A stretch of 64,000 bases of DNA from Candidatus Binatia bacterium (GTDB lineage: Bacteria > Desulfobacterota > Binatia > UBA9968). Made by a program: the position numbers and the translations under genes. The notes beneath the pieces were generated by a model. The model saw nothing but the letters and a program-made list of their open reading frames with translations, was not told where the DNA came from and did not search any database. Where the stretch lies: positions 17,882-81,881 of the forward strand of contig JBOHVN010000244.1 in the NCBI GenBank assembly GCA_050735675.1, in the 5' to 3' direction. Shown here piece by piece: positions 1-64,000 of this stretch (within the stretch, counting starts at the first letter, position 1; each line of letters opens with the position of its first letter).

Positions 1-22
1 TCTCTGCACGGGCTCCTAGATC

Positions 23-688
23 ATGTTGCGGGCTGATCTCCACCTTCACACTAGGTACTCCTACGACGCCTCCTCCTCTTTACGGGCCATCGTGGATAAG
101 TGCCAGAAATCAGGGATCACCTGCGTCGCCATCACCGACCACAACGAAATCGAGGGCGCTCTCGCTCTCCAGGCTCTTGCCCCCTTCAAAGTTATCGTCG
201 GAGAGGAGGTCCGGACGACTCAGGGCGACATCATCGGTTTCTACCTCCGCTCGCGGATCCCTCCCAAGCTTTCTCCCGCCGAGACCATCGCCGAAATCAG
301 GTCACAGGGTGGAATTGTCTACCTTCCCCATCCATTCGCCGATGACCGCAGTGAAAACTTTTCCAGGACCTACGTGGAAGAGATCCTGCCGCAAGTGGAT
401 GTCCTGGAGGTCTTCAACGGCAGAACTCTTAACCCGCGCGCCAACGCGTTGGCTCTGGCGGCCGCCCGTTCTGGAGGACTCGTCCAAGGAGCCGGAAGCG
501 ATGCTCATACGCCGTTTGAGATCGGCAGGACCTATGTCGAGATGGCCGAGTTTAACAGCGCGAGCGAGTTTCTGGAGAGCCTGCGCAAGGCGCGGCTGCA
601 CGCCGAGCGCACGCCGTATCTGCTCCGGGTTACTATGAATCGCTTCGCGCGCAAGGCGTTACGGAAGTTTAGCCCGGTTGAATCATGA
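23..688 (+). CDS. PHP-domain metal-dependent phosphoesterase
   Basis: 221-aa ORF. The N-terminal DLHLHTRYSYD and ITDHN His/Asp motifs, and the later LPHPF and GSDAHT motifs, are typical of the PHP fold. The stop overlaps the next ORF. Confidence 0.7.
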   Translation: MLRADLHLHTRYSYDASSSLRAIVDKCQKSGITCVAITDHNEIEGALALQALAPFKVIVGEEVRTTQGDIIGFYLRSRIPPKLSPAETIAEIRSQGGIVYLPHPFADDRSENFSRTYVEEILPQVDVLEVFNGRTLNPRANALALAAARSGGLVQGAGSDAHTPFEIGRTYVEMAEFNSASEFLESLRKARLHAERTPYLLRVTMNRFARKALRKFSPVES

Positions 689-1877
689 GCTCTTGAAAGT
701 AATGGCTCACGTTTTTGTTACCGACGCTCAACGGAGAAAATCGCTTGCGGTCGTCAGGTCCCTGGGCCGCCGCGGGATTCGTGTGACGGCGGGCGAGGAA
801 ACAAGAAACGCCGTTGCCTTTTACTCCCGCTACTGTGACCAGGCTGTCGTCTATCCATCCCCTACTCGCACGCCGGAGCTGTTCATCGAATGGCTCCTCG
901 AAGAAGTTCTTCGGCACCGCTATACAGCGGTTATCCCCACCAACGAACAGACCCTTACTCCGATCTCCCAACACCTCGAGGAGCTGTCGAAGCACACGGT
1001 CGTCCCGATCCCGGACTTTCAAACGTATATGAGGGCCCGCGACAAAGCCCAGACCATGCGAGTCGCCGCCGAACAGGGCATCCCGTGCCCGCGAACTTAC
1101 GCTGTAGACGGCCCCGATTCCCTCGACGCGCTGGAAAAGAATTTGGATTACCCCGTGGTTATTAAGCCGCGGGAGGGATCCGGGTCGAGCGGGGTTACCT
1201 ATGTCAAGCGAAGAGGAGAGTTCAAGGCGAGCTATCTCAGAATCGACCGGCAATATCCCAAGCCCCTCGTCCAGGAGTTTATTCCCCCGGGTGGCGCGGC
1301 GTGTGGGGTCTCTGCTCTCTTCGACCGGAACTCCGAGCCGCTGGCCGTTTTTGTTCATAAGCGTCTCCGGGAATATCCGGTGTCCGGGGGACCCAGCACG
1401 TTGCGCGAAAGCGTGTGCGATCCCGAGCTTGCCGCTTTGGGAGTCCGGATGCTGAAGGCCCTGAAGTGGTACGGCGTCGCCATGGTGGAGTTTAAAACCG
1501 ACCCCCGCGACCAACAGCCTAAACTCATGGAAGTCAATCCGAAATTTTGGGGATCTCTTGAGTTGGCGATCCATGCGGGAGTGGATTTCCCCTATCTGCT
1601 CTACAAACTCGCGGCCGAAGGCGCGGTCGAACCCGTGCGTGATTATCGCGTCGGCGTCCGGTGCCGCTGGCTTCCCGGTGATTTCCTACACTTTCTGTTC
1701 GCCCCCAATCGGCTCAAGCTGATTCCGGAGTTCTTTAACTTTTTTGACGAGAGAACCCATTACGACGTGTTCTCTTCCAAGGATGACATCAAGCCAATGT
1801 TCGGTCTGCTGCGCTTTTCCCTGACCCGGTCCTTCGATCCGAGTATGTGGAAATATATCCTTTACAGACAGCAGTAG
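678..1877 (+). CDS. ATP-grasp domain ligase (carboxylate-amine ligase type)
   Basis: 399-aa ORF with a pre-ATP-grasp N-terminus (VFVTDAQRRKSLAVVRSLGRRGIRV). It also has YPVVIKPREGSGSSGV and MVEFK...KLMEVNPKFWGS motifs. The start is ambiguous (TTG 678 or ATG 702). Confidence 0.7.
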   Translation: MNHELLKVMAHVFVTDAQRRKSLAVVRSLGRRGIRVTAGEETRNAVAFYSRYCDQAVVYPSPTRTPELFIEWLLEEVLRHRYTAVIPTNEQTLTPISQHLEELSKHTVVPIPDFQTYMRARDKAQTMRVAAEQGIPCPRTYAVDGPDSLDALEKNLDYPVVIKPREGSGSSGVTYVKRRGEFKASYLRIDRQYPKPLVQEFIPPGGAACGVSALFDRNSEPLAVFVHKRLREYPVSGGPSTLRESVCDPELAALGVRMLKALKWYGVAMVEFKTDPRDQQPKLMEVNPKFWGSLELAIHAGVDFPYLLYKLAAEGAVEPVRDYRVGVRCRWLPGDFLHFLFAPNRLKLIPEFFNFFDERTHYDVFSSKDDIKPMFGLLRFSLTRSFDPSMWKYILYRQQ

Positions 1878-1956
1878 GAGATGCGCGTGGAAGTAGTTTT
1901 GGCGCGAACAATCAAAGCATTGCCGAAGAAATTTACCACATCCAAGCGTGGCGTAT

Positions 1957-1987
1957 TTAACAGACATCTTCTCCCCCGATATATAAT
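1957..1987 (+). promoter_or_regulatory. Candidate sigma-70-type promoter (TTAACA-N17-TATATA/TATAAT)
   Basis: TTAACA at 1957..1962, a 17-nt spacer, then TATATA at 1980..1985 overlapping TATAAT at 1982..1987. It lies in the 250-nt gap upstream of the fused GT gene. Sequence match only. Confidence 0.2.
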
Positions 1988-2131
1988 AACATGCGTGACA
2001 TAGTAGGTTTCGGAAGTGATATCGCGGAGCTGTGGCTTCGATTCGTCAGCGCTTCGCCATTCCGCCTTCTTGAAGCGGAAAAGAACGTTATATGGAAGAG
2101 CGTTTGAAGCAGCGCGGATATCTGTAACCCA

Positions 2132-4489
2132 ATGCAACTTATATCTTCAGAACGTTCTCAGGGTCTTAGTTCAGCAGCCAGTACCGGCGGCGGTGATCGT
2201 GGAATCGTCATGCTGATGCGGAAATTCTATCCTCTCACCGGCGGGTACCAGAACCAGGCCTTGCGGCTTGCTAGAGAGCTAAGGAAGAACGGCTTCCAAG
2301 TCCATGTCGTCACCCAGCGCCATGGGACCCTCTCGCGTTACGAGCTCCATCAGGAGATACCAATCTACCGGGTTTTCGCGTTCCCGTCAGGCCACCTGGC
2401 TGCGTGGTCTTATCTGATTTCAGCATTTTTCTGGATGGTGCGGAACAGAGAGCGGTTTCAAATCATCCACGCCAACCGCTCATCTTCCGGCCTGGTGGCC
2501 GGTCTAATCGGGTTCGTGCTTCGGAAACCTGTTCTATACAAACTAACTCGCGGAGACGAGATCGATGTGAAGGGTTTCCGGACTACTTTTCTTGGCCGTT
2601 TCAAGGTGCAGTGCTTGAAACATACCGTTGATAAGTTCGTTGCGATAACCAAGAGGATTGAGGAGGATCTTCGACGCCTGGGTATTCCTTCAAAGAAGCT
2701 TGCCAGGATCCCCAATGGAATCGAACTTAATCATTTTTCACAATCGCATGACCGCGAGAGAGTCAAATCGGCCTTGGGTTGGGGATCGGAAACCAAAGTG
2801 GCGACTTTTGTCGGAAGGCTCATCCAGGTAAAAGGCGTAGACTGGCTGCTTCGAGTTTGGCGGGACGTGAGTCAGCAGGAACCGCTGGGGCGTCTCTTAA
2901 TCATCGGAGACGGGCCAGAGCGACCCGCTCTGGAAGATCAAGTTCGCTCTTTTGACTTAACAGACTCTGTAGCCTTGCTAGGGAGGCAAGAAGATGTCTT
3001 TAAATTTTTAGCCATAACTGATGTGTTTGTGCTTCCGTCAAGGCTTGAAGGTGTTTCAAATGCCCTTTTAGAAGCAATGTCTCAGGGGTTGCCGGTAATC
3101 GTGGCAGACGACGAGCTGGGTGGAAATCGGGAAGTGGTAGATAATCGAATTGACGGATACATTGTGAAGATCGGTGATGATAGGTCCTTTACCGAAATCC
3201 TGGTGAAACTTCTACGAGATGCAGAACTGCGAAACAACATGGGGCGAAAGGCAAAGGATAAAATAGAGCAGAGATTTTCCATGGACAGCGTCGTGGATGG
3301 GTATTGCCGTATCTACAATGAATTATCCGAGATCCAGGCGCGATCCATGGCCGGCCAAAAGCCATCTGTAGGAATATTTTTAGCCAGGCCGGATCGTAGC
3401 TTTCACATGGCGCGGAAACTCCGTGAAAAGGGCTTCAATATCATTCATTACAACACGGTTGGATATAAGGATGATTCTTATGTCAAGGTGCGGGGCGGGC
3501 CGATAGCGGCCCTAGCGCATCTTTTGCTGCGGACAAATAACGACATATACTTTACCTCTCTCGGATTCGTTCCTTCCACTTGGTTGTATCTAAACAAGCG
3601 CCTGCGCCGAAAACCGTATGTTTTCAATGCTACCGGGCTTAGGTGGGAGACTTTCTACGACAGGTCGTCTAGAAAACCGTTCTCAAGCTTTTTTTCCCAC
3701 CAGTTCTATCCTTTCCTGTTGCACTGTACTTTCGCCGGAGCGAGCAGAATCGTCTGTAACAGCCACTTCCTCGAACGCACGCTCAGCATCCACTATCCCA
3801 AATATAAAGAGCGATTGCTGACGATTTACAACGGTATTGAGTTTGACCGGTACGCATCGGGCCGGCGTCGACCTCTTCCGGGCGTGGATAAAGGTGACTT
3901 GATTCTTCTCTGCGTGACGGCGCTTAATTTCAAGAATAAATCGAAGGGTCTTCAAATCGTTATGGATGCCTTCGATCATGTGAGAGCTAAGAGAAAGGAC
4001 GCCAAATTGGTCATCTCCGCCAAGACCTCCAACCCTCTATATCAAAAGGAGGCGGAAAGTTATTTGGAGTCGAAGCCGTGGAGGGACTCCGTCACACTTA
4101 TGTATAACCATAGCGATATCCCGGACCTGTTGGCGAGCGGGGATATTTTTGTCTATGCCACTCCCAACAATTCCAACGACAGCCTTCCCAGAGCGCTATT
4201 GGAAGCCCAATCGGCGGGTCTGCCGGTCGTCACAACGGACACGAGCGGGTGCCCGGAGATCGTTCGTGACGGAAAAACCGGCTTTGTTGTTCCCTATGAA
4301 GCCAGCGCGATGGCAGAAAGAATCCTGCAACTCATGGACAGTCCGCAGTTACGGCTTGATATGGGTAGAGAGGCCCAAGAATGGATCCGGCAGCGATTTA
4401 ATTGGGATCAGATGGCTTCCGCCTATGCCAAGGTGTTCCTCGAGGTCGCCGCTGGCCAACAACGGAATTCGCTAAGGAAGAACATATGA
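2132..4489 (+). CDS. Fused double glycosyltransferase (two GT4/GT-B modules in one polypeptide)
   Basis: 785-aa ORF. Module 1 has FYPLTGGYQNQA and VLPSRLEGVSNALLEAMSQGLPVIVAD. Module 2 has YATPNNSNDSLPRALLEAQSAGLPVVTTDTSGCPEIV. The start is uncertain (ATG 2132 or ATG 2210). Confidence 0.8.
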   Translation: MQLISSERSQGLSSAASTGGGDRGIVMLMRKFYPLTGGYQNQALRLARELRKNGFQVHVVTQRHGTLSRYELHQEIPIYRVFAFPSGHLAAWSYLISAFFWMVRNRERFQIIHANRSSSGLVAGLIGFVLRKPVLYKLTRGDEIDVKGFRTTFLGRFKVQCLKHTVDKFVAITKRIEEDLRRLGIPSKKLARIPNGIELNHFSQSHDRERVKSALGWGSETKVATFVGRLIQVKGVDWLLRVWRDVSQQEPLGRLLIIGDGPERPALEDQVRSFDLTDSVALLGRQEDVFKFLAITDVFVLPSRLEGVSNALLEAMSQGLPVIVADDELGGNREVVDNRIDGYIVKIGDDRSFTEILVKLLRDAELRNNMGRKAKDKIEQRFSMDSVVDGYCRIYNELSEIQARSMAGQKPSVGIFLARPDRSFHMARKLREKGFNIIHYNTVGYKDDSYVKVRGGPIAALAHLLLRTNNDIYFTSLGFVPSTWLYLNKRLRRKPYVFNATGLRWETFYDRSSRKPFSSFFSHQFYPFLLHCTFAGASRIVCNSHFLERTLSIHYPKYKERLLTIYNGIEFDRYASGRRRPLPGVDKGDLILLCVTALNFKNKSKGLQIVMDAFDHVRAKRKDAKLVISAKTSNPLYQKEAESYLESKPWRDSVTLMYNHSDIPDLLASGDIFVYATPNNSNDSLPRALLEAQSAGLPVVTTDTSGCPEIVRDGKTGFVVPYEASAMAERILQLMDSPQLRLDMGREAQEWIRQRFNWDQMASAYAKVFLEVAAGQQRNSLRKNI

Positions 4490-5883
4490 CGCAGCGCCCG
4501 AACATCTTGCTTATTGTCATGGATGCCACACGTTTTGATTACCTGTCCGCCTACGGGTATCCGCGCGAAAATACTCCTAACCTCGACCGCTTGGCGGAAG
4601 ACGGGATCCTCTTCGAGAGGGCCTTTGCCACTGCACCCTGGACCCCGCCATCCCATGCGTCCCTGTTCACCGGCAACTACCCGTCACGGCATGGGGTCGA
4701 CGTGAACGAAAATCTCTATTTGAGCGAGGAGAATCGCACCCTGGCGGAGATTTTGTCCGAGAACGGATACCGGACTTTCGGGGTCCTGCCCGATGCCCAC
4801 CTGAGCAGTGCCCGGGGGTTCCATAAGGGGTTTCAAAAATACATCGAGCTGTGGCGGATCCCTTATCTCTATCCGGAATATGACTGGATGGACTGCTTGC
4901 TGCGCAACCTCCTGTTTGGACGAGACAAGCGGACATATTACACCAATCGAGTGATCCAGCGGTGGTTAAGAGCGAACTGGCGTGGCACCGACCCCTTTTT
5001 CATCTTCCTGAATTACAAAACGGCTCACAACTCGTACCAACCCCCCCGCGCGTTCAAGCGCAGGTTTCAGAGTAGATCGGGGCCAGGGATCGACATGCGA
5101 AAGGTGAAGTTCTATTCCCGCGAGGGGGGATACCCCTACATGGCGCGACGGTTCGAAATGACGGACGAGGAATTTTCCATCCTGAAATCATGGTATGTGG
5201 GCGCCATCGCGTACATGGACTTCAGGCTCGGGGAACTGATTCAGACTCTTAAAGAGGCCGGCGCGTATGAGAATACGCTGATCATCGTCACGGCCGATCA
5301 TGGGGAAAACTTTGGAGAGCACCATCTGGGCTATCACATGTTCTGCCTCTACGAGAGCCTCATTCACGTTCCACTAATCATGAGCTGGCCGGCAGGTCTT
5401 CCGCGCGGACGGCGTGTCCCTGGGTTGGTGTCCCTCACTGATGTGGTGCCGACTCTCGTAGAACTGTTGCAACTCGAAGAGGAAGGGAGCGATACCCAGG
5501 GGACCAGCCTGATTCCTTTTGATGGACGGGAATACCATGACCATGTCTTCGCTGAATTCGGGCGGCCCCACTACATGCTGAAGCGGCTGCAGTCCCGGTT
5601 CCCTGGCGACGATTTCTCGCGGTTCGACAAAGGGCTTCGCTGCATCCGAACGGAGCAGTTCAAGCTGATCGTAGGGTCAGACGGGACCGAGGAGTTTTAC
5701 GATTTAGCGACCGATCCCGGGGAGATCTGCAATCTGTCCGGCAAGCAGCCAAAGGTCGCCGTAGAGCTCCGGGATACCCTCGCCAACTGGGGCTGCTCCA
5801 TGGAAAACTTCACGGCTACAGGCAAAGAACCAGACGAAAACGAATCGGTAAGACGGTCGCTACAGAAACTCGGATACTTCTAA
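4486..5883 (+). CDS. Alkaline-phosphatase-superfamily (sulfatase-fold) enzyme without the formylglycine motif
   Basis: ATG 4486 overlaps the upstream stop (ATGA). It has the NILLIVMDATRFD metal-site N-terminus and the TADHGENFGEHH motif. The nucleophile segment reads WTPPSHASLFTGNYPSRHG (Thr/His in place of Cys/Arg). Confidence 0.75.
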   Translation: MTQRPNILLIVMDATRFDYLSAYGYPRENTPNLDRLAEDGILFERAFATAPWTPPSHASLFTGNYPSRHGVDVNENLYLSEENRTLAEILSENGYRTFGVLPDAHLSSARGFHKGFQKYIELWRIPYLYPEYDWMDCLLRNLLFGRDKRTYYTNRVIQRWLRANWRGTDPFFIFLNYKTAHNSYQPPRAFKRRFQSRSGPGIDMRKVKFYSREGGYPYMARRFEMTDEEFSILKSWYVGAIAYMDFRLGELIQTLKEAGAYENTLIIVTADHGENFGEHHLGYHMFCLYESLIHVPLIMSWPAGLPRGRRVPGLVSLTDVVPTLVELLQLEEEGSDTQGTSLIPFDGREYHDHVFAEFGRPHYMLKRLQSRFPGDDFSRFDKGLRCIRTEQFKLIVGSDGTEEFYDLATDPGEICNLSGKQPKVAVELRDTLANWGCSMENFTATGKEPDENESVRRSLQKLGYF

Positions 5884-5954
5884 CGGCGCGCCACAGCTAA
5901 CGGCTCGCCACTCGCCTGTCTTTAACCGCCTTTTTTCGACAGAAGGCTCATACC

Positions 5955-6977
5955 GTGGAATGGTTAGATCTTATCCAGTGCCTTATTTGTTCCGGGCCTA
6001 TTCACCCCGACGGCGACGGAGTGTTCCGCTGCAGTGGCTGCAGCACCACCTATCCTGCCGCGGGAAGGGTGCCCGACTTTATTGCTCGGGAAGGCGATAC
6101 CGCCACGGGGATCGAGCTCGATTATGACTATCATCTGCGCCGCCGTCACGGCTCCCTACGCGGTTTGTACAACCGGTTCTGCCGGTCGTTGGAACTTCAA
6201 CTAATCAAGCGAGAGGCCGATCGGCTCGGTAGGCCGCTTGATATGCTCGATGTGGGCTGTGGTAATCCGACCCGCTCCAATAGCACCTATCATGCACAGC
6301 TCTTCCCGCTCGCCAGATTGTACATTGGGATAGAGCCCTCGTTGCCGCTTGCTTCCCGCGTCCATCCTCTTCCGTCGGTCGGGCTCGTTCGGGCCAGTGG
6401 AGAGCTCCGCGTGTTAAGGGATCAAGTTGTGGACATGGCGCTGTCCTTCAGGGCGCTTGATCGGTGTGTGGATCCCGACCGTACTCTGGCTAACATGGCG
6501 GCCGCTCTACGCCCACAGGGTCATGTGTTGATCAGCCTCGTCAACAAGAATGTATGGTACAGAGCGGCCTCTAACGGAGTACACGCCATGCTCGCCCTGC
6601 GCTCGTCATCCAACGGAAGGCGCAGCGTAGAAATGTCGCCAGACGACTTGAGGCGGCGCCTTGAGTCTGTTGGTTTCCAGGATGTCGAAGTATACGACTT
6701 GCTCTATTTTTCAGGACTGGTTCAAAGCAAGGCCTTTGACTGGGTTTTGGCCTTGTTCGGAGAGCAGTGGTGTGCCGCTGCTCTCCGCCAGGCTGACCGT
6801 GTTGGTCGGCTCATCGCCCCCGAACGGGGTGGCATGTTTGTCGCCCTGGCGCGTAAACTCCAAAATAATGACGGTGAAACGAAGGGTAGCCGCAGCCACT
6901 CGATCGCACAGGATAAGAATTTTTTTTTAAAGGGAATTGTAGCGTCCAACCTGCAAAACAATTTACGCGCAGCTTAA
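5955..6977 (+). CDS. SAM-dependent methyltransferase with N-terminal Cys4 zinc-ribbon (Trm112-like)
   Basis: GTG start. It carries a CLIC...CSGC ribbon followed by LDVGCGN (SAM motif I). Confidence 0.65.
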   Translation: MEWLDLIQCLICSGPIHPDGDGVFRCSGCSTTYPAAGRVPDFIAREGDTATGIELDYDYHLRRRHGSLRGLYNRFCRSLELQLIKREADRLGRPLDMLDVGCGNPTRSNSTYHAQLFPLARLYIGIEPSLPLASRVHPLPSVGLVRASGELRVLRDQVVDMALSFRALDRCVDPDRTLANMAAALRPQGHVLISLVNKNVWYRAASNGVHAMLALRSSSNGRRSVEMSPDDLRRRLESVGFQDVEVYDLLYFSGLVQSKAFDWVLALFGEQWCAAALRQADRVGRLIAPERGGMFVALARKLQNNDGETKGSRSHSIAQDKNFFLKGIVASNLQNNLRAA

Positions 6978-7014
6978 GGTTTTGCAAGAAAAGGCGCATC
7001 GGGATGTGGCAGCC

Positions 7015-8247
7015 ATGAGCAGAGGGATATTAAATGGGGCGGCTAAGCTGACCGTCGCGGCCTACAGTCATTTCGGCGCAACAGGCCTGAAGGGGGTCGA
7101 GACTTACTATCTCGTTAAAGAGGCCTGGAAGCGGGGCTATCTGCAAAAGGTGATTGCCGTATCCAAAAAGCGTTGCCGTTACGAGTTTGACCTCGATCTT
7201 GTCGACACGCTTCCGGGAGAGTCGCGCCTTATTTCCGGATTGATGCAGATCAAGGAAAAGGCCTGGCAGGCGTTCCCATCGAGATGGTTTGGCGAGATGA
7301 TCTTCGACCGCTATGCGGCATCAAGACTGAAGCGACCAGGCGGCATCCTGATCCTGACCCCGGGGATGATCCACACAGCACGGAGAGCTAAAGCCCTGGG
7401 GTATACGGTCTTCCTGTACGGCGCTACTCCTGATCCCAGGTATCTTCTGGAGCAGATCCGGACCGAACGCGAGGCTTTCGGCTTAAAAGTCGGCGAGGAG
7501 GATAACGATCGCTCGCGGATGGTGGCACGATGGACGGCCAGCCTCGCATTAACAGACTACCTCCTTGCCGTCTCGGAATTTTCCAAGGAGACGTATATCA
7601 CCTACGGTTTCCCGCAGGAAAGGGTATCAGTGGCTCCCCTTGGGGTCTCGCTACAGCGCTTTCCGCGAACACGGCCTTCCGAAATGAAACATTTTACATG
7701 CCTTTTTGTTGGACATGTGAACGGAACCACTGGAATCGTGAAAGGACTACAATATTTATTGCCGGCGTGGGCTGAGCTTAAGCTGGAAAATGCCACGTTA
7801 GTGATTTGTGGAAAGATCGGCGCAGAAGCCGATGAGATAATCCGCAGATACAAGGGACTGCTAGGCAACGTTGAGTTCAAGGGGCCGGTTAGTGACCCTG
7901 GAGATTATTATCGGAAAGCGGCGGTGTTTGTCTTGCCATCGGTTGCGGAAGGGATGGCCAAGGTGACAATCGAGGCTATGGCGACCGGGCGCCCCGTCAT
8001 TGTCACCCCGAACTGCGGAGCCGTGGCGCGCGATCGTGTGGACGGTTTCTATGTCCCGCCGCGAGATGTGGAGGCCTTAAAGGAAAGAATGCTCTATTTC
8101 TACGAGCATCGCGAAGAGGTCGCGAGGATGGGCGCCAACGCCAGTGAATGGGCCCAGCGGTTCAGCTGGGAGAGATTTAGCCAGCAGATTGCTGATGTCA
8201 TCGTGCAGACGCCCGCTCAGCACCACGGCAAGGTTGAGAAACGATGA
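7015..8247 (+). CDS. Glycosyltransferase, GT4-like C-terminal domain with atypical N-terminal domain (paralog of 33446..34711)
   Basis: It has FVLPSVAEGMAKVTIEAMATGRPVIVTP (E-x7-E region). ATG 7015 was chosen by alignment to the paralog's N-terminus; the ORF is open from 6982. Confidence 0.75.
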   Translation: MSRGILNGAAKLTVAAYSHFGATGLKGVETYYLVKEAWKRGYLQKVIAVSKKRCRYEFDLDLVDTLPGESRLISGLMQIKEKAWQAFPSRWFGEMIFDRYAASRLKRPGGILILTPGMIHTARRAKALGYTVFLYGATPDPRYLLEQIRTEREAFGLKVGEEDNDRSRMVARWTASLALTDYLLAVSEFSKETYITYGFPQERVSVAPLGVSLQRFPRTRPSEMKHFTCLFVGHVNGTTGIVKGLQYLLPAWAELKLENATLVICGKIGAEADEIIRRYKGLLGNVEFKGPVSDPGDYYRKAAVFVLPSVAEGMAKVTIEAMATGRPVIVTPNCGAVARDRVDGFYVPPRDVEALKERMLYFYEHREEVARMGANASEWAQRFSWERFSQQIADVIVQTPAQHHGKVEKR

Positions 8248-9800
8248 AATCGGCGCGGGGAAGAATTGTTCAGGCGACCGGCCTGCTTATGGCACTGCAA
8301 GTCGTTGAGCAGGTGACCGGGCTTTTGAAGCAGGTACTGATCGCGGCGGCGTTCGGGATCTCGGCAACGATGGACAGTTATGTAGTTGCGATCAGTGTCG
8401 TCGGCCTTATCTTGCTGTGGGTCAGGTTGCCGGTGCGGGAAACGTTGATTCCTTTGTTCCGCTATAATTTGGCGCGGTGCGGCGAAGAGACCTCTTGGCG
8501 ACACGCCAGTATTATGCTCAATAACTTTTCTATCGCCCTTATTTTCATCGTTCTTGCCGGAGAGATATTAGCCCCCTACATCGTAAACATTGTGGCCCTT
8601 GGTTTTAATGAAGAAGGCCAATCTTTGGCCACTTCCTTAGCTCGAATCACGATGCCCATCGTGGCGTTCATCGGAATGGGAACTCTCCTGGCACAGATGT
8701 CCTATTCTTACGAGAAATTTTTCCGCCCCGGCATCGTCGGTACGGTAAACAATCTTATAGTTCTTCTCGCACTTCTCACTGCCGGAAGCATGTACGGAAT
8801 TCATGGTTTGGCGATCGCGGTAGTGATAGGCGCCGGTTGCGAGTTTCTTTTTCAGCTCCCTCTTCTGTGGCACAAACGAAAGCTCTACTCTTTCGAAGTG
8901 AACCTGCGCCACCCGGAGATGCTCCAAATGGGAAAGCTCAGCTTTCCCCTACTTATCTCTACCGGAGGCAATGAACTCGCGCGGATTACCGACCGAATGT
9001 TTGCATCGCTTTTGTCTGCTGGTAGCCTTTCGGCGCTAGCGTTTGCTCATCGACCGATATCGGTCTTGGTCGATTTTCTCATCAACCCTTTACTTCAGGC
9101 CGTCTTTCCTCACTTCGCGAAGCTTAGTGCCGAACAGGATTTTGCTACCCTATCGAAGGAACTGTTCTACTACTTGCGGGGGGTCTTGTTTTTTACCCTT
9201 CCAGCCGCTATTGGCACCATGCTCACCGCAGAAGCCATTGTTAAAGCATTCTACCAACGTGGGGCCTTTGATGAGGCTGCGGTCCAGTTAACCAGTCAGG
9301 CACTATTATGCTATGCAATTGGATTTCCCGCCGTGGCAATCATGAGAGTATTGCGGCGGACGTTTTTCGGCCTTAAAGATACCTGGACACCGACCAAGAT
9401 AGCGTTGCTTCGAATCGCGATCAAAATTGTACTTTCTTGGATCCTAATACGGTATTTTGCTCACGCGGGTATAGCTTTGGCTGAGTCGCTTTCATTAATT
9501 GCAAACGCGGTGCTGCTTTTCTGCTTTCTTCCGAAAGAGATCAAGAGGCAAGAGGGTGCAAGGACGCTGGTAGCGTTCGCAAAGACTTTAGGCAGCTGCA
9601 CTATCATGGGAATCATTGTGTACCTTACGAAGGGTATGCTCGGGGTGAGGGTTGGCCCAACTGTGGATCTCGCTTTGGTGGTGTTTGTCGGTGTCGCAGT
9701 TTACGGGCTAATCGCGAGCTTCCTTCAGGCACAGACGGTCGGCGCGCTCTTGAGGGTCGTGACGGAACTAGGGAGCAAATATCGCCCGCGGAGTTCGTGA
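8244..9800 (+). CDS. MurJ/MviN-family (MOP superfamily) polysaccharide flippase
   Basis: 518-aa polytopic ORF (about 14 hydrophobic segments) with a MurJ-like N-terminus (LLKQVLIAAAFGISATMDSYVVA). The start overlaps the upstream stop (ATGA). Confidence 0.75.
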   Translation: MKSARGRIVQATGLLMALQVVEQVTGLLKQVLIAAAFGISATMDSYVVAISVVGLILLWVRLPVRETLIPLFRYNLARCGEETSWRHASIMLNNFSIALIFIVLAGEILAPYIVNIVALGFNEEGQSLATSLARITMPIVAFIGMGTLLAQMSYSYEKFFRPGIVGTVNNLIVLLALLTAGSMYGIHGLAIAVVIGAGCEFLFQLPLLWHKRKLYSFEVNLRHPEMLQMGKLSFPLLISTGGNELARITDRMFASLLSAGSLSALAFAHRPISVLVDFLINPLLQAVFPHFAKLSAEQDFATLSKELFYYLRGVLFFTLPAAIGTMLTAEAIVKAFYQRGAFDEAAVQLTSQALLCYAIGFPAVAIMRVLRRTFFGLKDTWTPTKIALLRIAIKIVLSWILIRYFAHAGIALAESLSLIANAVLLFCFLPKEIKRQEGARTLVAFAKTLGSCTIMGIIVYLTKGMLGVRVGPTVDLALVVFVGVAVYGLIASFLQAQTVGALLRVVTELGSKYRPRSS

Positions 9801-9920
9801 GCCATATCAACAGCCGTCATTTAAATTCGCAATGCTACTCGCACGTTGTTCCTAGCTTACGAGGCGAAGAAGGCTCGGACCTAACGACATCGACTCATTA
9901 GACTTGGGGAATACGTGACG

Positions 9921-10763
9921 ATGAAACCCTACATCAATCCTAAGACACGCGTCATGAAGGTTGTCAGATCACTGACAGCACCAATGCGAGTCATGCCGAA
10001 TTTTTTGTTTATCGGCGGCAACAGGTGCGGCACGACGACTTTGTATAGGCATCTCTGTGATCATCCTTGTGTGGCACCGTCGGTGCGAAGCGAGGTGCTG
10101 TTCTTCGATTTGAAATTCGCCAAGGGTCTGGGATGGTACAAGACTCATTTTCCCACGGTTATTTACAAGCATTGGACCCAATTACGGACAAGAAGGTTTC
10201 TTACCGGCGAGGGAACTACGTATTACATGTTTCATCCACGTGCTCCTCAAAGGATCCGAGAGACGTTGCCAGAGGTTAAGCTGATAATATTACTGCGAAA
10301 TCCAGTTGACAGAGCGTATTCACAGTACCACCAAAAAATTAGAAGAGGCCGGGAGACCTTATCGTTTGAAGACGCGGTCGAGGCCGAGCCCCGGAGGCTT
10401 GAAGGGGAGCTGGAGAAGATGCTAGCGGATGCCAATTACATCAGCGTTCATCACCGCGATCATTCTTATCTGGCGAGAGGCGTCTACATTAGTCAGCTTA
10501 GTCATTGGATGACCCTGTTTCCGAAAGAGCAAATGTTAATTCTGCGCAGTGAAGACTTACGTGTCAGGCCGGCGGATCTCTTCAAGCAGGCTTTAAGGTT
10601 TTTGGAATTGCCGATCTGGGAACCGCCGGCCTACGACAACTACAATTTTGCCACGTACTGCCAGATGGAGTCCCGCACTCGCAAGCGTTTAATCGACTAC
10701 TTCAACCCGCACAATCAGCGATTGTATGAGTTCTTAGGACGGGATTTTGGCTGGGACAGATGA
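9921..10763 (+). CDS. PAPS-dependent sulfotransferase, type B (copy B1)
   Basis: It has a 5'-PSB loop (FIGGNRCGTTT) and a 3'-PB motif (LLRNPVDRAYSQY). The ORF is open from GTG 9915. Confidence 0.8.
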   Translation: MKPYINPKTRVMKVVRSLTAPMRVMPNFLFIGGNRCGTTTLYRHLCDHPCVAPSVRSEVLFFDLKFAKGLGWYKTHFPTVIYKHWTQLRTRRFLTGEGTTYYMFHPRAPQRIRETLPEVKLIILLRNPVDRAYSQYHQKIRRGRETLSFEDAVEAEPRRLEGELEKMLADANYISVHHRDHSYLARGVYISQLSHWMTLFPKEQMLILRSEDLRVRPADLFKQALRFLELPIWEPPAYDNYNFATYCQMESRTRKRLIDYFNPHNQRLYEFLGRDFGWDR

Positions 10764-10981
10764 AGCACGATTCATAGGGTGGTGCAGAGACTTTGCCCGC
10801 AGTGAGACGGGCTAAAGGTGTCTCCTCGGGCACCCCAATGCGGCGCGCCTATATCAATCGAGTACTTTAAGCAGTATCCGTGCTTTTCCCCGATGTAAGG
10901 ATCTCGACTCCTTCGGCAACGTTCGTGACTCGTGAATTGTAGGTCAACATTAACGTCATCAAACAGGTAACGGAGGTGCTT

Positions 10982-11854
10982 ATGTTTCAAAAATTTCTTC
11001 TGGTTATCGGCATCGCGATCTTCATGGGTATGGCCTTCAGTTCGCCAACGTTAGGGGCGCCTTGCGGAGGTAATACCGTATGTGTCTGCGGCGACACAGT
11101 GGAGGCGGATCGGACCCTGACGGGGGCCGACCCCGTACTGAACGCTGTGTGTCCGGGTGACGGTCTGATTATGAACACGAGCGGCGTCACTTTGAACCTC
11201 CGGGGCGAGAGGATCAAAGGCGATGGCGGTGCCGGCGACGTTGGCATAAGGATCTTAGATGGCGTTAACAATATCGAGATCGTAGACGGTGAAATCAGGG
11301 AGTTTGGGACCGGCATCAAGTCCCAGGGAACGACTACTGGGTCCACCATCAAAGAGATCGGCATCAAAGGCAGTACCTTGGACGGCATGGACATTTGGGG
11401 CACCGGCAATATCTTCGAAAACAATAGGCAACTAGCCGGAAACGGCGGCGATGGCATGAGAATCACCGGGGATGATAACTTCGTAACGCTTAACCGGGCA
11501 GTCGAGAACGTCGGGGACGGGATCGTAGTGATCGGGAACCATAACGACATCTCCGAGAAGAATCAAAGTTCTAACAATAAGGGCAATGGAATGTATGTCG
11601 AGGGGAATGATAATGCCATCCTCGACAATAACCAGATACATCACAACAAAGGCTATGGGCTCCGCGTCATCGGGACTGGCAATATTATCACACGGAATAT
11701 GACCAACAGAGACGGTCCGTTAGGGATTTTGGTAACCGGGTTAAATGCCGTTGATGGAAATAACATTGATGGTGGCGGCAACAACTCCAACCAGGGCCCC
11801 AAATATCTCACCAGCTCAGATTGCGAGATCGACGGGAACGCATGTCTGCCCTAG
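10982..11854 (+). CDS. Secreted right-handed parallel beta-helix repeat protein
   Basis: GGAGG lies 5 nt upstream of ATG 10982, and a signal peptide is present (FLLVIGIAIFMGMAFSSPTLGA). Repeated G-x-G-(I/M/L)-x-(I/V)-x-G turns occur (GDGMRITG, GDGIVVIG, GNGMYVEG, GYGLRVIG). Cys-rich segments cap both ends. Confidence 0.65.
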   Translation: MFQKFLLVIGIAIFMGMAFSSPTLGAPCGGNTVCVCGDTVEADRTLTGADPVLNAVCPGDGLIMNTSGVTLNLRGERIKGDGGAGDVGIRILDGVNNIEIVDGEIREFGTGIKSQGTTTGSTIKEIGIKGSTLDGMDIWGTGNIFENNRQLAGNGGDGMRITGDDNFVTLNRAVENVGDGIVVIGNHNDISEKNQSSNNKGNGMYVEGNDNAILDNNQIHHNKGYGLRVIGTGNIITRNMTNRDGPLGILVTGLNAVDGNNIDGGGNNSNQGPKYLTSSDCEIDGNACLP

Positions 11855-11901
11855 TTTTTGACTGTGACTGAAGCGCAAGTATCTTCGAGGAGTGCTGACG
11901 T

Positions 11902-12744
11902 ATGGATGCAGTTGAGTTGCAAAGGCTTCTCCCGTGCCTTGTTGCGCTCTCGGATAAAGCAGGCGAGACCGTGATGAAAGTTTATTCGCAAGCAGAGTTT
12001 GCGATAAATTGCAAAGAGGTTGGTTCGCCGTTAACCTGCGCGGATATGGCGTCCCATAATCTGATTGTGGAGGATCTTCACACCTTGACCGCAACGGTGC
12101 CGGTATTATCGGAAGAATCCAAGACGGTGCCCTACGACGCGCGACGGAAATGGCGGAGGTTCTGGCTCGTGGATCCACTGGACGGGACCAAAGAATTCAT
12201 CCAACGAAACGGCGAGTTCACCGTGAATATCGCGCTGGTCGAGGACGGGCGTCCGATTCTTGGTGTCGTTCACGCGCCGGCCATTAATGTGACCTACTTC
12301 GCCGCGAAGGGGGTAGGCGCGTTCAAACAGGTGGCTCAGACGCGAACGAGTGCGATTGCCGTCGGCGAATACGAGCCCGTGCGGCTGAAGATCGTGGTCA
12401 GCCGTTCCCATCCGAGTGAGGAGCTCGAGAAGCTACTTAACAGAATCGGCCCCCACGAGTGTGTCAACATGGGGAGTTCTCTAAAAATTTGCCTCGTCGC
12501 CGAAGGCGAAGCGCATCTTTATCCCCGCTTAGGGCCAACCATGGAGTGGGATACCGCCGCGGCACACTGCGTTGTCGAAATGGCGGGTGGGGCGATCACA
12601 GATTTGGCCGGGCAAACATTGAGATACAACAAGCCCGATTTGCACAATCCCGACTTCATCGTCAGCGGCATTCCCGGCTTTCCGTGGCAGAGTTATTTTG
12701 AGAACGAGAATGTCAATCCGGGCGGAATAAAAGATGCGATGTGA
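11902..12744 (+). CDS. cysQ: 3'(2'),5'-bisphosphate nucleotidase (PAP phosphatase), inositol monophosphatase family
   Basis: It has the WLVDPLDGTKEF metal-binding motif, the LSEES motif and the C-terminal WDTAAAHCV motif. Confidence 0.8.
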   Translation: MDAVELQRLLPCLVALSDKAGETVMKVYSQAEFAINCKEVGSPLTCADMASHNLIVEDLHTLTATVPVLSEESKTVPYDARRKWRRFWLVDPLDGTKEFIQRNGEFTVNIALVEDGRPILGVVHAPAINVTYFAAKGVGAFKQVAQTRTSAIAVGEYEPVRLKIVVSRSHPSEELEKLLNRIGPHECVNMGSSLKICLVAEGEAHLYPRLGPTMEWDTAAAHCVVEMAGGAITDLAGQTLRYNKPDLHNPDFIVSGIPGFPWQSYFENENVNPGGIKDAM

Positions 12745-12786
12745 CGGCCTCCGTGGTTGCACGACCACCTCCACAAGGATTCGAAA

Positions 12787-13686
12787 ATGAGGCGACCGGA
12801 TTTTTTCATCGTCGGCGCGCCAAAGTGTGGCACGACCGCAATGATCGAATACCTCAAGCAGCATCCGGAGGTATTCATCCCTGACCGCAAAGAGCTTGAC
12901 TTCTTTGGCAGTGACCTTGTGTTTAAAGGCCATCGGCTCACCGAGGAAGAATATTTGTCCTTTTTCGCGCGGGCGAAGATGGAAAAACGGGCGGGCGAGG
13001 GCTCGGTCTGGTATCTGCACTCAACAACCGCGGCGTCAGAGATTAAGAAGTTTTCTCCCTTTGCGCGAATTATAATCATGCTGCGGAATCCTCTAGACAT
13101 GATGTATTCGTTCCATAGCCAGCGTGTATATAACGGCAATGAGGATATCGAAAATTTTGCAGCCGCATTGGATGCCGAGGCGGAGCGGAAACGAGGGTCG
13201 CGCTTACCCCATGGCGCGTCGGATCTTTTCGGTTGGTGTTACCGCGACGTGGCGACCTATACGAAACAGGTCGAGAGATACTTCAGGCGCTTCGGCAGGG
13301 AACATGTCCGAGTCATTATTTACGACGATTTCGCCAACGATACCGGCCTTGCATACAGAGTAACCTGTCAATTCCTCGACGTAGGCTCGGATTTTCAACC
13401 GGATTTTCGCATCGTCAATACGAGAAAGCGGGTACGAAGTAAGGCGTTGCGAGACTTCATGCGGCGCCCCCACCCTACGGCGGGCTGGCTTTTTCGAGGA
13501 CTAGGGCTCCGCCCGGACCGCAATGACGGATATAAGGGGTGGCTCAGGCGGTTAAACAGCAGTGACCACTCTCTTCGCCCAATGGATCCGGTATTGAGGA
13601 GACAGTTGCAGCGGGAGTTTGAACCTGAAGTCCGGCAGTTAAGCGCATTACTCGGGCGTGATTTGACTCATTGGTGCAAGGCATGA
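12787..13686 (+). CDS. PAPS-dependent sulfotransferase, type A (copy A1)
   Basis: It has FFIVGAPKCGTTA (5'-PSB), MLRNPLDMMYS (3'-PB) and the YNGNEDIE block. ATG 12787 was chosen by alignment to its paralogs. Confidence 0.85.
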   Translation: MRRPDFFIVGAPKCGTTAMIEYLKQHPEVFIPDRKELDFFGSDLVFKGHRLTEEEYLSFFARAKMEKRAGEGSVWYLHSTTAASEIKKFSPFARIIIMLRNPLDMMYSFHSQRVYNGNEDIENFAAALDAEAERKRGSRLPHGASDLFGWCYRDVATYTKQVERYFRRFGREHVRVIIYDDFANDTGLAYRVTCQFLDVGSDFQPDFRIVNTRKRVRSKALRDFMRRPHPTAGWLFRGLGLRPDRNDGYKGWLRRLNSSDHSLRPMDPVLRRQLQREFEPEVRQLSALLGRDLTHWCKA

Positions 13687-13883
13687 AACGGCTCATTGAT
13701 CCTAAGCCACTGCCGCCTTTTCTGAAGCGGTTAGTCAAGGCCCCTCGGGCGCTCACGGCCAGCGTCTGACTCGTGCTGGATTTTTTCATCATCGGAGCTC
13801 AACGGTGCGGCATTAATTATTTCAAGCCGCACAATCAGCGGTTGTATGAATTTTTAGAGCGTGATTTCGGCTGGGGACGGTGA
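13683..13883 (+). pseudogene. Decayed type-B sulfotransferase: in-frame internal deletion plus nonsense codon
   Basis: A 67-codon frame reads MKRLIDPKPLPPFLKRLVKAPRALTASV-TGA-LVLDFFIIGAQRCG joined directly to INYFKPHNQRLYEFLERDFGWGR-stop. The N-terminus matches copy B2 and the C-terminus matches copy B1. About 220 core codons are missing. Confidence 0.75.
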
Positions 13884-13924
13884 AGCAGGTTGTCGCAGTG
13901 CTCCCTGGTACAGGAGATTCAAAA

Positions 13925-14827
13925 ATGCGGCGACCGGATTTTTTTCTTGTGGGCGCACACAAGTGTGGCACGACCGCAATGATGGACTGTCTGAAGCAGC
14001 ACCCGGAGGTCTTCGTCCCTGCAGCCCGAAAAGAGCTGGACTTCTTTGGCAGTGATCTCCCATTTAAGCGCCGCCGGCTCAGCGAGGAAGAATACCTAGC
14101 CTTTTTTGCGCGGGCGACGACGGAGAGGCGGGCGGGCGAGAGCTCACCCTGGTATCTGTACTCAACACACGCGGCTTTAGAAATCAAGGCATTTTCCCCC
14201 TCGGCCCGGATCCTCATTATGCTGCGCAGCCCTGTGGACATGATGTATTACCTGCATAGCCAGCGAGTGTATAACGGCAATGAGGATATCGAGGATTTTG
14301 AAACGGCATTGGCCGCAGAAGAGGAACGACTGCGAGGGTTGCGCTTACCCCAAAAGGCGTCGGATGACTTCGGGTGTTTTTACCGGGACGTGGCGCGATA
14401 CAGCAAGCAGGTCGAGCGGTACTTCACCGTCTTCGGCAAGGACCATGTACATGTGATTCTTACTGAAGCTTTTGCGCGCCATCCTGGTCCGATATACCGA
14501 GGAGTCTGTCGCTTTCTCGATGTGGATTGGACTTTTCAGCCGGTCTTTCGCATTCTCAATAGCAGGAAGCGAATCCGGAGTGAGGCGTTACGCAACTTGC
14601 TGCGGCGGCCCCACCCGACCTCCGACTGGTTGTTTCGAGCCTTACAGCTCCGCCCCGACCGTAACGGAGGCTACAAAGGATGGCTCAGACGATTGAACAG
14701 CACTTCGCGTGCCTTGCGCCCTTTGGATGGCGCACTTCGAGAAAGACTGCAACTCGAGTTTGAGCCCGAGGTCCGGCGGCTGGGCGAACTGCTTGGCCGT
14801 GATTTGAGCCACTGGTGCGCGAGATGA
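13925..14827 (+). CDS. PAPS-dependent sulfotransferase, type A (copy A2)
   Basis: It has FFLVGAHKCGTTA, MLRSPVDMMYY and YNGNEDIE. By eye its nucleotide similarity to A1 is high. The ORF is open from GTG 13880. Confidence 0.85.
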   Translation: MRRPDFFLVGAHKCGTTAMMDCLKQHPEVFVPAARKELDFFGSDLPFKRRRLSEEEYLAFFARATTERRAGESSPWYLYSTHAALEIKAFSPSARILIMLRSPVDMMYYLHSQRVYNGNEDIEDFETALAAEEERLRGLRLPQKASDDFGCFYRDVARYSKQVERYFTVFGKDHVHVILTEAFARHPGPIYRGVCRFLDVDWTFQPVFRILNSRKRIRSEALRNLLRRPHPTSDWLFRALQLRPDRNGGYKGWLRRLNSTSRALRPLDGALRERLQLEFEPEVRRLGELLGRDLSHWCAR

Positions 14828-15684
14828 AGCGACTGGTTAATCCGCAGCGGCTGCCGCCTTTTTTAAAGGGTGTGGCCAAGGCTCCCAGGGTGCTGACCGC
14901 GGGAATACGACTCCTGCCGGATTTCCTGATCATCGGCGCGCAGCGCTGCGGCACAACGTCACTGCAAAGATATCTGATCCAGCATCCATGCATTGCGCCG
15001 TCGTTCAGAAAAGAGGTGCATTTTTTCGACAGGAACCTCAAGAAGGGGGTGAATTGGTACCGGGCGCATTTCCCATCGGCGCCACACAAATATTACGTAA
15101 CGACGATTCTGCGGCGCAGGTTCCTGACCGGCGAAGCCAGTGCGGCTTATCTTTTTTATCCGCATGCGCCGAAAAGGATCTTAGAAACCGTGCCGCGCGC
15201 CAAGCTGATCGTTCTGCTGCGCAACCCCGTCGATAGGGCCTACTCTCAATACCAGCACGAAGCGAGTCTCAGGTACGAAACTTTGCCCTTTGAAGCGGCG
15301 ATCGAGCAGGAGCCGCGGCGACTTGAGGGCGAGAGAGAGAAGATGCTCTGCGACGAAGGCTATGACAGCTACAGTTACCGGCACCATTCGTATCTTTCGC
15401 GGGGCGTTTACGCGGACCAGCTGGCGATCTGGATGAATCTATTTTCGAGGGAGCAGATGCTCATCTTGCAAAGCGAGGATTTCTTCGCCGGCCCCGCCAG
15501 CGTCTTCCAAAAAGTTCTGCGGTTCCTCGATCTACCCCCGTGGGAGCTCGCCAATTTTAAGCGCTATAATGCTCGGGAGTACTCTACCATGGATGGCGCA
15601 ACCAGGAGACGGTTAATTGAGTATTTCGAGCCGCATAACCGGCGGTTGTCTGAACTGGTGGGTCGAAATTTCTCCTGGGATTAG
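14824..15684 (+). CDS. PAPS-dependent sulfotransferase, type B (copy B2)
   Basis: ATG 14824 overlaps the A2 stop (ATGA). It has IIGAQRCGTTS, LLRNPVDRAYSQY and EPRRLEGE. Confidence 0.85.
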   Translation: MKRLVNPQRLPPFLKGVAKAPRVLTAGIRLLPDFLIIGAQRCGTTSLQRYLIQHPCIAPSFRKEVHFFDRNLKKGVNWYRAHFPSAPHKYYVTTILRRRFLTGEASAAYLFYPHAPKRILETVPRAKLIVLLRNPVDRAYSQYQHEASLRYETLPFEAAIEQEPRRLEGEREKMLCDEGYDSYSYRHHSYLSRGVYADQLAIWMNLFSREQMLILQSEDFFAGPASVFQKVLRFLDLPPWELANFKRYNAREYSTMDGATRRRLIEYFEPHNRRLSELVGRNFSWD

Positions 15685-15701
15685 TCGACAATCATTTCGC
15701 T

Positions 15702-16514
15702 ATGAAATTCGCCATTCGTGACGATGACACATCATTCTTCACCCGACCGGAGCAGTTGTTGCGGGCTTACGACGGCATCTGGGACAAAGCGCCGGTATCT
15801 CTGGCCGTCGTGCCATTTCATGGCCGCACAAGGACCGAGAGCATCCCGGTAAAATATTGGTCCGGAGGCAGTGAATTGTATCCGGTGGCCGATAACTGTG
15901 AGTTGGTTGCATTCTTAAAGGATCGAACAGCGCGCAAGCAGACATCTATTATGTTGCATGGCTACAGCCATGTAGACGAACCGGATGGCCATGAGTTTCA
16001 AACAGGAGTCGATCTGGAGCGCAAGGTGCGCGAGGGCAGAGAGTATTTAGAAAAGTTGTTTGGTGTACCTGTCTACGCCTTTGTCCCGCCTCACAACGCT
16101 TTTTCTGCAAGGGCCTTCCAGGCGGTGACCTCTGCTGGACTGGATATCGTGCAAATCGTCCATTTTCGTAAAGCGCGGCCTTTTACAGTAAGCTTTTTGC
16201 CGCAGCTTGCGCGGGTCGTCTGGGCGCAGAAGGTTTGGCAACAACGCTATCCATATTTATTGGATTTCAAGACGCACCGCGAAGTGGCTTACCATTCGCT
16301 CACCCCGTCGGTTTCCTGTCAAAGGCGGTTGGCGGAGCTGGAATTCTGTCATCGGCGGAGGGGCGTGTTTGTCGTGGCCACACACCATTGGGAGCTCGAC
16401 CGACTGACAAAAGACGGCTTGACTCTGCGCCGGGCGCTCGAACGCCTGGTGCATCGTGCCGGCGAACTGGGCGCGCAGTTCTGTTCGGTGAACCAAGTAT
16501 TGGGGCGAGAATGA
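15702..16514 (+). CDS. Polysaccharide deacetylase-like protein (DUF2334/CE4-like)
   Basis: It has the FAIRDDD and MLHGYSHVDE motifs. It is a paralog in pattern of 26918..27712. Confidence 0.5.
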   Translation: MKFAIRDDDTSFFTRPEQLLRAYDGIWDKAPVSLAVVPFHGRTRTESIPVKYWSGGSELYPVADNCELVAFLKDRTARKQTSIMLHGYSHVDEPDGHEFQTGVDLERKVREGREYLEKLFGVPVYAFVPPHNAFSARAFQAVTSAGLDIVQIVHFRKARPFTVSFLPQLARVVWAQKVWQQRYPYLLDFKTHREVAYHSLTPSVSCQRRLAELEFCHRRRGVFVVATHHWELDRLTKDGLTLRRALERLVHRAGELGAQFCSVNQVLGRE

Positions 16515-16588
16515 GGCGTACCCGAAATTCACCGCGACTCCTGAAGTTATTCACCGTCATCATTCGCGTCAATTAATCAGGAAACTAA

Positions 16589-17746
16589 TTACTCGCCCGA
16601 CTTCTCGGGGCAAACCGGTAGGGAGATCGCGAAAAGATATTTCTGGTCGATCGAGTCGAGCGGCCGCACTCCCGCAGCCGATAGCAGCGTGTGGGCGGCC
16701 GTGCAGGCGTCCTGTGTATCAACGGGAGCTGCCGGGAGGGGATTCTCTTCGTTGCCGGCGCTATTGATGTCTTGATCGAGCTTGTCGGCGCTAAAGTTGC
16801 CGCTTGCGTAGACTCTCGCGACTGCGGTTAAATTTTCTTTGCCATCCTCCTTTGCGCCGACGATCAGCGCCTGTTTTTGGTTCTTCGGAAAGCTCCGCGG
16901 AGAGGAATAAAAGTTATTTACAATGTTGGCCCGTGCGCCGTACCAGATAAGCGTCCCGTATCCGCCGCGCCAATCCCACACAAGGTTATTTCTCATATCG
17001 AGAGTGGTATCGGTGGCTGCAGTTCCGGCATTGTCGATCGCGACTTGTGGGTTTCTCTGCTGCGCTCCCACAAAGATGTTGTGATGCAGGCTGATTCGTG
17101 AGGGATTATATTTGATCAACATGTTTTTCTGATGATCTCTAGGTTCCGCCAAGATGCTCCAGGAAACGGTCACGTCGCGCGAATCGGTCCCGATATCGAG
17201 ATTGCCATCTTCAGAGCCCTGAATTGAGACGTGGTCGATGACCACGTTATACGCGCCCCTGATAATGTTAATGCCGTCGGACTCTTCCTTGTCGCCTTTG
17301 GTCCCTGCGTCACGTATTCGGATGCCGCGCACAATGACATCATGGGCGCCGCGGCGTCCATTGATGCTGAGGCCGAAATTCTTCAGGGTGATACCAGGGG
17401 ACGGCGCTGTGAAGCCGTCAATGGTTATGAAGGCGCCCCTGACGCCGACAGTCTTCGTGAGAACAATCTCTCCCGCCACAGCGAAGACGACGGTCCGATT
17501 TCCCTTCAATACGGCATCACGGAAGCTGCCCGGCCCCGAATCATTGAGGTTAGTAACGCGGACAATGGTCTTTCCCGAGCCTCCCGGCGTCTTCGCTCCG
17601 AAACCCTGATAGGGCGCTTGGAGAGCTTTCTCCTGAGTGTTGACGCCGCTGGATGCCACGAGCACCAGGGCGGAACTCGCGAGCACTAAAAGCGCCCAGC
17701 CAATCCATGCCTTGCCGCCAAGAAAATTGAAAATGCGCATCTTCAT
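16589..17746 (-). CDS. Secreted PL1 pectate-lyase-like beta-helix protein (paralog 1)
   Basis: A signal peptide is present. Motifs include NLNDSGPGSFRDAV, VVIDHVSIQGSEDGNLDI, VTVSWSILAE and HHNIFVGAQQRNPQV (R-x-P motif). Confidence 0.7.
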   Translation of the reverse strand: MKMRIFNFLGGKAWIGWALLVLASSALVLVASSGVNTQEKALQAPYQGFGAKTPGGSGKTIVRVTNLNDSGPGSFRDAVLKGNRTVVFAVAGEIVLTKTVGVRGAFITIDGFTAPSPGITLKNFGLSINGRRGAHDVIVRGIRIRDAGTKGDKEESDGINIIRGAYNVVIDHVSIQGSEDGNLDIGTDSRDVTVSWSILAEPRDHQKNMLIKYNPSRISLHHNIFVGAQQRNPQVAIDNAGTAATDTTLDMRNNLVWDWRGGYGTLIWYGARANIVNNFYSSPRSFPKNQKQALIVGAKEDGKENLTAVARVYASGNFSADKLDQDINSAGNEENPLPAAPVDTQDACTAAHTLLSAAGVRPLDSIDQKYLFAISLPVCPEKSGE

Positions 17747-17783
17747 CCTCTAGTCTTCTATAAGTGTTACCGGAGATTTTGCA

Positions 17784-19283
17784 ATGCCCTCAATGAGCCA
17801 AGTGAAAATCATCGCAACGATCGGACCAGGCAGCAACACGGCTTCTGCGCTCACGGCCCTGCTGCAAGCCGGCGCCAACGTGGCCCGCCTCAATGGATCG
17901 CACGCCGATTTGGGATGGCACGCCGCCACGATCAAATTGCTCCGCGAAGTGGTGCCGCAAATGCCGATCCTGCTCGATGTCCCCGGCCGCAAGATCCGCA
18001 CCGGCGCTTTAGATCACGAACCCAGCTTCCAAGCGGGCGATACTCTGGTGCTGACCACGTCATCTGATCACAACGGCCATTTCAAGGTGCCGGTGTCGTA
18101 TCTCAACCTGCACGAAGATCTTTCCCCGGGCGACACGATCCTGGCTGATGACGGCCAGTTGCGGTTCACCGTAGAATCGGTGCTCGGTCGCGACATCGTC
18201 TGCAAAGCCGAGGCGGCTGGAACGTTACGCAGCAGAAAAGGCATCAACTGTCCCGGGGTCACGTTGCGCACGGCGATGGTGACGGAACGCGACCGGGGAA
18301 TGCTGGCGTTCGCGAAAGAACATGGCATTGATTTTGTCGGGATCAGTTTCGTGGAAAGCGCCGAGCACGTGCAGGCGATTCGCGCCGCGATCGGCGAAGC
18401 GAGCCCGCGGATCGTCGCTAAGATCGAGACGCCGGTGGCGCTCGAACACTTGGAGGAAATCATCGCCGTTTCCGACGCGATCATGATCGATCGTGGCGAC
18501 TTGGCCGTTGAAACGAATCTGTATGGTATCGCGCTGCTGCAGAAGCGGATCTTGAACGCGGCTCGCCAGGCAAACAAGCCGGCTATCGTAGCCACTGAGA
18601 TGCTCCATTCCATGATCACCAGTCCGGTCCCGACGAAAGCCGAAGTCACCGATATTACCAATGCGGTCCTCGATGGGGCCGCGGCGGTTATGCTTTCAGG
18701 CGAAACGGCCGTCGGGCAGTTCCCGGCCGCCGCCGTGACGACCATGCGTCAGATAGCCGACAGAGCGTCCGCCCATTTGCAATCGATGTTGGACCATGAC
18801 GGCAGGCGGGAAGGCTTCAGCGTGCCGGAGGCAGTAGGGGACGCGATCGCGCTTATATGCCGCCGCCTGCCCGTAACCAAGATCGTAGCGGTTACGATCG
18901 CCGGTTATGCCGCGCGCACAGTGGCCATGCACATGCCGCGGCAACCTATACTGGCCGTCAGCAATGATCCCATCGCGGCTCGCAGTTTTCATATGCTGCC
19001 TGGAACCGAAGGTATCTATGTAGATATCCCGTTCGTGCGGACCAGTACCGACCATATTCCCAAATGCCTGGAGGCGTTGTGGCGATGCGGGAAATTGCTG
19101 GACGAGGATCTGGTGCTGGTTACGTCGGTCGGCTACCCCAGGTCAGGCAACCGCATGAATTTGATTCAAACGCATCACGTAGCTGATCTACGCGAAAGCC
19201 TCGGATGGGTATCCGTGCTGCACAAGTCACTGGCCGCGTCGGTTATCATAGTTCCTTTGGGAACCCCTTCACCGCCGCTGTAG
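17784..19283 (+). CDS. pyk: Pyruvate kinase
   Basis: It has KIIATIGPGSN, ARLNGSHADL and LLDVPGRKIRTG. It also has MIDRGDLAVE and IVATEMLHSM. Confidence 0.85.
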   Translation: MPSMSQVKIIATIGPGSNTASALTALLQAGANVARLNGSHADLGWHAATIKLLREVVPQMPILLDVPGRKIRTGALDHEPSFQAGDTLVLTTSSDHNGHFKVPVSYLNLHEDLSPGDTILADDGQLRFTVESVLGRDIVCKAEAAGTLRSRKGINCPGVTLRTAMVTERDRGMLAFAKEHGIDFVGISFVESAEHVQAIRAAIGEASPRIVAKIETPVALEHLEEIIAVSDAIMIDRGDLAVETNLYGIALLQKRILNAARQANKPAIVATEMLHSMITSPVPTKAEVTDITNAVLDGAAAVMLSGETAVGQFPAAAVTTMRQIADRASAHLQSMLDHDGRREGFSVPEAVGDAIALICRRLPVTKIVAVTIAGYAARTVAMHMPRQPILAVSNDPIAARSFHMLPGTEGIYVDIPFVRTSTDHIPKCLEALWRCGKLLDEDLVLVTSVGYPRSGNRMNLIQTHHVADLRESLGWVSVLHKSLAASVIIVPLGTPSPPL

Positions 19284-19437
19284 GCTGCCGCCAAGGCGTA
19301 CTTAGATCGGGACACTATGGCTGGAAAGTCATTGCTCAGTCACCATAGCCTTATCGAAGAACGAGTCCTTCAAATAATGCTTTCTAAATCGCCATGATAG
19401 TCACATCTGACCGTGGAACGGCTTATCGAGGAAACTT

Positions 19438-20767
19438 ATGAACATTGCTGTGGTGGGAACGGGTTATGTCGGTCTTGTCACCGGAGTGTGCTTCGCGGAA
19501 TTCGGCGTTAACGTGATCTGTGCCGATAAGGATCAGCAGCGGATCGCCCAATTGGCCGAAGGAGAAAGTCCGATTCATGAGCCGCGCCTCTCTGAAATGC
19601 TCCAGCGGAACCTTCAGCAACGACGTATTCAGTTTACCAGCGACACCGAACACGCGATTAAACACTCACTGGTCGTGTTTATCGCGGTCGGCACCCCGGC
19701 GAAAGAAGACGGCTCTGCCGATCTTAACTATGTTGAAGAAGTCGCCGGAGTCATCGGAAAAAACCTCGACGGTTATAAAGTTATCGTGACCAAAAGTACG
19801 GTGCCGGTGGGAACGGGCAAGAAGATCGAAAATATTATTCGCGCGGCCAATGGCAACGGCTCTCGGGGAGCCCTTTGACGTCGCTTCCAATCCGGAATTC
19901 CTACGTGAGGGATCAGCGATTGAAGACTTTCTTCGGCCCAACCGAGTGGTCATAGGAGCGAATAGTCCGCAGGCAATTGCGATCCTGCAGGATCTCTATC
20001 GTCCGCTGTATTTAATCGAGACACCTTTCATCATCACCAGTATCGAGGCCGCCGAGTTGATCAAGTATGCCGCGAACAGCTTTCTCGCGCTCAAGATCAG
20101 CTTCATCAATGAGATGGCGAACCTATGCGAGGCATTGGGGGTGGACGTTCATGTGCTGGCGAGGGCGATGGGCCTTGACCAACGTATCGGTCCGAAGTTT
20201 TTGCATCCGGGGCCGGGATTCGGCGGTTCGTGCTTTCCGAAAGACACACAAGCGCTGGCCCAGAGCGCGAAAGAACACGGCTGCAGTGCCCGTTTGGTTG
20301 AGGCCCTCGTACAAGTCAACGAACAACAGAAGCTACGAATGGTGGAAAAGATTGTCGGCGCGTTGGGAGTCTCCTCTAACAACGGGGGCTCACTGAAAGG
20401 TATGACCATCGGATTGCTCGGGCTCGCCTTCAAGCCGAATACCGATGACGTGCGAGATGCGCCATCGATTACGATTACTAAAGAACTTCAGCGCCGGGGC
20501 GCTCGCGTCCAAGCATTCGACCCGGCGGCCATGGAGCAGGCCCAGCAACTCTTGCCCGAAGTGGATTACCGTTCCGATCCGTACCATACAGCGCAACAGG
20601 CAGACGCTTTGGTCCTGCTTACCGAATGGAATGAGTTTCGTAATCTGGAATTGAATAAAATTAAAGAGCTGATGCGCCGGCCCTTGTTCTTGGACCTACG
20701 CAATGTCTACGAGCCGGATAGAGTCAAATCTCTGGGTTTTGAATACTATGGCGTAGGCAGGAGCTGA
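19438..20767 (+). pseudogene. ugd: UDP-glucose 6-dehydrogenase interrupted by a single-nucleotide frameshift
   Basis: The N-terminal ORF (19438..19878, VVGTGYVGLV Rossmann) and the C-terminal ORF (19850..20767, NPEFLREG, GFGGSCFPKD catalytic Cys) overlap in different frames. Removing one G from the run at 19865..19868 restores one ORF. Confidence 0.8.
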
Positions 20768-20771
20768 CACC

Positions 20772-21968
20772 GTGGCCGAAGACAAGAGACGAAATAAGAT
20801 TGCTCACGTCATTACCGAATCCGCACCCTACGGAGGCGCCCAGCGCAATACGTTTCTTACCGTGAAGGGGCTCATAAAGGATGGATATGACGCTGAACTG
20901 ATCTGCGGTCCGGGAGGCCCCCTGATCCAAGAGGCGAGGGCCGCCGGAGTTCCGGTTCACGTGATGGCGGATCTCGTTCGCCCGGTGGATCCAGTAAAAG
21001 ATTGCCGTGCCCTGCTTCGATTGTACCGGTTATTTCGATCCAGGCGTTATCACATTGTCCATACCCATTCGGTCAAGGCGGGACTGCTTGGCCGGCTCGC
21101 CGCTTGGTGCGCGGGAGTCCCGCTGATAATTCACACGCTTCACGGCGTTCCCTTCCGGATAAACAAGGATTTAAAGTCGCGGTTCTACATCGTCTACGAA
21201 CGGCTTTTGGGACTCATGACGCGCTGTTTCGTCTGTGTCGGCGAGGTGCTTAGACAAGAGATATCGGCCTGGAAGATAGCACCGGAGAAAAAGCTGGCGA
21301 CGATATACAGCGGTATCGACTTTTCCTCCTATGCGCCACGACACACGGCGCTCGAGACCAAGCGAAAGCTCGGTGCCGAAGGAGCATGGCCGATCGTTGG
21401 ATGCATCGGCCGCCTCTCTGAACAGAAAGCGCAACATTACCTCGTTGAGGCCGTGGCGCTTCTGATCGACAAATATCCGCAGATCAAATTACTGCTTGTG
21501 GGCGAAGGGAGGCTCCGGTCGCTTCTGGAGAAACAAATCGGAGACCGTGGCCTCTCGTCCAATGTTTCCCTGCTCGGGGAGCGCGACGACATCGCCGATC
21601 TCCTCAACGTGTGCGACGTTTACGCGATGTCCTCGCGGTGGGAAGGCGTCGGGCGGGCTTTGACCGAAGCAATGCATATGGCGCTTCCGGTGGCAGCGAC
21701 TTCGGTCGATGGGGTCACCGAGCTCATCTATCATGAAAAGACCGGCCTGCTCGTTCCACCCGAGAATCCCTGGGCGCTGGCCAACGCAATCGACCGACTG
21801 GTTTCGGACCGCGAGCTCGCAAAACGCTTGGGATTGAACGGTCGCCAGCGTGTGAAAGAGCTGATGGATGGCGAGCGGATGGTCCTGGCGTTAGAAGAAC
21901 TCTACCAAAAACTAAGCGATCCGTCGGCATCGCCTCTGGCTGACTTTTCGCGAGCCAAGATCGTCTGA
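20772..21968 (+). CDS. Glycosyltransferase family 4
   Basis: GTG start. It has KIAHVITESAPYGGAQ and YAMSSRWEGVGRALTEAMHMALPVAATSVDG. Confidence 0.85.
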   Translation: MAEDKRRNKIAHVITESAPYGGAQRNTFLTVKGLIKDGYDAELICGPGGPLIQEARAAGVPVHVMADLVRPVDPVKDCRALLRLYRLFRSRRYHIVHTHSVKAGLLGRLAAWCAGVPLIIHTLHGVPFRINKDLKSRFYIVYERLLGLMTRCFVCVGEVLRQEISAWKIAPEKKLATIYSGIDFSSYAPRHTALETKRKLGAEGAWPIVGCIGRLSEQKAQHYLVEAVALLIDKYPQIKLLLVGEGRLRSLLEKQIGDRGLSSNVSLLGERDDIADLLNVCDVYAMSSRWEGVGRALTEAMHMALPVAATSVDGVTELIYHEKTGLLVPPENPWALANAIDRLVSDRELAKRLGLNGRQRVKELMDGERMVLALEELYQKLSDPSASPLADFSRAKIV

Positions 21969-22031
21969 CCGCGTTCCGGTGGGAGATCTCTACACCGTTG
22001 TCCCTTAGATCGGAAAAGTATTTTCCCGACG

Positions 22032-22460
22032 ATGTCCAGATGGAAAAACTCGGCCTGGCGGTGGACAAGATTGCTGCCGCTACTCCTATGGATCGCGATG
22101 ATTCTGTGGATCGCTTCCAGACCAAAGACGAGCTTTTTCCCTTCAGATGTTAAGACTTTTCTGGGCATGCCACGAGAATGGCTCCAATACCCTTATCATT
22201 TTAGTGCCTTTTTTATTTTGGCGTTTCTTTTCCGCCGATCTTTTTCCGGATCGACCAATCATATGAGTGAGTATAAGTTCGCGGTCTTCTCGCTTCTCGG
22301 CTGTGCCCTCGTTTCTGTCTGTTCCGAGGCACTCCAGTTCTATGTTCCAACGCGGACTCCTGCGCTTCGCGATCTAGTGCTCGACCAGTCTGGGGCTGTG
22401 TTAGGGATGGTCATTGTGATGCGGCATTTTTCGGACAAGGTCGGCCGCGGGTGGCAGTAA
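22032..22460 (+). CDS. VanZ-like small membrane protein
   Basis: 142-aa ORF with four hydrophobic segments and a SEALQFYVPTRTPALRDLVLDQSGAVLG pattern. Confidence 0.55.
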   Translation: MSRWKNSAWRWTRLLPLLLWIAMILWIASRPKTSFFPSDVKTFLGMPREWLQYPYHFSAFFILAFLFRRSFSGSTNHMSEYKFAVFSLLGCALVSVCSEALQFYVPTRTPALRDLVLDQSGAVLGMVIVMRHFSDKVGRGWQ

Positions 22461-22477
22461 CGTAAGAAGTTGCGATT

Positions 22478-24403
22478 ATGTGTGGTATTGCCGGTAAATT
22501 GAATTTTCAAGACGCTCGTCCTGTGTCGCGCGGCACCATCGCGCGCATGTGTGCGGTGATTCGACACCGAGGTCCCGACGATGAGGGGATTTACCTGGAC
22601 AAGAATTTCGGCATGGGGATGAGGCGCCTCAGCATTATTGATCTGGTTACCGGCAAACAGCCCATAGAGAATGAGGACGGGTCAATCTGGACGATACTGA
22701 ACGGCGAGATCTACAACTTTTTGGAGTTGCGCGCACTCCTTGAGCGGAAAGGCCACAAATTTTACACCCATACAGACACCGAGGTGATCGTTCATTTATA
22801 TGAGGAATATGACGAAAAATTCGCTGAACACCTGACCGGCATGTTTGCCGTCGCGGTCTGGGACAAGCGCCGAAAGAAGTTGATCTTGGCGCGGGACCGT
22901 CTGGGCATCAAGCCGCTTTATTATTCCGAAGGCCCGAATGGATTGCTGTTCGGATCGGAAACAAAGGCTATTCTACAGGGTGGCACAGAGACAGACATCG
23001 ACTTGCAAGCGCTCCACGATTATCTCTCGTTTAACTATGTGCCGGGGCCGCGTTCAATCTTCAAGCATATCCGCTCCCTTCCTCCCGGGCATGTCTTGAC
23101 GTGTTTGGGAAGGAGCGTGGTGATCAGGGCCTACTGGGAAGTTCAATATCCACCGGCTGCGGCTAACGGCAAGGGCCGCTCCGAGGAAAGTTACTGTGAA
23201 GAACTATACGAGCTCCTGAGCGCCACCGTCAAACAGCACCTGATCAGTGACGTTCCGCTTGGGGTGTTTTTGAGCGGCGGAATCGATTCCAGCACTATCG
23301 TCGCGTTGATGAGCAAGGTCTCCTCCCAACGGATCCAGACTTTTTCTATTGGGTTTGATGAGAAGTCATACAATGAGCTCGACTATGCTAGGGCCGTGGC
23401 TCGCCAGTTTGGTACGGAGCACCACGAGCTGGTAGTGAATCCCAAGATCATCGATCTCCTACCTGAGCTGATAGGTTACTTTGATGAGCCTTTCGCGGAT
23501 AGCTCGGCGATCCCGGTTTACTGTGTCTCAAAGCTCGCCAGGCAACACGTCAAGGTCGCTCTGAGCGGGGACGGGGGCGACGAGGTATTCGCGGGGTATC
23601 ACACCTATGCGGCCTATAAACTTGCCGAACTATACAAACGGTTGCCGCGAAACGTTGCGGCCGAGGTTATCCCGGCGATTGTGAGGCGACTGCCAGTTTC
23701 TCACAAAAAAGTCAGTTTCGATTACAAAGCGAAGCGATTTATCGAGGGCGCCCTGCTGCCCCCGGCAGCGGGCCACTACTCCTGGAAAGTGATTTTTAGC
23801 GAGGACGCCAAAGCCGCGCTTTACGCAAACAATGGGGCCAGTTTTGAGCATCCGCTCCGACTCTACCATCGCATCTATGAGGATTGCGCTTCCGCCGAGG
23901 TACTGACCAGGCTTCAGCATATAGATATGAAGGTATACCTTCCCGACGATATTCTCGTTAAGACGGATCGAATGAGCATGGCTAACTCATTAGAAGCGCG
24001 GGTGCCGTTCCTCGACCACCGGGTGGTGGAATTCGCGGCCTCGCTCCCTGCTGCATTGAAACTGCGGCGTCTGACCAAAAAATATATTCTGAAGCGGACC
24101 ATGTCCCGCGAACTTCCCGCTAAGGTCCTGAACGGCAAAAAGCGCGGCTTTAATGTTCCCATAGCCGGCTGGCTGCGCCAAGAGTTGCGCGACCTGGTTC
24201 ACGAGGTTCTCGGTCCGCAGCGTCTCAAAGAGACCGGGTTTTTCAGGCCCGAGGCAGTTGCGGCGATGATCCGCGACCATGAGCTCATGCGCGTCGATTA
24301 TAGCCGGAACATTTGGTGCCTCCTGGTCTTCATGCTCTGGCATGACGAGTATGTGCGGTGCCCACGGGTGAACGTCCAGCCACCGCTGATGGCCGTCAAG
24401 TAA
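22478..24403 (+). CDS. Asparagine synthase (glutamine-hydrolysing) family amidotransferase
   Basis: It has an MCGI N-terminal nucleophile Cys and HRGPDDEG. It also has the SGGIDSS PP-loop. Length is 641 aa. Confidence 0.9.
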   Translation: MCGIAGKLNFQDARPVSRGTIARMCAVIRHRGPDDEGIYLDKNFGMGMRRLSIIDLVTGKQPIENEDGSIWTILNGEIYNFLELRALLERKGHKFYTHTDTEVIVHLYEEYDEKFAEHLTGMFAVAVWDKRRKKLILARDRLGIKPLYYSEGPNGLLFGSETKAILQGGTETDIDLQALHDYLSFNYVPGPRSIFKHIRSLPPGHVLTCLGRSVVIRAYWEVQYPPAAANGKGRSEESYCEELYELLSATVKQHLISDVPLGVFLSGGIDSSTIVALMSKVSSQRIQTFSIGFDEKSYNELDYARAVARQFGTEHHELVVNPKIIDLLPELIGYFDEPFADSSAIPVYCVSKLARQHVKVALSGDGGDEVFAGYHTYAAYKLAELYKRLPRNVAAEVIPAIVRRLPVSHKKVSFDYKAKRFIEGALLPPAAGHYSWKVIFSEDAKAALYANNGASFEHPLRLYHRIYEDCASAEVLTRLQHIDMKVYLPDDILVKTDRMSMANSLEARVPFLDHRVVEFAASLPAALKLRRLTKKYILKRTMSRELPAKVLNGKKRGFNVPIAGWLRQELRDLVHEVLGPQRLKETGFFRPEAVAAMIRDHELMRVDYSRNIWCLLVFMLWHDEYVRCPRVNVQPPLMAVK

Positions 24404-24483
24404 ACTCTGCCATCCCAAACTGTCGAACAGCATGCGTGCTCCTCTGGAGAGTTTCAAGTCACGACGAAACGGATTGTAGCGAT

Positions 24484-25578
24484 ATGAAAAAGCGATTATT
24501 GGATTTGCTTTGTTGCCCTGATTGTCGGCAGGAGAATTTCGACGTTGTCAGCTACACGGGCGGACAGAATGGGAGTCAGGAAATACTGGAGGGAGAAATC
24601 CGCTGCCTGGGGTGCGAAAGCCGGTTCCCTGTGATCAATAGCATTCCGCGAATGCTGCCAGCCTCGTTACGACGATCTCTGCAGTCGTTTCACCGGGATT
24701 TCTTCGAGCGCCATCCTGAAGTCGTGTCGCGAAATGGCGCAACGGGCACCGATGAGAGAGTAGCGCGGACCTTAGAAGGATACAGTTATCAGCACGTGAA
24801 GTTGGATGACCGTGGCAGAGAGCTTCCGCGCTGGAGGCAGATTTTTCATGAAAGCATTCCTTTGGATTGGAGAGGGAAGGATTTCTTCCGGGGGAAAATT
24901 GGCGCGGATATTGGCTGTGGCGAGGGACGGTTTCTCTATTGCGCTCAGGAGTTTGGCGCGGAGATGGTGGGTCTGGACCTCAGCGAAGGAGTGGAAGTCG
25001 CGCGCAACAATACGGCCGAATCGGCGCGATGTCATGTTGTGCAGGGAGACATTCATCACCTTCCTTTCAAGCCGGGTGTCTTTGATTTCGCTTACAGTAT
25101 CGGCGTGCTCCACCATCTGCCAGATCCACACGATGGGTTTAAGCGGATTCTCCCAGCGGTCAGGCAAGGAGGCAAGGTTTCCATCTGGGTGTATGGGCTG
25201 CGCGAGATGCGCTGGTGGTACCGTCTTTCTCATATGACGTTGTTGCGGGGAGTTGCGCCCCGCTTGCCGCGGTCGGGCCAGTATTGGCTCAGCCTCGCGA
25301 TAGCCGGTTGTCTGGAAGTCGCGATCTGGCTGCCGTGCCGCATAGTATCCCGTTTTCCCGGCGGCCAATCGATCGTTAATCGGATTCCTCTCGGAGATGC
25401 CTGCCGAAGGTCCTTCCGGGCAAAGATCAGAAGCGTCTTTGACCGCATCCAGCCTCCCGTCACGCATTTCCACACTGCGGACGAACTTGACGGTTGGTTC
25501 AAGGAAGCAGGGTTCATGAATATCGCAGTTCTCAACAAAGAGGGCAGAGGGTGGATAGCCGCCGGTGAAAAAGGCTAG
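24484..25578 (+). CDS. SAM-dependent methyltransferase with N-terminal Cys4 zinc-ribbon (Trm112-like)
   Basis: It has a CCPDC...CLGC ribbon. It also has ADIGCGEGRF (motif I) and SIGVLHHLPDP. ATG 24484 was chosen; the ORF is open from 24358. Confidence 0.7.
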   Translation: MKKRLLDLLCCPDCRQENFDVVSYTGGQNGSQEILEGEIRCLGCESRFPVINSIPRMLPASLRRSLQSFHRDFFERHPEVVSRNGATGTDERVARTLEGYSYQHVKLDDRGRELPRWRQIFHESIPLDWRGKDFFRGKIGADIGCGEGRFLYCAQEFGAEMVGLDLSEGVEVARNNTAESARCHVVQGDIHHLPFKPGVFDFAYSIGVLHHLPDPHDGFKRILPAVRQGGKVSIWVYGLREMRWWYRLSHMTLLRGVAPRLPRSGQYWLSLAIAGCLEVAIWLPCRIVSRFPGGQSIVNRIPLGDACRRSFRAKIRSVFDRIQPPVTHFHTADELDGWFKEAGFMNIAVLNKEGRGWIAAGEKG

Positions 25579-25593
25579 CGCGCGGACTGCACT

Positions 25594-26760
25594 ATGAAAA
25601 TCACCCACGTGATCAGCGGACTCACCACGGGCGGCGCGCAGACGATGCTCTACAAGCTGCTCTCGCAGATGGACCGGACGGCCTTTGCCGCTGAAGTCAT
25701 TCCACTCGCGGACGTCGGCTCCCTCGACAAAAAGATCCGGGCGCTGGGGGTCCCGGTTCGGACCTTGGGGATGCGCCCGGGTATACCGAACCCCTGGGGA
25801 GTTCATCGACTTGCCCGCTGGCTGCGACGCGACCCACCGCACCTTATCCAAACCTGGATGTACCACGCCGACCTTATTGGCGGCTTGGCGGCCAAGCTAG
25901 CCGGCGGCATTCCGGTGGCGTGGAACATTCGCCATAGTGACCTCGACGCCAATGGGAACAAACGTAGTACTTATTGGACCGTTAAAGCTTGTGCGGGGTT
26001 GTCCCGCTGGCTGCCTACTCGGATTGTCTGTTGCGCGGAACTCGCTCGCCGGGTCCATATTGAGTTCGGATATGTGGGGGAGAAAATTGTGGTCATTCCC
26101 AACGGTTTTGACCTCATGGACTTCAGACCGGACCCAGCGGCGCGGCTATCCGTGTGTCAAGAGCTTGGTATCGCCAAAGAAGCCTTAATCATTGGATTAG
26201 TAGGTCGCTTTCACCCTCTAAAGGATCACCGCAACTTCATTGACGCCGCTGCGCGGCTCCACACCGAATTGCCGGAGATTCACTTCTTACTCTGTGGCGA
26301 CGGTGTGACGCCTGGAAACACAGAGCTTACCCAATGGATTGCAGCGGGCGGCATCCGTGAGCGCTGTCACCTTCTAGGGCAACGAGATGATATTCCAAGA
26401 ATTAATGCCGCGCTGGACATTGCTTGCTCTTCTTCTTACACGGAGGGGTTTTCCAATGTGATCGGTGAAGCGATGGCCTGCGGTGTGCCTTGTGCCGTGA
26501 CGGATGTGGGGGATTCGGCGCTGATCGTGGGCGACACGGGCAGGGTTGTGCCGGCCAAAAACCCCCAAGCTTTGGCCGATGCGTGGCGGGAATTAATCAA
26601 GATGGGTCCGGAGAAAAGATCTTTACTAGGCGCAGCAGCACGCCGCCGCATTGGAGAGCGGTTCAGTTTGCGGGCGATTGCTGAGCGGTATGAGGAGTTG
26701 TACGAAGAAATCGCGACCCATCTCCCGCCAATGATATCGCCTGCGCCTGTGAATCGGTAG
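25594..26760 (+). CDS. Glycosyltransferase family 4
   Basis: It has MKITHVISGLTTGGAQTML and SSSYTEGFSNVIGEAMACGVPCAVTDVGD. Confidence 0.85.
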   Translation: MKITHVISGLTTGGAQTMLYKLLSQMDRTAFAAEVIPLADVGSLDKKIRALGVPVRTLGMRPGIPNPWGVHRLARWLRRDPPHLIQTWMYHADLIGGLAAKLAGGIPVAWNIRHSDLDANGNKRSTYWTVKACAGLSRWLPTRIVCCAELARRVHIEFGYVGEKIVVIPNGFDLMDFRPDPAARLSVCQELGIAKEALIIGLVGRFHPLKDHRNFIDAAARLHTELPEIHFLLCGDGVTPGNTELTQWIAAGGIRERCHLLGQRDDIPRINAALDIACSSSYTEGFSNVIGEAMACGVPCAVTDVGDSALIVGDTGRVVPAKNPQALADAWRELIKMGPEKRSLLGAAARRRIGERFSLRAIAERYEELYEEIATHLPPMISPAPVNR

Positions 26761-26917
26761 CTTGCCAGGCAACTAGATCCATTACTGATCTATATTTTCT
26801 TTACCCAGTTGGAGAGTTTCTTAACGGCGAATGCGAGGTTAATCTTTATTAGCATTGACGTTTCTCGTGTTGTGATTTTTCCTCGTTTTACGCACGGAAT
26901 GACTCCGGTAAGCGAAA

Positions 26918-27712
26918 ATGCCTGCTAGATATCTAATTCGTTTTGACGATATATGTCCCACCATGAATTGGGATATATGGAAAAAAATAGAACAAATCCT
27001 TATTCAAAAAGGGATAGATCCAATCTTGGCGGTTGTCCCGGATAATAAGGATAAAAGTCTGGTATTCGGCGAAGCTCCCTTGGGATTCTGGAGCACCGTC
27101 CGCGCCTGGCAGGCTCGCGGATGGACAATCGGTTTACATGGCTATCAACACCTATATGTGACCGACCGAGCCGGGCTTATCCGCATCAACAATCGAAGCG
27201 AATTTGCCGGGCTTCAGGGGTATGAACAAGAAGCCAAATTGAACCATGCTCTGGCATTATTCCAACGGGAAGAAATCACTCCCGATGTTTGGATTGCGCC
27301 GGCGCATTCTTTCGATAGCACAACGCTTCGACTTCTGAAAAAATTAAACCTCGATATAGTCAACGATGGGTTTTATCTTTCTCCGAACATCGATTCACTC
27401 GGGATCACCCACATACCGCAGCAACTATGGAAGTTTAGGCGCATGCCATTCGGCCTCTGGACCGTGTGTTACCATCACAACAGTTGGACCGGTAGCGATG
27501 TCGACCGATTCGAATCTGACATTCAACGTTATAAGAACCATATAACCAGCTTGCACGGCGTCCTTACATTATATCGCGCGAGGAATCGTAACCTGGCTGA
27601 TGCATTGTTTTTCCGTATCTGCCTGCTCGGTCTTCGCACGCGAAGCGCCATACGAAATTCTTTGCGCGCGATCAACAAGTCTGTCGCAATACGAGCCAAC
27701 ATCCAGCGTTAG
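26918..27712 (+). CDS. Polysaccharide deacetylase-like protein (DUF2334-like)
   Basis: It has the LIRFDDICP and GLHGYQHLY motifs and lies in an AT-rich patch. Confidence 0.55.
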   Translation: MPARYLIRFDDICPTMNWDIWKKIEQILIQKGIDPILAVVPDNKDKSLVFGEAPLGFWSTVRAWQARGWTIGLHGYQHLYVTDRAGLIRINNRSEFAGLQGYEQEAKLNHALALFQREEITPDVWIAPAHSFDSTTLRLLKKLNLDIVNDGFYLSPNIDSLGITHIPQQLWKFRRMPFGLWTVCYHHNSWTGSDVDRFESDIQRYKNHITSLHGVLTLYRARNRNLADALFFRICLLGLRTRSAIRNSLRAINKSVAIRANIQR

Positions 27713-27761
27713 GCGGAGATTCAAATCATTGAATACAAATAATTTCACCAAATCCGACCAT

Positions 27762-28613
27762 ATGACTTTGCCAAATTTTTTAGGCATTGGCGCTATGCGA
27801 GCAGGCACCTCATGGCTCTTTGTGCAATTACGAAACCATAAGGATGTCTATATATCAGAACAAAAAGAACTCAACTTCTTCAATGATTTCTATGATCACG
27901 GCATAGGATGGTACTGTAGCCATTTCCCGTCGGCGAAAGAATCTGCGAAATACAGAGCGATCGGAGAAATCACCCCGACGTATATGGATGACCCTGATGC
28001 TGCGTCCAGGATCCATGTTCATGTTCCCAATAGCAGGTTTATAGTAATGCTGAGGAATCCGGTAGATCGCGCTTATTCTGAATACACAAAAACGCTACGC
28101 AACTTGAACTTTAAAGGAACATTCGATGAGTTCATCGAGCGATCCACAGGGGTTCTTGAAAGAGGGTACTATACAGAACAGCTTGAACGCTATTTTCGAC
28201 TTTTTTCACGTGATCAATTTTTATGCTTGATCTTCGAGGATGCTATATCCAATCACCAGGCAACAATACAAAGACTAGCCTCGTTTCTGGAGATAGATCC
28301 CGATGGCTTTGACGTCAACCGAATGAAGCAAACGATCAATTCCTCATATCTGCCTAGAGCGCCAAGACTCTATTCCTCAGCCGTAAAAATAAGGCGAGTG
28401 TTGGTGAAAAGAAACTTTGGATGGGTTCCGCCGATTGCCGAAAAAATCGGCTTGATCAGCGCCAGTCGATACATTTTTCGCTTTCGTGGACCGAGGTCGG
28501 ATCTTCCTAAGATGGATGAAAAGACACGTAAGCGACTGAACCACTTGTATCGGCAAGAAATTCATAATCTGCAAAAACTTCTCGCCCAAGACTTATCGAC
28601 ATGGAGGAACTAG
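27762..28613 (+). CDS. PAPS-dependent sulfotransferase, type B-like, divergent (copy B3)
   Basis: It has GIGAMRAGTSWL (5'-PSB-like) and MLRNPVDRAYSEY (3'-PB). ATG 27762 was chosen; the ORF is open from 27600. Confidence 0.75.
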   Translation: MTLPNFLGIGAMRAGTSWLFVQLRNHKDVYISEQKELNFFNDFYDHGIGWYCSHFPSAKESAKYRAIGEITPTYMDDPDAASRIHVHVPNSRFIVMLRNPVDRAYSEYTKTLRNLNFKGTFDEFIERSTGVLERGYYTEQLERYFRLFSRDQFLCLIFEDAISNHQATIQRLASFLEIDPDGFDVNRMKQTINSSYLPRAPRLYSSAVKIRRVLVKRNFGWVPPIAEKIGLISASRYIFRFRGPRSDLPKMDEKTRKRLNHLYRQEIHNLQKLLAQDLSTWRN

Positions 28614-28825
28614 CCCAGAGCTTGTCCTGCGCCACGGACGTCCAAAACACTACGGCCTTGCAGGTCGGGTTATTACCACTGATGTTTTGCTGCTGCGCTG
28701 TCGATTCCGTTCATAGTATTTGATCAAACTTGGAAAGATTGACGGATTGATCTCCGTCGTTCCTCTGAGTCGTTCCTCGTTTTGACCTTCTCACACTGTC
28801 ATCGGTTTACTCTAAAGGACATTTT

Positions 28826-30778
28826 ATGAACCGGCGCGCTCTTGCATCCGTTGAGACGCGGACGGACTCGGCCGCGACTGAACAGGTCTATCAGCCCGCG
28901 CTTCGATCCCCCAGTGAAGGAATCTTTGAGTCTGATTGGCTGGTTTGGGCCGTCCAAGCTTTTGTGAGCGTTTTGGGACTTATTCTTTTTAGTCCTCTTC
29001 TGCTTCTGATTGCTGCGACGATCAAGCTCACTGATGGGGGAGCTATATTCTACCGCGGGGAACGGGTCGGCCGGGGGAAACGTATCTTTAAGATCTACAA
29101 ATTCCGGACGCTGGTCGAGGGCGCGGAAAGAAAGATCGGCGCCCGGCTCTTGGGGCCGGAAGACCAGGGCATCTACTACACCAGGATCGGGAGAATTCTG
29201 AAGCGCAGCAAGCTTGACGAAGTCCCCCAGCTTTTCAATGTTATCCGAGGTGAGATGCGGCTTACGGGCCCGCGACCCATACGGCCGATCTTTCTCGATC
29301 AGTCCGAGCAGACGATTCCACGTTATGCGTCGCGATTCTTGGTGCCCCCGGGCATCACTGGCATTGCCCAACTTCGAGGCGGTTACTATACTTCACCACG
29401 AAATAAACTTCGCTACGATCTCATCTACATCAACCATCGATCCCTTCTTCTCGATTGTAAGGTCGTCTCTCTAACATTCGCCAAGATTCTCAATCGCTGG
29501 TTCAACAGGGGTGTTTTCGTTCTTTTCCTCTTTCTCTTCGTTTCCTTTCTCCCGGCGGGCTTACAATCTTCTTTGTACGTAACATTCTTCGGCGCCAGGG
29601 TCAGCCTAGTTTATCTGTTCATTATCCTCGTGGCGGGCGGGCTATTCTTCAAAAAGGGGCCTACTCAAGTTTGTCTTTATCGTGGCCCGCTCAATGTTCC
29701 GCTTGTCCTGTTTATCGTTCTCAGCGCCGTCTCCGTGTTCTTCGCCGAGGATTTGGATCAGGGCCTCTTGAGGGCCGGTTATTATATGGTGACGGGATTC
29801 CTGGTGGCCTTCCTGATCGTGAACAGCCTCGCGACCAAGGGGTTTATTATATTGACGGCGCGAGTCATCGCGCTAACCTCGGTCGTGATGTCGGTGCTCG
29901 GGCTTTTTCAGATTTTTCTCTTCAATTATACGGTCGCCTTGGCTTCTTCCGTGTCCCAAGAGCAACTAGCCGGGTATATACGGGCCTCCTCCCTCCTAGG
30001 CAATCCCGTTGTTCTAGCCGTATATCTCGTTCTTGGCCTGCCCCTCCTGCTCTCAGAGGTAACCCGCGCTTCGCAGCAGAGGGAGCGGGATTTCTGGCTC
30101 ATCTGCGCCACCCTCTCTTTCGTCGGCATCTTTTTCACTCAGACCCGGATTGGACTCTTGGCTCTCCTGGTGACCGGTACTGCCTTTCTTTCACGACGCC
30201 GGCGCCACGCGCTGTTTTTTGTCATGATCTGTTTAGTTTGGTTGCTGTCTCTGATTTCGCTCGGCGGCGCGCGCTTTTCACCCGCCGGAGTCCAGGGAGA
30301 AGTGGCTGACTGGGTGCAAAAACAACTGCACATTATTCGGGAGATTCCAGTTAAGACATGGCTAATCGGCGGCGGCGCCGTGACGCCCTACCCGCTCGTG
30401 ACGGAGCCTGTGCCGGAGGCCGCTCATCCCTCGGAGGAAGAGGAATTCCCTGAGGTTCCGAACATGCATGTCACTTTAGCTCTGGAGCATGGAATAGCAG
30501 GATGGTGTGTCATCGTCTGGCTCATCCTGGCTGCTGTGCGGACTATGACCCAGGCCCACAGCAGGACAAAAGATCAGGAGCTCAAGTCCATTTTATGGGC
30601 TATCGTATCGTCTCTGATAGGTTTCTTGATCTCCATGAACGCGATGAACGTTTTTCATAATTTGACCCTGCAGATCTTTTTCTGGAGTTTGATCGGTATC
30701 GGGCTCGGCATTGTGGTGCATTTAAACGGATACCGGCGGTCCAATTTGATCTGGCGGTTCGGCGATGCGGGTGATTGA
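28826..30778 (+). CDS. Fusion protein: priming phosphoglycosyl (bacterial sugar) transferase + Wzy/WaaL-like (O-antigen polymerase/ligase family) membrane domain
   Basis: The N-terminal ~210 aa carry DGGAIFYRGERVG, KFRTL and LDEVPQLFNVIRGEMRLTGPRP. They also carry PGITG. The C-terminal ~430 aa have about 10 TM segments with FFTQTRIGLLALLVTG (Wzy_C-like). Confidence 0.75.
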   Translation: MNRRALASVETRTDSAATEQVYQPALRSPSEGIFESDWLVWAVQAFVSVLGLILFSPLLLLIAATIKLTDGGAIFYRGERVGRGKRIFKIYKFRTLVEGAERKIGARLLGPEDQGIYYTRIGRILKRSKLDEVPQLFNVIRGEMRLTGPRPIRPIFLDQSEQTIPRYASRFLVPPGITGIAQLRGGYYTSPRNKLRYDLIYINHRSLLLDCKVVSLTFAKILNRWFNRGVFVLFLFLFVSFLPAGLQSSLYVTFFGARVSLVYLFIILVAGGLFFKKGPTQVCLYRGPLNVPLVLFIVLSAVSVFFAEDLDQGLLRAGYYMVTGFLVAFLIVNSLATKGFIILTARVIALTSVVMSVLGLFQIFLFNYTVALASSVSQEQLAGYIRASSLLGNPVVLAVYLVLGLPLLLSEVTRASQQRERDFWLICATLSFVGIFFTQTRIGLLALLVTGTAFLSRRRRHALFFVMICLVWLLSLISLGGARFSPAGVQGEVADWVQKQLHIIREIPVKTWLIGGGAVTPYPLVTEPVPEAAHPSEEEEFPEVPNMHVTLALEHGIAGWCVIVWLILAAVRTMTQAHSRTKDQELKSILWAIVSSLIGFLISMNAMNVFHNLTLQIFFWSLIGIGLGIVVHLNGYRRSNLIWRFGDAGD

Positions 30779-30925
30779 TCATGCCGGGTTCCTCAGCATG
30801 GTTCGTGAAGAGCGCGCCTAGCCATATACCTTCGCTTTCAGCGTTCGGCTAAGAGCAAGAAGTCCGAGGAGTTGTTCACAAAAATTTTGACATTTAATGC
30901 GGCGACTAAAAGAGGAAATACGATC

Positions 30926-31903
30926 ATGAATATATTGAAACGAATGCTCCCAAAGCGCGTGTCTGAGCCGGCGTCACAGCCGGTCCGGCCTGCTCCTGAA
31001 TCCACAGGAGCCGTCCAGAAGGACGAAGCCGAGGCTGTGCCGCGCGCGGCGGAAGGGTTGAACAATTATATCATGGTTGTGCTTGATAGCTGTCGTTACG
31101 ATAGCCTCATGGCCGCGGCGCCTCCGACCTTGAGCCGGCTAGGCGCCATCGAACGACGGTGGAGCTATGCCTCGTGGACCGCGCCGTCGCACTATAATCT
31201 ACTGATGGGGTTGCTGCCCCACTCGAGCCCGCCTCACGTCTACGCCTCGGAATATTACAAGCGCGACTTTCTTAAGTATCAAGAGCGTCTTGGCGCCGAG
31301 CAAGTAGAGTTTAAGAGCCTGGTGCCGCATCTCTTCCTGCCCACGTTTCTCAAACGCAAGTTAGGCTACCAGACTCACGCGCGGGTATCGTTGCCAGTGC
31401 TCAATCCCGCGACCCTGCTTAATAAAGATTTCGATAGCTTTCAGCTGATGCCCAAACACAATGACATGGCGGCGATGATCGAGCGGTTAACGTTCTCGCC
31501 CGAGCGTCCCTCGTTTTACCTTCTCAATGTTGGTGAAACGCACTACCCGTACGCTTTGCCGGACGAGCCGGAGGACGGCTGGCCGAAAATCCACGGGGTT
31601 CACGGCGTCTTTAAACACCTGGACGACTTTGTCGTGGGCGGCAAGCTGGTGGAAGACGAAGAAGAACCGGAAAAGTTTTTTGACCAGGAGAAACTTGATC
31701 TGCTGCGCGCCCGGCAGGTTTCGGCGGTCAAGTACCTCGATGGGGTCTTCGCCCGTCTGTTTGACGTGGTGCCACCCAATACTTACATCACCGTAACCGG
31801 CGATCACGGCGAGTTGTTCGGCGAAGCCGGTTACTTCGGCCACGGGCCGATCACCCACGATAAGGTCTACGAAGTGCCGTTTATCGAGGGGAAAATCCGC
31901 TAG
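30926..31903 (+). CDS. Alkaline-phosphatase-superfamily protein with Thr/His nucleophile motif
   Basis: AGAGGA precedes ATG 30926. It has IMVVLDSCRYD (metal site), SWTAPSHYNLLMGLLP and VTGDHGELFGE. Confidence 0.6.
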   Translation: MNILKRMLPKRVSEPASQPVRPAPESTGAVQKDEAEAVPRAAEGLNNYIMVVLDSCRYDSLMAAAPPTLSRLGAIERRWSYASWTAPSHYNLLMGLLPHSSPPHVYASEYYKRDFLKYQERLGAEQVEFKSLVPHLFLPTFLKRKLGYQTHARVSLPVLNPATLLNKDFDSFQLMPKHNDMAAMIERLTFSPERPSFYLLNVGETHYPYALPDEPEDGWPKIHGVHGVFKHLDDFVVGGKLVEDEEEPEKFFDQEKLDLLRARQVSAVKYLDGVFARLFDVVPPNTYITVTGDHGELFGEAGYFGHGPITHDKVYEVPFIEGKIR

Positions 31904-31961
31904 GCGCACTTTTTAATCAGAAGACTCTTGACCAGTTCCCGATTCACGGACTCCTTTAATC

Positions 31962-33317
31962 ATGTCCAGCAACGAAATCGGTTCCTTAGTTTTGACCCTG
32001 GGTATCTTACTGACGGTTATTCATAGCCTGGCCCACTTATTTGAGAAACTGCGTCAACCCCGGCTGGTTGGCGAAATTCTCGCCGGAATCCTTATCGGAC
32101 CTTTCGTTTTGGGGGAATTGGCACCGTTAGTATCAGCACGCCTGTTTGGGAATGGAACGACAGGGACCAACAAAATAGACATCGTGCTGCATTTTATTTA
32201 CTGGCTCGGACTTCTGCTGCTGATGTTCGTCTCCGGCAGCGAGACGCGGCGCCTACTGGCGCGCGAGAACCGGCGCGAGATCGCCTGGATCATCGGAATT
32301 GGAACCCCGTTGCCGTTCTTCCTCGTACTGGGTTTGGGGTTGGGCGGGCTTCTCCCGTTGCATACGATGGTCGGTTCTGCCGGACAGGAAATTTCCGCGT
32401 TGCTGGTTCTTGCCATCGCGGTCGCGGTCACATCCATTCCTGTGATTTCGCGGATCTTTTATGATCTCAAAATCCTGCATACGCGGTTCGCCAGCCTCAT
32501 TCTCGGATCGGCGGTTCTAGAAGACATCATTCTCTGGGGGGTCCTCGCGATTGCAACTGCACTCGCAAGTTCTGCCACGTTGGCACAGCAGCATGTGATC
32601 GGCGACATCACGGCTCATCTCGCTGCCGCCGTCGTATACATGGGCGCGGGGCTGACCATAGCCCCTGCTTTACTGAAGCGGCTGCACGACCAACGGGGAA
32701 ATTTCCTCGTGAAGGCATCCCCTGTCGCCTACGTGATTCTTATTCTGTTGGTTTACGCTATTGTCGCGGCTGCATTCAATGTTACGTTGGTGTTCGCCGC
32801 CTTTCTTGCTGGGTTCGGACTGGTGGGTGGAATCGATGGTTCACAGCGGCATCGCTTCGCGGAGGCACTGGACTCAATTGCGAAAGTTGCGGTTGCGTTC
32901 TTCATCCCCATCTACTTTGCCATGGTCGGATACAAGCTGGTCTTCGGGGACGGTCTCTCCTTTTCCATGCTGATTGCGTTTCTTCTAGGCTCGACCGTGC
33001 TCTGTTTGTTGTCGGTTGGTCTCGCGGCTCGGCTGGCAGGGTTTCGCGGTATGGACATCGTCAATCTGGCAGTCGTGACGAATGCGCGAGGCGGTCCAGG
33101 CATTGTGCTGGCGACGGTGGCATACGAAACAGGGATCATCAATGCCGCGTTTTACACGACTCTCGTCCTCACGGCAGTCCTCACGTCGCAAGCGGCAGGA
33201 GCATGGTTGCGGTTCGTACTGAGCAGAGGATGGCCTCTTTTGTCAACCAACCCAATGGAGACGTGGTCGGGCGCAGAGATCAAACAACCAATAGAGATCG
33301 AAGAAGCATATAAATAA
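31962..33317 (+). CDS. Cation/proton antiporter (CPA2-type Na+/H+ exchanger family)
   Basis: 451-aa polytopic ORF with RQPRLVGEILAGILIGPFVLG and FVSGSETR motifs. Confidence 0.75.
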   Translation: MSSNEIGSLVLTLGILLTVIHSLAHLFEKLRQPRLVGEILAGILIGPFVLGELAPLVSARLFGNGTTGTNKIDIVLHFIYWLGLLLLMFVSGSETRRLLARENRREIAWIIGIGTPLPFFLVLGLGLGGLLPLHTMVGSAGQEISALLVLAIAVAVTSIPVISRIFYDLKILHTRFASLILGSAVLEDIILWGVLAIATALASSATLAQQHVIGDITAHLAAAVVYMGAGLTIAPALLKRLHDQRGNFLVKASPVAYVILILLVYAIVAAAFNVTLVFAAFLAGFGLVGGIDGSQRHRFAEALDSIAKVAVAFFIPIYFAMVGYKLVFGDGLSFSMLIAFLLGSTVLCLLSVGLAARLAGFRGMDIVNLAVVTNARGGPGIVLATVAYETGIINAAFYTTLVLTAVLTSQAAGAWLRFVLSRGWPLLSTNPMETWSGAEIKQPIEIEEAYK

Positions 33318-33445
33318 ATATGCGTGACTGTGCTCGTTATTACCGGCAGTGGCTTTATACGGGTTCGAGAACTTTGCACGTAACGCGGCAGTGCTCCTTG
33401 CAAACCCCACCAAATTTGCCTGATTGCATTCTTTAGGCGCTGATC

Positions 33446-34711
33446 ATGCACGAGCAATTACCTCGCGTGACGCTGGCCGCCTATACCCATTTCGGGGCAA
33501 GGGGGCTCAAGGGCATAGGTATGTACCACATCGTCAAGGAAGCGTGGAGAAGAGGGTGGGTGGAAAAGGTCATCGCCGTTTCGAAACGCCACTGTCAATA
33601 CGAGTTTAACCTTGATCTGGTCGATACGTTTCCTGGAGAGTCGCGCCTGATCTATGGACTCGGCCAGGTTAGAGAAAAGGTATGGCGGAACTTTCCGTCT
33701 CGTTGGTTGAGCGAGCTGCTATTTGACCGCCATGCCGCCTCTCGGCTGACCGGCAGGGGGAAAATTTTGATCGCCACCCCGGGCATGGCGCGGACCGCGC
33801 GCCGAGCCAAGAGCTTTGGCTACACGACTTTCCTTTACGGGGGACATTCAGACCCTGTTTTTCTTTTGCGGCAGATCCAGATCGAACGGAGCGTCTTCGG
33901 CCTGACAAAAGAACGACAGAACAGAAGCCGCGCTTGGGAAATGGCACGATTCGCTGCCCACATTGACGCCTCAGACTACATCCTGGCGATTTCCGAGTTT
34001 GCGGCCGAAACATACGTACAGCATGGCTTTCCTGCGGAAAGAATCTTTATCGTTCCACTTGGCGTAGATCTCGCCAAGTTTCCCGCTGCGCCGCCGCCGT
34101 CCGGCGGTGAGTTGATCTACCTTTTCATGGCACACGCGAGCGGCAGCACGGGTATCTTGAAAGGCCTTCCGTACCTTTTACAAGCATGGGACGAGATGAG
34201 CCTGCAGAACGCTCGGCTTCTCATATGCGGCCGTATCGGTCAGGAAGTTGAAGATCTGATTGGCAGATTCAGAACACGATTAAATAGTAATGTGGAGTTT
34301 ACCGGCAGCGTCAGTGATCCCGCTAAATACTACCAAAAAGCATCCGTCCTTGTCTTTCCGTCACTTGCCGAGGGGTTCGGCAAGGTCGTTCTTGAAGCGA
34401 TGGCCAGCGGCCGCCCGGTTATCACCACCTCTATCCCGAAACCAGTCGTCCGCGATGGCATCGACGGGTTTTATATCTCTCCCCGCGACGTGCCGGATCT
34501 GAAAGAAAAGATGCTTTACTTTTACCAACGTCCTGAAGAAGTTGGCCGAATGGGGTTCAACGCCGGCGAACAAGCCCGGCGATTTAGTTGGGACCGTTTT
34601 AGCTTGCAGATCGCCGACATCGTAGCGGAAGTGGCTGCGAAGTCTGAAAACAGGCAACCCACTCCGCTATCGACGGTGGCGGGTCTAGCATCATTGCGCG
34701 TCGATGCCTGA
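33446..34711 (+). CDS. Glycosyltransferase, GT4-like with atypical N-terminal domain (paralog of 7015..8247)
   Basis: It aligns end to end with the 7015 protein (AAYTHFGARGLKG, KVIAVSKRHCQYEFNLDLVDTFPGESRLI, FPSLAEGFGKVVLEAMASGRPVITT). Confidence 0.75.
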   Translation: MHEQLPRVTLAAYTHFGARGLKGIGMYHIVKEAWRRGWVEKVIAVSKRHCQYEFNLDLVDTFPGESRLIYGLGQVREKVWRNFPSRWLSELLFDRHAASRLTGRGKILIATPGMARTARRAKSFGYTTFLYGGHSDPVFLLRQIQIERSVFGLTKERQNRSRAWEMARFAAHIDASDYILAISEFAAETYVQHGFPAERIFIVPLGVDLAKFPAAPPPSGGELIYLFMAHASGSTGILKGLPYLLQAWDEMSLQNARLLICGRIGQEVEDLIGRFRTRLNSNVEFTGSVSDPAKYYQKASVLVFPSLAEGFGKVVLEAMASGRPVITTSIPKPVVRDGIDGFYISPRDVPDLKEKMLYFYQRPEEVGRMGFNAGEQARRFSWDRFSLQIADIVAEVAAKSENRQPTPLSTVAGLASLRVDA

Positions 34712-34751
34712 ACGCCAGATGCCAACAGGAAAGAACGCAGGCCGCTAGACG

Positions 34752-35648
34752 ATGAAGACGCCCGATTTTTTCATTGTCGGGGCGCCAAAGTGTGGCACGA
34801 CGGCGATGAATCATTATCTGAAACAGCATCCGGACATCTTTGTGTCCGAAAAGGAAATTCATTTCTTCGGCAGCGATCTAAGTTTTACTTATCCCAGAGT
34901 CACGAAAGCGGAATATCTATCTTTTTTTTCACCGGCTGCGAGCGCAAAGAGGGTAGGCGAAGCGGCTGTATGGTATCTGTACTCTGAGCACGCCGCCGCC
35001 GAAATAAAAGAATTCTGTCCCTCCGCACGGATCATTGTCATGTTACGGAACCCCGTAGACGCGATGCATTCTCTTTATTGCCAACGGCTGTATAACGGCA
35101 ATGAGGACATCGAGGATTTTGAAGCAGCATTGGCTGCAGAGCAAGATCGAAAATGTGGGTTGTCGTTGCCGAAACGCGCATCGAATCTCATGGGATGCTT
35201 CTACCGGGATACGGTAAAATTTACGCGCCAGGTACGGCGTTATTTCGAAAACTTCGGTCGGGACAATGTGCACGTGATTATTTTCGAGGATTTGCAGAAA
35301 GATGTCGCTGGCGTCTACAAACATTGCTGCGAGTTCCTCGGTGTCGATCATCGGTTTCGACCAGACTTCCCCGTCATCAATGCCAGACCACGTGCCCGAA
35401 GCACGTTGCTAAGGGATCTCTTGCATCATCCTCCTCGCTCATTTGATTGGCTGGCCGGAGCGTTGATGCTTCGGCAGAACCGCCAGGGCGGATACAAAGG
35501 CTGGCTGAAACGTTTAAATACAAGCCACGCGAGAATACCAGCGATGAAGGCAGAACTGAGGCGACGGTTGCAGGAAGACTTCAGCCCCGAAGTTCAGGAG
35601 CTAAGCAACTTGCTCGGTCGTGATCTAACCTACTGGTGCAACAGATGA
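34752..35648 (+). CDS. PAPS-dependent sulfotransferase, type A (copy A3)
   Basis: It has FFIVGAPKCGTTA, MLRNPVDAMHS and YNGNEDIE. It ends with C-terminal GRDLTYWC. Confidence 0.85.
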   Translation: MKTPDFFIVGAPKCGTTAMNHYLKQHPDIFVSEKEIHFFGSDLSFTYPRVTKAEYLSFFSPAASAKRVGEAAVWYLYSEHAAAEIKEFCPSARIIVMLRNPVDAMHSLYCQRLYNGNEDIEDFEAALAAEQDRKCGLSLPKRASNLMGCFYRDTVKFTRQVRRYFENFGRDNVHVIIFEDLQKDVAGVYKHCCEFLGVDHRFRPDFPVINARPRARSTLLRDLLHHPPRSFDWLAGALMLRQNRQGGYKGWLKRLNTSHARIPAMKAELRRRLQEDFSPEVQELSNLLGRDLTYWCNR

Positions 35649-37240
35649 GACTGTCTATCGAGACCGCAAGGCTCCCTCTATCTGCCGAACGAATTTCCAA
35701 CGCAATCGCCAGCACAGGGGTTGCATCGATCGGTAAATCCTTATTCTGGTCGCTGGCCTTTGGCATTGCCTACACTCAAGCACCGCTTTACACGTCAAAT
35801 CAGAACACCAAATTTCTTATCGGCTTAGCCGACGGCGGGTTGGGATTTCTTAACGAAGACTGGTTGGCCAACACGATAGATCCGTTCCCTGTCTTTAGTT
35901 TTCTGGTTTACGTCACTTACAGACATCTTCCTGAATACATGTTCTATTTTTTCAATATTCTTATTTTCGGCGTTTACCTCTACAGCATGGCGGGGATCGC
36001 TTCGAGAATCTATAATATTGACCGTGAACGACCCGAATACGTTACTTTTCTGGTGGTGATTATTGCCCTTCATTCTTACGCATTCGACTCTCTCTCGTTG
36101 AGAATCTTTGGCATTGAAATGGGACAGCTGCTCCACTATGGGGTTGCCGAGCAACACATGATTGGGCGAATATTTCAGCCCAGCGTATTTGGGGTGTTTA
36201 TACTGCTGTCGATTTACGCCTTTCTCTGTCACAAGATTTTTCTGGCTGCTTTTCTGGTAGCGCTGTCGTCGATCATTCATCCCGCTTATGTCCCAATTTC
36301 AGCGGTCGTTACATTGTCGTATATGGCCGTTGTGTTCATGGAAGAAAACAGCCCAAAAAAACCGCTCGCCATCGGCATCTTCAACCTCATATTGGTTTCG
36401 CCGTTATTGAGCTATTATTATATTCAGTTTAGCCCCACTTCGCCGGAGATCTGGAGCAAGGCGTCCGCGATCTTGGTGAATGTTAGAAGCCCGCATCACA
36501 TGATCGCGGAGGTTTGGTTAGGCTGGCCGGTCTACGCGAAATTCGCGCTGACGATTGGCGCATTGTATCTGGTCAGAAGAACCACACTTTTTTTGATAAT
36601 GCTTTTGCCGCTCTTGATGGGCATCCTGCTCACGGTCGCGCAGTTGCTCTCGGAAAATGCCACTTTGGCGGCCTTCACTCCCTGGCGTATTTCCGTCTTT
36701 TTAGTTCCACTCTCGCTCGGAATCATCGTGGCCTGGGCCGTTTCTCATCTGTTTCGAAAGTTTGCCGGGCAAATTCATAGGAACCGGCAAGTCATTGCCG
36801 CGGTAAACTTTGCGGCGATATTGATTCTGGTGCTTTACGGGGTAAATACCCATGTCAAACGTCATGCGAAGTACTATAGCGGCGATAGCGTCGCGATGAT
36901 GGATTTTGTAAGGGAAACAAAATCTTCAGGCGGGATATATCTGGTACCCGTCGAGTTGGAAGATTTCCGGCTGTACACCGGCGCGCCCACGTTCGTCACT
37001 TTCAAATCCGGACCGGTTAAAGATGTTGAATATTTAGAGTGGTACAAGCGCCTCGTGGCCGCAAGAAGGTTTTACGCAGCTGAAGATGGAGCTTGCAAGA
37101 TCCTCAGAGCGCTCGATGAGCATTACAGAATCACGCACGTTATCGTAGAAAGCGCGCAGCTTGATGACCGTTGCGGCGGAAACTTGTATCAACTGTATAG
37201 AGATGATCGATATCGAGTGTACAAGATACAGAAACAATGA
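35645..37240 (+). CDS. Polytopic membrane protein with C-terminal soluble domain (possible polymerase or GT-C-like)
   Basis: ATG 35645 overlaps the upstream stop (ATGA). It has about 12 hydrophobic segments and a ~130-aa hydrophilic tail. It is AT-rich, and I recognised no family motif. Confidence 0.5.
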   Translation: MRLSIETARLPLSAERISNAIASTGVASIGKSLFWSLAFGIAYTQAPLYTSNQNTKFLIGLADGGLGFLNEDWLANTIDPFPVFSFLVYVTYRHLPEYMFYFFNILIFGVYLYSMAGIASRIYNIDRERPEYVTFLVVIIALHSYAFDSLSLRIFGIEMGQLLHYGVAEQHMIGRIFQPSVFGVFILLSIYAFLCHKIFLAAFLVALSSIIHPAYVPISAVVTLSYMAVVFMEENSPKKPLAIGIFNLILVSPLLSYYYIQFSPTSPEIWSKASAILVNVRSPHHMIAEVWLGWPVYAKFALTIGALYLVRRTTLFLIMLLPLLMGILLTVAQLLSENATLAAFTPWRISVFLVPLSLGIIVAWAVSHLFRKFAGQIHRNRQVIAAVNFAAILILVLYGVNTHVKRHAKYYSGDSVAMMDFVRETKSSGGIYLVPVELEDFRLYTGAPTFVTFKSGPVKDVEYLEWYKRLVAARRFYAAEDGACKILRALDEHYRITHVIVESAQLDDRCGGNLYQLYRDDRYRVYKIQKQ

Positions 37241-37423
37241 TCCCTTCCAAAACCAACGGTACAAAAATGATCGTGTAGTGTGCATGTATGGTTGTCCCTT
37301 TATCGCCACTGGGCAAACCAGTGGTTGTGTTGATGAGACAATTCATGACCAGTCAAGACATTGAAGGCGCAAACGTGAAATTCATTGCCGGATTCTATTA
37401 CAAACTTTCTAGCATCTTTCTTG

Positions 37424-37443
37424 CTTGGGCAAAGCCCAAGTAT
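37424..37443 (+). repeat. Hairpin motif copy 1 (CTTGGGCAAAGCCCAAGTA) abutting a start codon
   Basis: A perfect 7-bp stem (CTTGGGC/GCCCAAG) with an AAA loop ends 1 nt before ATG 37442. A near-identical 20-mer occurs at 58910..58929. Confidence 0.5.
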
Positions 37444-38884
37444 GAAATTGGCGAGACTCAGTGCATTTTACGTTGCGGCCAGTCTCGTGATCGTTTTACC
37501 AGCCTTTGCAGCAGACAAAACTCCGCCGACGAAACCGGTGGTGAGCGATGACGGTGACTACACCAGCTCTTTCACGAGCCTTCATGCGAAGTGGACAAGC
37601 TCAGATCCCGAATCCGGGCTTGCCAAATACCGATACCAAATCCGGGAAGGCTCGACCTCCGGGCGTAAGATTGTCGACTGGACTTCGGCCGGCCTGGCAA
37701 CCGAGATCACGCTTAACGGCTTAAGTCTTCGCAACGGTAAAGCATACTTCATCGGTGTCAAGGCCATAAATAGGGAAGGCAAACAGTCCGAGGCGGGTTA
37801 TTCCGATGGTATCACGGTTCACACCGATACCCCGCCGTCACCGCCTCCACCCGCGGCTCCGCCACCATCGCCTCCAGATGAACCGCCAAGCGGGATACTT
37901 GAAGGATTTGGCTCTCAAACATCGGGGGGTGCAGGGAAGCCTACTGTGTTTGTTAGCAATCTGAACGATTCCGGTCCAGGCTCTCTCAGGGCGGCGCTGT
38001 CTGGTGGAAATAGGACAATTCAGTTTTCGGTTGCTGGAGCAATCACGGCCGGAAGCGCTCTTCGCGTTATGGGTGCTAACATCACTATTGATGGTTGCAG
38101 TGCCCCTTGGCCTGGCATCGACATTATTGGCCGTCCGCTGGAAATGCGCGGTAACTTTGGATCACACGACATCATCGTTCAGTGCATTCGGTCCAGAAAT
38201 TCGCTTGGTGATGGCATAACCATTAGTGAAGGCGCGTACAACATAGTCCTGGACCAGGTGAGCGTTGCCAACAGCGGCGATGGTGCGATAGACATCGGTA
38301 GCTGGAACGGACAGCATACCCACGACGTAACCGTCCAACGCTCGATAATTACCCAGGCCAATAAGGCCATGTTGATTAAATATGTGGACACCAAACGGGT
38401 TACTTTGCACCACAATCTGTTTGTTGATTCAGCCGACCGGAGTCCTCGCATTGCCTACAACCAGAGTCACGGATCGCCAGCTAATGAAATTACCGTGGAC
38501 CTGCGCAACAACCTTATCGCCAACTGGAGGGGTGGACTCGGCACTGATGTGTCCTGCGGGGCCAAAGCCAACATCGTCCGAAATTACTATTCCAATCCCG
38601 GCTATTCGGTGAATGACCAGCGGCAGGCGATCGTTGTGTACGATGCTGATTTCACTTGCCTCCGCGGTTTTGCATACGTACAGGGCAACTTGAGCGGAGA
38701 TGTGGCCGATATAGACAACTCGCCTTTTATTCGAGTGCCTAAAGAAACCATCCCGTTTGCGACCGCGCCAATCACGGAGCAGGACGCATGTAGCGCTGCC
38801 CAAACAGTCCTAGCCAAGGCCGGCCATCCTATTCGGGACGCCATTGACCAAGCTGCGGTCAGCAGAGTGCGGATCAATTGCTAA
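37442..38884 (+). CDS. Secreted FN3-like domain + Pro-rich linker + PL1 pectate-lyase-like beta-helix protein (paralog 2)
   Basis: It has a signal peptide MKLARLSAFYVAASLVIVLPAFA and a PPSPPPPAAPPPSPPDEPP linker. Further motifs are NLNDSGPGSLRAAL, VLDQVSVANSGDGAIDI and HHNLFVDSADRSPRI. Confidence 0.7.
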   Translation: MKLARLSAFYVAASLVIVLPAFAADKTPPTKPVVSDDGDYTSSFTSLHAKWTSSDPESGLAKYRYQIREGSTSGRKIVDWTSAGLATEITLNGLSLRNGKAYFIGVKAINREGKQSEAGYSDGITVHTDTPPSPPPPAAPPPSPPDEPPSGILEGFGSQTSGGAGKPTVFVSNLNDSGPGSLRAALSGGNRTIQFSVAGAITAGSALRVMGANITIDGCSAPWPGIDIIGRPLEMRGNFGSHDIIVQCIRSRNSLGDGITISEGAYNIVLDQVSVANSGDGAIDIGSWNGQHTHDVTVQRSIITQANKAMLIKYVDTKRVTLHHNLFVDSADRSPRIAYNQSHGSPANEITVDLRNNLIANWRGGLGTDVSCGAKANIVRNYYSNPGYSVNDQRQAIVVYDADFTCLRGFAYVQGNLSGDVADIDNSPFIRVPKETIPFATAPITEQDACSAAQTVLAKAGHPIRDAIDQAAVSRVRINC

Positions 38885-39160
38885 ATGGCTTGGCATCTCT
38901 ACATAGCCCGATGAAAGCGACGGAACTGCGATTCGATCGAATTGCAATACCTTAGCTCAATCTCACGCGCCGCCTGTTCGGGGCGGTGATCTCGCTTCAG
39001 CCGAGAGGCCTCTCTCTTCAACAATCCGTTTCTTTCAAAGCGCGTTCGATGGCCTTGTCCTCTCTCGGGCCGCGTCTCCAATCCCACTGACTGAAGCCTT
39101 AGAGGCGTGCGACGAACCATGTTTGACATCAACTTCTGCATGATGTTCGGCCGGGGATCA

Positions 39161-40825
39161 ATGATGGACCTCAAAGAAATAGGCAGCCGACTCTACACAA
39201 GCGTATTCCAATGGCTCGTCTTGCTACTGATCGCGGCAATTCTATCTGCTCTCGATCCCGCTGTGCCATTACTCGCACAGCCGTATCAAGGATTCGGAGC
39301 CAATACGCCCGGTGGAGAGGGCCAACCTGTATACCGCGTGACAAACCTGAACGATTCCGGCCCAGGAAGCCTGCGTGACGCCGTGTCACAGGGAAATCGG
39401 ACCGTCGTGTTCGATGTCGGCGGGGAGATCGTGCTCTCCATGGAAATCAAAGTGAAAGGCGCTTTTATCACCATCGATGGCTTTACCGCACCTTCCCCGA
39501 TAACCCTGATCAACGACGGGTTGGTAATCGATGGGGATAACGACGCGCATGACATCATCGTGCGGGGCATGCGGGTGCGGAATGCTAACGCGGACAGCGT
39601 CACAATTCGTGACGGGGCGCATAACGTGATCATCGACCATATCTCCTCACAGGGCGCGAGCGATGGAGCCATCGACATCACCAAAGACGCATTCAACATC
39701 ACAGTCCAGTGGAGTATTCTCGCCGAGAACACGCGGGGTAACCTCTTGTCGGCAATTGAGTATCAAGCCCTCCGGGTCACCTTCCACCACAACCTATTCG
39801 TGAAAGGACAAAGTAGAAACCCGCAGTCTGGCTGGGATAACACCTATGCCACTACCCCGCCGGAAATTGTAAGCGACATTCGTAACAACCTGGTTTGGGA
39901 TTTCTCCGCTTACGGGACCGTGGTTACAAAGAACACGAAAGCTAATGTAGTGAACAACTTTTATTATTCCCCGCTTCAGCCGGGTGCTAGGAGAGCGCTC
40001 TATGTGACTGAGGGTAGTCAGGTCTATGCCCAGGGTAATTATAGTCTAAATGGTGCGGAGATCGACGGAGAGGGTAACCAGCATGTTCCCTTCGTCGCAG
40101 CTCAGGTGGATACCACGGACGCCTGTACTGCGGCTCACGATGTGTTATCCGACGCGGGAGTGAAGCCGCGGGATGTTGTGGACCAGCAATATCTCTCTGC
40201 CATTTCTCTGCCATCGTGCGGTGAAGTTAACGCCAATCTGGAGGTTGCACCCAGCCGGCTTGATTTTTCTGCCACCGTCGGCGGGTTAAATCCATCGCCT
40301 AAGACGCTGACGGTCACCGACTCTAGCGGAACTGGCTTCTCTTGGACGGCAACTACTGGCGCAACGTGGCTCTCCGTTTCGCCTGTGAGCGGGACAGCTC
40401 CATCGATCTTGAATGTAGGCGTGAGCTCACCGGGCTTGGCGGCAGGCACATATCTAGCGACGATTTCTATCGTTGCTCCGGGCGTGACGGGTTCTCCTGT
40501 AGAAGTCCCGGTAACCTTGATGGTGTCGCCCGCTGTTGTTGTGCCCCAAATTACTACGCCGAACCCGGGCTCGGTGCTGCCAGGATCGGATGTGACTTTT
40601 AGTTGGACTGCCAACGGAACTGATGTCAGAAAATGGCGGCTCTATGTGGGTTCCAAGCAGGGCGTGAAGGATCTCCACGATAGCGGTACAGTAGGTAAAA
40701 ACACGACTTCAAGAAATGTAAAACTCTTGCCTACCGATGGCCGTGTGATCTGGGTCCAACTTCGCTTCGAGGTGGACGGCACGTGGCAATTCGCCGACTT
40801 TCAGTTCAAAGCGGCTCAAAGCTAG
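39161..40825 (+). CDS. Secreted PL1 pectate-lyase-like beta-helix protein with C-terminal Ig/BACON-like domains (paralog 3)
   Basis: The catalytic region is very similar to 16589..17746 (NLNDSGPGSLRDAV, VIIDHISSQGASDGAIDI, HHNLFVKGQSRNPQS). The C-terminal ~190 aa are beta-rich (LDFSATVGGLNPSPKTLTV, TWLSVSP). Confidence 0.7.
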   Translation: MMDLKEIGSRLYTSVFQWLVLLLIAAILSALDPAVPLLAQPYQGFGANTPGGEGQPVYRVTNLNDSGPGSLRDAVSQGNRTVVFDVGGEIVLSMEIKVKGAFITIDGFTAPSPITLINDGLVIDGDNDAHDIIVRGMRVRNANADSVTIRDGAHNVIIDHISSQGASDGAIDITKDAFNITVQWSILAENTRGNLLSAIEYQALRVTFHHNLFVKGQSRNPQSGWDNTYATTPPEIVSDIRNNLVWDFSAYGTVVTKNTKANVVNNFYYSPLQPGARRALYVTEGSQVYAQGNYSLNGAEIDGEGNQHVPFVAAQVDTTDACTAAHDVLSDAGVKPRDVVDQQYLSAISLPSCGEVNANLEVAPSRLDFSATVGGLNPSPKTLTVTDSSGTGFSWTATTGATWLSVSPVSGTAPSILNVGVSSPGLAAGTYLATISIVAPGVTGSPVEVPVTLMVSPAVVVPQITTPNPGSVLPGSDVTFSWTANGTDVRKWRLYVGSKQGVKDLHDSGTVGKNTTSRNVKLLPTDGRVIWVQLRFEVDGTWQFADFQFKAAQS

Positions 40826-40916
40826 GTCGTCGACACAAGCGGACATGCTTAAAAAATTTCGACGACGGTCAGCAAGTGACAACGGCTTAAGCGGATTGTC
40901 TGGGATTAGTCGCCGG

Positions 40917-42026
40917 TTAGTGGACCGAACCGACGATCGGTTCAATGAACGGACGGAGCACATCATAATTCGCATCCCAACCTTTACGCCACCCGTCGCC
41001 AGCCCGCGCGATGACGAGGTCAAGGCTTGGGATCACGATGATCAAACTATCCTTAAGTCCCCAAGACCAGTATGCATCTCGGGGCACATTTTCGAGAGCG
41101 CCGTCTGCATTGTTCCACCAGAGCAGTCCATAGTGATCAGAGGCATTGCCGTATTCTCTCGAAAAAAGTTCAGGGAGACCGACAACGCTCGGCTGCGTAC
41201 TTCGCACTTCCGCCACAAAACTCTGGGGAATCAGTTGCTCGCCGCGCCACCGCCCTGCGCGTAAGTAGAGATAACCTATACGTGCTAGCGCGTTGACGCT
41301 GGCGCTGATGCCGGAGCCAAATTCGCGTTTTTGAACCTCGTGCTTCTTCGCGCGGGGCCCGTTTCGCCATGATAATTCCGCTGCTGAAATGCCTAGCGGA
41401 GTAAAGATCCTGGTAAAGAAACCATCCTTTAGATCCTGTTGGTACATCAGTGTGAGTAGGTCGGCTAGCCAGTTCGTGCCGGCGTCGGAATATGCCCAGG
41501 CTGTGCCGGGTGGAAAAATGATTTCAGGGCGCGTGCCAGCCTTTTCGAAGCCTGCCGTATGCGTCGCAAGTTGGCGGATGGTTATATCATCCAGCCAACC
41601 CGTGCGATGATTTTTCTCGTTGTTGGTACCGAAACTCCAATGGTATCGCTGCGCAAAGTCGTCGAGATCGAGCCTGCCGTCTTGGATGGCAAGGCCAAGG
41701 CCCGTTACCCCAATTGATTTAGTCGTCGATTTAAGCTCGTATCGGGTCGCCGGGTTCCCCCATGACCAGACGAGACGGCCTCTGCGTATAATGTAGCCGG
41801 AACCACCGCCTTTTAGAGCATAGCTCTGGGCTTGGGCGAGTTTCGCCGTATCCATTCCAACCTGACTAGGTGTTGCTATCTCCCAATCCAGATCGGGCCA
41901 TACGACCGCCTCTTCAGGATTCGAGCCGGCCGCAAACAGCTCTCCGGAGATTCGTGCTGGAGGCAATAGACTCGTACTCAGCGCTGAAAGGAGCACCAAC
42001 GTCAAGACAAGTATCGTTACTCGCAT
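40917..42026 (-). CDS. Secreted serine hydrolase, beta-lactamase/esterase family
   Basis: A signal peptide starts at MRVTILVLTLVLL, and an S-x-x-K motif is present (KSTTKSIG). The ORF is open to 42092. Confidence 0.65.
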   Translation of the reverse strand: MRVTILVLTLVLLSALSTSLLPPARISGELFAAGSNPEEAVVWPDLDWEIATPSQVGMDTAKLAQAQSYALKGGGSGYIIRRGRLVWSWGNPATRYELKSTTKSIGVTGLGLAIQDGRLDLDDFAQRYHWSFGTNNEKNHRTGWLDDITIRQLATHTAGFEKAGTRPEIIFPPGTAWAYSDAGTNWLADLLTLMYQQDLKDGFFTRIFTPLGISAAELSWRNGPRAKKHEVQKREFGSGISASVNALARIGYLYLRAGRWRGEQLIPQSFVAEVRSTQPSVVGLPELFSREYGNASDHYGLLWWNNADGALENVPRDAYWSWGLKDSLIIVIPSLDLVIARAGDGWRKGWDANYDVLRPFIEPIVGSVH

Positions 42027-42371
42027 CCAGCAACGCGCCTCTGAAAGGGTTTTTCCCATACCGCACATTTTAGGACGACAGAATGTGAGCACAAAGAGTT
42101 TTTTGTAGTTTCTCTCCCTGTGGCGGATATAAACAACGAAAGCGGAGCAATTTCTTTGCCAATGTCAGGATGCTTCTTATTCTTTCATTGTGCTGCTTTG
42201 CTGTAGCTCAATAGCGATAACAATGATCCAAGAAGTGTCGGCCTTAGCCGATAAAGAGTTGGTAATCGTTGGCAGCGGGATTTTCGGGGATCTGCGTTGC
42301 TTGGGATGCCATCTTACATTGTTGCGGTGAAGAAACTGGCGAGCTCTGAACCAAGGAAAGGGCAACATGGC

Positions 42372-43460
42372 ATGAAGCAAGTACTGATTACGGGAGGCGC
42401 GGGATTCATCGGCTCGAACGTTGCAAACTATTATTTAACGCAAGGATGCAGGGTCGTCATCTTTGACAATTGGTCGAGGAACGGATGCAGCCAAAACCTA
42501 GTTTGGCTCAGGACCAATGCCCGCTCCCGGAACTTGGTCATTTTAGACGGCGACGTCCGTCATCCTACTAACCGCCTGCGAACAGAAATCGAATCGTCCG
42601 ATGCTTTGTTTCACTTTGCTGCCCAGGTAGCCGTCACAACTTCGGTGGCCGAGCCCAGATATGATTTTGAAGTGAACGCGCAGGGCACGTTTAACTTATT
42701 GGAACTTGTGCGCCTTTCTCATGGCAAGCGGCCCGTCGTATTCTACTCGTCGACAAACAAGGTGTACGGTGGTTTGGAGGGTGTGGCAATTCTCGAGGGA
42801 GCAAATGCCTACTCGTTTCGCGATCTGCCGAATGGCATAGCTGAAGATTGCCTGCTGGACTTTCATTCTCCGTATGGCTGTTCCAAGGGAGCGGCGGATC
42901 AGTACGTTATCGATTATTCGAGAATCTACAAGTTGCAAACCGTGACTTTCAGGCAGAGCTGTATCTACGGCCCCAGGCAGTTTGGCGTCGAAGATCAAGG
43001 TTGGGTCGCCTGGCTTATCATCGCCGCTGTCTTACAGCTACCTTTTACGATCTACGGTACCGGCAAACAGGTCAGAGACATTCTGTTTATCGACGATCTT
43101 GTCGATGCCTTCGACCTCGCATGGTCTAACGTCGATAAAGCGGCGGGCCAGGTTTACAATATCGGTGGGGGTCCAGTGAACGCGGTGTCACTGTCGATGA
43201 TAGTGGACTACCTGAAGAAGGAGGTCAATCCCTCCATGACAATACGTCATTCACGTTGGCGACCCGGTGACCAGTCGGTTTACGTATCAGACATTACGAA
43301 AGCCAGAAAGCAATTGGGCTGGTCGCCGAAGGTCTTTTGGATGGAGGGTGTTGCCAGGCTGGTCCATTGGATCCGCAGAAATAAAGAAAAGATTAGCGAG
43401 CAGATGTCGCTCAACCCTCAAGGATCGCAAGTTGAATTTCTCGAAGTGCGTGCATCTTAG
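42372..43460 (+). CDS. NAD-dependent epimerase/dehydratase (extended SDR; CDP-paratose-2-epimerase-like)
   Basis: It has ITGGAGFIGSN, YSSTNKVYG and SPYGCSKGAADQY (YxxxK). Confidence 0.8.
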   Translation: MKQVLITGGAGFIGSNVANYYLTQGCRVVIFDNWSRNGCSQNLVWLRTNARSRNLVILDGDVRHPTNRLRTEIESSDALFHFAAQVAVTTSVAEPRYDFEVNAQGTFNLLELVRLSHGKRPVVFYSSTNKVYGGLEGVAILEGANAYSFRDLPNGIAEDCLLDFHSPYGCSKGAADQYVIDYSRIYKLQTVTFRQSCIYGPRQFGVEDQGWVAWLIIAAVLQLPFTIYGTGKQVRDILFIDDLVDAFDLAWSNVDKAAGQVYNIGGGPVNAVSLSMIVDYLKKEVNPSMTIRHSRWRPGDQSVYVSDITKARKQLGWSPKVFWMEGVARLVHWIRRNKEKISEQMSLNPQGSQVEFLEVRAS

Positions 43461-43618
43461 AGCAGTCCCCCGCCATCAACTGACGGCCAAACGGCGCGTT
43501 TGATTTTCGTCGAGTAATTCTCTGTCCGGTCGCGCTTGACGACAAGTCGTTTGGGCACAGAGCATTATAGCCGAGATGCTCGCCCCAAAGACGCTTGTTC
43601 CATTCCTAAGTTATTGCC

Positions 43619-44815
43619 GTGAATATTCTCCTCCTCTGTCATGAGTATCCCCCGCTCGGCGGAGGCGGTGGTATTGGCGCCAATCAATATGCGGAGGCTT
43701 GGAGCCAAAGCGGCCACAAAGTCACGGTGCTGACAAGTTGGCGCCCGGGTTTAAAGTTCAAGGAGACCCTGAATGGCGCTCGCGTTGTGAGGGTGTTTAC
43801 CATTCCACGCAGGGACAGAGCCAGATTTTCGTTCAGTGGCATGTTGTCCTATATCGGGTTTGGGCTTGTGCATATCCTTTCTCGCCGCAGCGATTATCGC
43901 CAGAATGACGTAATCAATATTCATTTTTCGCTGCCCGGCGGCGTGTTGGGTATTTTGGCTGGTCGCATGCTGGGAATCCCTTGTATTTTGACCATCATCG
44001 GTGGAGATATTTACGATCCCACGAAAAGGAGTTCGCCTCATAGAAGTGTTTTGATGCGGATGGTCAACAGCCTGGTTATGAACTCTGCTGACAAGCTTAT
44101 CGCTATTTCAAGCGATACCAAGCGCAACGCTCAACGATATTACAATGTACGAAACGAAATAACCGTAATCAATTATGGGTTTCCATTCACGATGTGGAGG
44201 TCTGAGGGATTGCCGGAAATAAAAAAAGAGGATGGGAAGTATCACCTTGTAGCCATTGGGCGATTGGTCGAGCGCAAGGGTTTCCAGTACCTTATTAAGG
44301 CGTTAGCTAGTCTTCCAGAGAATGTCGTTCTGAGTCTGATAGGCGACGGCCCCCTCGAAGCAGACCTGAGCAAACTTGCAGCAGAATGTAACCTAAACGG
44401 AAGGTTGCGGATGACAGGATACGTGCCACGACGGAAAATATATAGTTATCTGCAGTCTGCTGATTGCTTCGTCCTCTCTTCTCTTCATGAGGGCCTCGGT
44501 ATTGTAATTCAAGAGGCTATGTATGCCGGGTTGCCCATCGTTTCAACCGATAATGGAGGGCAGGTGGACATTATCGAAAATTATCGCAACGGGATTTTAG
44601 TGAAGCCTCGAGAATCGGAGCCACTGGCGGTTGCAATCAAGGAAATATACGAAAACACAGAACTGGCTGAAACGATGAAGCGAAACAACAGGGCAGACAT
44701 CAAGCGGCACTATATGACAGCCAATGCGCAGACGTATATTGAATTATTTGAGACAACGCTCAGAGATACAGTTTCGCTATCACCCAAACGGCGGATCGAA
44801 AGTGAAGTCCGCTAA
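43619..44815 (+). CDS. Glycosyltransferase family 4
   Basis: GTG start. It has ILLLCHEYPPLGGGGG and VLSSLHEGLGIVIQEAMYAGLPIVSTDNGG. Confidence 0.85.
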   Translation: MNILLLCHEYPPLGGGGGIGANQYAEAWSQSGHKVTVLTSWRPGLKFKETLNGARVVRVFTIPRRDRARFSFSGMLSYIGFGLVHILSRRSDYRQNDVINIHFSLPGGVLGILAGRMLGIPCILTIIGGDIYDPTKRSSPHRSVLMRMVNSLVMNSADKLIAISSDTKRNAQRYYNVRNEITVINYGFPFTMWRSEGLPEIKKEDGKYHLVAIGRLVERKGFQYLIKALASLPENVVLSLIGDGPLEADLSKLAAECNLNGRLRMTGYVPRRKIYSYLQSADCFVLSSLHEGLGIVIQEAMYAGLPIVSTDNGGQVDIIENYRNGILVKPRESEPLAVAIKEIYENTELAETMKRNNRADIKRHYMTANAQTYIELFETTLRDTVSLSPKRRIESEVR

Positions 44816-44841
44816 GCGCTGATACGGCGCAGGGTCGTGAC

Positions 44842-46617
44842 ATGAGAATTCTAGGTATTAGCGATCATATCATCAGCGGCGCGGCACTCTTAGAAGACGG
44901 CGTCGTGACTGCCGCCATCAACGAGGAACGTCTCGCGCGGAAGAAAATGGTGATGGGATTTCCCAGGAGGTCTATTCAGACGGTCCTTGAATTAGCCAAG
45001 TTACGGCCCGAGCAAGTCGATTATGTAGCGGTAGCGTCCAAGCGGGGCCATTTTTTAAACGACTATGTCGACTTCGATGCCGGCGCCTTTTCCATAAGCC
45101 GGGGTGTCGTGAAAGAAATGTTTATGTCGCTCGGCTCCAGGTTAAGCGTCTTGAGAGATGACATTCCTGTGTTGGAACGGCTCTACTACGACTTGAGAGA
45201 GCCTGTGTATGCTCATCGACGCAAAGCAGTTAGAAAAGTATTGAAGGAGGAGTTCGATATTAGGGCGCCGGTGGAGTTTATCGAGCATCACTTTGCGCAC
45301 GCGTGCTCCACCTTTTATTCGAGCGGATATCAGGATGCTCTCGTGGTTACGATGGACGCATCGGGTGACGGATCGTCCTCTCACGTATATCAAGTTAAAA
45401 ATAAAAAATGGCAGCTTTTGCACCGGGTCCCGAGTTTTGATTCCCTGGCAAGTTATTATGCCTACGTCACTCATATTTGTGGATTCAGGGCCGGTAAGCA
45501 TGAGGGGAAAATCACCGGCCTGGCCGCATACGGCAAAGACAGCTACAGAGATATTGTTGAAAAATTTATCTGCTACAGAGATGGCACGGTGATTAACCGT
45601 GGGAAACTATTTTACAAGTCGGCTCTCAAGAAAATCAGACAAGCCTTGCCGCTGGACTTCAGCAAGAAAGACCTGGCGGCTACCATCCAACTAATCGCGG
45701 AAGAAATTGCGACCCGGTATATCTTCCATTGGCTGGAAAAAACGAAAGAACACAACGTCGGACTGGCGGGCGGGCTTTTCGCCAACGTGAAAATCAATCA
45801 ACGGGTGCATGAGATTCCGGGCGTCAGGTCCGTATTCGTTCATCCCGCCATGTCAGACGAAGGACTCGCCGTTGGCGCCTCCCTGGCCCTCAACTATGTA
45901 AAGGCGCCTGACCCGACGGCTATTGGCACCAGGTGTTTCGACCATGTCTATTTAGGGCCGTCTTTTACGGAAGCGCAGGTGCAGAGACTTCTCGCCGTGG
46001 AAGGCGTTAAGTACCAGCAACACAGGTGGGTGGAGGAGGAAATAGCGCGTCTTCTCGCCGAGGGTTATGTGGTTGCCCGATTTGCCGGAAGAATGGAGTA
46101 TGGTCCGAGGGCTTTGGGCAATCGCTCGATCCTTTATCGCCCTGACGATCCTTCTGTGAATGACTGGTTGAACAGGAATTTGAAACGAACGGAGTTCATG
46201 CCGTTTGCTCCTTCCACTTTGGCCGACGATGCAGACAAAAGCTTCATAGGCCTTGAAGGCGCCCGCGAAGCGGCTCGCTACATGACCATAACTTTCAATT
46301 GTACCGAGCGCATGCGCAGGGAATGTGACGGCGTTGTTCACGTCGACAATACCGCGAGGCCGCAGATCGTCAATAAAGCAGACAACCCCGACTACTACAG
46401 GATACTCGAAAGCTTCAAGAGGCAGACCGGCATCTCGAGCATCATCAATACCAGTTTCAACATCCATGAGGAACCGATCGTCTGCACGCCCGAAGACGCG
46501 TGGCGGGCATTCAAAATAGGTCGCCTCGACTTTCTTGCGTTGGGATCGTTCATCGCGGAGCATCCCCAAGCACGCATCCGCGAAAGGACCTCAGCGCTTC
46601 ATTCGAGTCTGAGCTAA
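44842..46617 (+). CDS. Carbamoyltransferase (NodU/CmcH family)
   Basis: It has MRILGISDH...AAINEERLARKK, IEHHFAHACSTFYSSGY and MDASGDG. The C-terminal domain carries TSFNIHEEPIVCTPEDA. Confidence 0.85.
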   Translation: MRILGISDHIISGAALLEDGVVTAAINEERLARKKMVMGFPRRSIQTVLELAKLRPEQVDYVAVASKRGHFLNDYVDFDAGAFSISRGVVKEMFMSLGSRLSVLRDDIPVLERLYYDLREPVYAHRRKAVRKVLKEEFDIRAPVEFIEHHFAHACSTFYSSGYQDALVVTMDASGDGSSSHVYQVKNKKWQLLHRVPSFDSLASYYAYVTHICGFRAGKHEGKITGLAAYGKDSYRDIVEKFICYRDGTVINRGKLFYKSALKKIRQALPLDFSKKDLAATIQLIAEEIATRYIFHWLEKTKEHNVGLAGGLFANVKINQRVHEIPGVRSVFVHPAMSDEGLAVGASLALNYVKAPDPTAIGTRCFDHVYLGPSFTEAQVQRLLAVEGVKYQQHRWVEEEIARLLAEGYVVARFAGRMEYGPRALGNRSILYRPDDPSVNDWLNRNLKRTEFMPFAPSTLADDADKSFIGLEGAREAARYMTITFNCTERMRRECDGVVHVDNTARPQIVNKADNPDYYRILESFKRQTGISSIINTSFNIHEEPIVCTPEDAWRAFKIGRLDFLALGSFIAEHPQARIRERTSALHSSLS

Positions 46618-46688
46618 ACTCGCATCGGCTTACAGGACACAGGCCGCTCTAAACTTCCACCTGGTAGTAAACGTACGAAATCATTTGC

Positions 46689-46781
46689 ATGTGCGGGATT
46701 TGTGGAAAAGTTAGCTTCGCAGGTGCCAGGCGCGACGAGCTGGAGATCATGATGGATCAGCTTGTGCACCGCGGTCCGTGA
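46689..46781 (+). pseudogene. N-terminal remnant (30 codons) of an asparagine-synthase-family gene
   Basis: The frame reads MCGICGKVSFAGARRDELEIMMDQLVHRGP-TGA. This matches the AsnB N-terminus (MCGI...HRGPD) but stops exactly where the next gene begins. Confidence 0.6.
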
Positions 46782-47771
46782 TTGACACCTATGCGGGCAT
46801 ATATTTCAAGAGGCTGGTTGCGTTGGGGTATGGCTTTGGCGATCTTAGCTTGGTGTGCGCTGTTTCTAGATCTTGGCCAGACCGTTAGCATACTGGGCGG
46901 TGTTTCGACTCACTCGATTTTGTTCATTCTGGGGCTATGGACGGTCGACCGATTGTTGATGGCCTGGAAGTGGGCCGTGCTGCTCGAAGCCCAGCAGATT
47001 AAAGTCGGGTTCGGGAGCCTGGTGCGCATTTATTACCAAGCGACCCTAGCCAGCATCTTTCTCCCCAGTTCAATCGGCGGCGATTTACTGCGTGCGCATT
47101 GGGTGTCTAGAAAGACGGGCGCTACGCATCAGGTTTACGCCTCTTTGCTTATGGAGAAGACGATTGGGCTTCTTTCGGCCGGCAACTGGGCAGTCATCGG
47201 AATTGCCGTATTCTTATTTCGATTGCCAGAGGCACCGCCGACCTGGAGTGGAATCGTGTTTATCTCTGTACTCGTGGTTAACGGCCTATTCCTGATCTCA
47301 TTGCAACCTCGCGTGCATGCCTTGATCCTTAACTGGCATGAGATGATGCCCCAGTCTCGTTTGCTGAGTTTTTTTGAGCGCCTTTACAAGGCTTACTGTC
47401 ACTATCGACAGCAGCGCCGCGCGCTTTTATGGAACGGTCTGCTGACAGTGGTCGAGCAGGGCCTCCAGTTGCTAGTCATTCTGATTATGGCGAGGAGTCT
47501 CGGTTTCGAGCAAAATGCCATAGTCTTTTTAGCGGTCACTTCTGTTTACCTGCTGATTTATCGATTTCCGATCGCGCCGGACGGATGGGGAATCAACGAA
47601 GCAACGGCGATTGGTCTTTACGGCTTAATCGGAGTGTCGCCTGAAAGCGCCTTCGCGCTGGCCTTCCTTGCTCATGTCATGCAGCTGATGGTTGTGCTTC
47701 CAGGACTGTGGTTTTACTCGCGGTCAAGCCCTCCGCCCCTGTGTGAAGCTGAGCAACTAAAACCCTCTTAG
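46782..47771 (+). CDS. Flippase-like membrane protein (UPF0104 / lysyl-PG synthase TM-region family)
   Basis: About 8 TM segments with the IFLPSSIGGDLLRAHWVSR motif. The start is TTG 46782 or ATG 46791. Confidence 0.5.
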   Translation: MTPMRAYISRGWLRWGMALAILAWCALFLDLGQTVSILGGVSTHSILFILGLWTVDRLLMAWKWAVLLEAQQIKVGFGSLVRIYYQATLASIFLPSSIGGDLLRAHWVSRKTGATHQVYASLLMEKTIGLLSAGNWAVIGIAVFLFRLPEAPPTWSGIVFISVLVVNGLFLISLQPRVHALILNWHEMMPQSRLLSFFERLYKAYCHYRQQRRALLWNGLLTVVEQGLQLLVILIMARSLGFEQNAIVFLAVTSVYLLIYRFPIAPDGWGINEATAIGLYGLIGVSPESAFALAFLAHVMQLMVVLPGLWFYSRSSPPPLCEAEQLKPS

Positions 47772-47850
47772 TAGTATAGTTTGGCAGCGACAAAAATGTA
47801 GGTTCCTTACATAACCGTTTATCTGGGAAGGTAGACAAGGAAGGCTTCTC

Positions 47851-48858
47851 GTGACTTATCGCGTGGAAAACCAAGTACTGACTGGTGATGAGTATAAGGC
47901 CCGGATTGCTGGGATCCGCGAGCGGGTAGTCGGTATGTACACCCAAATACCCTGGCCCGGCACACGCCAAACGGATGAGGAGATGTCGTGGCGACTGAAG
48001 GCCCTGGGCGTAAGTCCGGAAGACTACACTGACCGCAACGTGATTGAAATCGGATGTGGTACCGGCGATTACGCCCTCTGGTATGCAGGCCATGGTGCCC
48101 GACACGTGACTGGCGTGGACCTTTCTGATGGTTCGCTTATCAAGGCGAGAGAGAAGGCGGAGCATCACTCAATCAACAATGTGAGTTTTCTCAAGCAGGA
48201 TGTCCTCAGTTTGGAATTGCCTGATAACGCGTTTGACTATTCTTTCAGTGTCGGTGTTCTTCATCATACGGGCGATCCATTCCGAGGATTCCTGGAGATG
48301 GTACGTGTCACCAAACCAGGTGGTGTCGTGATCGTGTCGCTTTACAATAACTACAGCCGCTTCCTGCTAAATCTAAGACAGAGAATCTGTCGCTGGCTAG
48401 GCGGTGACGACATCTCAGCGCGGGTGCGATGGGGGCAGTGTCTCTTCCCGTTTTCAATTCGCAAGTTAAACAAACGCTATCATGGTCTTAACTACCGAGA
48501 GATCCTCTATGATACCTACGGTTTCCCTCATGAGACGCTACACACGGCCAACGAGGTTTTGAGATGGTTTAAACAGACGGGAGTCCGCTATACCGGTAGT
48601 TTTGCGCCGCTGCGGGTCCAAGACTATCCCTACATTTTGTCATTGCCAGAGTACGACCAGTTTCGCAACACGTTTGATGGATTTCCGTTTATGAGGTTTG
48701 TCGGGGATATATTTGCTAGCGGGACGGCCAAAAAAGTGAGGCGGAGAGAGCGAGAGTTTCTCGAACCAGAGCGACTCAATGCGATTCTCTGCCAGCTCTT
48801 ATGGATGCCCTTTGGCCTGCGCATAAGCTGCTTTACCGTTGCCGGGCGAAAGCAATAA
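47851..48858 (+). CDS. Class I SAM-dependent methyltransferase
   Basis: It has VIEIGCGTGDYA (motif I), VTGVDLS and SVGVLHHTGDP. GTG start. Confidence 0.75.
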   Translation: MTYRVENQVLTGDEYKARIAGIRERVVGMYTQIPWPGTRQTDEEMSWRLKALGVSPEDYTDRNVIEIGCGTGDYALWYAGHGARHVTGVDLSDGSLIKAREKAEHHSINNVSFLKQDVLSLELPDNAFDYSFSVGVLHHTGDPFRGFLEMVRVTKPGGVVIVSLYNNYSRFLLNLRQRICRWLGGDDISARVRWGQCLFPFSIRKLNKRYHGLNYREILYDTYGFPHETLHTANEVLRWFKQTGVRYTGSFAPLRVQDYPYILSLPEYDQFRNTFDGFPFMRFVGDIFASGTAKKVRRREREFLEPERLNAILCQLLWMPFGLRISCFTVAGRKQ

Positions 48859-49736
48859 TATTCTGGATCGCATTCGAGAATAGCGGATGTGGATGGCGAC
48901 GGAATGGCGACGGAGATCCAGACTACATCGCTGCGTATTTTGATCCCGGGGAGATTTTCTGGCTCGAGCGACCCGCGAATCCCCTAAAAGGGCCGTGGCC
49001 TCATCGCTTGGTAGATGACCAGATCTACGGGGTGCATGGTCTGATGGTAGGCGACATTGACGGTGATGGAAAACCAGATCTAATAACCAATAGCTCCCTG
49101 CCAAAGGGTTCATTTCCCGAATCCCTGCTGTGGTACAAGGTTCCGCCCCGACCACGGGAAGCTGCTCAGTGGGACCGCTTCGTGTTCGCTGATCGCGATG
49201 CTTCCGGACTGAGCCACTACTTCGGGTTCGGAGATGTGAATGGAGACGGGCGAAAGGATATTGCCAGCGCTGCCAAGCAGGGTGACTGGTTTGCCTGGTG
49301 GGAGGCGCCTTCAAACCCTGCTCAGCCCTGGAAGAAACATGAGGTTGCGACCCAGCAGAAAGGCGCAAGCCATATTTTGATGGGAGACATTAACCAGGAC
49401 GGGAAGGTCGATTTTGTCGCTGCTCGTGGCCATGGTCGGGGTTTAGTCTGGCACGAGGCTCCGTCTTGGAGAGCACGCGAGATTGCTCCTGCTCTGACTA
49501 GACCACACAGTTTGGCCATTGGGGATATTGATGGCGATGGAGACTTGGATGTTGTGAGCTGCTTCAATGGTGATCGTATCATCGCCTGGTTCGAAAATGA
49601 TGGCCGCGGAAACTTTACCATTCACCCCATCTATAAAGATCAAACGGCGTACGATATCGGTTTGATTGACGTGGATCGTGCTGGCGACCTAGATGTCCTC
49701 GTCGCTAGCGACAGAAGCAAGAACGTAGTTTGGTAG
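48801..49736 (+). CDS. FG-GAP/VCBS repeat protein
   Basis: Five repeats of D-x-D/N-x-D-G-x-x-D type are present (GDIDGDGKPDL, GDVNGDGRKDI, GDINQDGKVDF, GDIDGDGDLDV, DVDRAGDLDV). There is no signal peptide, and it overlaps the upstream gene by 58 nt. The start is uncertain. Confidence 0.65.
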   Translation: MDALWPAHKLLYRCRAKAIIFWIAFENSGCGWRRNGDGDPDYIAAYFDPGEIFWLERPANPLKGPWPHRLVDDQIYGVHGLMVGDIDGDGKPDLITNSSLPKGSFPESLLWYKVPPRPREAAQWDRFVFADRDASGLSHYFGFGDVNGDGRKDIASAAKQGDWFAWWEAPSNPAQPWKKHEVATQQKGASHILMGDINQDGKVDFVAARGHGRGLVWHEAPSWRAREIAPALTRPHSLAIGDIDGDGDLDVVSCFNGDRIIAWFENDGRGNFTIHPIYKDQTAYDIGLIDVDRAGDLDVLVASDRSKNVVW

Positions 49737-49798
49737 GAGAACCGCCTGCCCGAAAGAGATCGCGATTAGGATTGTTTTGCGCGACAAGCTATAAAATC

Positions 49799-50932
49799 AT
49801 GCGCAATATGGCGCGTAAATCGCTGTGGCTCTGGATCGCTGTACTTGCAGGTCTGTTTTGGTTCATTGCTACACCTTCTCACGACCAAGCTAGTCTTCCG
49901 TATCCGCCGAGTTCCATCATTGCGAATATCACGTTCGACTGGTCGACCCACGACCGGGAAGCGCAGGGAAGCGACAACTGGCCGATTACCTGGGCCGACA
50001 ATGATCACCAATATACCTCATGGGGAGATGGGGGAGGCTTTGGCGGTACAAACAGAGACGGACGAGTTTCTCTAGGTGTTGCACGAGTCGAAGGAACGGC
50101 AGGCGGCCATCAGGGGATTAACGTTTGGGGCGGCAAAGAACCGGAGAATGAGGCAACATTTGAGGGTAAATCATACGGCATAATTTCTGTAGCGGGGATC
50201 TTATACATGTGGGTCAGCCCCGGATCGAATGCAACTAGTTATGAGTGGGCAAGAATCCACTCATCAACAAACCGCGGCGCTTCCTGGACAGCGGCCAACT
50301 GGACGTTCAAGAAGAGCGACGGGTTTATTCTCCCGACTTTCTTGCAGTTCGGTAAAGATTATCAAGGAGCTCGAGATAATTTTGTCTATATCTATGCAAA
50401 TCACTTTAAACCCAGGCTGATCGGCCTGAGCAAGGACAGGCTCCGAATCCACAAGCCGGGCGAAATCGCTTTAATGCGAGTTCCGAAAACAAGTATTTTG
50501 GACCGCCAGAGTTATGAGTTTTTCGCGGGAATCGATAACAATGGCAATCCGAGATGGACAAACGATTTAGAAGCACGGAAGGCTGTTTTTGAAGATACCA
50601 AGGGCGTAGGTTGGAATACCAGCGCCGGCTATAATCCTGGCCTACGGCGCTATCTCTTGATTACGGAGCACGTTGCATCTCTGAAGGGTAATATCGGAGT
50701 CTTTGACGCCCCGAACCCGTGGGGTCCTTGGACCACGGTGAAGTATGCAACCGCATTTGGAACGCCGCATGTGGAGTCAACCACTTTCTTTTGGAACTTC
50801 TCGAATAAGTGGCTGAGCGCAGATGGAAAACATTTCACTCTTGTATTTACAGGAACTGGCGGAGGAGAAGGCAACGACTCATGGAATACCGTAAGAGGCG
50901 CGTTTGTGATGAGAGAACAAGGGCTCAACTAG
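49799..50932 (+). CDS. Secreted protein of unknown function
   Basis: It has a signal peptide (LWLWIAVLAGLFWFIATPSHD) and a beta-rich, Trp/Gly-rich sequence (NWPITWADNDHQYTSWGDGGGFGG). I cannot name a family with confidence. Confidence 0.45.
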   Translation: MRNMARKSLWLWIAVLAGLFWFIATPSHDQASLPYPPSSIIANITFDWSTHDREAQGSDNWPITWADNDHQYTSWGDGGGFGGTNRDGRVSLGVARVEGTAGGHQGINVWGGKEPENEATFEGKSYGIISVAGILYMWVSPGSNATSYEWARIHSSTNRGASWTAANWTFKKSDGFILPTFLQFGKDYQGARDNFVYIYANHFKPRLIGLSKDRLRIHKPGEIALMRVPKTSILDRQSYEFFAGIDNNGNPRWTNDLEARKAVFEDTKGVGWNTSAGYNPGLRRYLLITEHVASLKGNIGVFDAPNPWGPWTTVKYATAFGTPHVESTTFFWNFSNKWLSADGKHFTLVFTGTGGGEGNDSWNTVRGAFVMREQGLN

Positions 50933-51010
50933 GTTCCAGATTTTCGACGAAACGATGGCTTGTTCCCGCCTCCGAAGCGGACCGCGGCACCGATGAAACC
51001 GGAGTGATTC

Positions 51011-52013
51011 ATGTGGGAAGTAAATCGGCTTATCATCATGAATGGCAGAAATTGTTCTTTCGATCTTCAGGTTCCGGAAAACTCTCTTCGCTTGTTGTAC
51101 ATCACTATAGCGATGGTAGATATAGTTCTATTGTCTAGTTACTTATTGGTGCGTACTCAGCTTTTTGGACCCCTCGCTATTGTTCAAGCACAGCTAGATT
51201 TTCGCCACGAGAACGTTGCTGCGGTGTGGTATTCCGGAATAGTCTTGTTTTTGACCGGCATGGCCGCGCTTCTCTGTTTTAATATAGATAGCCAGGCCGA
51301 GTCATCCGGTGGGCTCAGAAATCCCTATCGTTACGGTTGGCTAGCGATTGCTCTAACATTTGTGGCGTTCTCGTTCGACGAGATGGGTTCGATCCGGAGC
51401 ATCTTACACTTTGGGACTACCCGGCTGGGTTGGCGTGCTGTGGCCAGTAATGGCCCTCGTGTTTTGCTATTACATTCTATTCTTTAGCTCTTATATGTCG
51501 CGGTCTAAAAGCTCTCAAGTTCTAGCCCTAATAGGCGGCGGGCTTCTAATATCCGTTCCAGTGCAGGAGTTTTTGGAGGCGACAATGCGGTCCGTCGGTC
51601 AAAATCGCGGCACTCTTGTCGGTATGCTGGAAGAAGCTTCGGAGCTGATTGGTACTACTCTTATTCTTATATCCTTCTTGGAATTCGCCATAAAGAGCAG
51701 CCGGCGCCGATCCCCGAAAGGGTCGAGTTCGTCGCATCCGCGCAGCTTCATTCAGATTACAATCAGCGATCAATTTGTTAAGCGAACCTATTTGATAGTT
51801 GCGTTGTCGGCCATGGGATCTATAGCGATGGCGTGGTTCTTAGTTCCTCATCTAAAGGACTTGCACCACCGTGGCAATCCGAGCATATGGCACCCGAGTA
51901 TAGCTCTATTCATTGCTGGTGTTTTGGCCTTGATCAATTGGTCGTTGGAACGCAAGAATGAAAAAGGTCGACCGCATATTCCGTTGAATGGGTGTGGGTG
52001 CTTGTGGGCGTAG
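51011..52013 (+). pseudogene. Possible frameshifted polytopic membrane protein (two overlapping hydrophobic ORFs)
   Basis: ORFs 51011..51487 and 51360..52013 are both TM-rich. The reading continues smoothly across frames near 51408..51420 (..FSFDEMGSIRSILHFG | LPGWVGVLWPVMALVF..). Two separate genes are an alternative. Confidence 0.3.
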
Positions 52014-52557
52014 CATGTTTGTGGTGTTCGGTAGATTTTGAATCCGGTAGTAACGCCGCAGCGGCTGCTATTCTTAGGAGTTGGGCTTCAACCAGTATTT
52101 TGGTTGTCAGGTCCAATTAGCGATGTAATTCCTTCTATCTGTATCAGTCTTCTCTCTATGAGTGCTTTCCTCATGCTCGAAAGCCTCAGGATCAATCGCT
52201 TAAGCCGAGTATTGTTCTTGGCAGCCGTCTTATCATGGATAGGCGTGTTTGTCGTTAGCTGGTTGGAAGCCAGAGAGCGTTGAAGATCGTGACCCCTACT
52301 TTATTCTTGTTGTCTTTTGCCGAGTCAATGAAATGTTGCTGCCAGGCCGCCCGCTCTGAATTATCCTTAAAGCCGAGTTATGGCGAACCAGCTAAGCCAC
52401 GTTCTAATGACGGTCAATTGGACGGGCATTGCGGTTCTTACGCATCATCAATTGCCGTCGAGATCTCAACGTACCTCAGTTCCTATATTTCCCACCGACA
52501 AACGTATCCTGAGTGTCTGGCCTCAGGGAAGCAGATCTGATCTGAAAAGAGATTACG

Positions 52558-55340
<2,783 letters not shown>

Positions 55341-55421
55341 CGCCAGAGGCTGATTCGCAACAATTCGCGACACGCTGCACGCTATCCGGCTCCTTCGGAG
55401 CATTTTAAGGGGCACTATTCC

Positions 55422-56213
55422 ATGATGGACGAATTAACGCGATTTTTCCTGGTTTTCGTTGTCGGTTCGGTCGGTCAGTTGATGGACGGCACGCTCGGCA
55501 TGGGTTTTGGCGTCTTCTCCGCCTCTATGCTGCTCACGGCGGGGTTTGCTCCGGTAGCGGTTGTAGCGACCGTGAATACGGCAAAAATTTTAACCGGAAT
55601 CTTTTCCGGACTGGCTCACTGGAGAGCCGGGAACGTACGGGTAGGTTGGCTCCTGCCACTGATCGTGCCGGGAATCGCCGGAGGGGTGCTGGGGGCTCAC
55701 TTCTTGGTTTCGGTGCCGCAGGACAGATTCCGATTCTGGATGGCTTTGGTTCTAGTTCTCATGGGTTTGTTCATCCTGTGCCGCTGTCTTTTCCCCGGTC
55801 TATTCGTTCGCGGCTCGTCTCAAGGAGAGTCTAAGGTGCGTTGGATACGTAGCCTTAGTTTGGTGATTCTTGGACTCGCCGCCGGGGCCCTCAATGCTTC
55901 GAGCGGCGCTTACGGTCCGTTTGCGACCTCGGGCCTGATGCTGATCACACGCGCAAAGACATCTCGCGCCGTCGGGACGGTGAACTTCGCAGAGATCTTC
56001 GTCGCCGCGAGCGTGATCTCCACGTTCTTATTTAAAAAGGGTTTGCACGCTCCATCCTGGGATCTGGTGCTTGCGCTGGTGTTGGGCGGAGCGCTCACGG
56101 CGCCACTTGCAGCCTATGCGTGCCGGAAGCTGCCGACGAAGTTGCTCCAGCTCGGAGTTGGCCTCGCTTTAATCAGTCTAAATTTAAGAGCGGTTATTTC
56201 GCAGCTTGGTTGA
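55422..56213 (+). CDS. TauE/SafE (TSUP) family anion permease
   Basis: 263-aa ORF with about 8 TM segments and Gly-rich helices (GTLGMGFGVFSA, GALNASSGAYGP). It lies immediately downstream of sat-cysC. Confidence 0.7.
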   Translation: MMDELTRFFLVFVVGSVGQLMDGTLGMGFGVFSASMLLTAGFAPVAVVATVNTAKILTGIFSGLAHWRAGNVRVGWLLPLIVPGIAGGVLGAHFLVSVPQDRFRFWMALVLVLMGLFILCRCLFPGLFVRGSSQGESKVRWIRSLSLVILGLAAGALNASSGAYGPFATSGLMLITRAKTSRAVGTVNFAEIFVAASVISTFLFKKGLHAPSWDLVLALVLGGALTAPLAAYACRKLPTKLLQLGVGLALISLNLRAVISQLG

Positions 56214-56241
56214 GACCAATTCGCATTAACGAAGACCGACC

Positions 56242-56556
56242 ATGCTTAAAAACATAAAATCAGCACCGAATAAAGCTAACGCTGCCGACCCAAAGGTTCG
56301 GCTCATTCACCCATCTCCTCGAGGTCCTGCCACGGCTGTTGAGCGATCAGTCGTAGCGACGCTCAATAACGTGGATACGCTTTCGTTAAGCTCGCTTGTG
56401 GAACGTGTTGCCCGTGACCTCTATAGAGAAGAAGTGGCGATGGGTGCGGGCATTTTGGATATTGGTCTATTCGGGCCTAATCTTTTTATCCGCGATGTCG
56501 CCGCGGAGCTTAGTGCTGGAAACGGCATCCTGTGGTCTATCGAAACTTCACGGTGA
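56242..56556 (+). CDS. Hypothetical protein
   Basis: 104-aa ORF in operon context with no recognisable motif. Confidence 0.3.
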   Translation: MLKNIKSAPNKANAADPKVRLIHPSPRGPATAVERSVVATLNNVDTLSLSSLVERVARDLYREEVAMGAGILDIGLFGPNLFIRDVAAELSAGNGILWSIETSR

Positions 56557-56810
56557 TGGTTCCGGCGGATGTTTGTCTACGGCGACATTGGTGACGCTTG
56601 CGTGATGGTCTAAAGACTTTGCCTGCTGGTTTAAGGATCATCAGGAAAGGGAGATCCCGGCTGCCTGAAAAGAGCTTTTAATGAATTCTCTCTCAGGTAA
56701 CGGTTTTTGATTTGTTCCTGTAAGTTGAAACAAATAATTGGGAAATGGTTGGCTAATGTCCAACAAGTTAGGCCGTTAGGGGTCATATAACGTTTACTGG
56801 GAGGTTCGAC

Positions 56811-58157
56811 ATGGACGCAGTCATGGAATCTTCGTCACAAATGCCTTCGCTGCCACAGGGTAGAGATCTAGAGAAGAAGATTCGCGACCGATCCGCAAAG
56901 GTTGGCGTCGTCGGCTTGGGATATGTTGGCCTTTCCTTGGCTGTCGAAATGGCCAAAGAGAGATTCCAGGTCAAAGGCATCGATATTGACGCGGCGCGAG
57001 TCAATGCCGTCAATGCTGGCACATCCTATAACCTCGATGTGCCGAGCGAGATGCTTTTTTCGCTCGTCTCTCAAGAGAGGCTCAAGGCTACTCAAGCTCT
57101 GGCAACTATGGAAGACCTTGACGCGTTGAGCATATGTGTTCCAACACCTTTAAGGAAAACCAAAGAGCCCGATCTCTCCTACGTTATCGCTGCGATTGAG
57201 GCGGTACGCAATCATTTACGCCCAGGTCAGCTGATTGTCTTGGAAAGCACTACTTATCCTGGCACAACGAGGGAGCTGGTCCTACCGATCCTAGAGGAAA
57301 CTGGACTGCAAGTCGGGGAAGACTTTTTTCTCGCGTATTCGCCCGAGCGAGTAGATCCTGGGAACCCGACCTACAACAGCCGCAATATTCCAAAAATCAT
57401 CAGTGGCATAACCCCTCGCTGCACTGAGCTGGCCGCGTTATTTTATGGAGAGTTTATCGAAAAGATTATTCCCGTTGCGTCAGCCGAAGCCGCCGAAATG
57501 GTAAAGCTTCTAGAAAACACATTTCGCAGTGTCAATATTGCGCTTGCTAATGAGATGGCTCTGCTGTCTCACAAGCTTGGAATCAATGTTTGGGAGGTGA
57601 TCGAGGCGGCACAGACTAAGCCATTTGGCTTCATGGCCTTTTATCCCGGGCCAGGCCTCGGAGGGCACTGCATTCCGGTGGATCCGCATTATCTTACATG
57701 GAAAGCAAGAATGAACGGCTTTCATCCCCGCCTTATTGAGTTAGCTACAGACATTAACAGTCAAATGCCCACCTTTACAATTGAACGGATCGTCGATGCA
57801 TTGAACGAAAGGCGAATGAGCCTTAAAGGCTCAACGATTCTCGCTTTAGGGGTCGCCTACAAGCGTGATTCTAACGATCTCCGTGAATCACCAGCCACCG
57901 AGGTTATGCGAGGACTTCGACAAAAAGGGGCAACCATCTATTACTCGGATCCTTACGTCTCTTCAGTCGAAATCGCGGGCGAGACGTTAAAATCTCTCCA
58001 TCTTACTGTCGATGTTGTTGAGTCAATGGACTGCGCGGTCCTATTGACCAATCACGCAGACTTCAATTATGGGATGATTGCCGCACACAGCGCTCTCATA
58101 CTGGACAGCCGAAACGGCTTTAAAGATTTTTCAAGCCCCAATATTATCCGTCTCTGA
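56811..58157 (+). CDS. UDP-N-acetyl-hexosamine 6-dehydrogenase type nucleotide-sugar dehydrogenase (WbpA/WecC/TviB-like)
   Basis: GGGAGG RBS. It has VVGLGYVGLSLA (Rossmann) and the catalytic Cys motif GLGGHCIPVDP. It also has GVAYKRDSNDLRESPA. Confidence 0.85.
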   Translation: MDAVMESSSQMPSLPQGRDLEKKIRDRSAKVGVVGLGYVGLSLAVEMAKERFQVKGIDIDAARVNAVNAGTSYNLDVPSEMLFSLVSQERLKATQALATMEDLDALSICVPTPLRKTKEPDLSYVIAAIEAVRNHLRPGQLIVLESTTYPGTTRELVLPILEETGLQVGEDFFLAYSPERVDPGNPTYNSRNIPKIISGITPRCTELAALFYGEFIEKIIPVASAEAAEMVKLLENTFRSVNIALANEMALLSHKLGINVWEVIEAAQTKPFGFMAFYPGPGLGGHCIPVDPHYLTWKARMNGFHPRLIELATDINSQMPTFTIERIVDALNERRMSLKGSTILALGVAYKRDSNDLRESPATEVMRGLRQKGATIYYSDPYVSSVEIAGETLKSLHLTVDVVESMDCAVLLTNHADFNYGMIAAHSALILDSRNGFKDFSSPNIIRL

Positions 58158-58242
58158 TGTCCGTCCTCATCGCCGTTTGCTGAGTGTGCTTGGCCATTCC
58201 TTATAAGATTCAGTAATTCCGTGAAGGACTGCAAACGGTCCA

Positions 58243-58716
58243 GTGGAAACTTCCGAGAAAACGCAAGCGTTAGTCGACGGTGCCATGAAGCTTTTCTCGG
58301 TAGAAATCGATGACCTCTATGCAATATTGGGGATGCAATTGCTAGCACGCGCTGAGCCTACCCGCGCGGCCGGAATTGTGGCTTTTCTATCCGCGGTTCG
58401 GCACGCGGACAAGGCTGTAACTTTTATCGACATCCTGAGACCAGGCTTGAGTCAGCGAGGCGAATGGCTTGAGATCGTTCACGAAGAGCTCAAACGTGAT
58501 GGTGTTCGTTATCTTACGGAAGTTAGCGGGGATCTACGGGCCGTCCTGTGCAACGATGATATCCAGCGCTTGTCTCAACAGATAAACCGGTCAAATTTAC
58601 ATGTTATGATTATGGTGGTTGGAGCGGCTTTGAGAATATCACCGGACTTTGAATCGATCTGCGCGACAATTACAGTGCTTCTTTTGAAGTTAGGCTTGCG
58701 AAACTTGTGCGCTTGA
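58243..58716 (+). CDS. Hypothetical protein
   Basis: 157-aa ORF with a GTG start and no recognisable motif. Confidence 0.3.
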   Translation: METSEKTQALVDGAMKLFSVEIDDLYAILGMQLLARAEPTRAAGIVAFLSAVRHADKAVTFIDILRPGLSQRGEWLEIVHEELKRDGVRYLTEVSGDLRAVLCNDDIQRLSQQINRSNLHVMIMVVGAALRISPDFESICATITVLLLKLGLRNLCA

Positions 58717-58909
58717 CGTGACGCAAAACTATTCCGATTCATCCGGATACGCTAGATTCATCCTCAGTCTGTACGTGGTCTTAAGCCCATAAGCGAAGAT
58801 TCTCTCGGCTTCTTTTATCTGCCTCCGTAGTTGTTGTCCTTGTGTGAGCGCAGATTCAGAGCGGCAGTGAGAGAGGTGACTGCCGAGATCCAGCCGGCTC
58901 TCTGTGGCC

Positions 58910-58929
58910 CTTGGGGCATAGCCCAAGTA
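58910..58929 (+). repeat. Hairpin motif copy 2 (CTTGGGGCATAGCCCAAGTA)
   Basis: It matches 18 of 20 positions of the 37424..37443 motif (one indel, one mismatch). It lies in the long non-coding gap. Confidence 0.5.
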
Positions 58930-59001
58930 ATCCGCGCTTTGACCAAGACTGGTTTTATCGAGCTGCCAATAATTTAACTTTCTTCCAGGAAATAAGTGGG
59001 C

Positions 59002-59048
59002 AAAAAGCGCCTCCCATCAGTCTGATGGCGGCGCTTTTTTCGTTTTTA
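59002..59048. terminator. Strong bidirectional rho-independent terminator
   Basis: The sequence AAAAAGCGCC-TCCCATCAG-T-CTGATGG-C-GGCGCTTTTTT forms a ~17-bp GC-rich interrupted stem. It is flanked by an A-tract on the left and a T-tract on the right. Confidence 0.7.
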
Positions 59049-59634
59049 GAGCATGACCGAGAGAACGCAAAGAATCGAACTGTCGGCAGAGGCCGATTGA
59101 TTAAACTTCGGTGCTTGGGCTTTGACAGTGCCAATTGTTTGATCGTGACCAGGATAAAAACTTTAGGTCACTGACAAAAGCTGCCAGCGTAAAGGATACT
59201 ATGCTAGGTACTCCGTAGCCGACTTGATTGAGCAGCATTGCTGCATTCCATTGAAATGCCGACCGCAGAGTTTTACTTCCTTCAAAACTCTTCCGCGCTC
59301 CAAAAAAGGCCACTTGAGCCGGAAATTCGCTTGACATCGATTCATCGCCGTCATAACTCTAGACCGCAGTTGAATGAGTATCCTCTATTTGTTCAATAAG
59401 CGGTTTATAGATCTGCGACTCCTAAAGTGTGAAGTTTATTCCCGCGAAGTCGGCTGGCTCTGAAAGATTTTTGCTGAAAGATGTACTTAGCGGATAAATT
59501 GATGATGGTGTGGTTGTGGCGGACCTGAAAACGGGCTTTTTAGATTCGTAAAGTCGCAGACGCCGATATTGGAGATAGCGGGTTTAGAAAGTTGAAGCCC
59601 GGCGGAACAATACGTCGGACGCCAGCTCATCGCA

Positions 59635-61134
59635 ATGAATTTCCAGCGCAACAGCGACTCGTCTCTGTCATGGGATCAGTTAACCCCGCAGATCCTAGTC
59701 ATTAACGCCGATGCTGCAATCTGCGAGCAGTTGAAGCGTCTTTATAGTCAATGCACTTACATTGTCGCGGTCATGAAACGTGCGGAAACTGCTCTGCAAA
59801 GACTAGCAGAGGGTGTCGCGGACCTTGTCGTAACAGACGTTTGTTTGCCCGATGTGGACGGGATCAAATTTGTCGAGCAAATACGGCAGTTGTACTCTGA
59901 TGTTCCCGTTATTGTTATTACGGGAGACAGAGATGTCGAAATTGCAGTCAAGGTCCTTAAGCTAGGAGTTAGCGATTACATTGGTACGCCCTTTAACGCT
60001 GAGGCGGTTCAAGAATCCACGCGCTTCGCATTGGAAAAAGCTCAGATTTTCACCGAGCTCAGACATATGCGGCGCACCATCAAGGAAGATTCCGAATTTC
60101 TTGGTATGCTCAGCAAAACGCCTGAAATGCACCGGGTCTTTGAGACTATACGGATGGTCTCGAACATGGATGTGACGGTGCTGGTGGAAGGGGAAACTGG
60201 GACAGGAAAGGAACTCGTTGCAAGAGCGATCCATGAACGAAGCCCGCGCCGACGGGGAAAACTCGTCACGATCAATTGTGGGGCGTTGCCCGACCCGCTT
60301 CTCGAGAGTGAACTTTTCGGATACGAGAAGGGAGCGTTCACTGGAGCAGATCACGCGAGACCAGGAATGATCGAGTTGGCTCATGGGGGCACTCTTTTTC
60401 TCGATGAAATTGAGAGCATGTCGCTCTCGATGCAGGCAAAACTTCTTCGGGTCCTTCAGGACAGGAAAGTCCAGAGACTCGGTGGAAATCGAATGTATGA
60501 GGTCGATATGCGGGTGATTGCTGCAAGCAACGTTCCCGCCAAGGATCTTGTTCATGAAGGTAAGATGAGGAGCGATTTTTATTATCGAATCAATGTGGTC
60601 CTCATTCAGGTCATCCCACTGCGGCAGCGCCGTGGAGACATCCTCTTGCTGGTTCAGAACTTCATTCAGCAACACCCGTTTGCCGTGCAAAGAGGCATCA
60701 CCGGGATCTCCCCCAAAGCAATGAGCCAACTCACGCACTATACCTGGCCAGGCAATGTTCGCGAACTCCAGAACGTGCTCGAGAAGACCGTCGTACTGTG
60801 TAGTTCATCGATCATTGAGAAGGTGGATCTACCCGATATTTCACAGCCGCTGAGGATTCAAGAGACATTCCCAACAACCATTTCTTTTTCTCAGTGGATG
60901 AAAGAACAAGAGAAGAGATATTTAACCCAGCAGCTGGAAACGTTTCAGGGAAGAGTCGAGCAGACAGCCGCAAATTCTGGTATGTGTGTCAGGACACTCT
61001 TCCGTAAGATGCGTCTTTACGGCCTGAATAAGAAACAATTTCGGCCGGGCCAGTTAGAGGATCAGTTGCCGCCGGACATGAACTCGTGGTTCGACCAACG
61101 TTTGCTGCCGAAAGGAAAAGACGCCTCGCGATAG
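59635..61134 (+). CDS. Sigma-54-dependent enhancer-binding response regulator (NtrC family)
   Basis: It has a receiver domain (LVVTDVCLPDVDG). The AAA+ domain carries GETGTGKEL, ESELFGYEKGAFTGA and GTLFLDEIE. The C-terminal Fis-type HTH reads AANSGMCVRTLFRKMRLYGL. Confidence 0.9.
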   Translation: MNFQRNSDSSLSWDQLTPQILVINADAAICEQLKRLYSQCTYIVAVMKRAETALQRLAEGVADLVVTDVCLPDVDGIKFVEQIRQLYSDVPVIVITGDRDVEIAVKVLKLGVSDYIGTPFNAEAVQESTRFALEKAQIFTELRHMRRTIKEDSEFLGMLSKTPEMHRVFETIRMVSNMDVTVLVEGETGTGKELVARAIHERSPRRRGKLVTINCGALPDPLLESELFGYEKGAFTGADHARPGMIELAHGGTLFLDEIESMSLSMQAKLLRVLQDRKVQRLGGNRMYEVDMRVIAASNVPAKDLVHEGKMRSDFYYRINVVLIQVIPLRQRRGDILLLVQNFIQQHPFAVQRGITGISPKAMSQLTHYTWPGNVRELQNVLEKTVVLCSSSIIEKVDLPDISQPLRIQETFPTTISFSQWMKEQEKRYLTQQLETFQGRVEQTAANSGMCVRTLFRKMRLYGLNKKQFRPGQLEDQLPPDMNSWFDQRLLPKGKDASR

Positions 61135-61327
61135 TGATTGGAATGACCGTTCTCCATCTGCCTGAGTAGCTTTTTCAGTCTATATCTACCGGTTTTACTC
61201 GTCACTTGCCTCGATAGGCTAATTCCAGTTGAGGACACCCTCACCGGGCGCGGAATTGCGTCGAATCGAAGAAGTCTGTTCCAATCTTCGAGAGACCGTC
61301 GCTACAGAAGACATGGTTGGCGGGAAA

Positions 61328-61352
61328 TGGTCGGCGCGACGGGGTTTGAACC
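61328..61352 (-). other. Isolated tRNA 3'-end fragment (T-loop to CCA), candidate att-site remnant
   Basis: The minus strand reads GG-TTCAAAC-CCCGT-CGCGCCG-A-CCA. This corresponds to the last two bases of the 5' T-stem (G52, G53), the T-loop, the 3' T-stem, a 7-nt acceptor strand, the discriminator and CCA. No matching 5' half lies upstream. Confidence 0.45.
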
Positions 61353-61794
61353 ACACACAACCGAGCTGTTTCATCGAAAATCCTATTCCTATAAACCGTG
61401 CTGATCGAGAGTGAATTTTAAGGATCTATCGTGCTATCGAGAATTAACTGCGGAGTGGACTCGGAATGACCTGTTGTCCGAGGCGTGCGTGCTCTTTAGG
61501 AATTGAGGTCGCTCCTTGAAAGTAGCAAACTGGATTTATGAGCACCTTGCTCTCCCAGCTGAAAGAAAAGAGCCGCCGAATGGTCCTAAGAAACCGCCGG
61601 TGAAACCACCGCCGGAGTGGTGGAGAATGCCGCGATCAAACCGCCGCCGGAACGGCGGCGAAACCCACCCATGAAAGAGCCGCCCCAACCACCGAATCCT
61701 GGTGACCCTAGGCCGGGCGATCGGCCTCCTGTCGGCGATCCTCCGAGTAGAAAAGGGCCTAAAAGGCTGTAGCAAGCTGCTGAAAAAGACTCAT

Positions 61795-62198
61795 ATGCGT
61801 CGTCAGACTGGTGTGAAAACCAAGCGTGTTTTTGACGAACTCGCGAACAAAACGATCTTCGATAAACGAATCGGCCTTTAAATCCGGTACGGGCCAAGGT
61901 GGTCAAAGACCCCGGGGGACTATAGTTGGAGCAGCTATGGCGCTTATGTCGGCAAGACGCAAGGACAGCAATGGTTGGACAGCACGGAGGTGCTTGAACA
62001 GTTCAGTGGAAACCTTAACGAAGCACAAAAGCTTTATCGTCGGTTTGTGTTGGAGTGTGTAGGAAGAATACTATGACGTGTTGGAAGGAAGGTTTCTGGG
62101 GGACAAACAATTTGCGGAGAGATCAAAGCGAAAGCCGAGGTTCCGGGTCATGTGCGCATCAAGACAGAGTCCGACGCGTTACTCGGGCGCCGCTTGTG
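61795..62198 (+). pseudogene. Frameshifted C-terminal remnant of a RayT/IS200-like (COG1943) transposase-family gene
   Basis: Three fragments in three frames match the conserved C-terminal region of this family: LNPVRAKVVKDPGG, YSWSSYGAYVGKTQGQQWLDSTEVLEQFSGNLNEAQKLYRRFVLECVG and DVLEGRFLGDKQFAER. The Y1 catalytic N-terminus is absent. Boundaries are approximate. Confidence 0.45.
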
Positions 62199-62200
62199 CC

Positions 62201-62398
62201 ATGAAAATAAAATATTTTCAGGATACGGATACGCTGCACATCGAGTTTCGTGCGTGCGAGGTGGCAGAGACCAAAGATCTGGATGAAAGTACCCTGTTAG
62301 ATCTCGACAACAACGGACAAATTTGTGCCATCACGATCGAACACGCGAGCGAACGTGCCGAGATACCAAAGTTTTCCTACGAGCAAATTACGCCATAA
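62201..62398 (+). CDS. DUF2283 domain protein
   Basis: 65-aa ORF with the typical small-family pattern MKIKYFQDTDTLHIEF...LDLDNNGQICAITIEHAS. Confidence 0.6.
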   Translation: MKIKYFQDTDTLHIEFRACEVAETKDLDESTLLDLDNNGQICAITIEHASERAEIPKFSYEQITP

Positions 62399-62577
62399 GC
62401 ACAACCACGGGCGTCAATCTCCGCAATCAATCGGAGGCGATTCAGCTCAAACTGACCAATGCTCCTGACTGCGCATAGCATAACGCCCGCATATGAAATA
62501 CGGGGACTCGTTAGAAGAGTACCGACGCTTCACGGAGGCTCGGCTCTCACTGAGCTAGCGCGATATTGGCGGACGCC

Positions 62578-63333
62578 TCAGAGAGTGCCGGCCAGCTTGG
62601 TGATCGCCTGCGAGGCACCCTTGTCGATCGGGTCTCCGTGGCCGAAGACGGCGCGCTGGAACGTGAGTCCCGCCAACTTCTTCACACTCTGATGCGCCTG
62701 GGCCATGTCGGCCGTGTACTGGGGATTGGGACCGCCGAGCTTGTTGCCGGTGTTGTTCATGGCGTCGCCCAGGATGAGCAGCGACCCGGCCGGATCGAAC
62801 ACGCAGACGTGACCCGGTGTGTGACCGGGCGTTGCGATCACGCGCAGGCCGAACACTTCGTCGTTGTCACCGACCGCCTTGATCGGGCGCGGTGACTTGA
62901 TCTGCGGGATGTCCGCGGCGCCGGCGTACGCCGTCGCCTTGGCGGCCGCCGCCAGTACCTCCCCAACGCTGCCAATGTGATCGGGATGATAGTGGGTCAG
63001 GATCACGTAGTGAACCGCATCCCAACCCAGGCCGGCGGTGCGAACGACGTCGGCGATCTTTGACGCATTGTTGGGCGTGCCCGTATCGACGACCGCCGCC
63101 TCTTTGCCCCGGATCAGGACATAGGCGTTGACGAAGCCTAGGTTGACGCGAAGGGCTTCGGCTGGCCCCAGGTTCTGAGCGTGGGCGACCCCGATCGCGA
63201 GGTCGCGGCCCCCGATGGCGACACTCCATCCCCTGCGCCCGAGGCCGAAATTGAGCTCGCTCCATACTGCGAAACTGCCCAGGGCGACTTGGGCCAACCA
63301 CGTTCGGCGACCGATTTGCTGACCTTTCCCCAT
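62578..63333 (-). CDS. MBL-fold metallo-hydrolase with Tat-type signal
   Basis: It has a twin-Arg N-terminus (GRRTWLAQVALG), THYHPDH (HxHxDH) and TPGHTPGH. It also has FGHGDP. The segment is GC-rich. Confidence 0.8.
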   Translation of the reverse strand: MGKGQQIGRRTWLAQVALGSFAVWSELNFGLGRRGWSVAIGGRDLAIGVAHAQNLGPAEALRVNLGFVNAYVLIRGKEAAVVDTGTPNNASKIADVVRTAGLGWDAVHYVILTHYHPDHIGSVGEVLAAAAKATAYAGAADIPQIKSPRPIKAVGDNDEVFGLRVIATPGHTPGHVCVFDPAGSLLILGDAMNNTGNKLGGPNPQYTADMAQAHQSVKKLAGLTFQRAVFGHGDPIDKGASQAITKLAGTL

Positions 63334-63379
63334 TGAGCACCTCCAGTCTTCACAGGAATTTGTTCAAGCCGTTCCAGCC

Positions 63380-63697
63380 TCAGAAATCTAGAGCGAACCG
63401 AAGGGCCGCTTTGATCCTGACGAGAGTATCGGCGGGGACGACGCCAATTTTTCGCTGAAGTCGCACTGAGGGAATTGAGCCGATACCCTGGACATTTGCA
63501 ACCGACGCTTCTCTAAGAAAGCGTAATTTGCCAACGTCGATCTCATAACGGCTGCTGCGGTTCTGGGTTGTGAGAGGAACGTAGGTGACGAGCGCGCGAG
63601 GCGCGTCCGGGTCGTCGCGGGAGAGAATAATTACGGGGCGCGTTTTAGCGGCGAGCCCGAGATCAGCAAGCCAAACCCCACCCGGCTTTGCGGCCAT
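63380..63697 (-). CDS. PemK/MazF-family type II toxin
   Basis: 105-aa ORF with the pattern GGVWLADLG...KTRPVIILSRD...VTYVPLTTQ. Confidence 0.7.
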   Translation of the reverse strand: MAAKPGGVWLADLGLAAKTRPVIILSRDDPDAPRALVTYVPLTTQNRSSRYEIDVGKLRFLREASVANVQGIGSIPSVRLQRKIGVVPADTLVRIKAALRFALDF

Positions 63698-63932
63698 CGA
63701 GGATGTCTAATATTTCCTGCTCGACATGTCGCGACCGGACTACGTCGAGCGCGTCGCTGTCAGCCAATTCGATAATTTCGGCCACCAGCCTTTCGACTTT
63801 CTTTGCCGTTTCCGGTGTCCAGCGGCTCATTTTCGCATCCAATTTCTTTGCGATCGCGGTCATGGTGATGGATATCGTACTGAGAAACCTTCCAACGGTC
63901 AACTCGCCTGTCTCGATCGGCGCAACCGACAT
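63663..63932 (-). CDS. Putative cognate antitoxin
   Basis: A small acidic ORF lies immediately upstream of the toxin and overlaps it. The internal ATG at 63863 (MTAIAKKLDAKMSRW...) would give a more typical 66-aa product. Confidence 0.45.
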   Translation of the reverse strand: MSVAPIETGELTVGRFLSTISITMTAIAKKLDAKMSRWTPETAKKVERLVAEIIELADSDALDVVRSRHVEQEILDILDGRKAGWGLAC

Positions 63933-64000
63933 GCCGAAGCGCTTCTTGGCGTCGAAAACCCAAGGTGGGAAACGGGTGCGGACTGACCTTATATTCTGGA

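Follow-up and report, generated by a model that had tools for sequence, protein, structure and literature searches.

In an uncultured bacterium from soil or sediment, an approximately 67-kb gene cluster most likely encodes, as judged from its gene content, the synthesis and export of an acidic polysaccharide that is heavily sulfated and carries several other decorations. The window, the whole 64,000-nucleotide stretch of DNA that we analyzed, appears to cover most of this cluster, which is best explained as a Wzx/Wzy-type extracellular polysaccharide locus making a sulfated polymer, a reading to which we assign a probability of roughly 70%. An earlier note on this DNA had proposed an assembly locus that sulfates its own product using local PAPS synthesis and PAP recycling. 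That reading remains the best explanation and is strengthened because the sulfotransferases match PAPS-dependent heparan-sulfate sulfotransferases in sequence and fold, and because CysQ and Sat-CysC-TauE are linked to polysaccharide genes in relatives too.

Chain assembly, decoration and export genes

All long open reading frames between 2132 and 58157 lie on the plus strand except those at 16589-17746 and 40917-42092, and the features below are on the plus strand unless marked otherwise. The five ATGA start/stop overlaps described previously were located exactly, at 4486, 8244, 13683, 14824, and 35645. Profile-HMM annotation bore out the reported inventory of sulfotransferases, GT4 enzymes, Bac_transf, MurJ, CysQ, Sat-CysC, and TauE, and recovered the AsnB-type enzyme, three methyltransferases, carbamoyltransferase, two DUF2334/deacetylase-like proteins, and two SDR enzymes. 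About 12 genes lie beyond that list, including two sulfatase-fold and three lyase-like proteins, a NosD-like beta-helix protein, and pyruvate kinase, as do genes for a CPA2 antiporter and for beta-lactamase-fold, LPG_synthase_TM, FG-GAP, DUF4185, and VanZ proteins.

The mechanism that we propose is inferred at every step from family assignments. A lipid carrier would be primed by the polyprenyl-phosphate sugar-phosphate transferase at 28826..30778 (Bac_transf 5e-51), in which TIGR03025 covers residues 41-223 and TIGR00947 covers residues 282-454, a polytopic IctB/O-antigen-ligase-like domain fused to the priming domain. Seven GT4 modules in six genes would then elongate a hetero-oligosaccharide repeat with a high content of uronic and 2-acetamido-uronic acids; two of the modules reside in one protein (2132..4489; Glycos_transf_1 in two stretches, E 8e-62), whose top NCBIfam match, the PEP-CTERM/XrtA glycosyltransferase stp2, is below cutoff, and profile searches placed the remainder at 6982..8247, 20772..21968, 25594..26760, 33446..34711, and 43619..44815. 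The candidate Wzx is a MurJ/MOP-family flippase with approximately 13 transmembrane segments (8244..9800; MurJ 4e-69; TIGR01695 262 bits, cutoff 236). This flippase would flip the completed unit and a Wzy_C-type protein would polymerize it. Profile searches identified further membrane proteins, namely a polytopic DUF6798 protein (35645..37240; also by transmembrane scan), a flippase-like LPG_synthase_TM protein (46818..47771), a VanZ-like protein (22032..22460), and a CPA2 cation:proton antiporter (31962..33317).

Precursors could be supplied by a TuaD-type UDP-glucose 6-dehydrogenase (19438..20767), a WecC/TviB-like NDP-sugar dehydrogenase of the UDP-N-acetylhexosamine type (56811..58157; profile search), and an SDR 4-epimerase (52558..53526) whose top match, below cutoff, is the UDP-GlcNAcA 4-epimerase TviC; a second SDR NDP-sugar epimerase/dehydratase was found by profile search at 42297..43460. 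Both of the uronic-acid-forming dehydrogenases claimed earlier are present, but the UDP-glucose dehydrogenase is split by a one-base frameshift, a +1 insertion near 19871 as judged against an intact 441-aa orthologue. The repeat unit may be decorated while still cytoplasmic by the SAM-dependent methyltransferases at 5955..6977 (Methyltransf_23, Methyltransf_11) and 47851..48858 (profile search), a methyltransferase with a Trm112-like zinc ribbon (24484..25578; the ORF opens at 24358), a NodU/CmcH-type carbamoyltransferase (44842..46617; profile search), and an AsnB-type glutamine amidotransferase (22478..24403; top family XrtA/PEP-CTERM amidotransferase, below cutoff) that probably carries out amidation. 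It may also be de-N-acetylated by the two DUF2334 proteins, one directly 3' of the sulfotransferase ST4 (15702..16514), an adjacency kept in relatives, and the other directly 5' of ST5 (26918..27712; DUF2334 2e-43). The position of pyruvate kinase within the locus (17784..19283; TIGR01064 400 bits, cutoff 306) is likewise conserved.

The export route, which the earlier note had left unexplained, was found less than 9 kb upstream of the window. A contig (L083) that matches window positions 1-2238 at 100% and reaches 8.9 kb further upstream encodes, all on the plus strand, an RfaH-like antiterminator, an OPX exporter, an ATPase, a chain-length determinant (PCP), a BY-kinase (tyrosine autokinase), a Wzy_C protein, and an XrtA-type deacetylase (TIGR03006). 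Wza and Wzc are indeed absent from the window itself, as reported, and both sit just upstream of it; we propose that the PCP, tyrosine kinase, and OPX encoded there would move the polymer out of the cell. The conserved upstream block extends into the window with a PHP-domain metallohydrolase (23..688; Pfam PHP, PHP_C), whose N-terminal part weakly resembles an NCBIfam 3',5'-nucleoside bisphosphate phosphatase, and the window start also encodes an ATP-grasp ligase (702..1877; Pfam ATP-grasp_3, ATPgrasp_Ter; 391 aa in L083; the ORF opens at 678). The ligase is therefore present, but outside the 2132-58157 span to which it had been attributed. A 3' module includes a conserved hypothetical protein (58243..58716), of which another contig, L084, encodes a homologue with 45% identity at the corresponding place, and the conserved 3' end carries a sigma-54-dependent response regulator (59635..61134); this protein and the RfaH-like antiterminator at the 5' end are candidate regulators.

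Two proteins resemble flippases, MurJ at 8244 and LPG_synthase_TM at 46818, and at least two are Wzy/O-antigen-ligase-like, one encoded at L083 6755-8089 and the other being the C-terminal domain of the 28826 protein. Since a pair of minus-strand genes also divides the array into three blocks, the locus may produce more than one glycan. The region might then be a composite of at least two adjacent pathways, for example for an exported polysaccharide and an O-antigen-like, glycolipid, or protein glycan, with the six sulfotransferases shared among products of which none is exceptionally densely sulfated. We regard this as a possible but less probable account. The additional polytopic DUF6798 protein is consistent with it, as is the behaviour of relatives, which recombine blocks: the 3' module comes after GT2 genes in L084, and AsnB lies elsewhere in JGI contigs. 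Four relatives share the order GT4, sulfatase-fold protein, MurJ, CysQ, three sulfotransferases, and DUF2334, continuing with pyruvate kinase, UDP-glucose dehydrogenase, GT4, VanZ, and AsnB, with other genes after the sulfatase-fold protein and before pyruvate kinase; having only three sulfotransferases, this conserved core favours a composite and counts against the best explanation. However, the approximately 73 kb contain just one priming transferase, one OPX/PCP/kinase set, and a single RfaH-like antiterminator, at the head of the array; almost all genes run in the same direction, the gaps between them are short, five junctions are 4-nt overlaps, and two of the three blocks include sulfotransferases. 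These features argue against a composite.

Sulfate activation and PAP recycling

The claim that the locus carries its own PAPS genes held up, with confirmation of CysQ, a 3'(2'),5'-bisphosphate nucleotidase that removes PAP (11902..12744; TIGR01331 311 bits, cutoff 229), of Sat-CysC, a fused ATP sulfurylase and APS kinase (PAPS synthase) with the Pfam domains PUA_2, ATP-sulfurylase, and APS_kinase (53553..55340; NF004040 859 bits, cutoff 669), and of an adjoining TauE/SafE (TSUP) anion permease (55422..56213), whose adjacency to Sat-CysC is conserved. In the proposed pathway, Sat-CysC would make PAPS in situ, the permease may bring in sulfate, and CysQ, encoded among the sulfotransferase genes, would clear the inhibitory product PAP.

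These three genes could instead belong to housekeeping sulfate assimilation that merely adjoins the polysaccharide genes, leaving no dedicated PAPS supply. Homologues of Sat-CysC from many lineages fall into over 120 clusters with identities of 71-88%, conservation that is expected of a housekeeping enzyme and so counts against a dedicated supply. Genomic context points the other way and makes this alternative unlikely in our view. All of the retrieved copies of Sat-CysC lie where a polysaccharide locus ends and have a sugar epimerase, TauE, and an NDP-sugar dehydrogenase as neighbours, never CysH or sulfite reductase. Two further contigs have the SDR - Sat-CysC - TauE - dehydrogenase module after different polysaccharide genes, with no CysH or sulfite reductase near it, and the one of them that reaches far enough continues with the sigma-54 regulator. 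CysQ sits between the flippase and the three sulfotransferases in all four relatives, and a published cluster for a capsule that was chemically proven to be sulfated is arranged likewise, there with a second copy of cysNDC.

Six heparan-sulfate-type sulfotransferases

Six intact PAPS-type sulfotransferases (Sulfotransfer_1/_3), as previously counted, were identified by profile matches, and an HMM made from them recovered exactly these six in the six-frame translation. They fall into subgroups A (ST1, 9915..10763; ST4, 14824..15684, with its start given as 14815/14824), B (ST2, 12757..13686; ST3, 13880..14827, 70% identical to ST2; ST6, 34752..35648), and C (ST5, 27762..28613, whose ORF opens at 27600 with a likely start at 27762), and are mutually 26-70% identical. 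The remnant noted earlier was also found at 13683..13885; it keeps both termini of a subgroup-A enzyme but has an internal deletion and a stop. Given this remnant and the dehydrogenase frameshift, the locus may be partly in decay, or else the frameshift could have arisen during assembly of the sequence.

All six proteins keep the 5'-PSB motif G-x-x-(K/R)-x-G-T-(T/S), an invariant Glu aligning with the 3-OST catalytic base, and the 3'-PB Arg, while the 3'-PB Ser is kept in five (ST3 has Tyr). Arg replaces the 3-OST/NDST catalytic Lys in three of the six, which counts against the best explanation. Superposing a model of ST4 (pLDDT 81.6) on structures of 3-OST and NDST1 with bound PAP/PAPS gave TM scores of 0.61-0.76. 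No signal peptide or transmembrane segment was detected in any of the six, and we propose that up to six soluble 3-OST/NDST-type enzymes would sulfate the repeat unit at different positions. The earlier description of the product as glycosaminoglycan-like applies to the sulfotransferase family only, as all of the glycosyltransferases are GT4 and there is no GAG-synthase-type enzyme.

The Sulfotransfer_1/_3 families also include lipid, peptide, and small-molecule enzymes and none of the six has an NCBIfam equivalog, so the enzymes could act on a small metabolite, a glycolipid, or a peptide or protein that is secreted, in place of a polysaccharide. This seems improbable, as each of the three subgroups has carbohydrate-modifying (heparan sulfate) enzymes as its best solved relatives (3RNL, HS 3-OST-1/3/5, and NDST1), the sulfotransferase genes lie among GT4, flippase, and deacetylase-like genes to which they are translationally coupled, and profile searches of the window found no PKS/NRPS or lipid-synthesis genes.

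Sulfatase-fold and lyase-like proteins, and comparison with described loci

The protein at 4486..5883, predicted to be cytoplasmic, has a sulfatase fold (Pfam Sulfatase 1e-51; PDB alignment), and a second, shorter one at 30872..31903 (profile search) is of the Thr type, with W-T-A-P-S-H. In the 4486 protein W-T-P-P-S-H stands where the formylglycine motif C/S-x-P-x-R is expected, which rules it out as a classical sulfatase, and W-T-P-P-S-H is conserved in about 105 of 116 homologues.

Profile searches also identified three secreted pectate-lyase-like paralogues, a PL1/PelZ-like protein (16589..17746, minus strand), one with an fn3-like N-terminus (37385..38884), and one with a BACON-like C-terminus (39107..40825), as well as an FG-GAP repeat protein (48801..49736) and a secreted DUF4185 protein (49799..50932). 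A secreted right-handed beta-helix (NosD/CASH-like) protein with an N-terminal signal-like segment is encoded at 10976..11854 (Beta_helix, NosD), and a beta-lactamase-fold (serine hydrolase) protein with an N-terminal anchor, whose membership of the locus is uncertain, at 40917..42092 (minus strand). The three paralogues and the beta-helix protein may trim or remodel the uronic-acid polymer extracellularly. That the region serves, at least in part, to break down sulfated or uronic-acid polysaccharides of foreign origin, as the Pfam Sulfatase matches, pectate-lyase-like proteins, BACON-like domain, and DUF4185 might suggest, is very hard to credit, since both sulfatase-fold proteins lack C/S-x-P-x-R and, in a rough hydropathy scan, any signal peptide or transmembrane segment, their homologues belong to biosynthetic loci that contain no genes for degradation, genes for SusC/D, a TonB receptor, sugar uptake, or uronate catabolism are absent, and lyases and hydrolases such as AlgL, PslG, and PelA are usual within EPS loci.

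As a probable Wzx/Wzy-type locus for a sulfated polymer, the cluster is of a kind already known, and a cluster-borne PAPS supply is not new. Published polysaccharide clusters of Vibrio KMM 8419 and Cobetia marina, the latter including cysQ and a sulfate permease, pair their own PAPS genes with one to three sulfotransferases and yield chemically verified sulfated polysaccharides. The earlier statement that described systems have only a few sulfotransferases agrees with xss, where their number (two) matches the sulfate stoichiometry, with Actinoplanes wps-1 (two), and with Vibrio KMM 8419 (three); the six encoded here exceed the count in any described example that we found.

Organization and export route of the locus

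A six-frame ORF listing revealed nearly continuous plus-strand ORFs from 2132 to 58157, with minus-strand exceptions at 16589-17746 and 40917-42092. An earlier note, made from the sequence alone, had proposed a cluster of ~56 kb for a sulfated acidic polysaccharide with its own PAPS supply, and scanning about 55 ORFs against Pfam and NCBIfam recovered nearly every item on its gene list: six GT4 genes, one of which (2132-4489) encodes two modules, a Bac_transf priming enzyme (28826-30778), a MurJ-family flippase at 8244, a carbamoyltransferase, an AsnB-type amidotransferase, a TauE permease, three methyltransferases, and two each of DUF2334/deacetylase-like proteins, SDRs and NDP-sugar dehydrogenases. 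All five ATGA overlaps were found in place. The ATP-grasp gene is also present, but at 702-1877, beyond the span to which it had been assigned. The priming transferase (Bac_transf, 5e-51; TIGR03025 covering residues 41-223) has its catalytic domain alone at the N-terminus, joined to a polytopic IctB/O-antigen-ligase-like region (TIGR00947, E 1.6e-9), while the flippase matches MurJ at 4e-69 and TIGR01695 above cutoff and could be a housekeeping MurJ.

The scans also identified genes that had been overlooked: two plus-strand sulfatase-fold proteins (4486-5883 and 30872-31903), three secreted PL1/PelZ-like lyase-fold paralogues (16589-17746 on the minus strand, 37385-38884 and 39107-40825), a NosD-like beta-helix protein at 10976, a pyruvate kinase (17784-19283; TIGR01064, 400 bits, cutoff 306), a CPA2 antiporter, a beta-lactamase-fold protein, an LPG_synthase_TM flippase-like protein, FG-GAP, DUF4185 and VanZ proteins and, just 3' of the span, a sigma-54 response regulator (59635-61134). 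Rfam and tRNA scans gave no matches in the window, and a sequence search with the DUF6798 protein found no match in the PDB. The G+C content is 0.57-0.58 in 1-2000 and 62001-64000 and mostly 0.48-0.56 in 2001-62000; a lower G+C content within is common in polysaccharide loci with a history of exchange.

No Wza or Wzc is encoded in the window, as had been noted, but the export route that consequently appeared unexplained is encoded directly upstream. Searching for the PHP protein encoded at the left edge of the window led to a contig (L083) whose final 2238 bases are 100% identical to positions 1-2238 and which contributes 8.9 kb more upstream DNA. Its genes, all on the plus strand, encode in order an RfaH-like NusG paralogue, an OPX protein (Poly_export), an AAA ATPase with an XrtA/PEP-CTERM-associated ATPase as its best match, an sCache-HAMP protein, a Wzz-type chain-length determinant (PCP), a tyrosine autokinase (BY-kinase; TIGR01007, 135 bits, cutoff 108), a Wzy_C protein of 444 aa (L083 6755-8089) and a polysaccharide deacetylase (TIGR03006, 365 versus a cutoff of 276), and then come the PHP and ATP-grasp genes with which the window begins. 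Because L083 carries these upstream genes, the locus begins about 8.4 kb before the window and totals ~67 kb. It is a probable Wzx/Wzy plus OPX/PCP system with two Wzy candidates, the Wzy_C protein and the IctB-like domain of the priming transferase, for which polymerase and ligase are indistinguishable.

Judged by family profiles, the scaffold of the locus resembles XrtA/PEP-CTERM EPS loci, which provide the best match for the OPX protein, ATPase, chain-length determinant, tyrosine kinase and deacetylase, and also for the amidotransferase, an stp2-like GT4 and the sigma-54 response regulator. Only the TIGR03006 deacetylase exceeds its curated cutoff, with TIGR03015, TIGR03007, TIGR03018, TIGR03027, TIGR03108, TIGR02915 and TIGR03088 each best for their proteins yet below cutoff. 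Neither the exosortase XrtA nor PEP-CTERM proteins are encoded in the ~73 kb of L083 and the window, where no protein carries a C-terminal PEP motif, and these could be located elsewhere in the genome. Our literature search found no paper joining sulfotransferase, PEP-CTERM and exopolysaccharide.

The RfaH-like protein and the sigma-54 response regulator are candidate regulators of the locus. Neither L083 nor the window contains the E. coli-type ops element GGCGGTAG, and counts of the sigma-54 -24/-12 pattern are at chance level. One -24/-12-like site lies at L083 514-528, 34 nt ahead of the first gene, the RfaH-like one, a position that is suggestive only; a second lies at 42147-42161 on the minus strand, upstream of the minus-strand beta-lactamase-fold gene. 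A scan for sigma-70 promoters and terminators across 50-64 kb gave results at or below shuffle expectation.

Sulfotransferases and a probable, conserved PAPS supply

The six intact Sulfotransfer_1/_3 proteins counted in the earlier note (ST1-ST6, with starts at 9915, 12757, 13880, 14824, 27762 and 34752, all on the plus strand) are embedded among glycosyltransferase and export genes, and an HMM built from them returned exactly six matches in the six-frame translation of the window. Their pairwise identities of 26-70% define three subgroups, A (ST1 and ST4), B (ST2, ST3 and ST6) and C (ST5). The 5'-PSB loop G-x-x-(K/R)-x-G-T-(T/S) is kept in all six, both in their own alignment and in an HMM alignment to 1T8T and 3RNL, as is a Glu (E60) in E-x-x-F-F that aligns with the catalytic-base Glu of AEPHFFD in 3-OST-3. 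In the 3'-PB motif L-R-N-P-x-D-x-x-x-S the Arg is invariant and the Ser is present in five of six, with Tyr at this position in ST3, while in the three proteins of subgroups A and C the catalytic Lys of 3-OST/NDST is replaced by Arg. Each subgroup retrieved the same list from the PDB, the bacterial 3RNL followed by the HS 3-OST 1, 3 and 5 and the N-sulfotransferase domain of NDST1; profile E-values were, for example, 2.7e-33 to 3-OST-3 and 3.5e-31 to NDST1. The fold and PAPS pocket were assessed by model for ST4, the sole sulfotransferase modelled, and by sequence for the remaining five. The AlphaFold model of ST4 (18-sequence alignment; pLDDT 81.6, pTM 0.82) matched PAP-/PAPS-bound 3-OST and NDST1 structures with a Foldseek probability of 1.0 and TM of 0.61-0.76, and the predicted PAPS-binding geometry held up, the model superposing on the PAP/PAPS complexes.

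A rough hydropathy scan detected no signal peptide or membrane segment in any of the six. Sulfation should therefore take place in the cytoplasm, the site of PAPS synthesis, in agreement with the model for synechan. The sulfotransferase remnant reported in the earlier note (13683-13885) is borne out: it retains ~45 codons from the start and ~20 from the end of a subgroup-A sulfotransferase, with a deletion between the two parts and an interrupting stop. Its position between ST2 and ST3, together with its ST4-like N-terminus, ST1-like C-terminus and internal deletion, suggests that the array has gained and lost sulfotransferase genes.

Both proposed PAPS genes scored above their cutoffs, Sat-CysC as a fused PUA_2/ATP-sulfurylase/APS-kinase (NF004040, 859 bits, cutoff 669) and CysQ with 311 bits to TIGR01331 (cutoff 229). 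At its N-terminus the PHP-domain protein at 23-688 weakly resembles the PHP-type 3',5'-nucleoside bisphosphate phosphatase (E 3.5e-8), and on this similarity it could be a second PAP-removing enzyme. Short contigs of MAG GCA_973894135.1 and run SRR27067776 carry the same DNA as the window, and among species representatives the nearest is L006, a MAG with the label "uncultured delta proteobacterium" and an ST4 identity of 82%. In four relatives (L006, two JGI contigs and L088) the gene order (GT4) - sulfatase-fold - ... - NosD - GT4 - MurJ is kept in the 5' part, followed by CysQ - ST - ST - ST - DUF2334 - ... - PK - UGDH - GT4 - VanZ - AsnB. Several sulfotransferase and lyase genes of L006 are in pieces (8158-10860 and 11990-13163), probably through long-read indel error, and gene counts from this MAG are therefore unreliable. 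The order SDR - SatCysC - TauE - (hyp) - dehydrogenase is kept on two further contigs, on both of which it follows other polysaccharide genes, with the sigma-54 regulator next on the longer of these (L084); CysH and sulfite reductase are absent near the 3' module on either contig. This conserved linkage is the main argument that the PAPS genes serve the polymer, though it is short of proof, Sat-CysC itself being strongly conserved across lineages. We put the probability that the product of the locus is a sulfated extracellular polysaccharide, formed by the route described, at about 0.7.

That all six sulfotransferases decorate one single polymer is a possibility to which we give lower confidence. 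The alternative is a composite locus rather than one single-polymer pathway, which we regard as possible but doubtful. The genes that precede the 3' module differ between the two contigs, with carbamoyltransferase, AsnB, LPG_synthase_TM, FG-GAP and DUF4185 genes on the JGI contig and GT2 genes in L084. The module itself (SDR, Sat-CysC, TauE and NDP-sugar dehydrogenase) is 65-88% identical on these contigs (L084 8968-17671 and the JGI contig), and the sigma-54 regulator in L084 is 57% identical. This arrangement looks like a cassette, in which conserved flanks enclose a variable centre, the pattern seen in capsule and O-antigen loci.

Predicted chemistry of the polymer

Returning to the predicted sulfated polysaccharide, precursor enzymes for UDP-GlcA and UDP-HexNAcA are both present. 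The dehydrogenase at 56811 is of the UDP-N-acetylhexosamine type (WecC/TviB-like, below cutoff), and the epimerase adjoining Sat-CysC has TviC, a UDP-GlcNAcA 4-epimerase, as its best match, also below cutoff. On these family assignments, the TuaD-type and WecC/TviB-like dehydrogenases and the TviC-like epimerase point to uronic and 2-acetamido-uronic acids in the polymer. Uronic acids of some O-antigens are amidated by AsnB-type enzymes. The reading frame of the TuaD-type UDP-glucose dehydrogenase (19438-20767), the sole split gene noticed in the window, is broken by one extra base near 19871, within the stretch GGGGAGCCCTTT, as judged by alignment to the intact 441-aa orthologue of L088; the gene is either a real pseudogene or the product of an assembly error. 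The adjacent pyruvate kinase is full-length and above its equivalog cutoff, and the position PK - UGDH - GT4 is kept in the four relatives, a conserved place for a glycolytic enzyme inside a polysaccharide locus.

The three secreted pectate-lyase-like paralogues would fit a polymer open to beta-elimination at uronic acids, and are probably lyases of the locus's own polymer, or possibly epimerases. They have the common motif YQGFGA.TPGG...RVTNLNDSGPGSLRDAV, one with an fn3-like N-terminus and one with a BACON-like C-terminus. One priming enzyme and seven GT4 modules suggest a repeat of about eight sugars, and by analogy with synechan six sulfotransferases would imply a very high sulfate density, only if all act on one repeat unit. 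The description of the polymer as glycosaminoglycan-like applies to the family of the sulfotransferases but not to polymerization, since all of the glycosyltransferases found are GT4 and no GAG polymerase of GT2/GT45/GT47/GT64 type is among them.

The sulfatase-fold protein at 4486-5883, which overlaps the two-module GT4 gene by ATGA, is assigned to its fold by Pfam Sulfatase (1e-51) and by PDB sulfatases (to 2.6e-37), and keeps the metal-binding D...DHGE residues; a PDB sequence search with the shorter protein at 30872-31903 was empty. A rough hydropathy scan detected no signal peptide or TM segment in either protein. The C/S-x-P-x-R motif of S1 sulfatases is replaced by W-T-P-P-S-H in the longer and W-T-A-P-S-H in the shorter protein, and among 116 aligned homologues of the longer protein T/S-x-P-(S/A)-H is present in about 105, down to 36% identity, and C-x-P-x-R in none. 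Given the missing formylglycine motif and signal peptide, we rejected a classical "sulfate-editing" sulfatase role for the 4486-5883 protein. We likewise rejected a catabolic PUL as the explanation of the locus. Homologues occur in polysaccharide biosynthesis loci with no sulfotransferase within 10 kb, in one case as three tandem copies, and for this reason the two proteins probably modify glycans in the cytoplasm by means of a Thr nucleophile. Such a nucleophile is used by phosphotransferases of the sulfatase/alkaline-phosphatase superfamily. We found no evidence that these proteins remove or edit sulfate, and they are probably not sulfatases. The W-T-x-P-S-H branch of the sulfatase/alkaline-phosphatase fold includes, besides the window pair, L086 10001-11419 and L087 10001-14234.

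A more specific reading combines these elements, and we consider it improbable as a whole. In it, the polymer would consist of amino-uronic and uronic acids and carry N- and O-sulfate at a density near that of heparin, the gene pairs at 14824-16514 and 26918-28613 would form a split cytoplasmic NDST analogue for N-deacetylation and N-sulfation, and the Thr-type sulfatase-fold proteins (4486 and 30872) would be cytoplasmic glycan-modifying transferases of a class not recognised before, instead of sulfatases. The placing of deacetylase-like genes beside two of the sulfotransferases does recall NDST, in which a deacetylase is paired with a sulfotransferase. No sequence match between the DUF2334 proteins and NDST was detected, their PDB sequence search was empty, and a single-sequence AlphaFold model of the protein at 26918 (pLDDT 38) was unusable.

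Comparison with known sulfation systems

The best sequence and fold matches for the three sulfotransferase subgroups are 3RNL and the HS 3-OST and NDST enzymes (PDB 1T8T, 3UAN, 1NST and 8CCY); ST1-ST6 are soluble bacterial proteins with no Golgi anchor. The xss locus for synechan in Synechocystis sp. PCC 6803 likewise directs Wzx/Wzy-dependent EPS synthesis with a priming glycosyltransferase, several further glycosyltransferases, a flippase, a polymerase and a PCP, and also has cytoplasmic PAPS-type sulfotransferases inside the cluster. It is cyanobacterial and plasmid-borne, and has two sulfotransferases, as opposed to six here, while its cluster lacks genes for PAPS synthesis, CysQ and a permease (Maeda et al. 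2021, PMC8205485), all of which are present in our locus. The number of sulfotransferases in xss equals the sulfate stoichiometry (PMC8205485), with eight glycosyltransferases and two sulfotransferases corresponding to eight sugars and two sulfates (PMC8205485). The OPX protein is encoded elsewhere in the xss system and adjacent here, and in place of XssQ/R/S, a STAND activator with a two-component pair, the locus has the RfaH-like and sigma-54 response regulator candidates, with no STAND activator in the window.

Closer in PAPS supply are the capsule clusters of marine Gammaproteobacteria, whose products are chemically proven to be sulfated and which also combine their own PAPS synthesis with sulfotransferases. 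Vibrio sp. KMM 8419 has, within a capsule cluster of ABC type, three sulfotransferases and a second copy of cysNDC (PMC11641403, PMC11766843), a combination that its authors describe as a hallmark of sulfated polysaccharide synthesis (PMC11641403, PMC11766843), and Cobetia marina KMM 1449 has cysNC, cysD, cysQ and a sulfate permease within its cluster (PMC11641403, PMC11766843). Cluster-borne PAPS supply has thus already been described. These clusters differ from ours in exporting through an ABC transporter (Kps) rather than by Wzx/Wzy with OPX/PCP, in using CysDN/CysC-type rather than fused Sat-CysC sulfate activation, and in having 1-3 sulfotransferases and disaccharide repeats.

The earlier statement that described systems use few sulfotransferases is consistent with two in xss, two in Actinoplanes wps-1 and three in Vibrio KMM 8419; for Pontiella F21 the counts are one in the cluster and three in the genome. 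We found no earlier description of a single Wzx/Wzy plus OPX/PCP locus with six divergent sulfotransferases, nor of the HS-clade membership of the sulfotransferases, the fused Sat-CysC, the pairing with DUF2334 or the host lineage.

Recent papers consider bacterial sulfated polysaccharides to be nearly limited to cyanobacteria, yet measurements on sludge and anammox granules have revealed sulfated GAG-like material for which neither the producing organisms nor the enzymes are known. This gap could be narrowed by a locus family that is conserved among uncultured bacteria of soil and sediment. The concept of a sulfated-polysaccharide cluster with PAPS genes is already published, and the value here is predictive. 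Sulfated polysaccharides, among them heparin, carrageenan and fucoidan, are valuable materials, and for use in biomanufacturing the locus supplies candidates both for producing organisms and for a set of regio-distinct bacterial enzymes that sulfate carbohydrates.

The subgroup-A sulfotransferase family has thousands of homologues, and among 80 genome neighbourhoods of these (±10 kb) one sulfotransferase is present in 69 and two to four in 11. Tandem arrays of three or four sulfotransferases occur in Ktedonobacteraceae and Rubrobacteraceae MAGs (L003 8834-12791; L011, L016, L021, L044 and L064), for which, as far as we found, there is no earlier description. The locus family shows that multi-sulfotransferase arrays exist far outside cyanobacteria and, as two to four sulfotransferases occur in some of the neighbourhoods, the six of this locus represent the high end of a continuum rather than being unique in kind.
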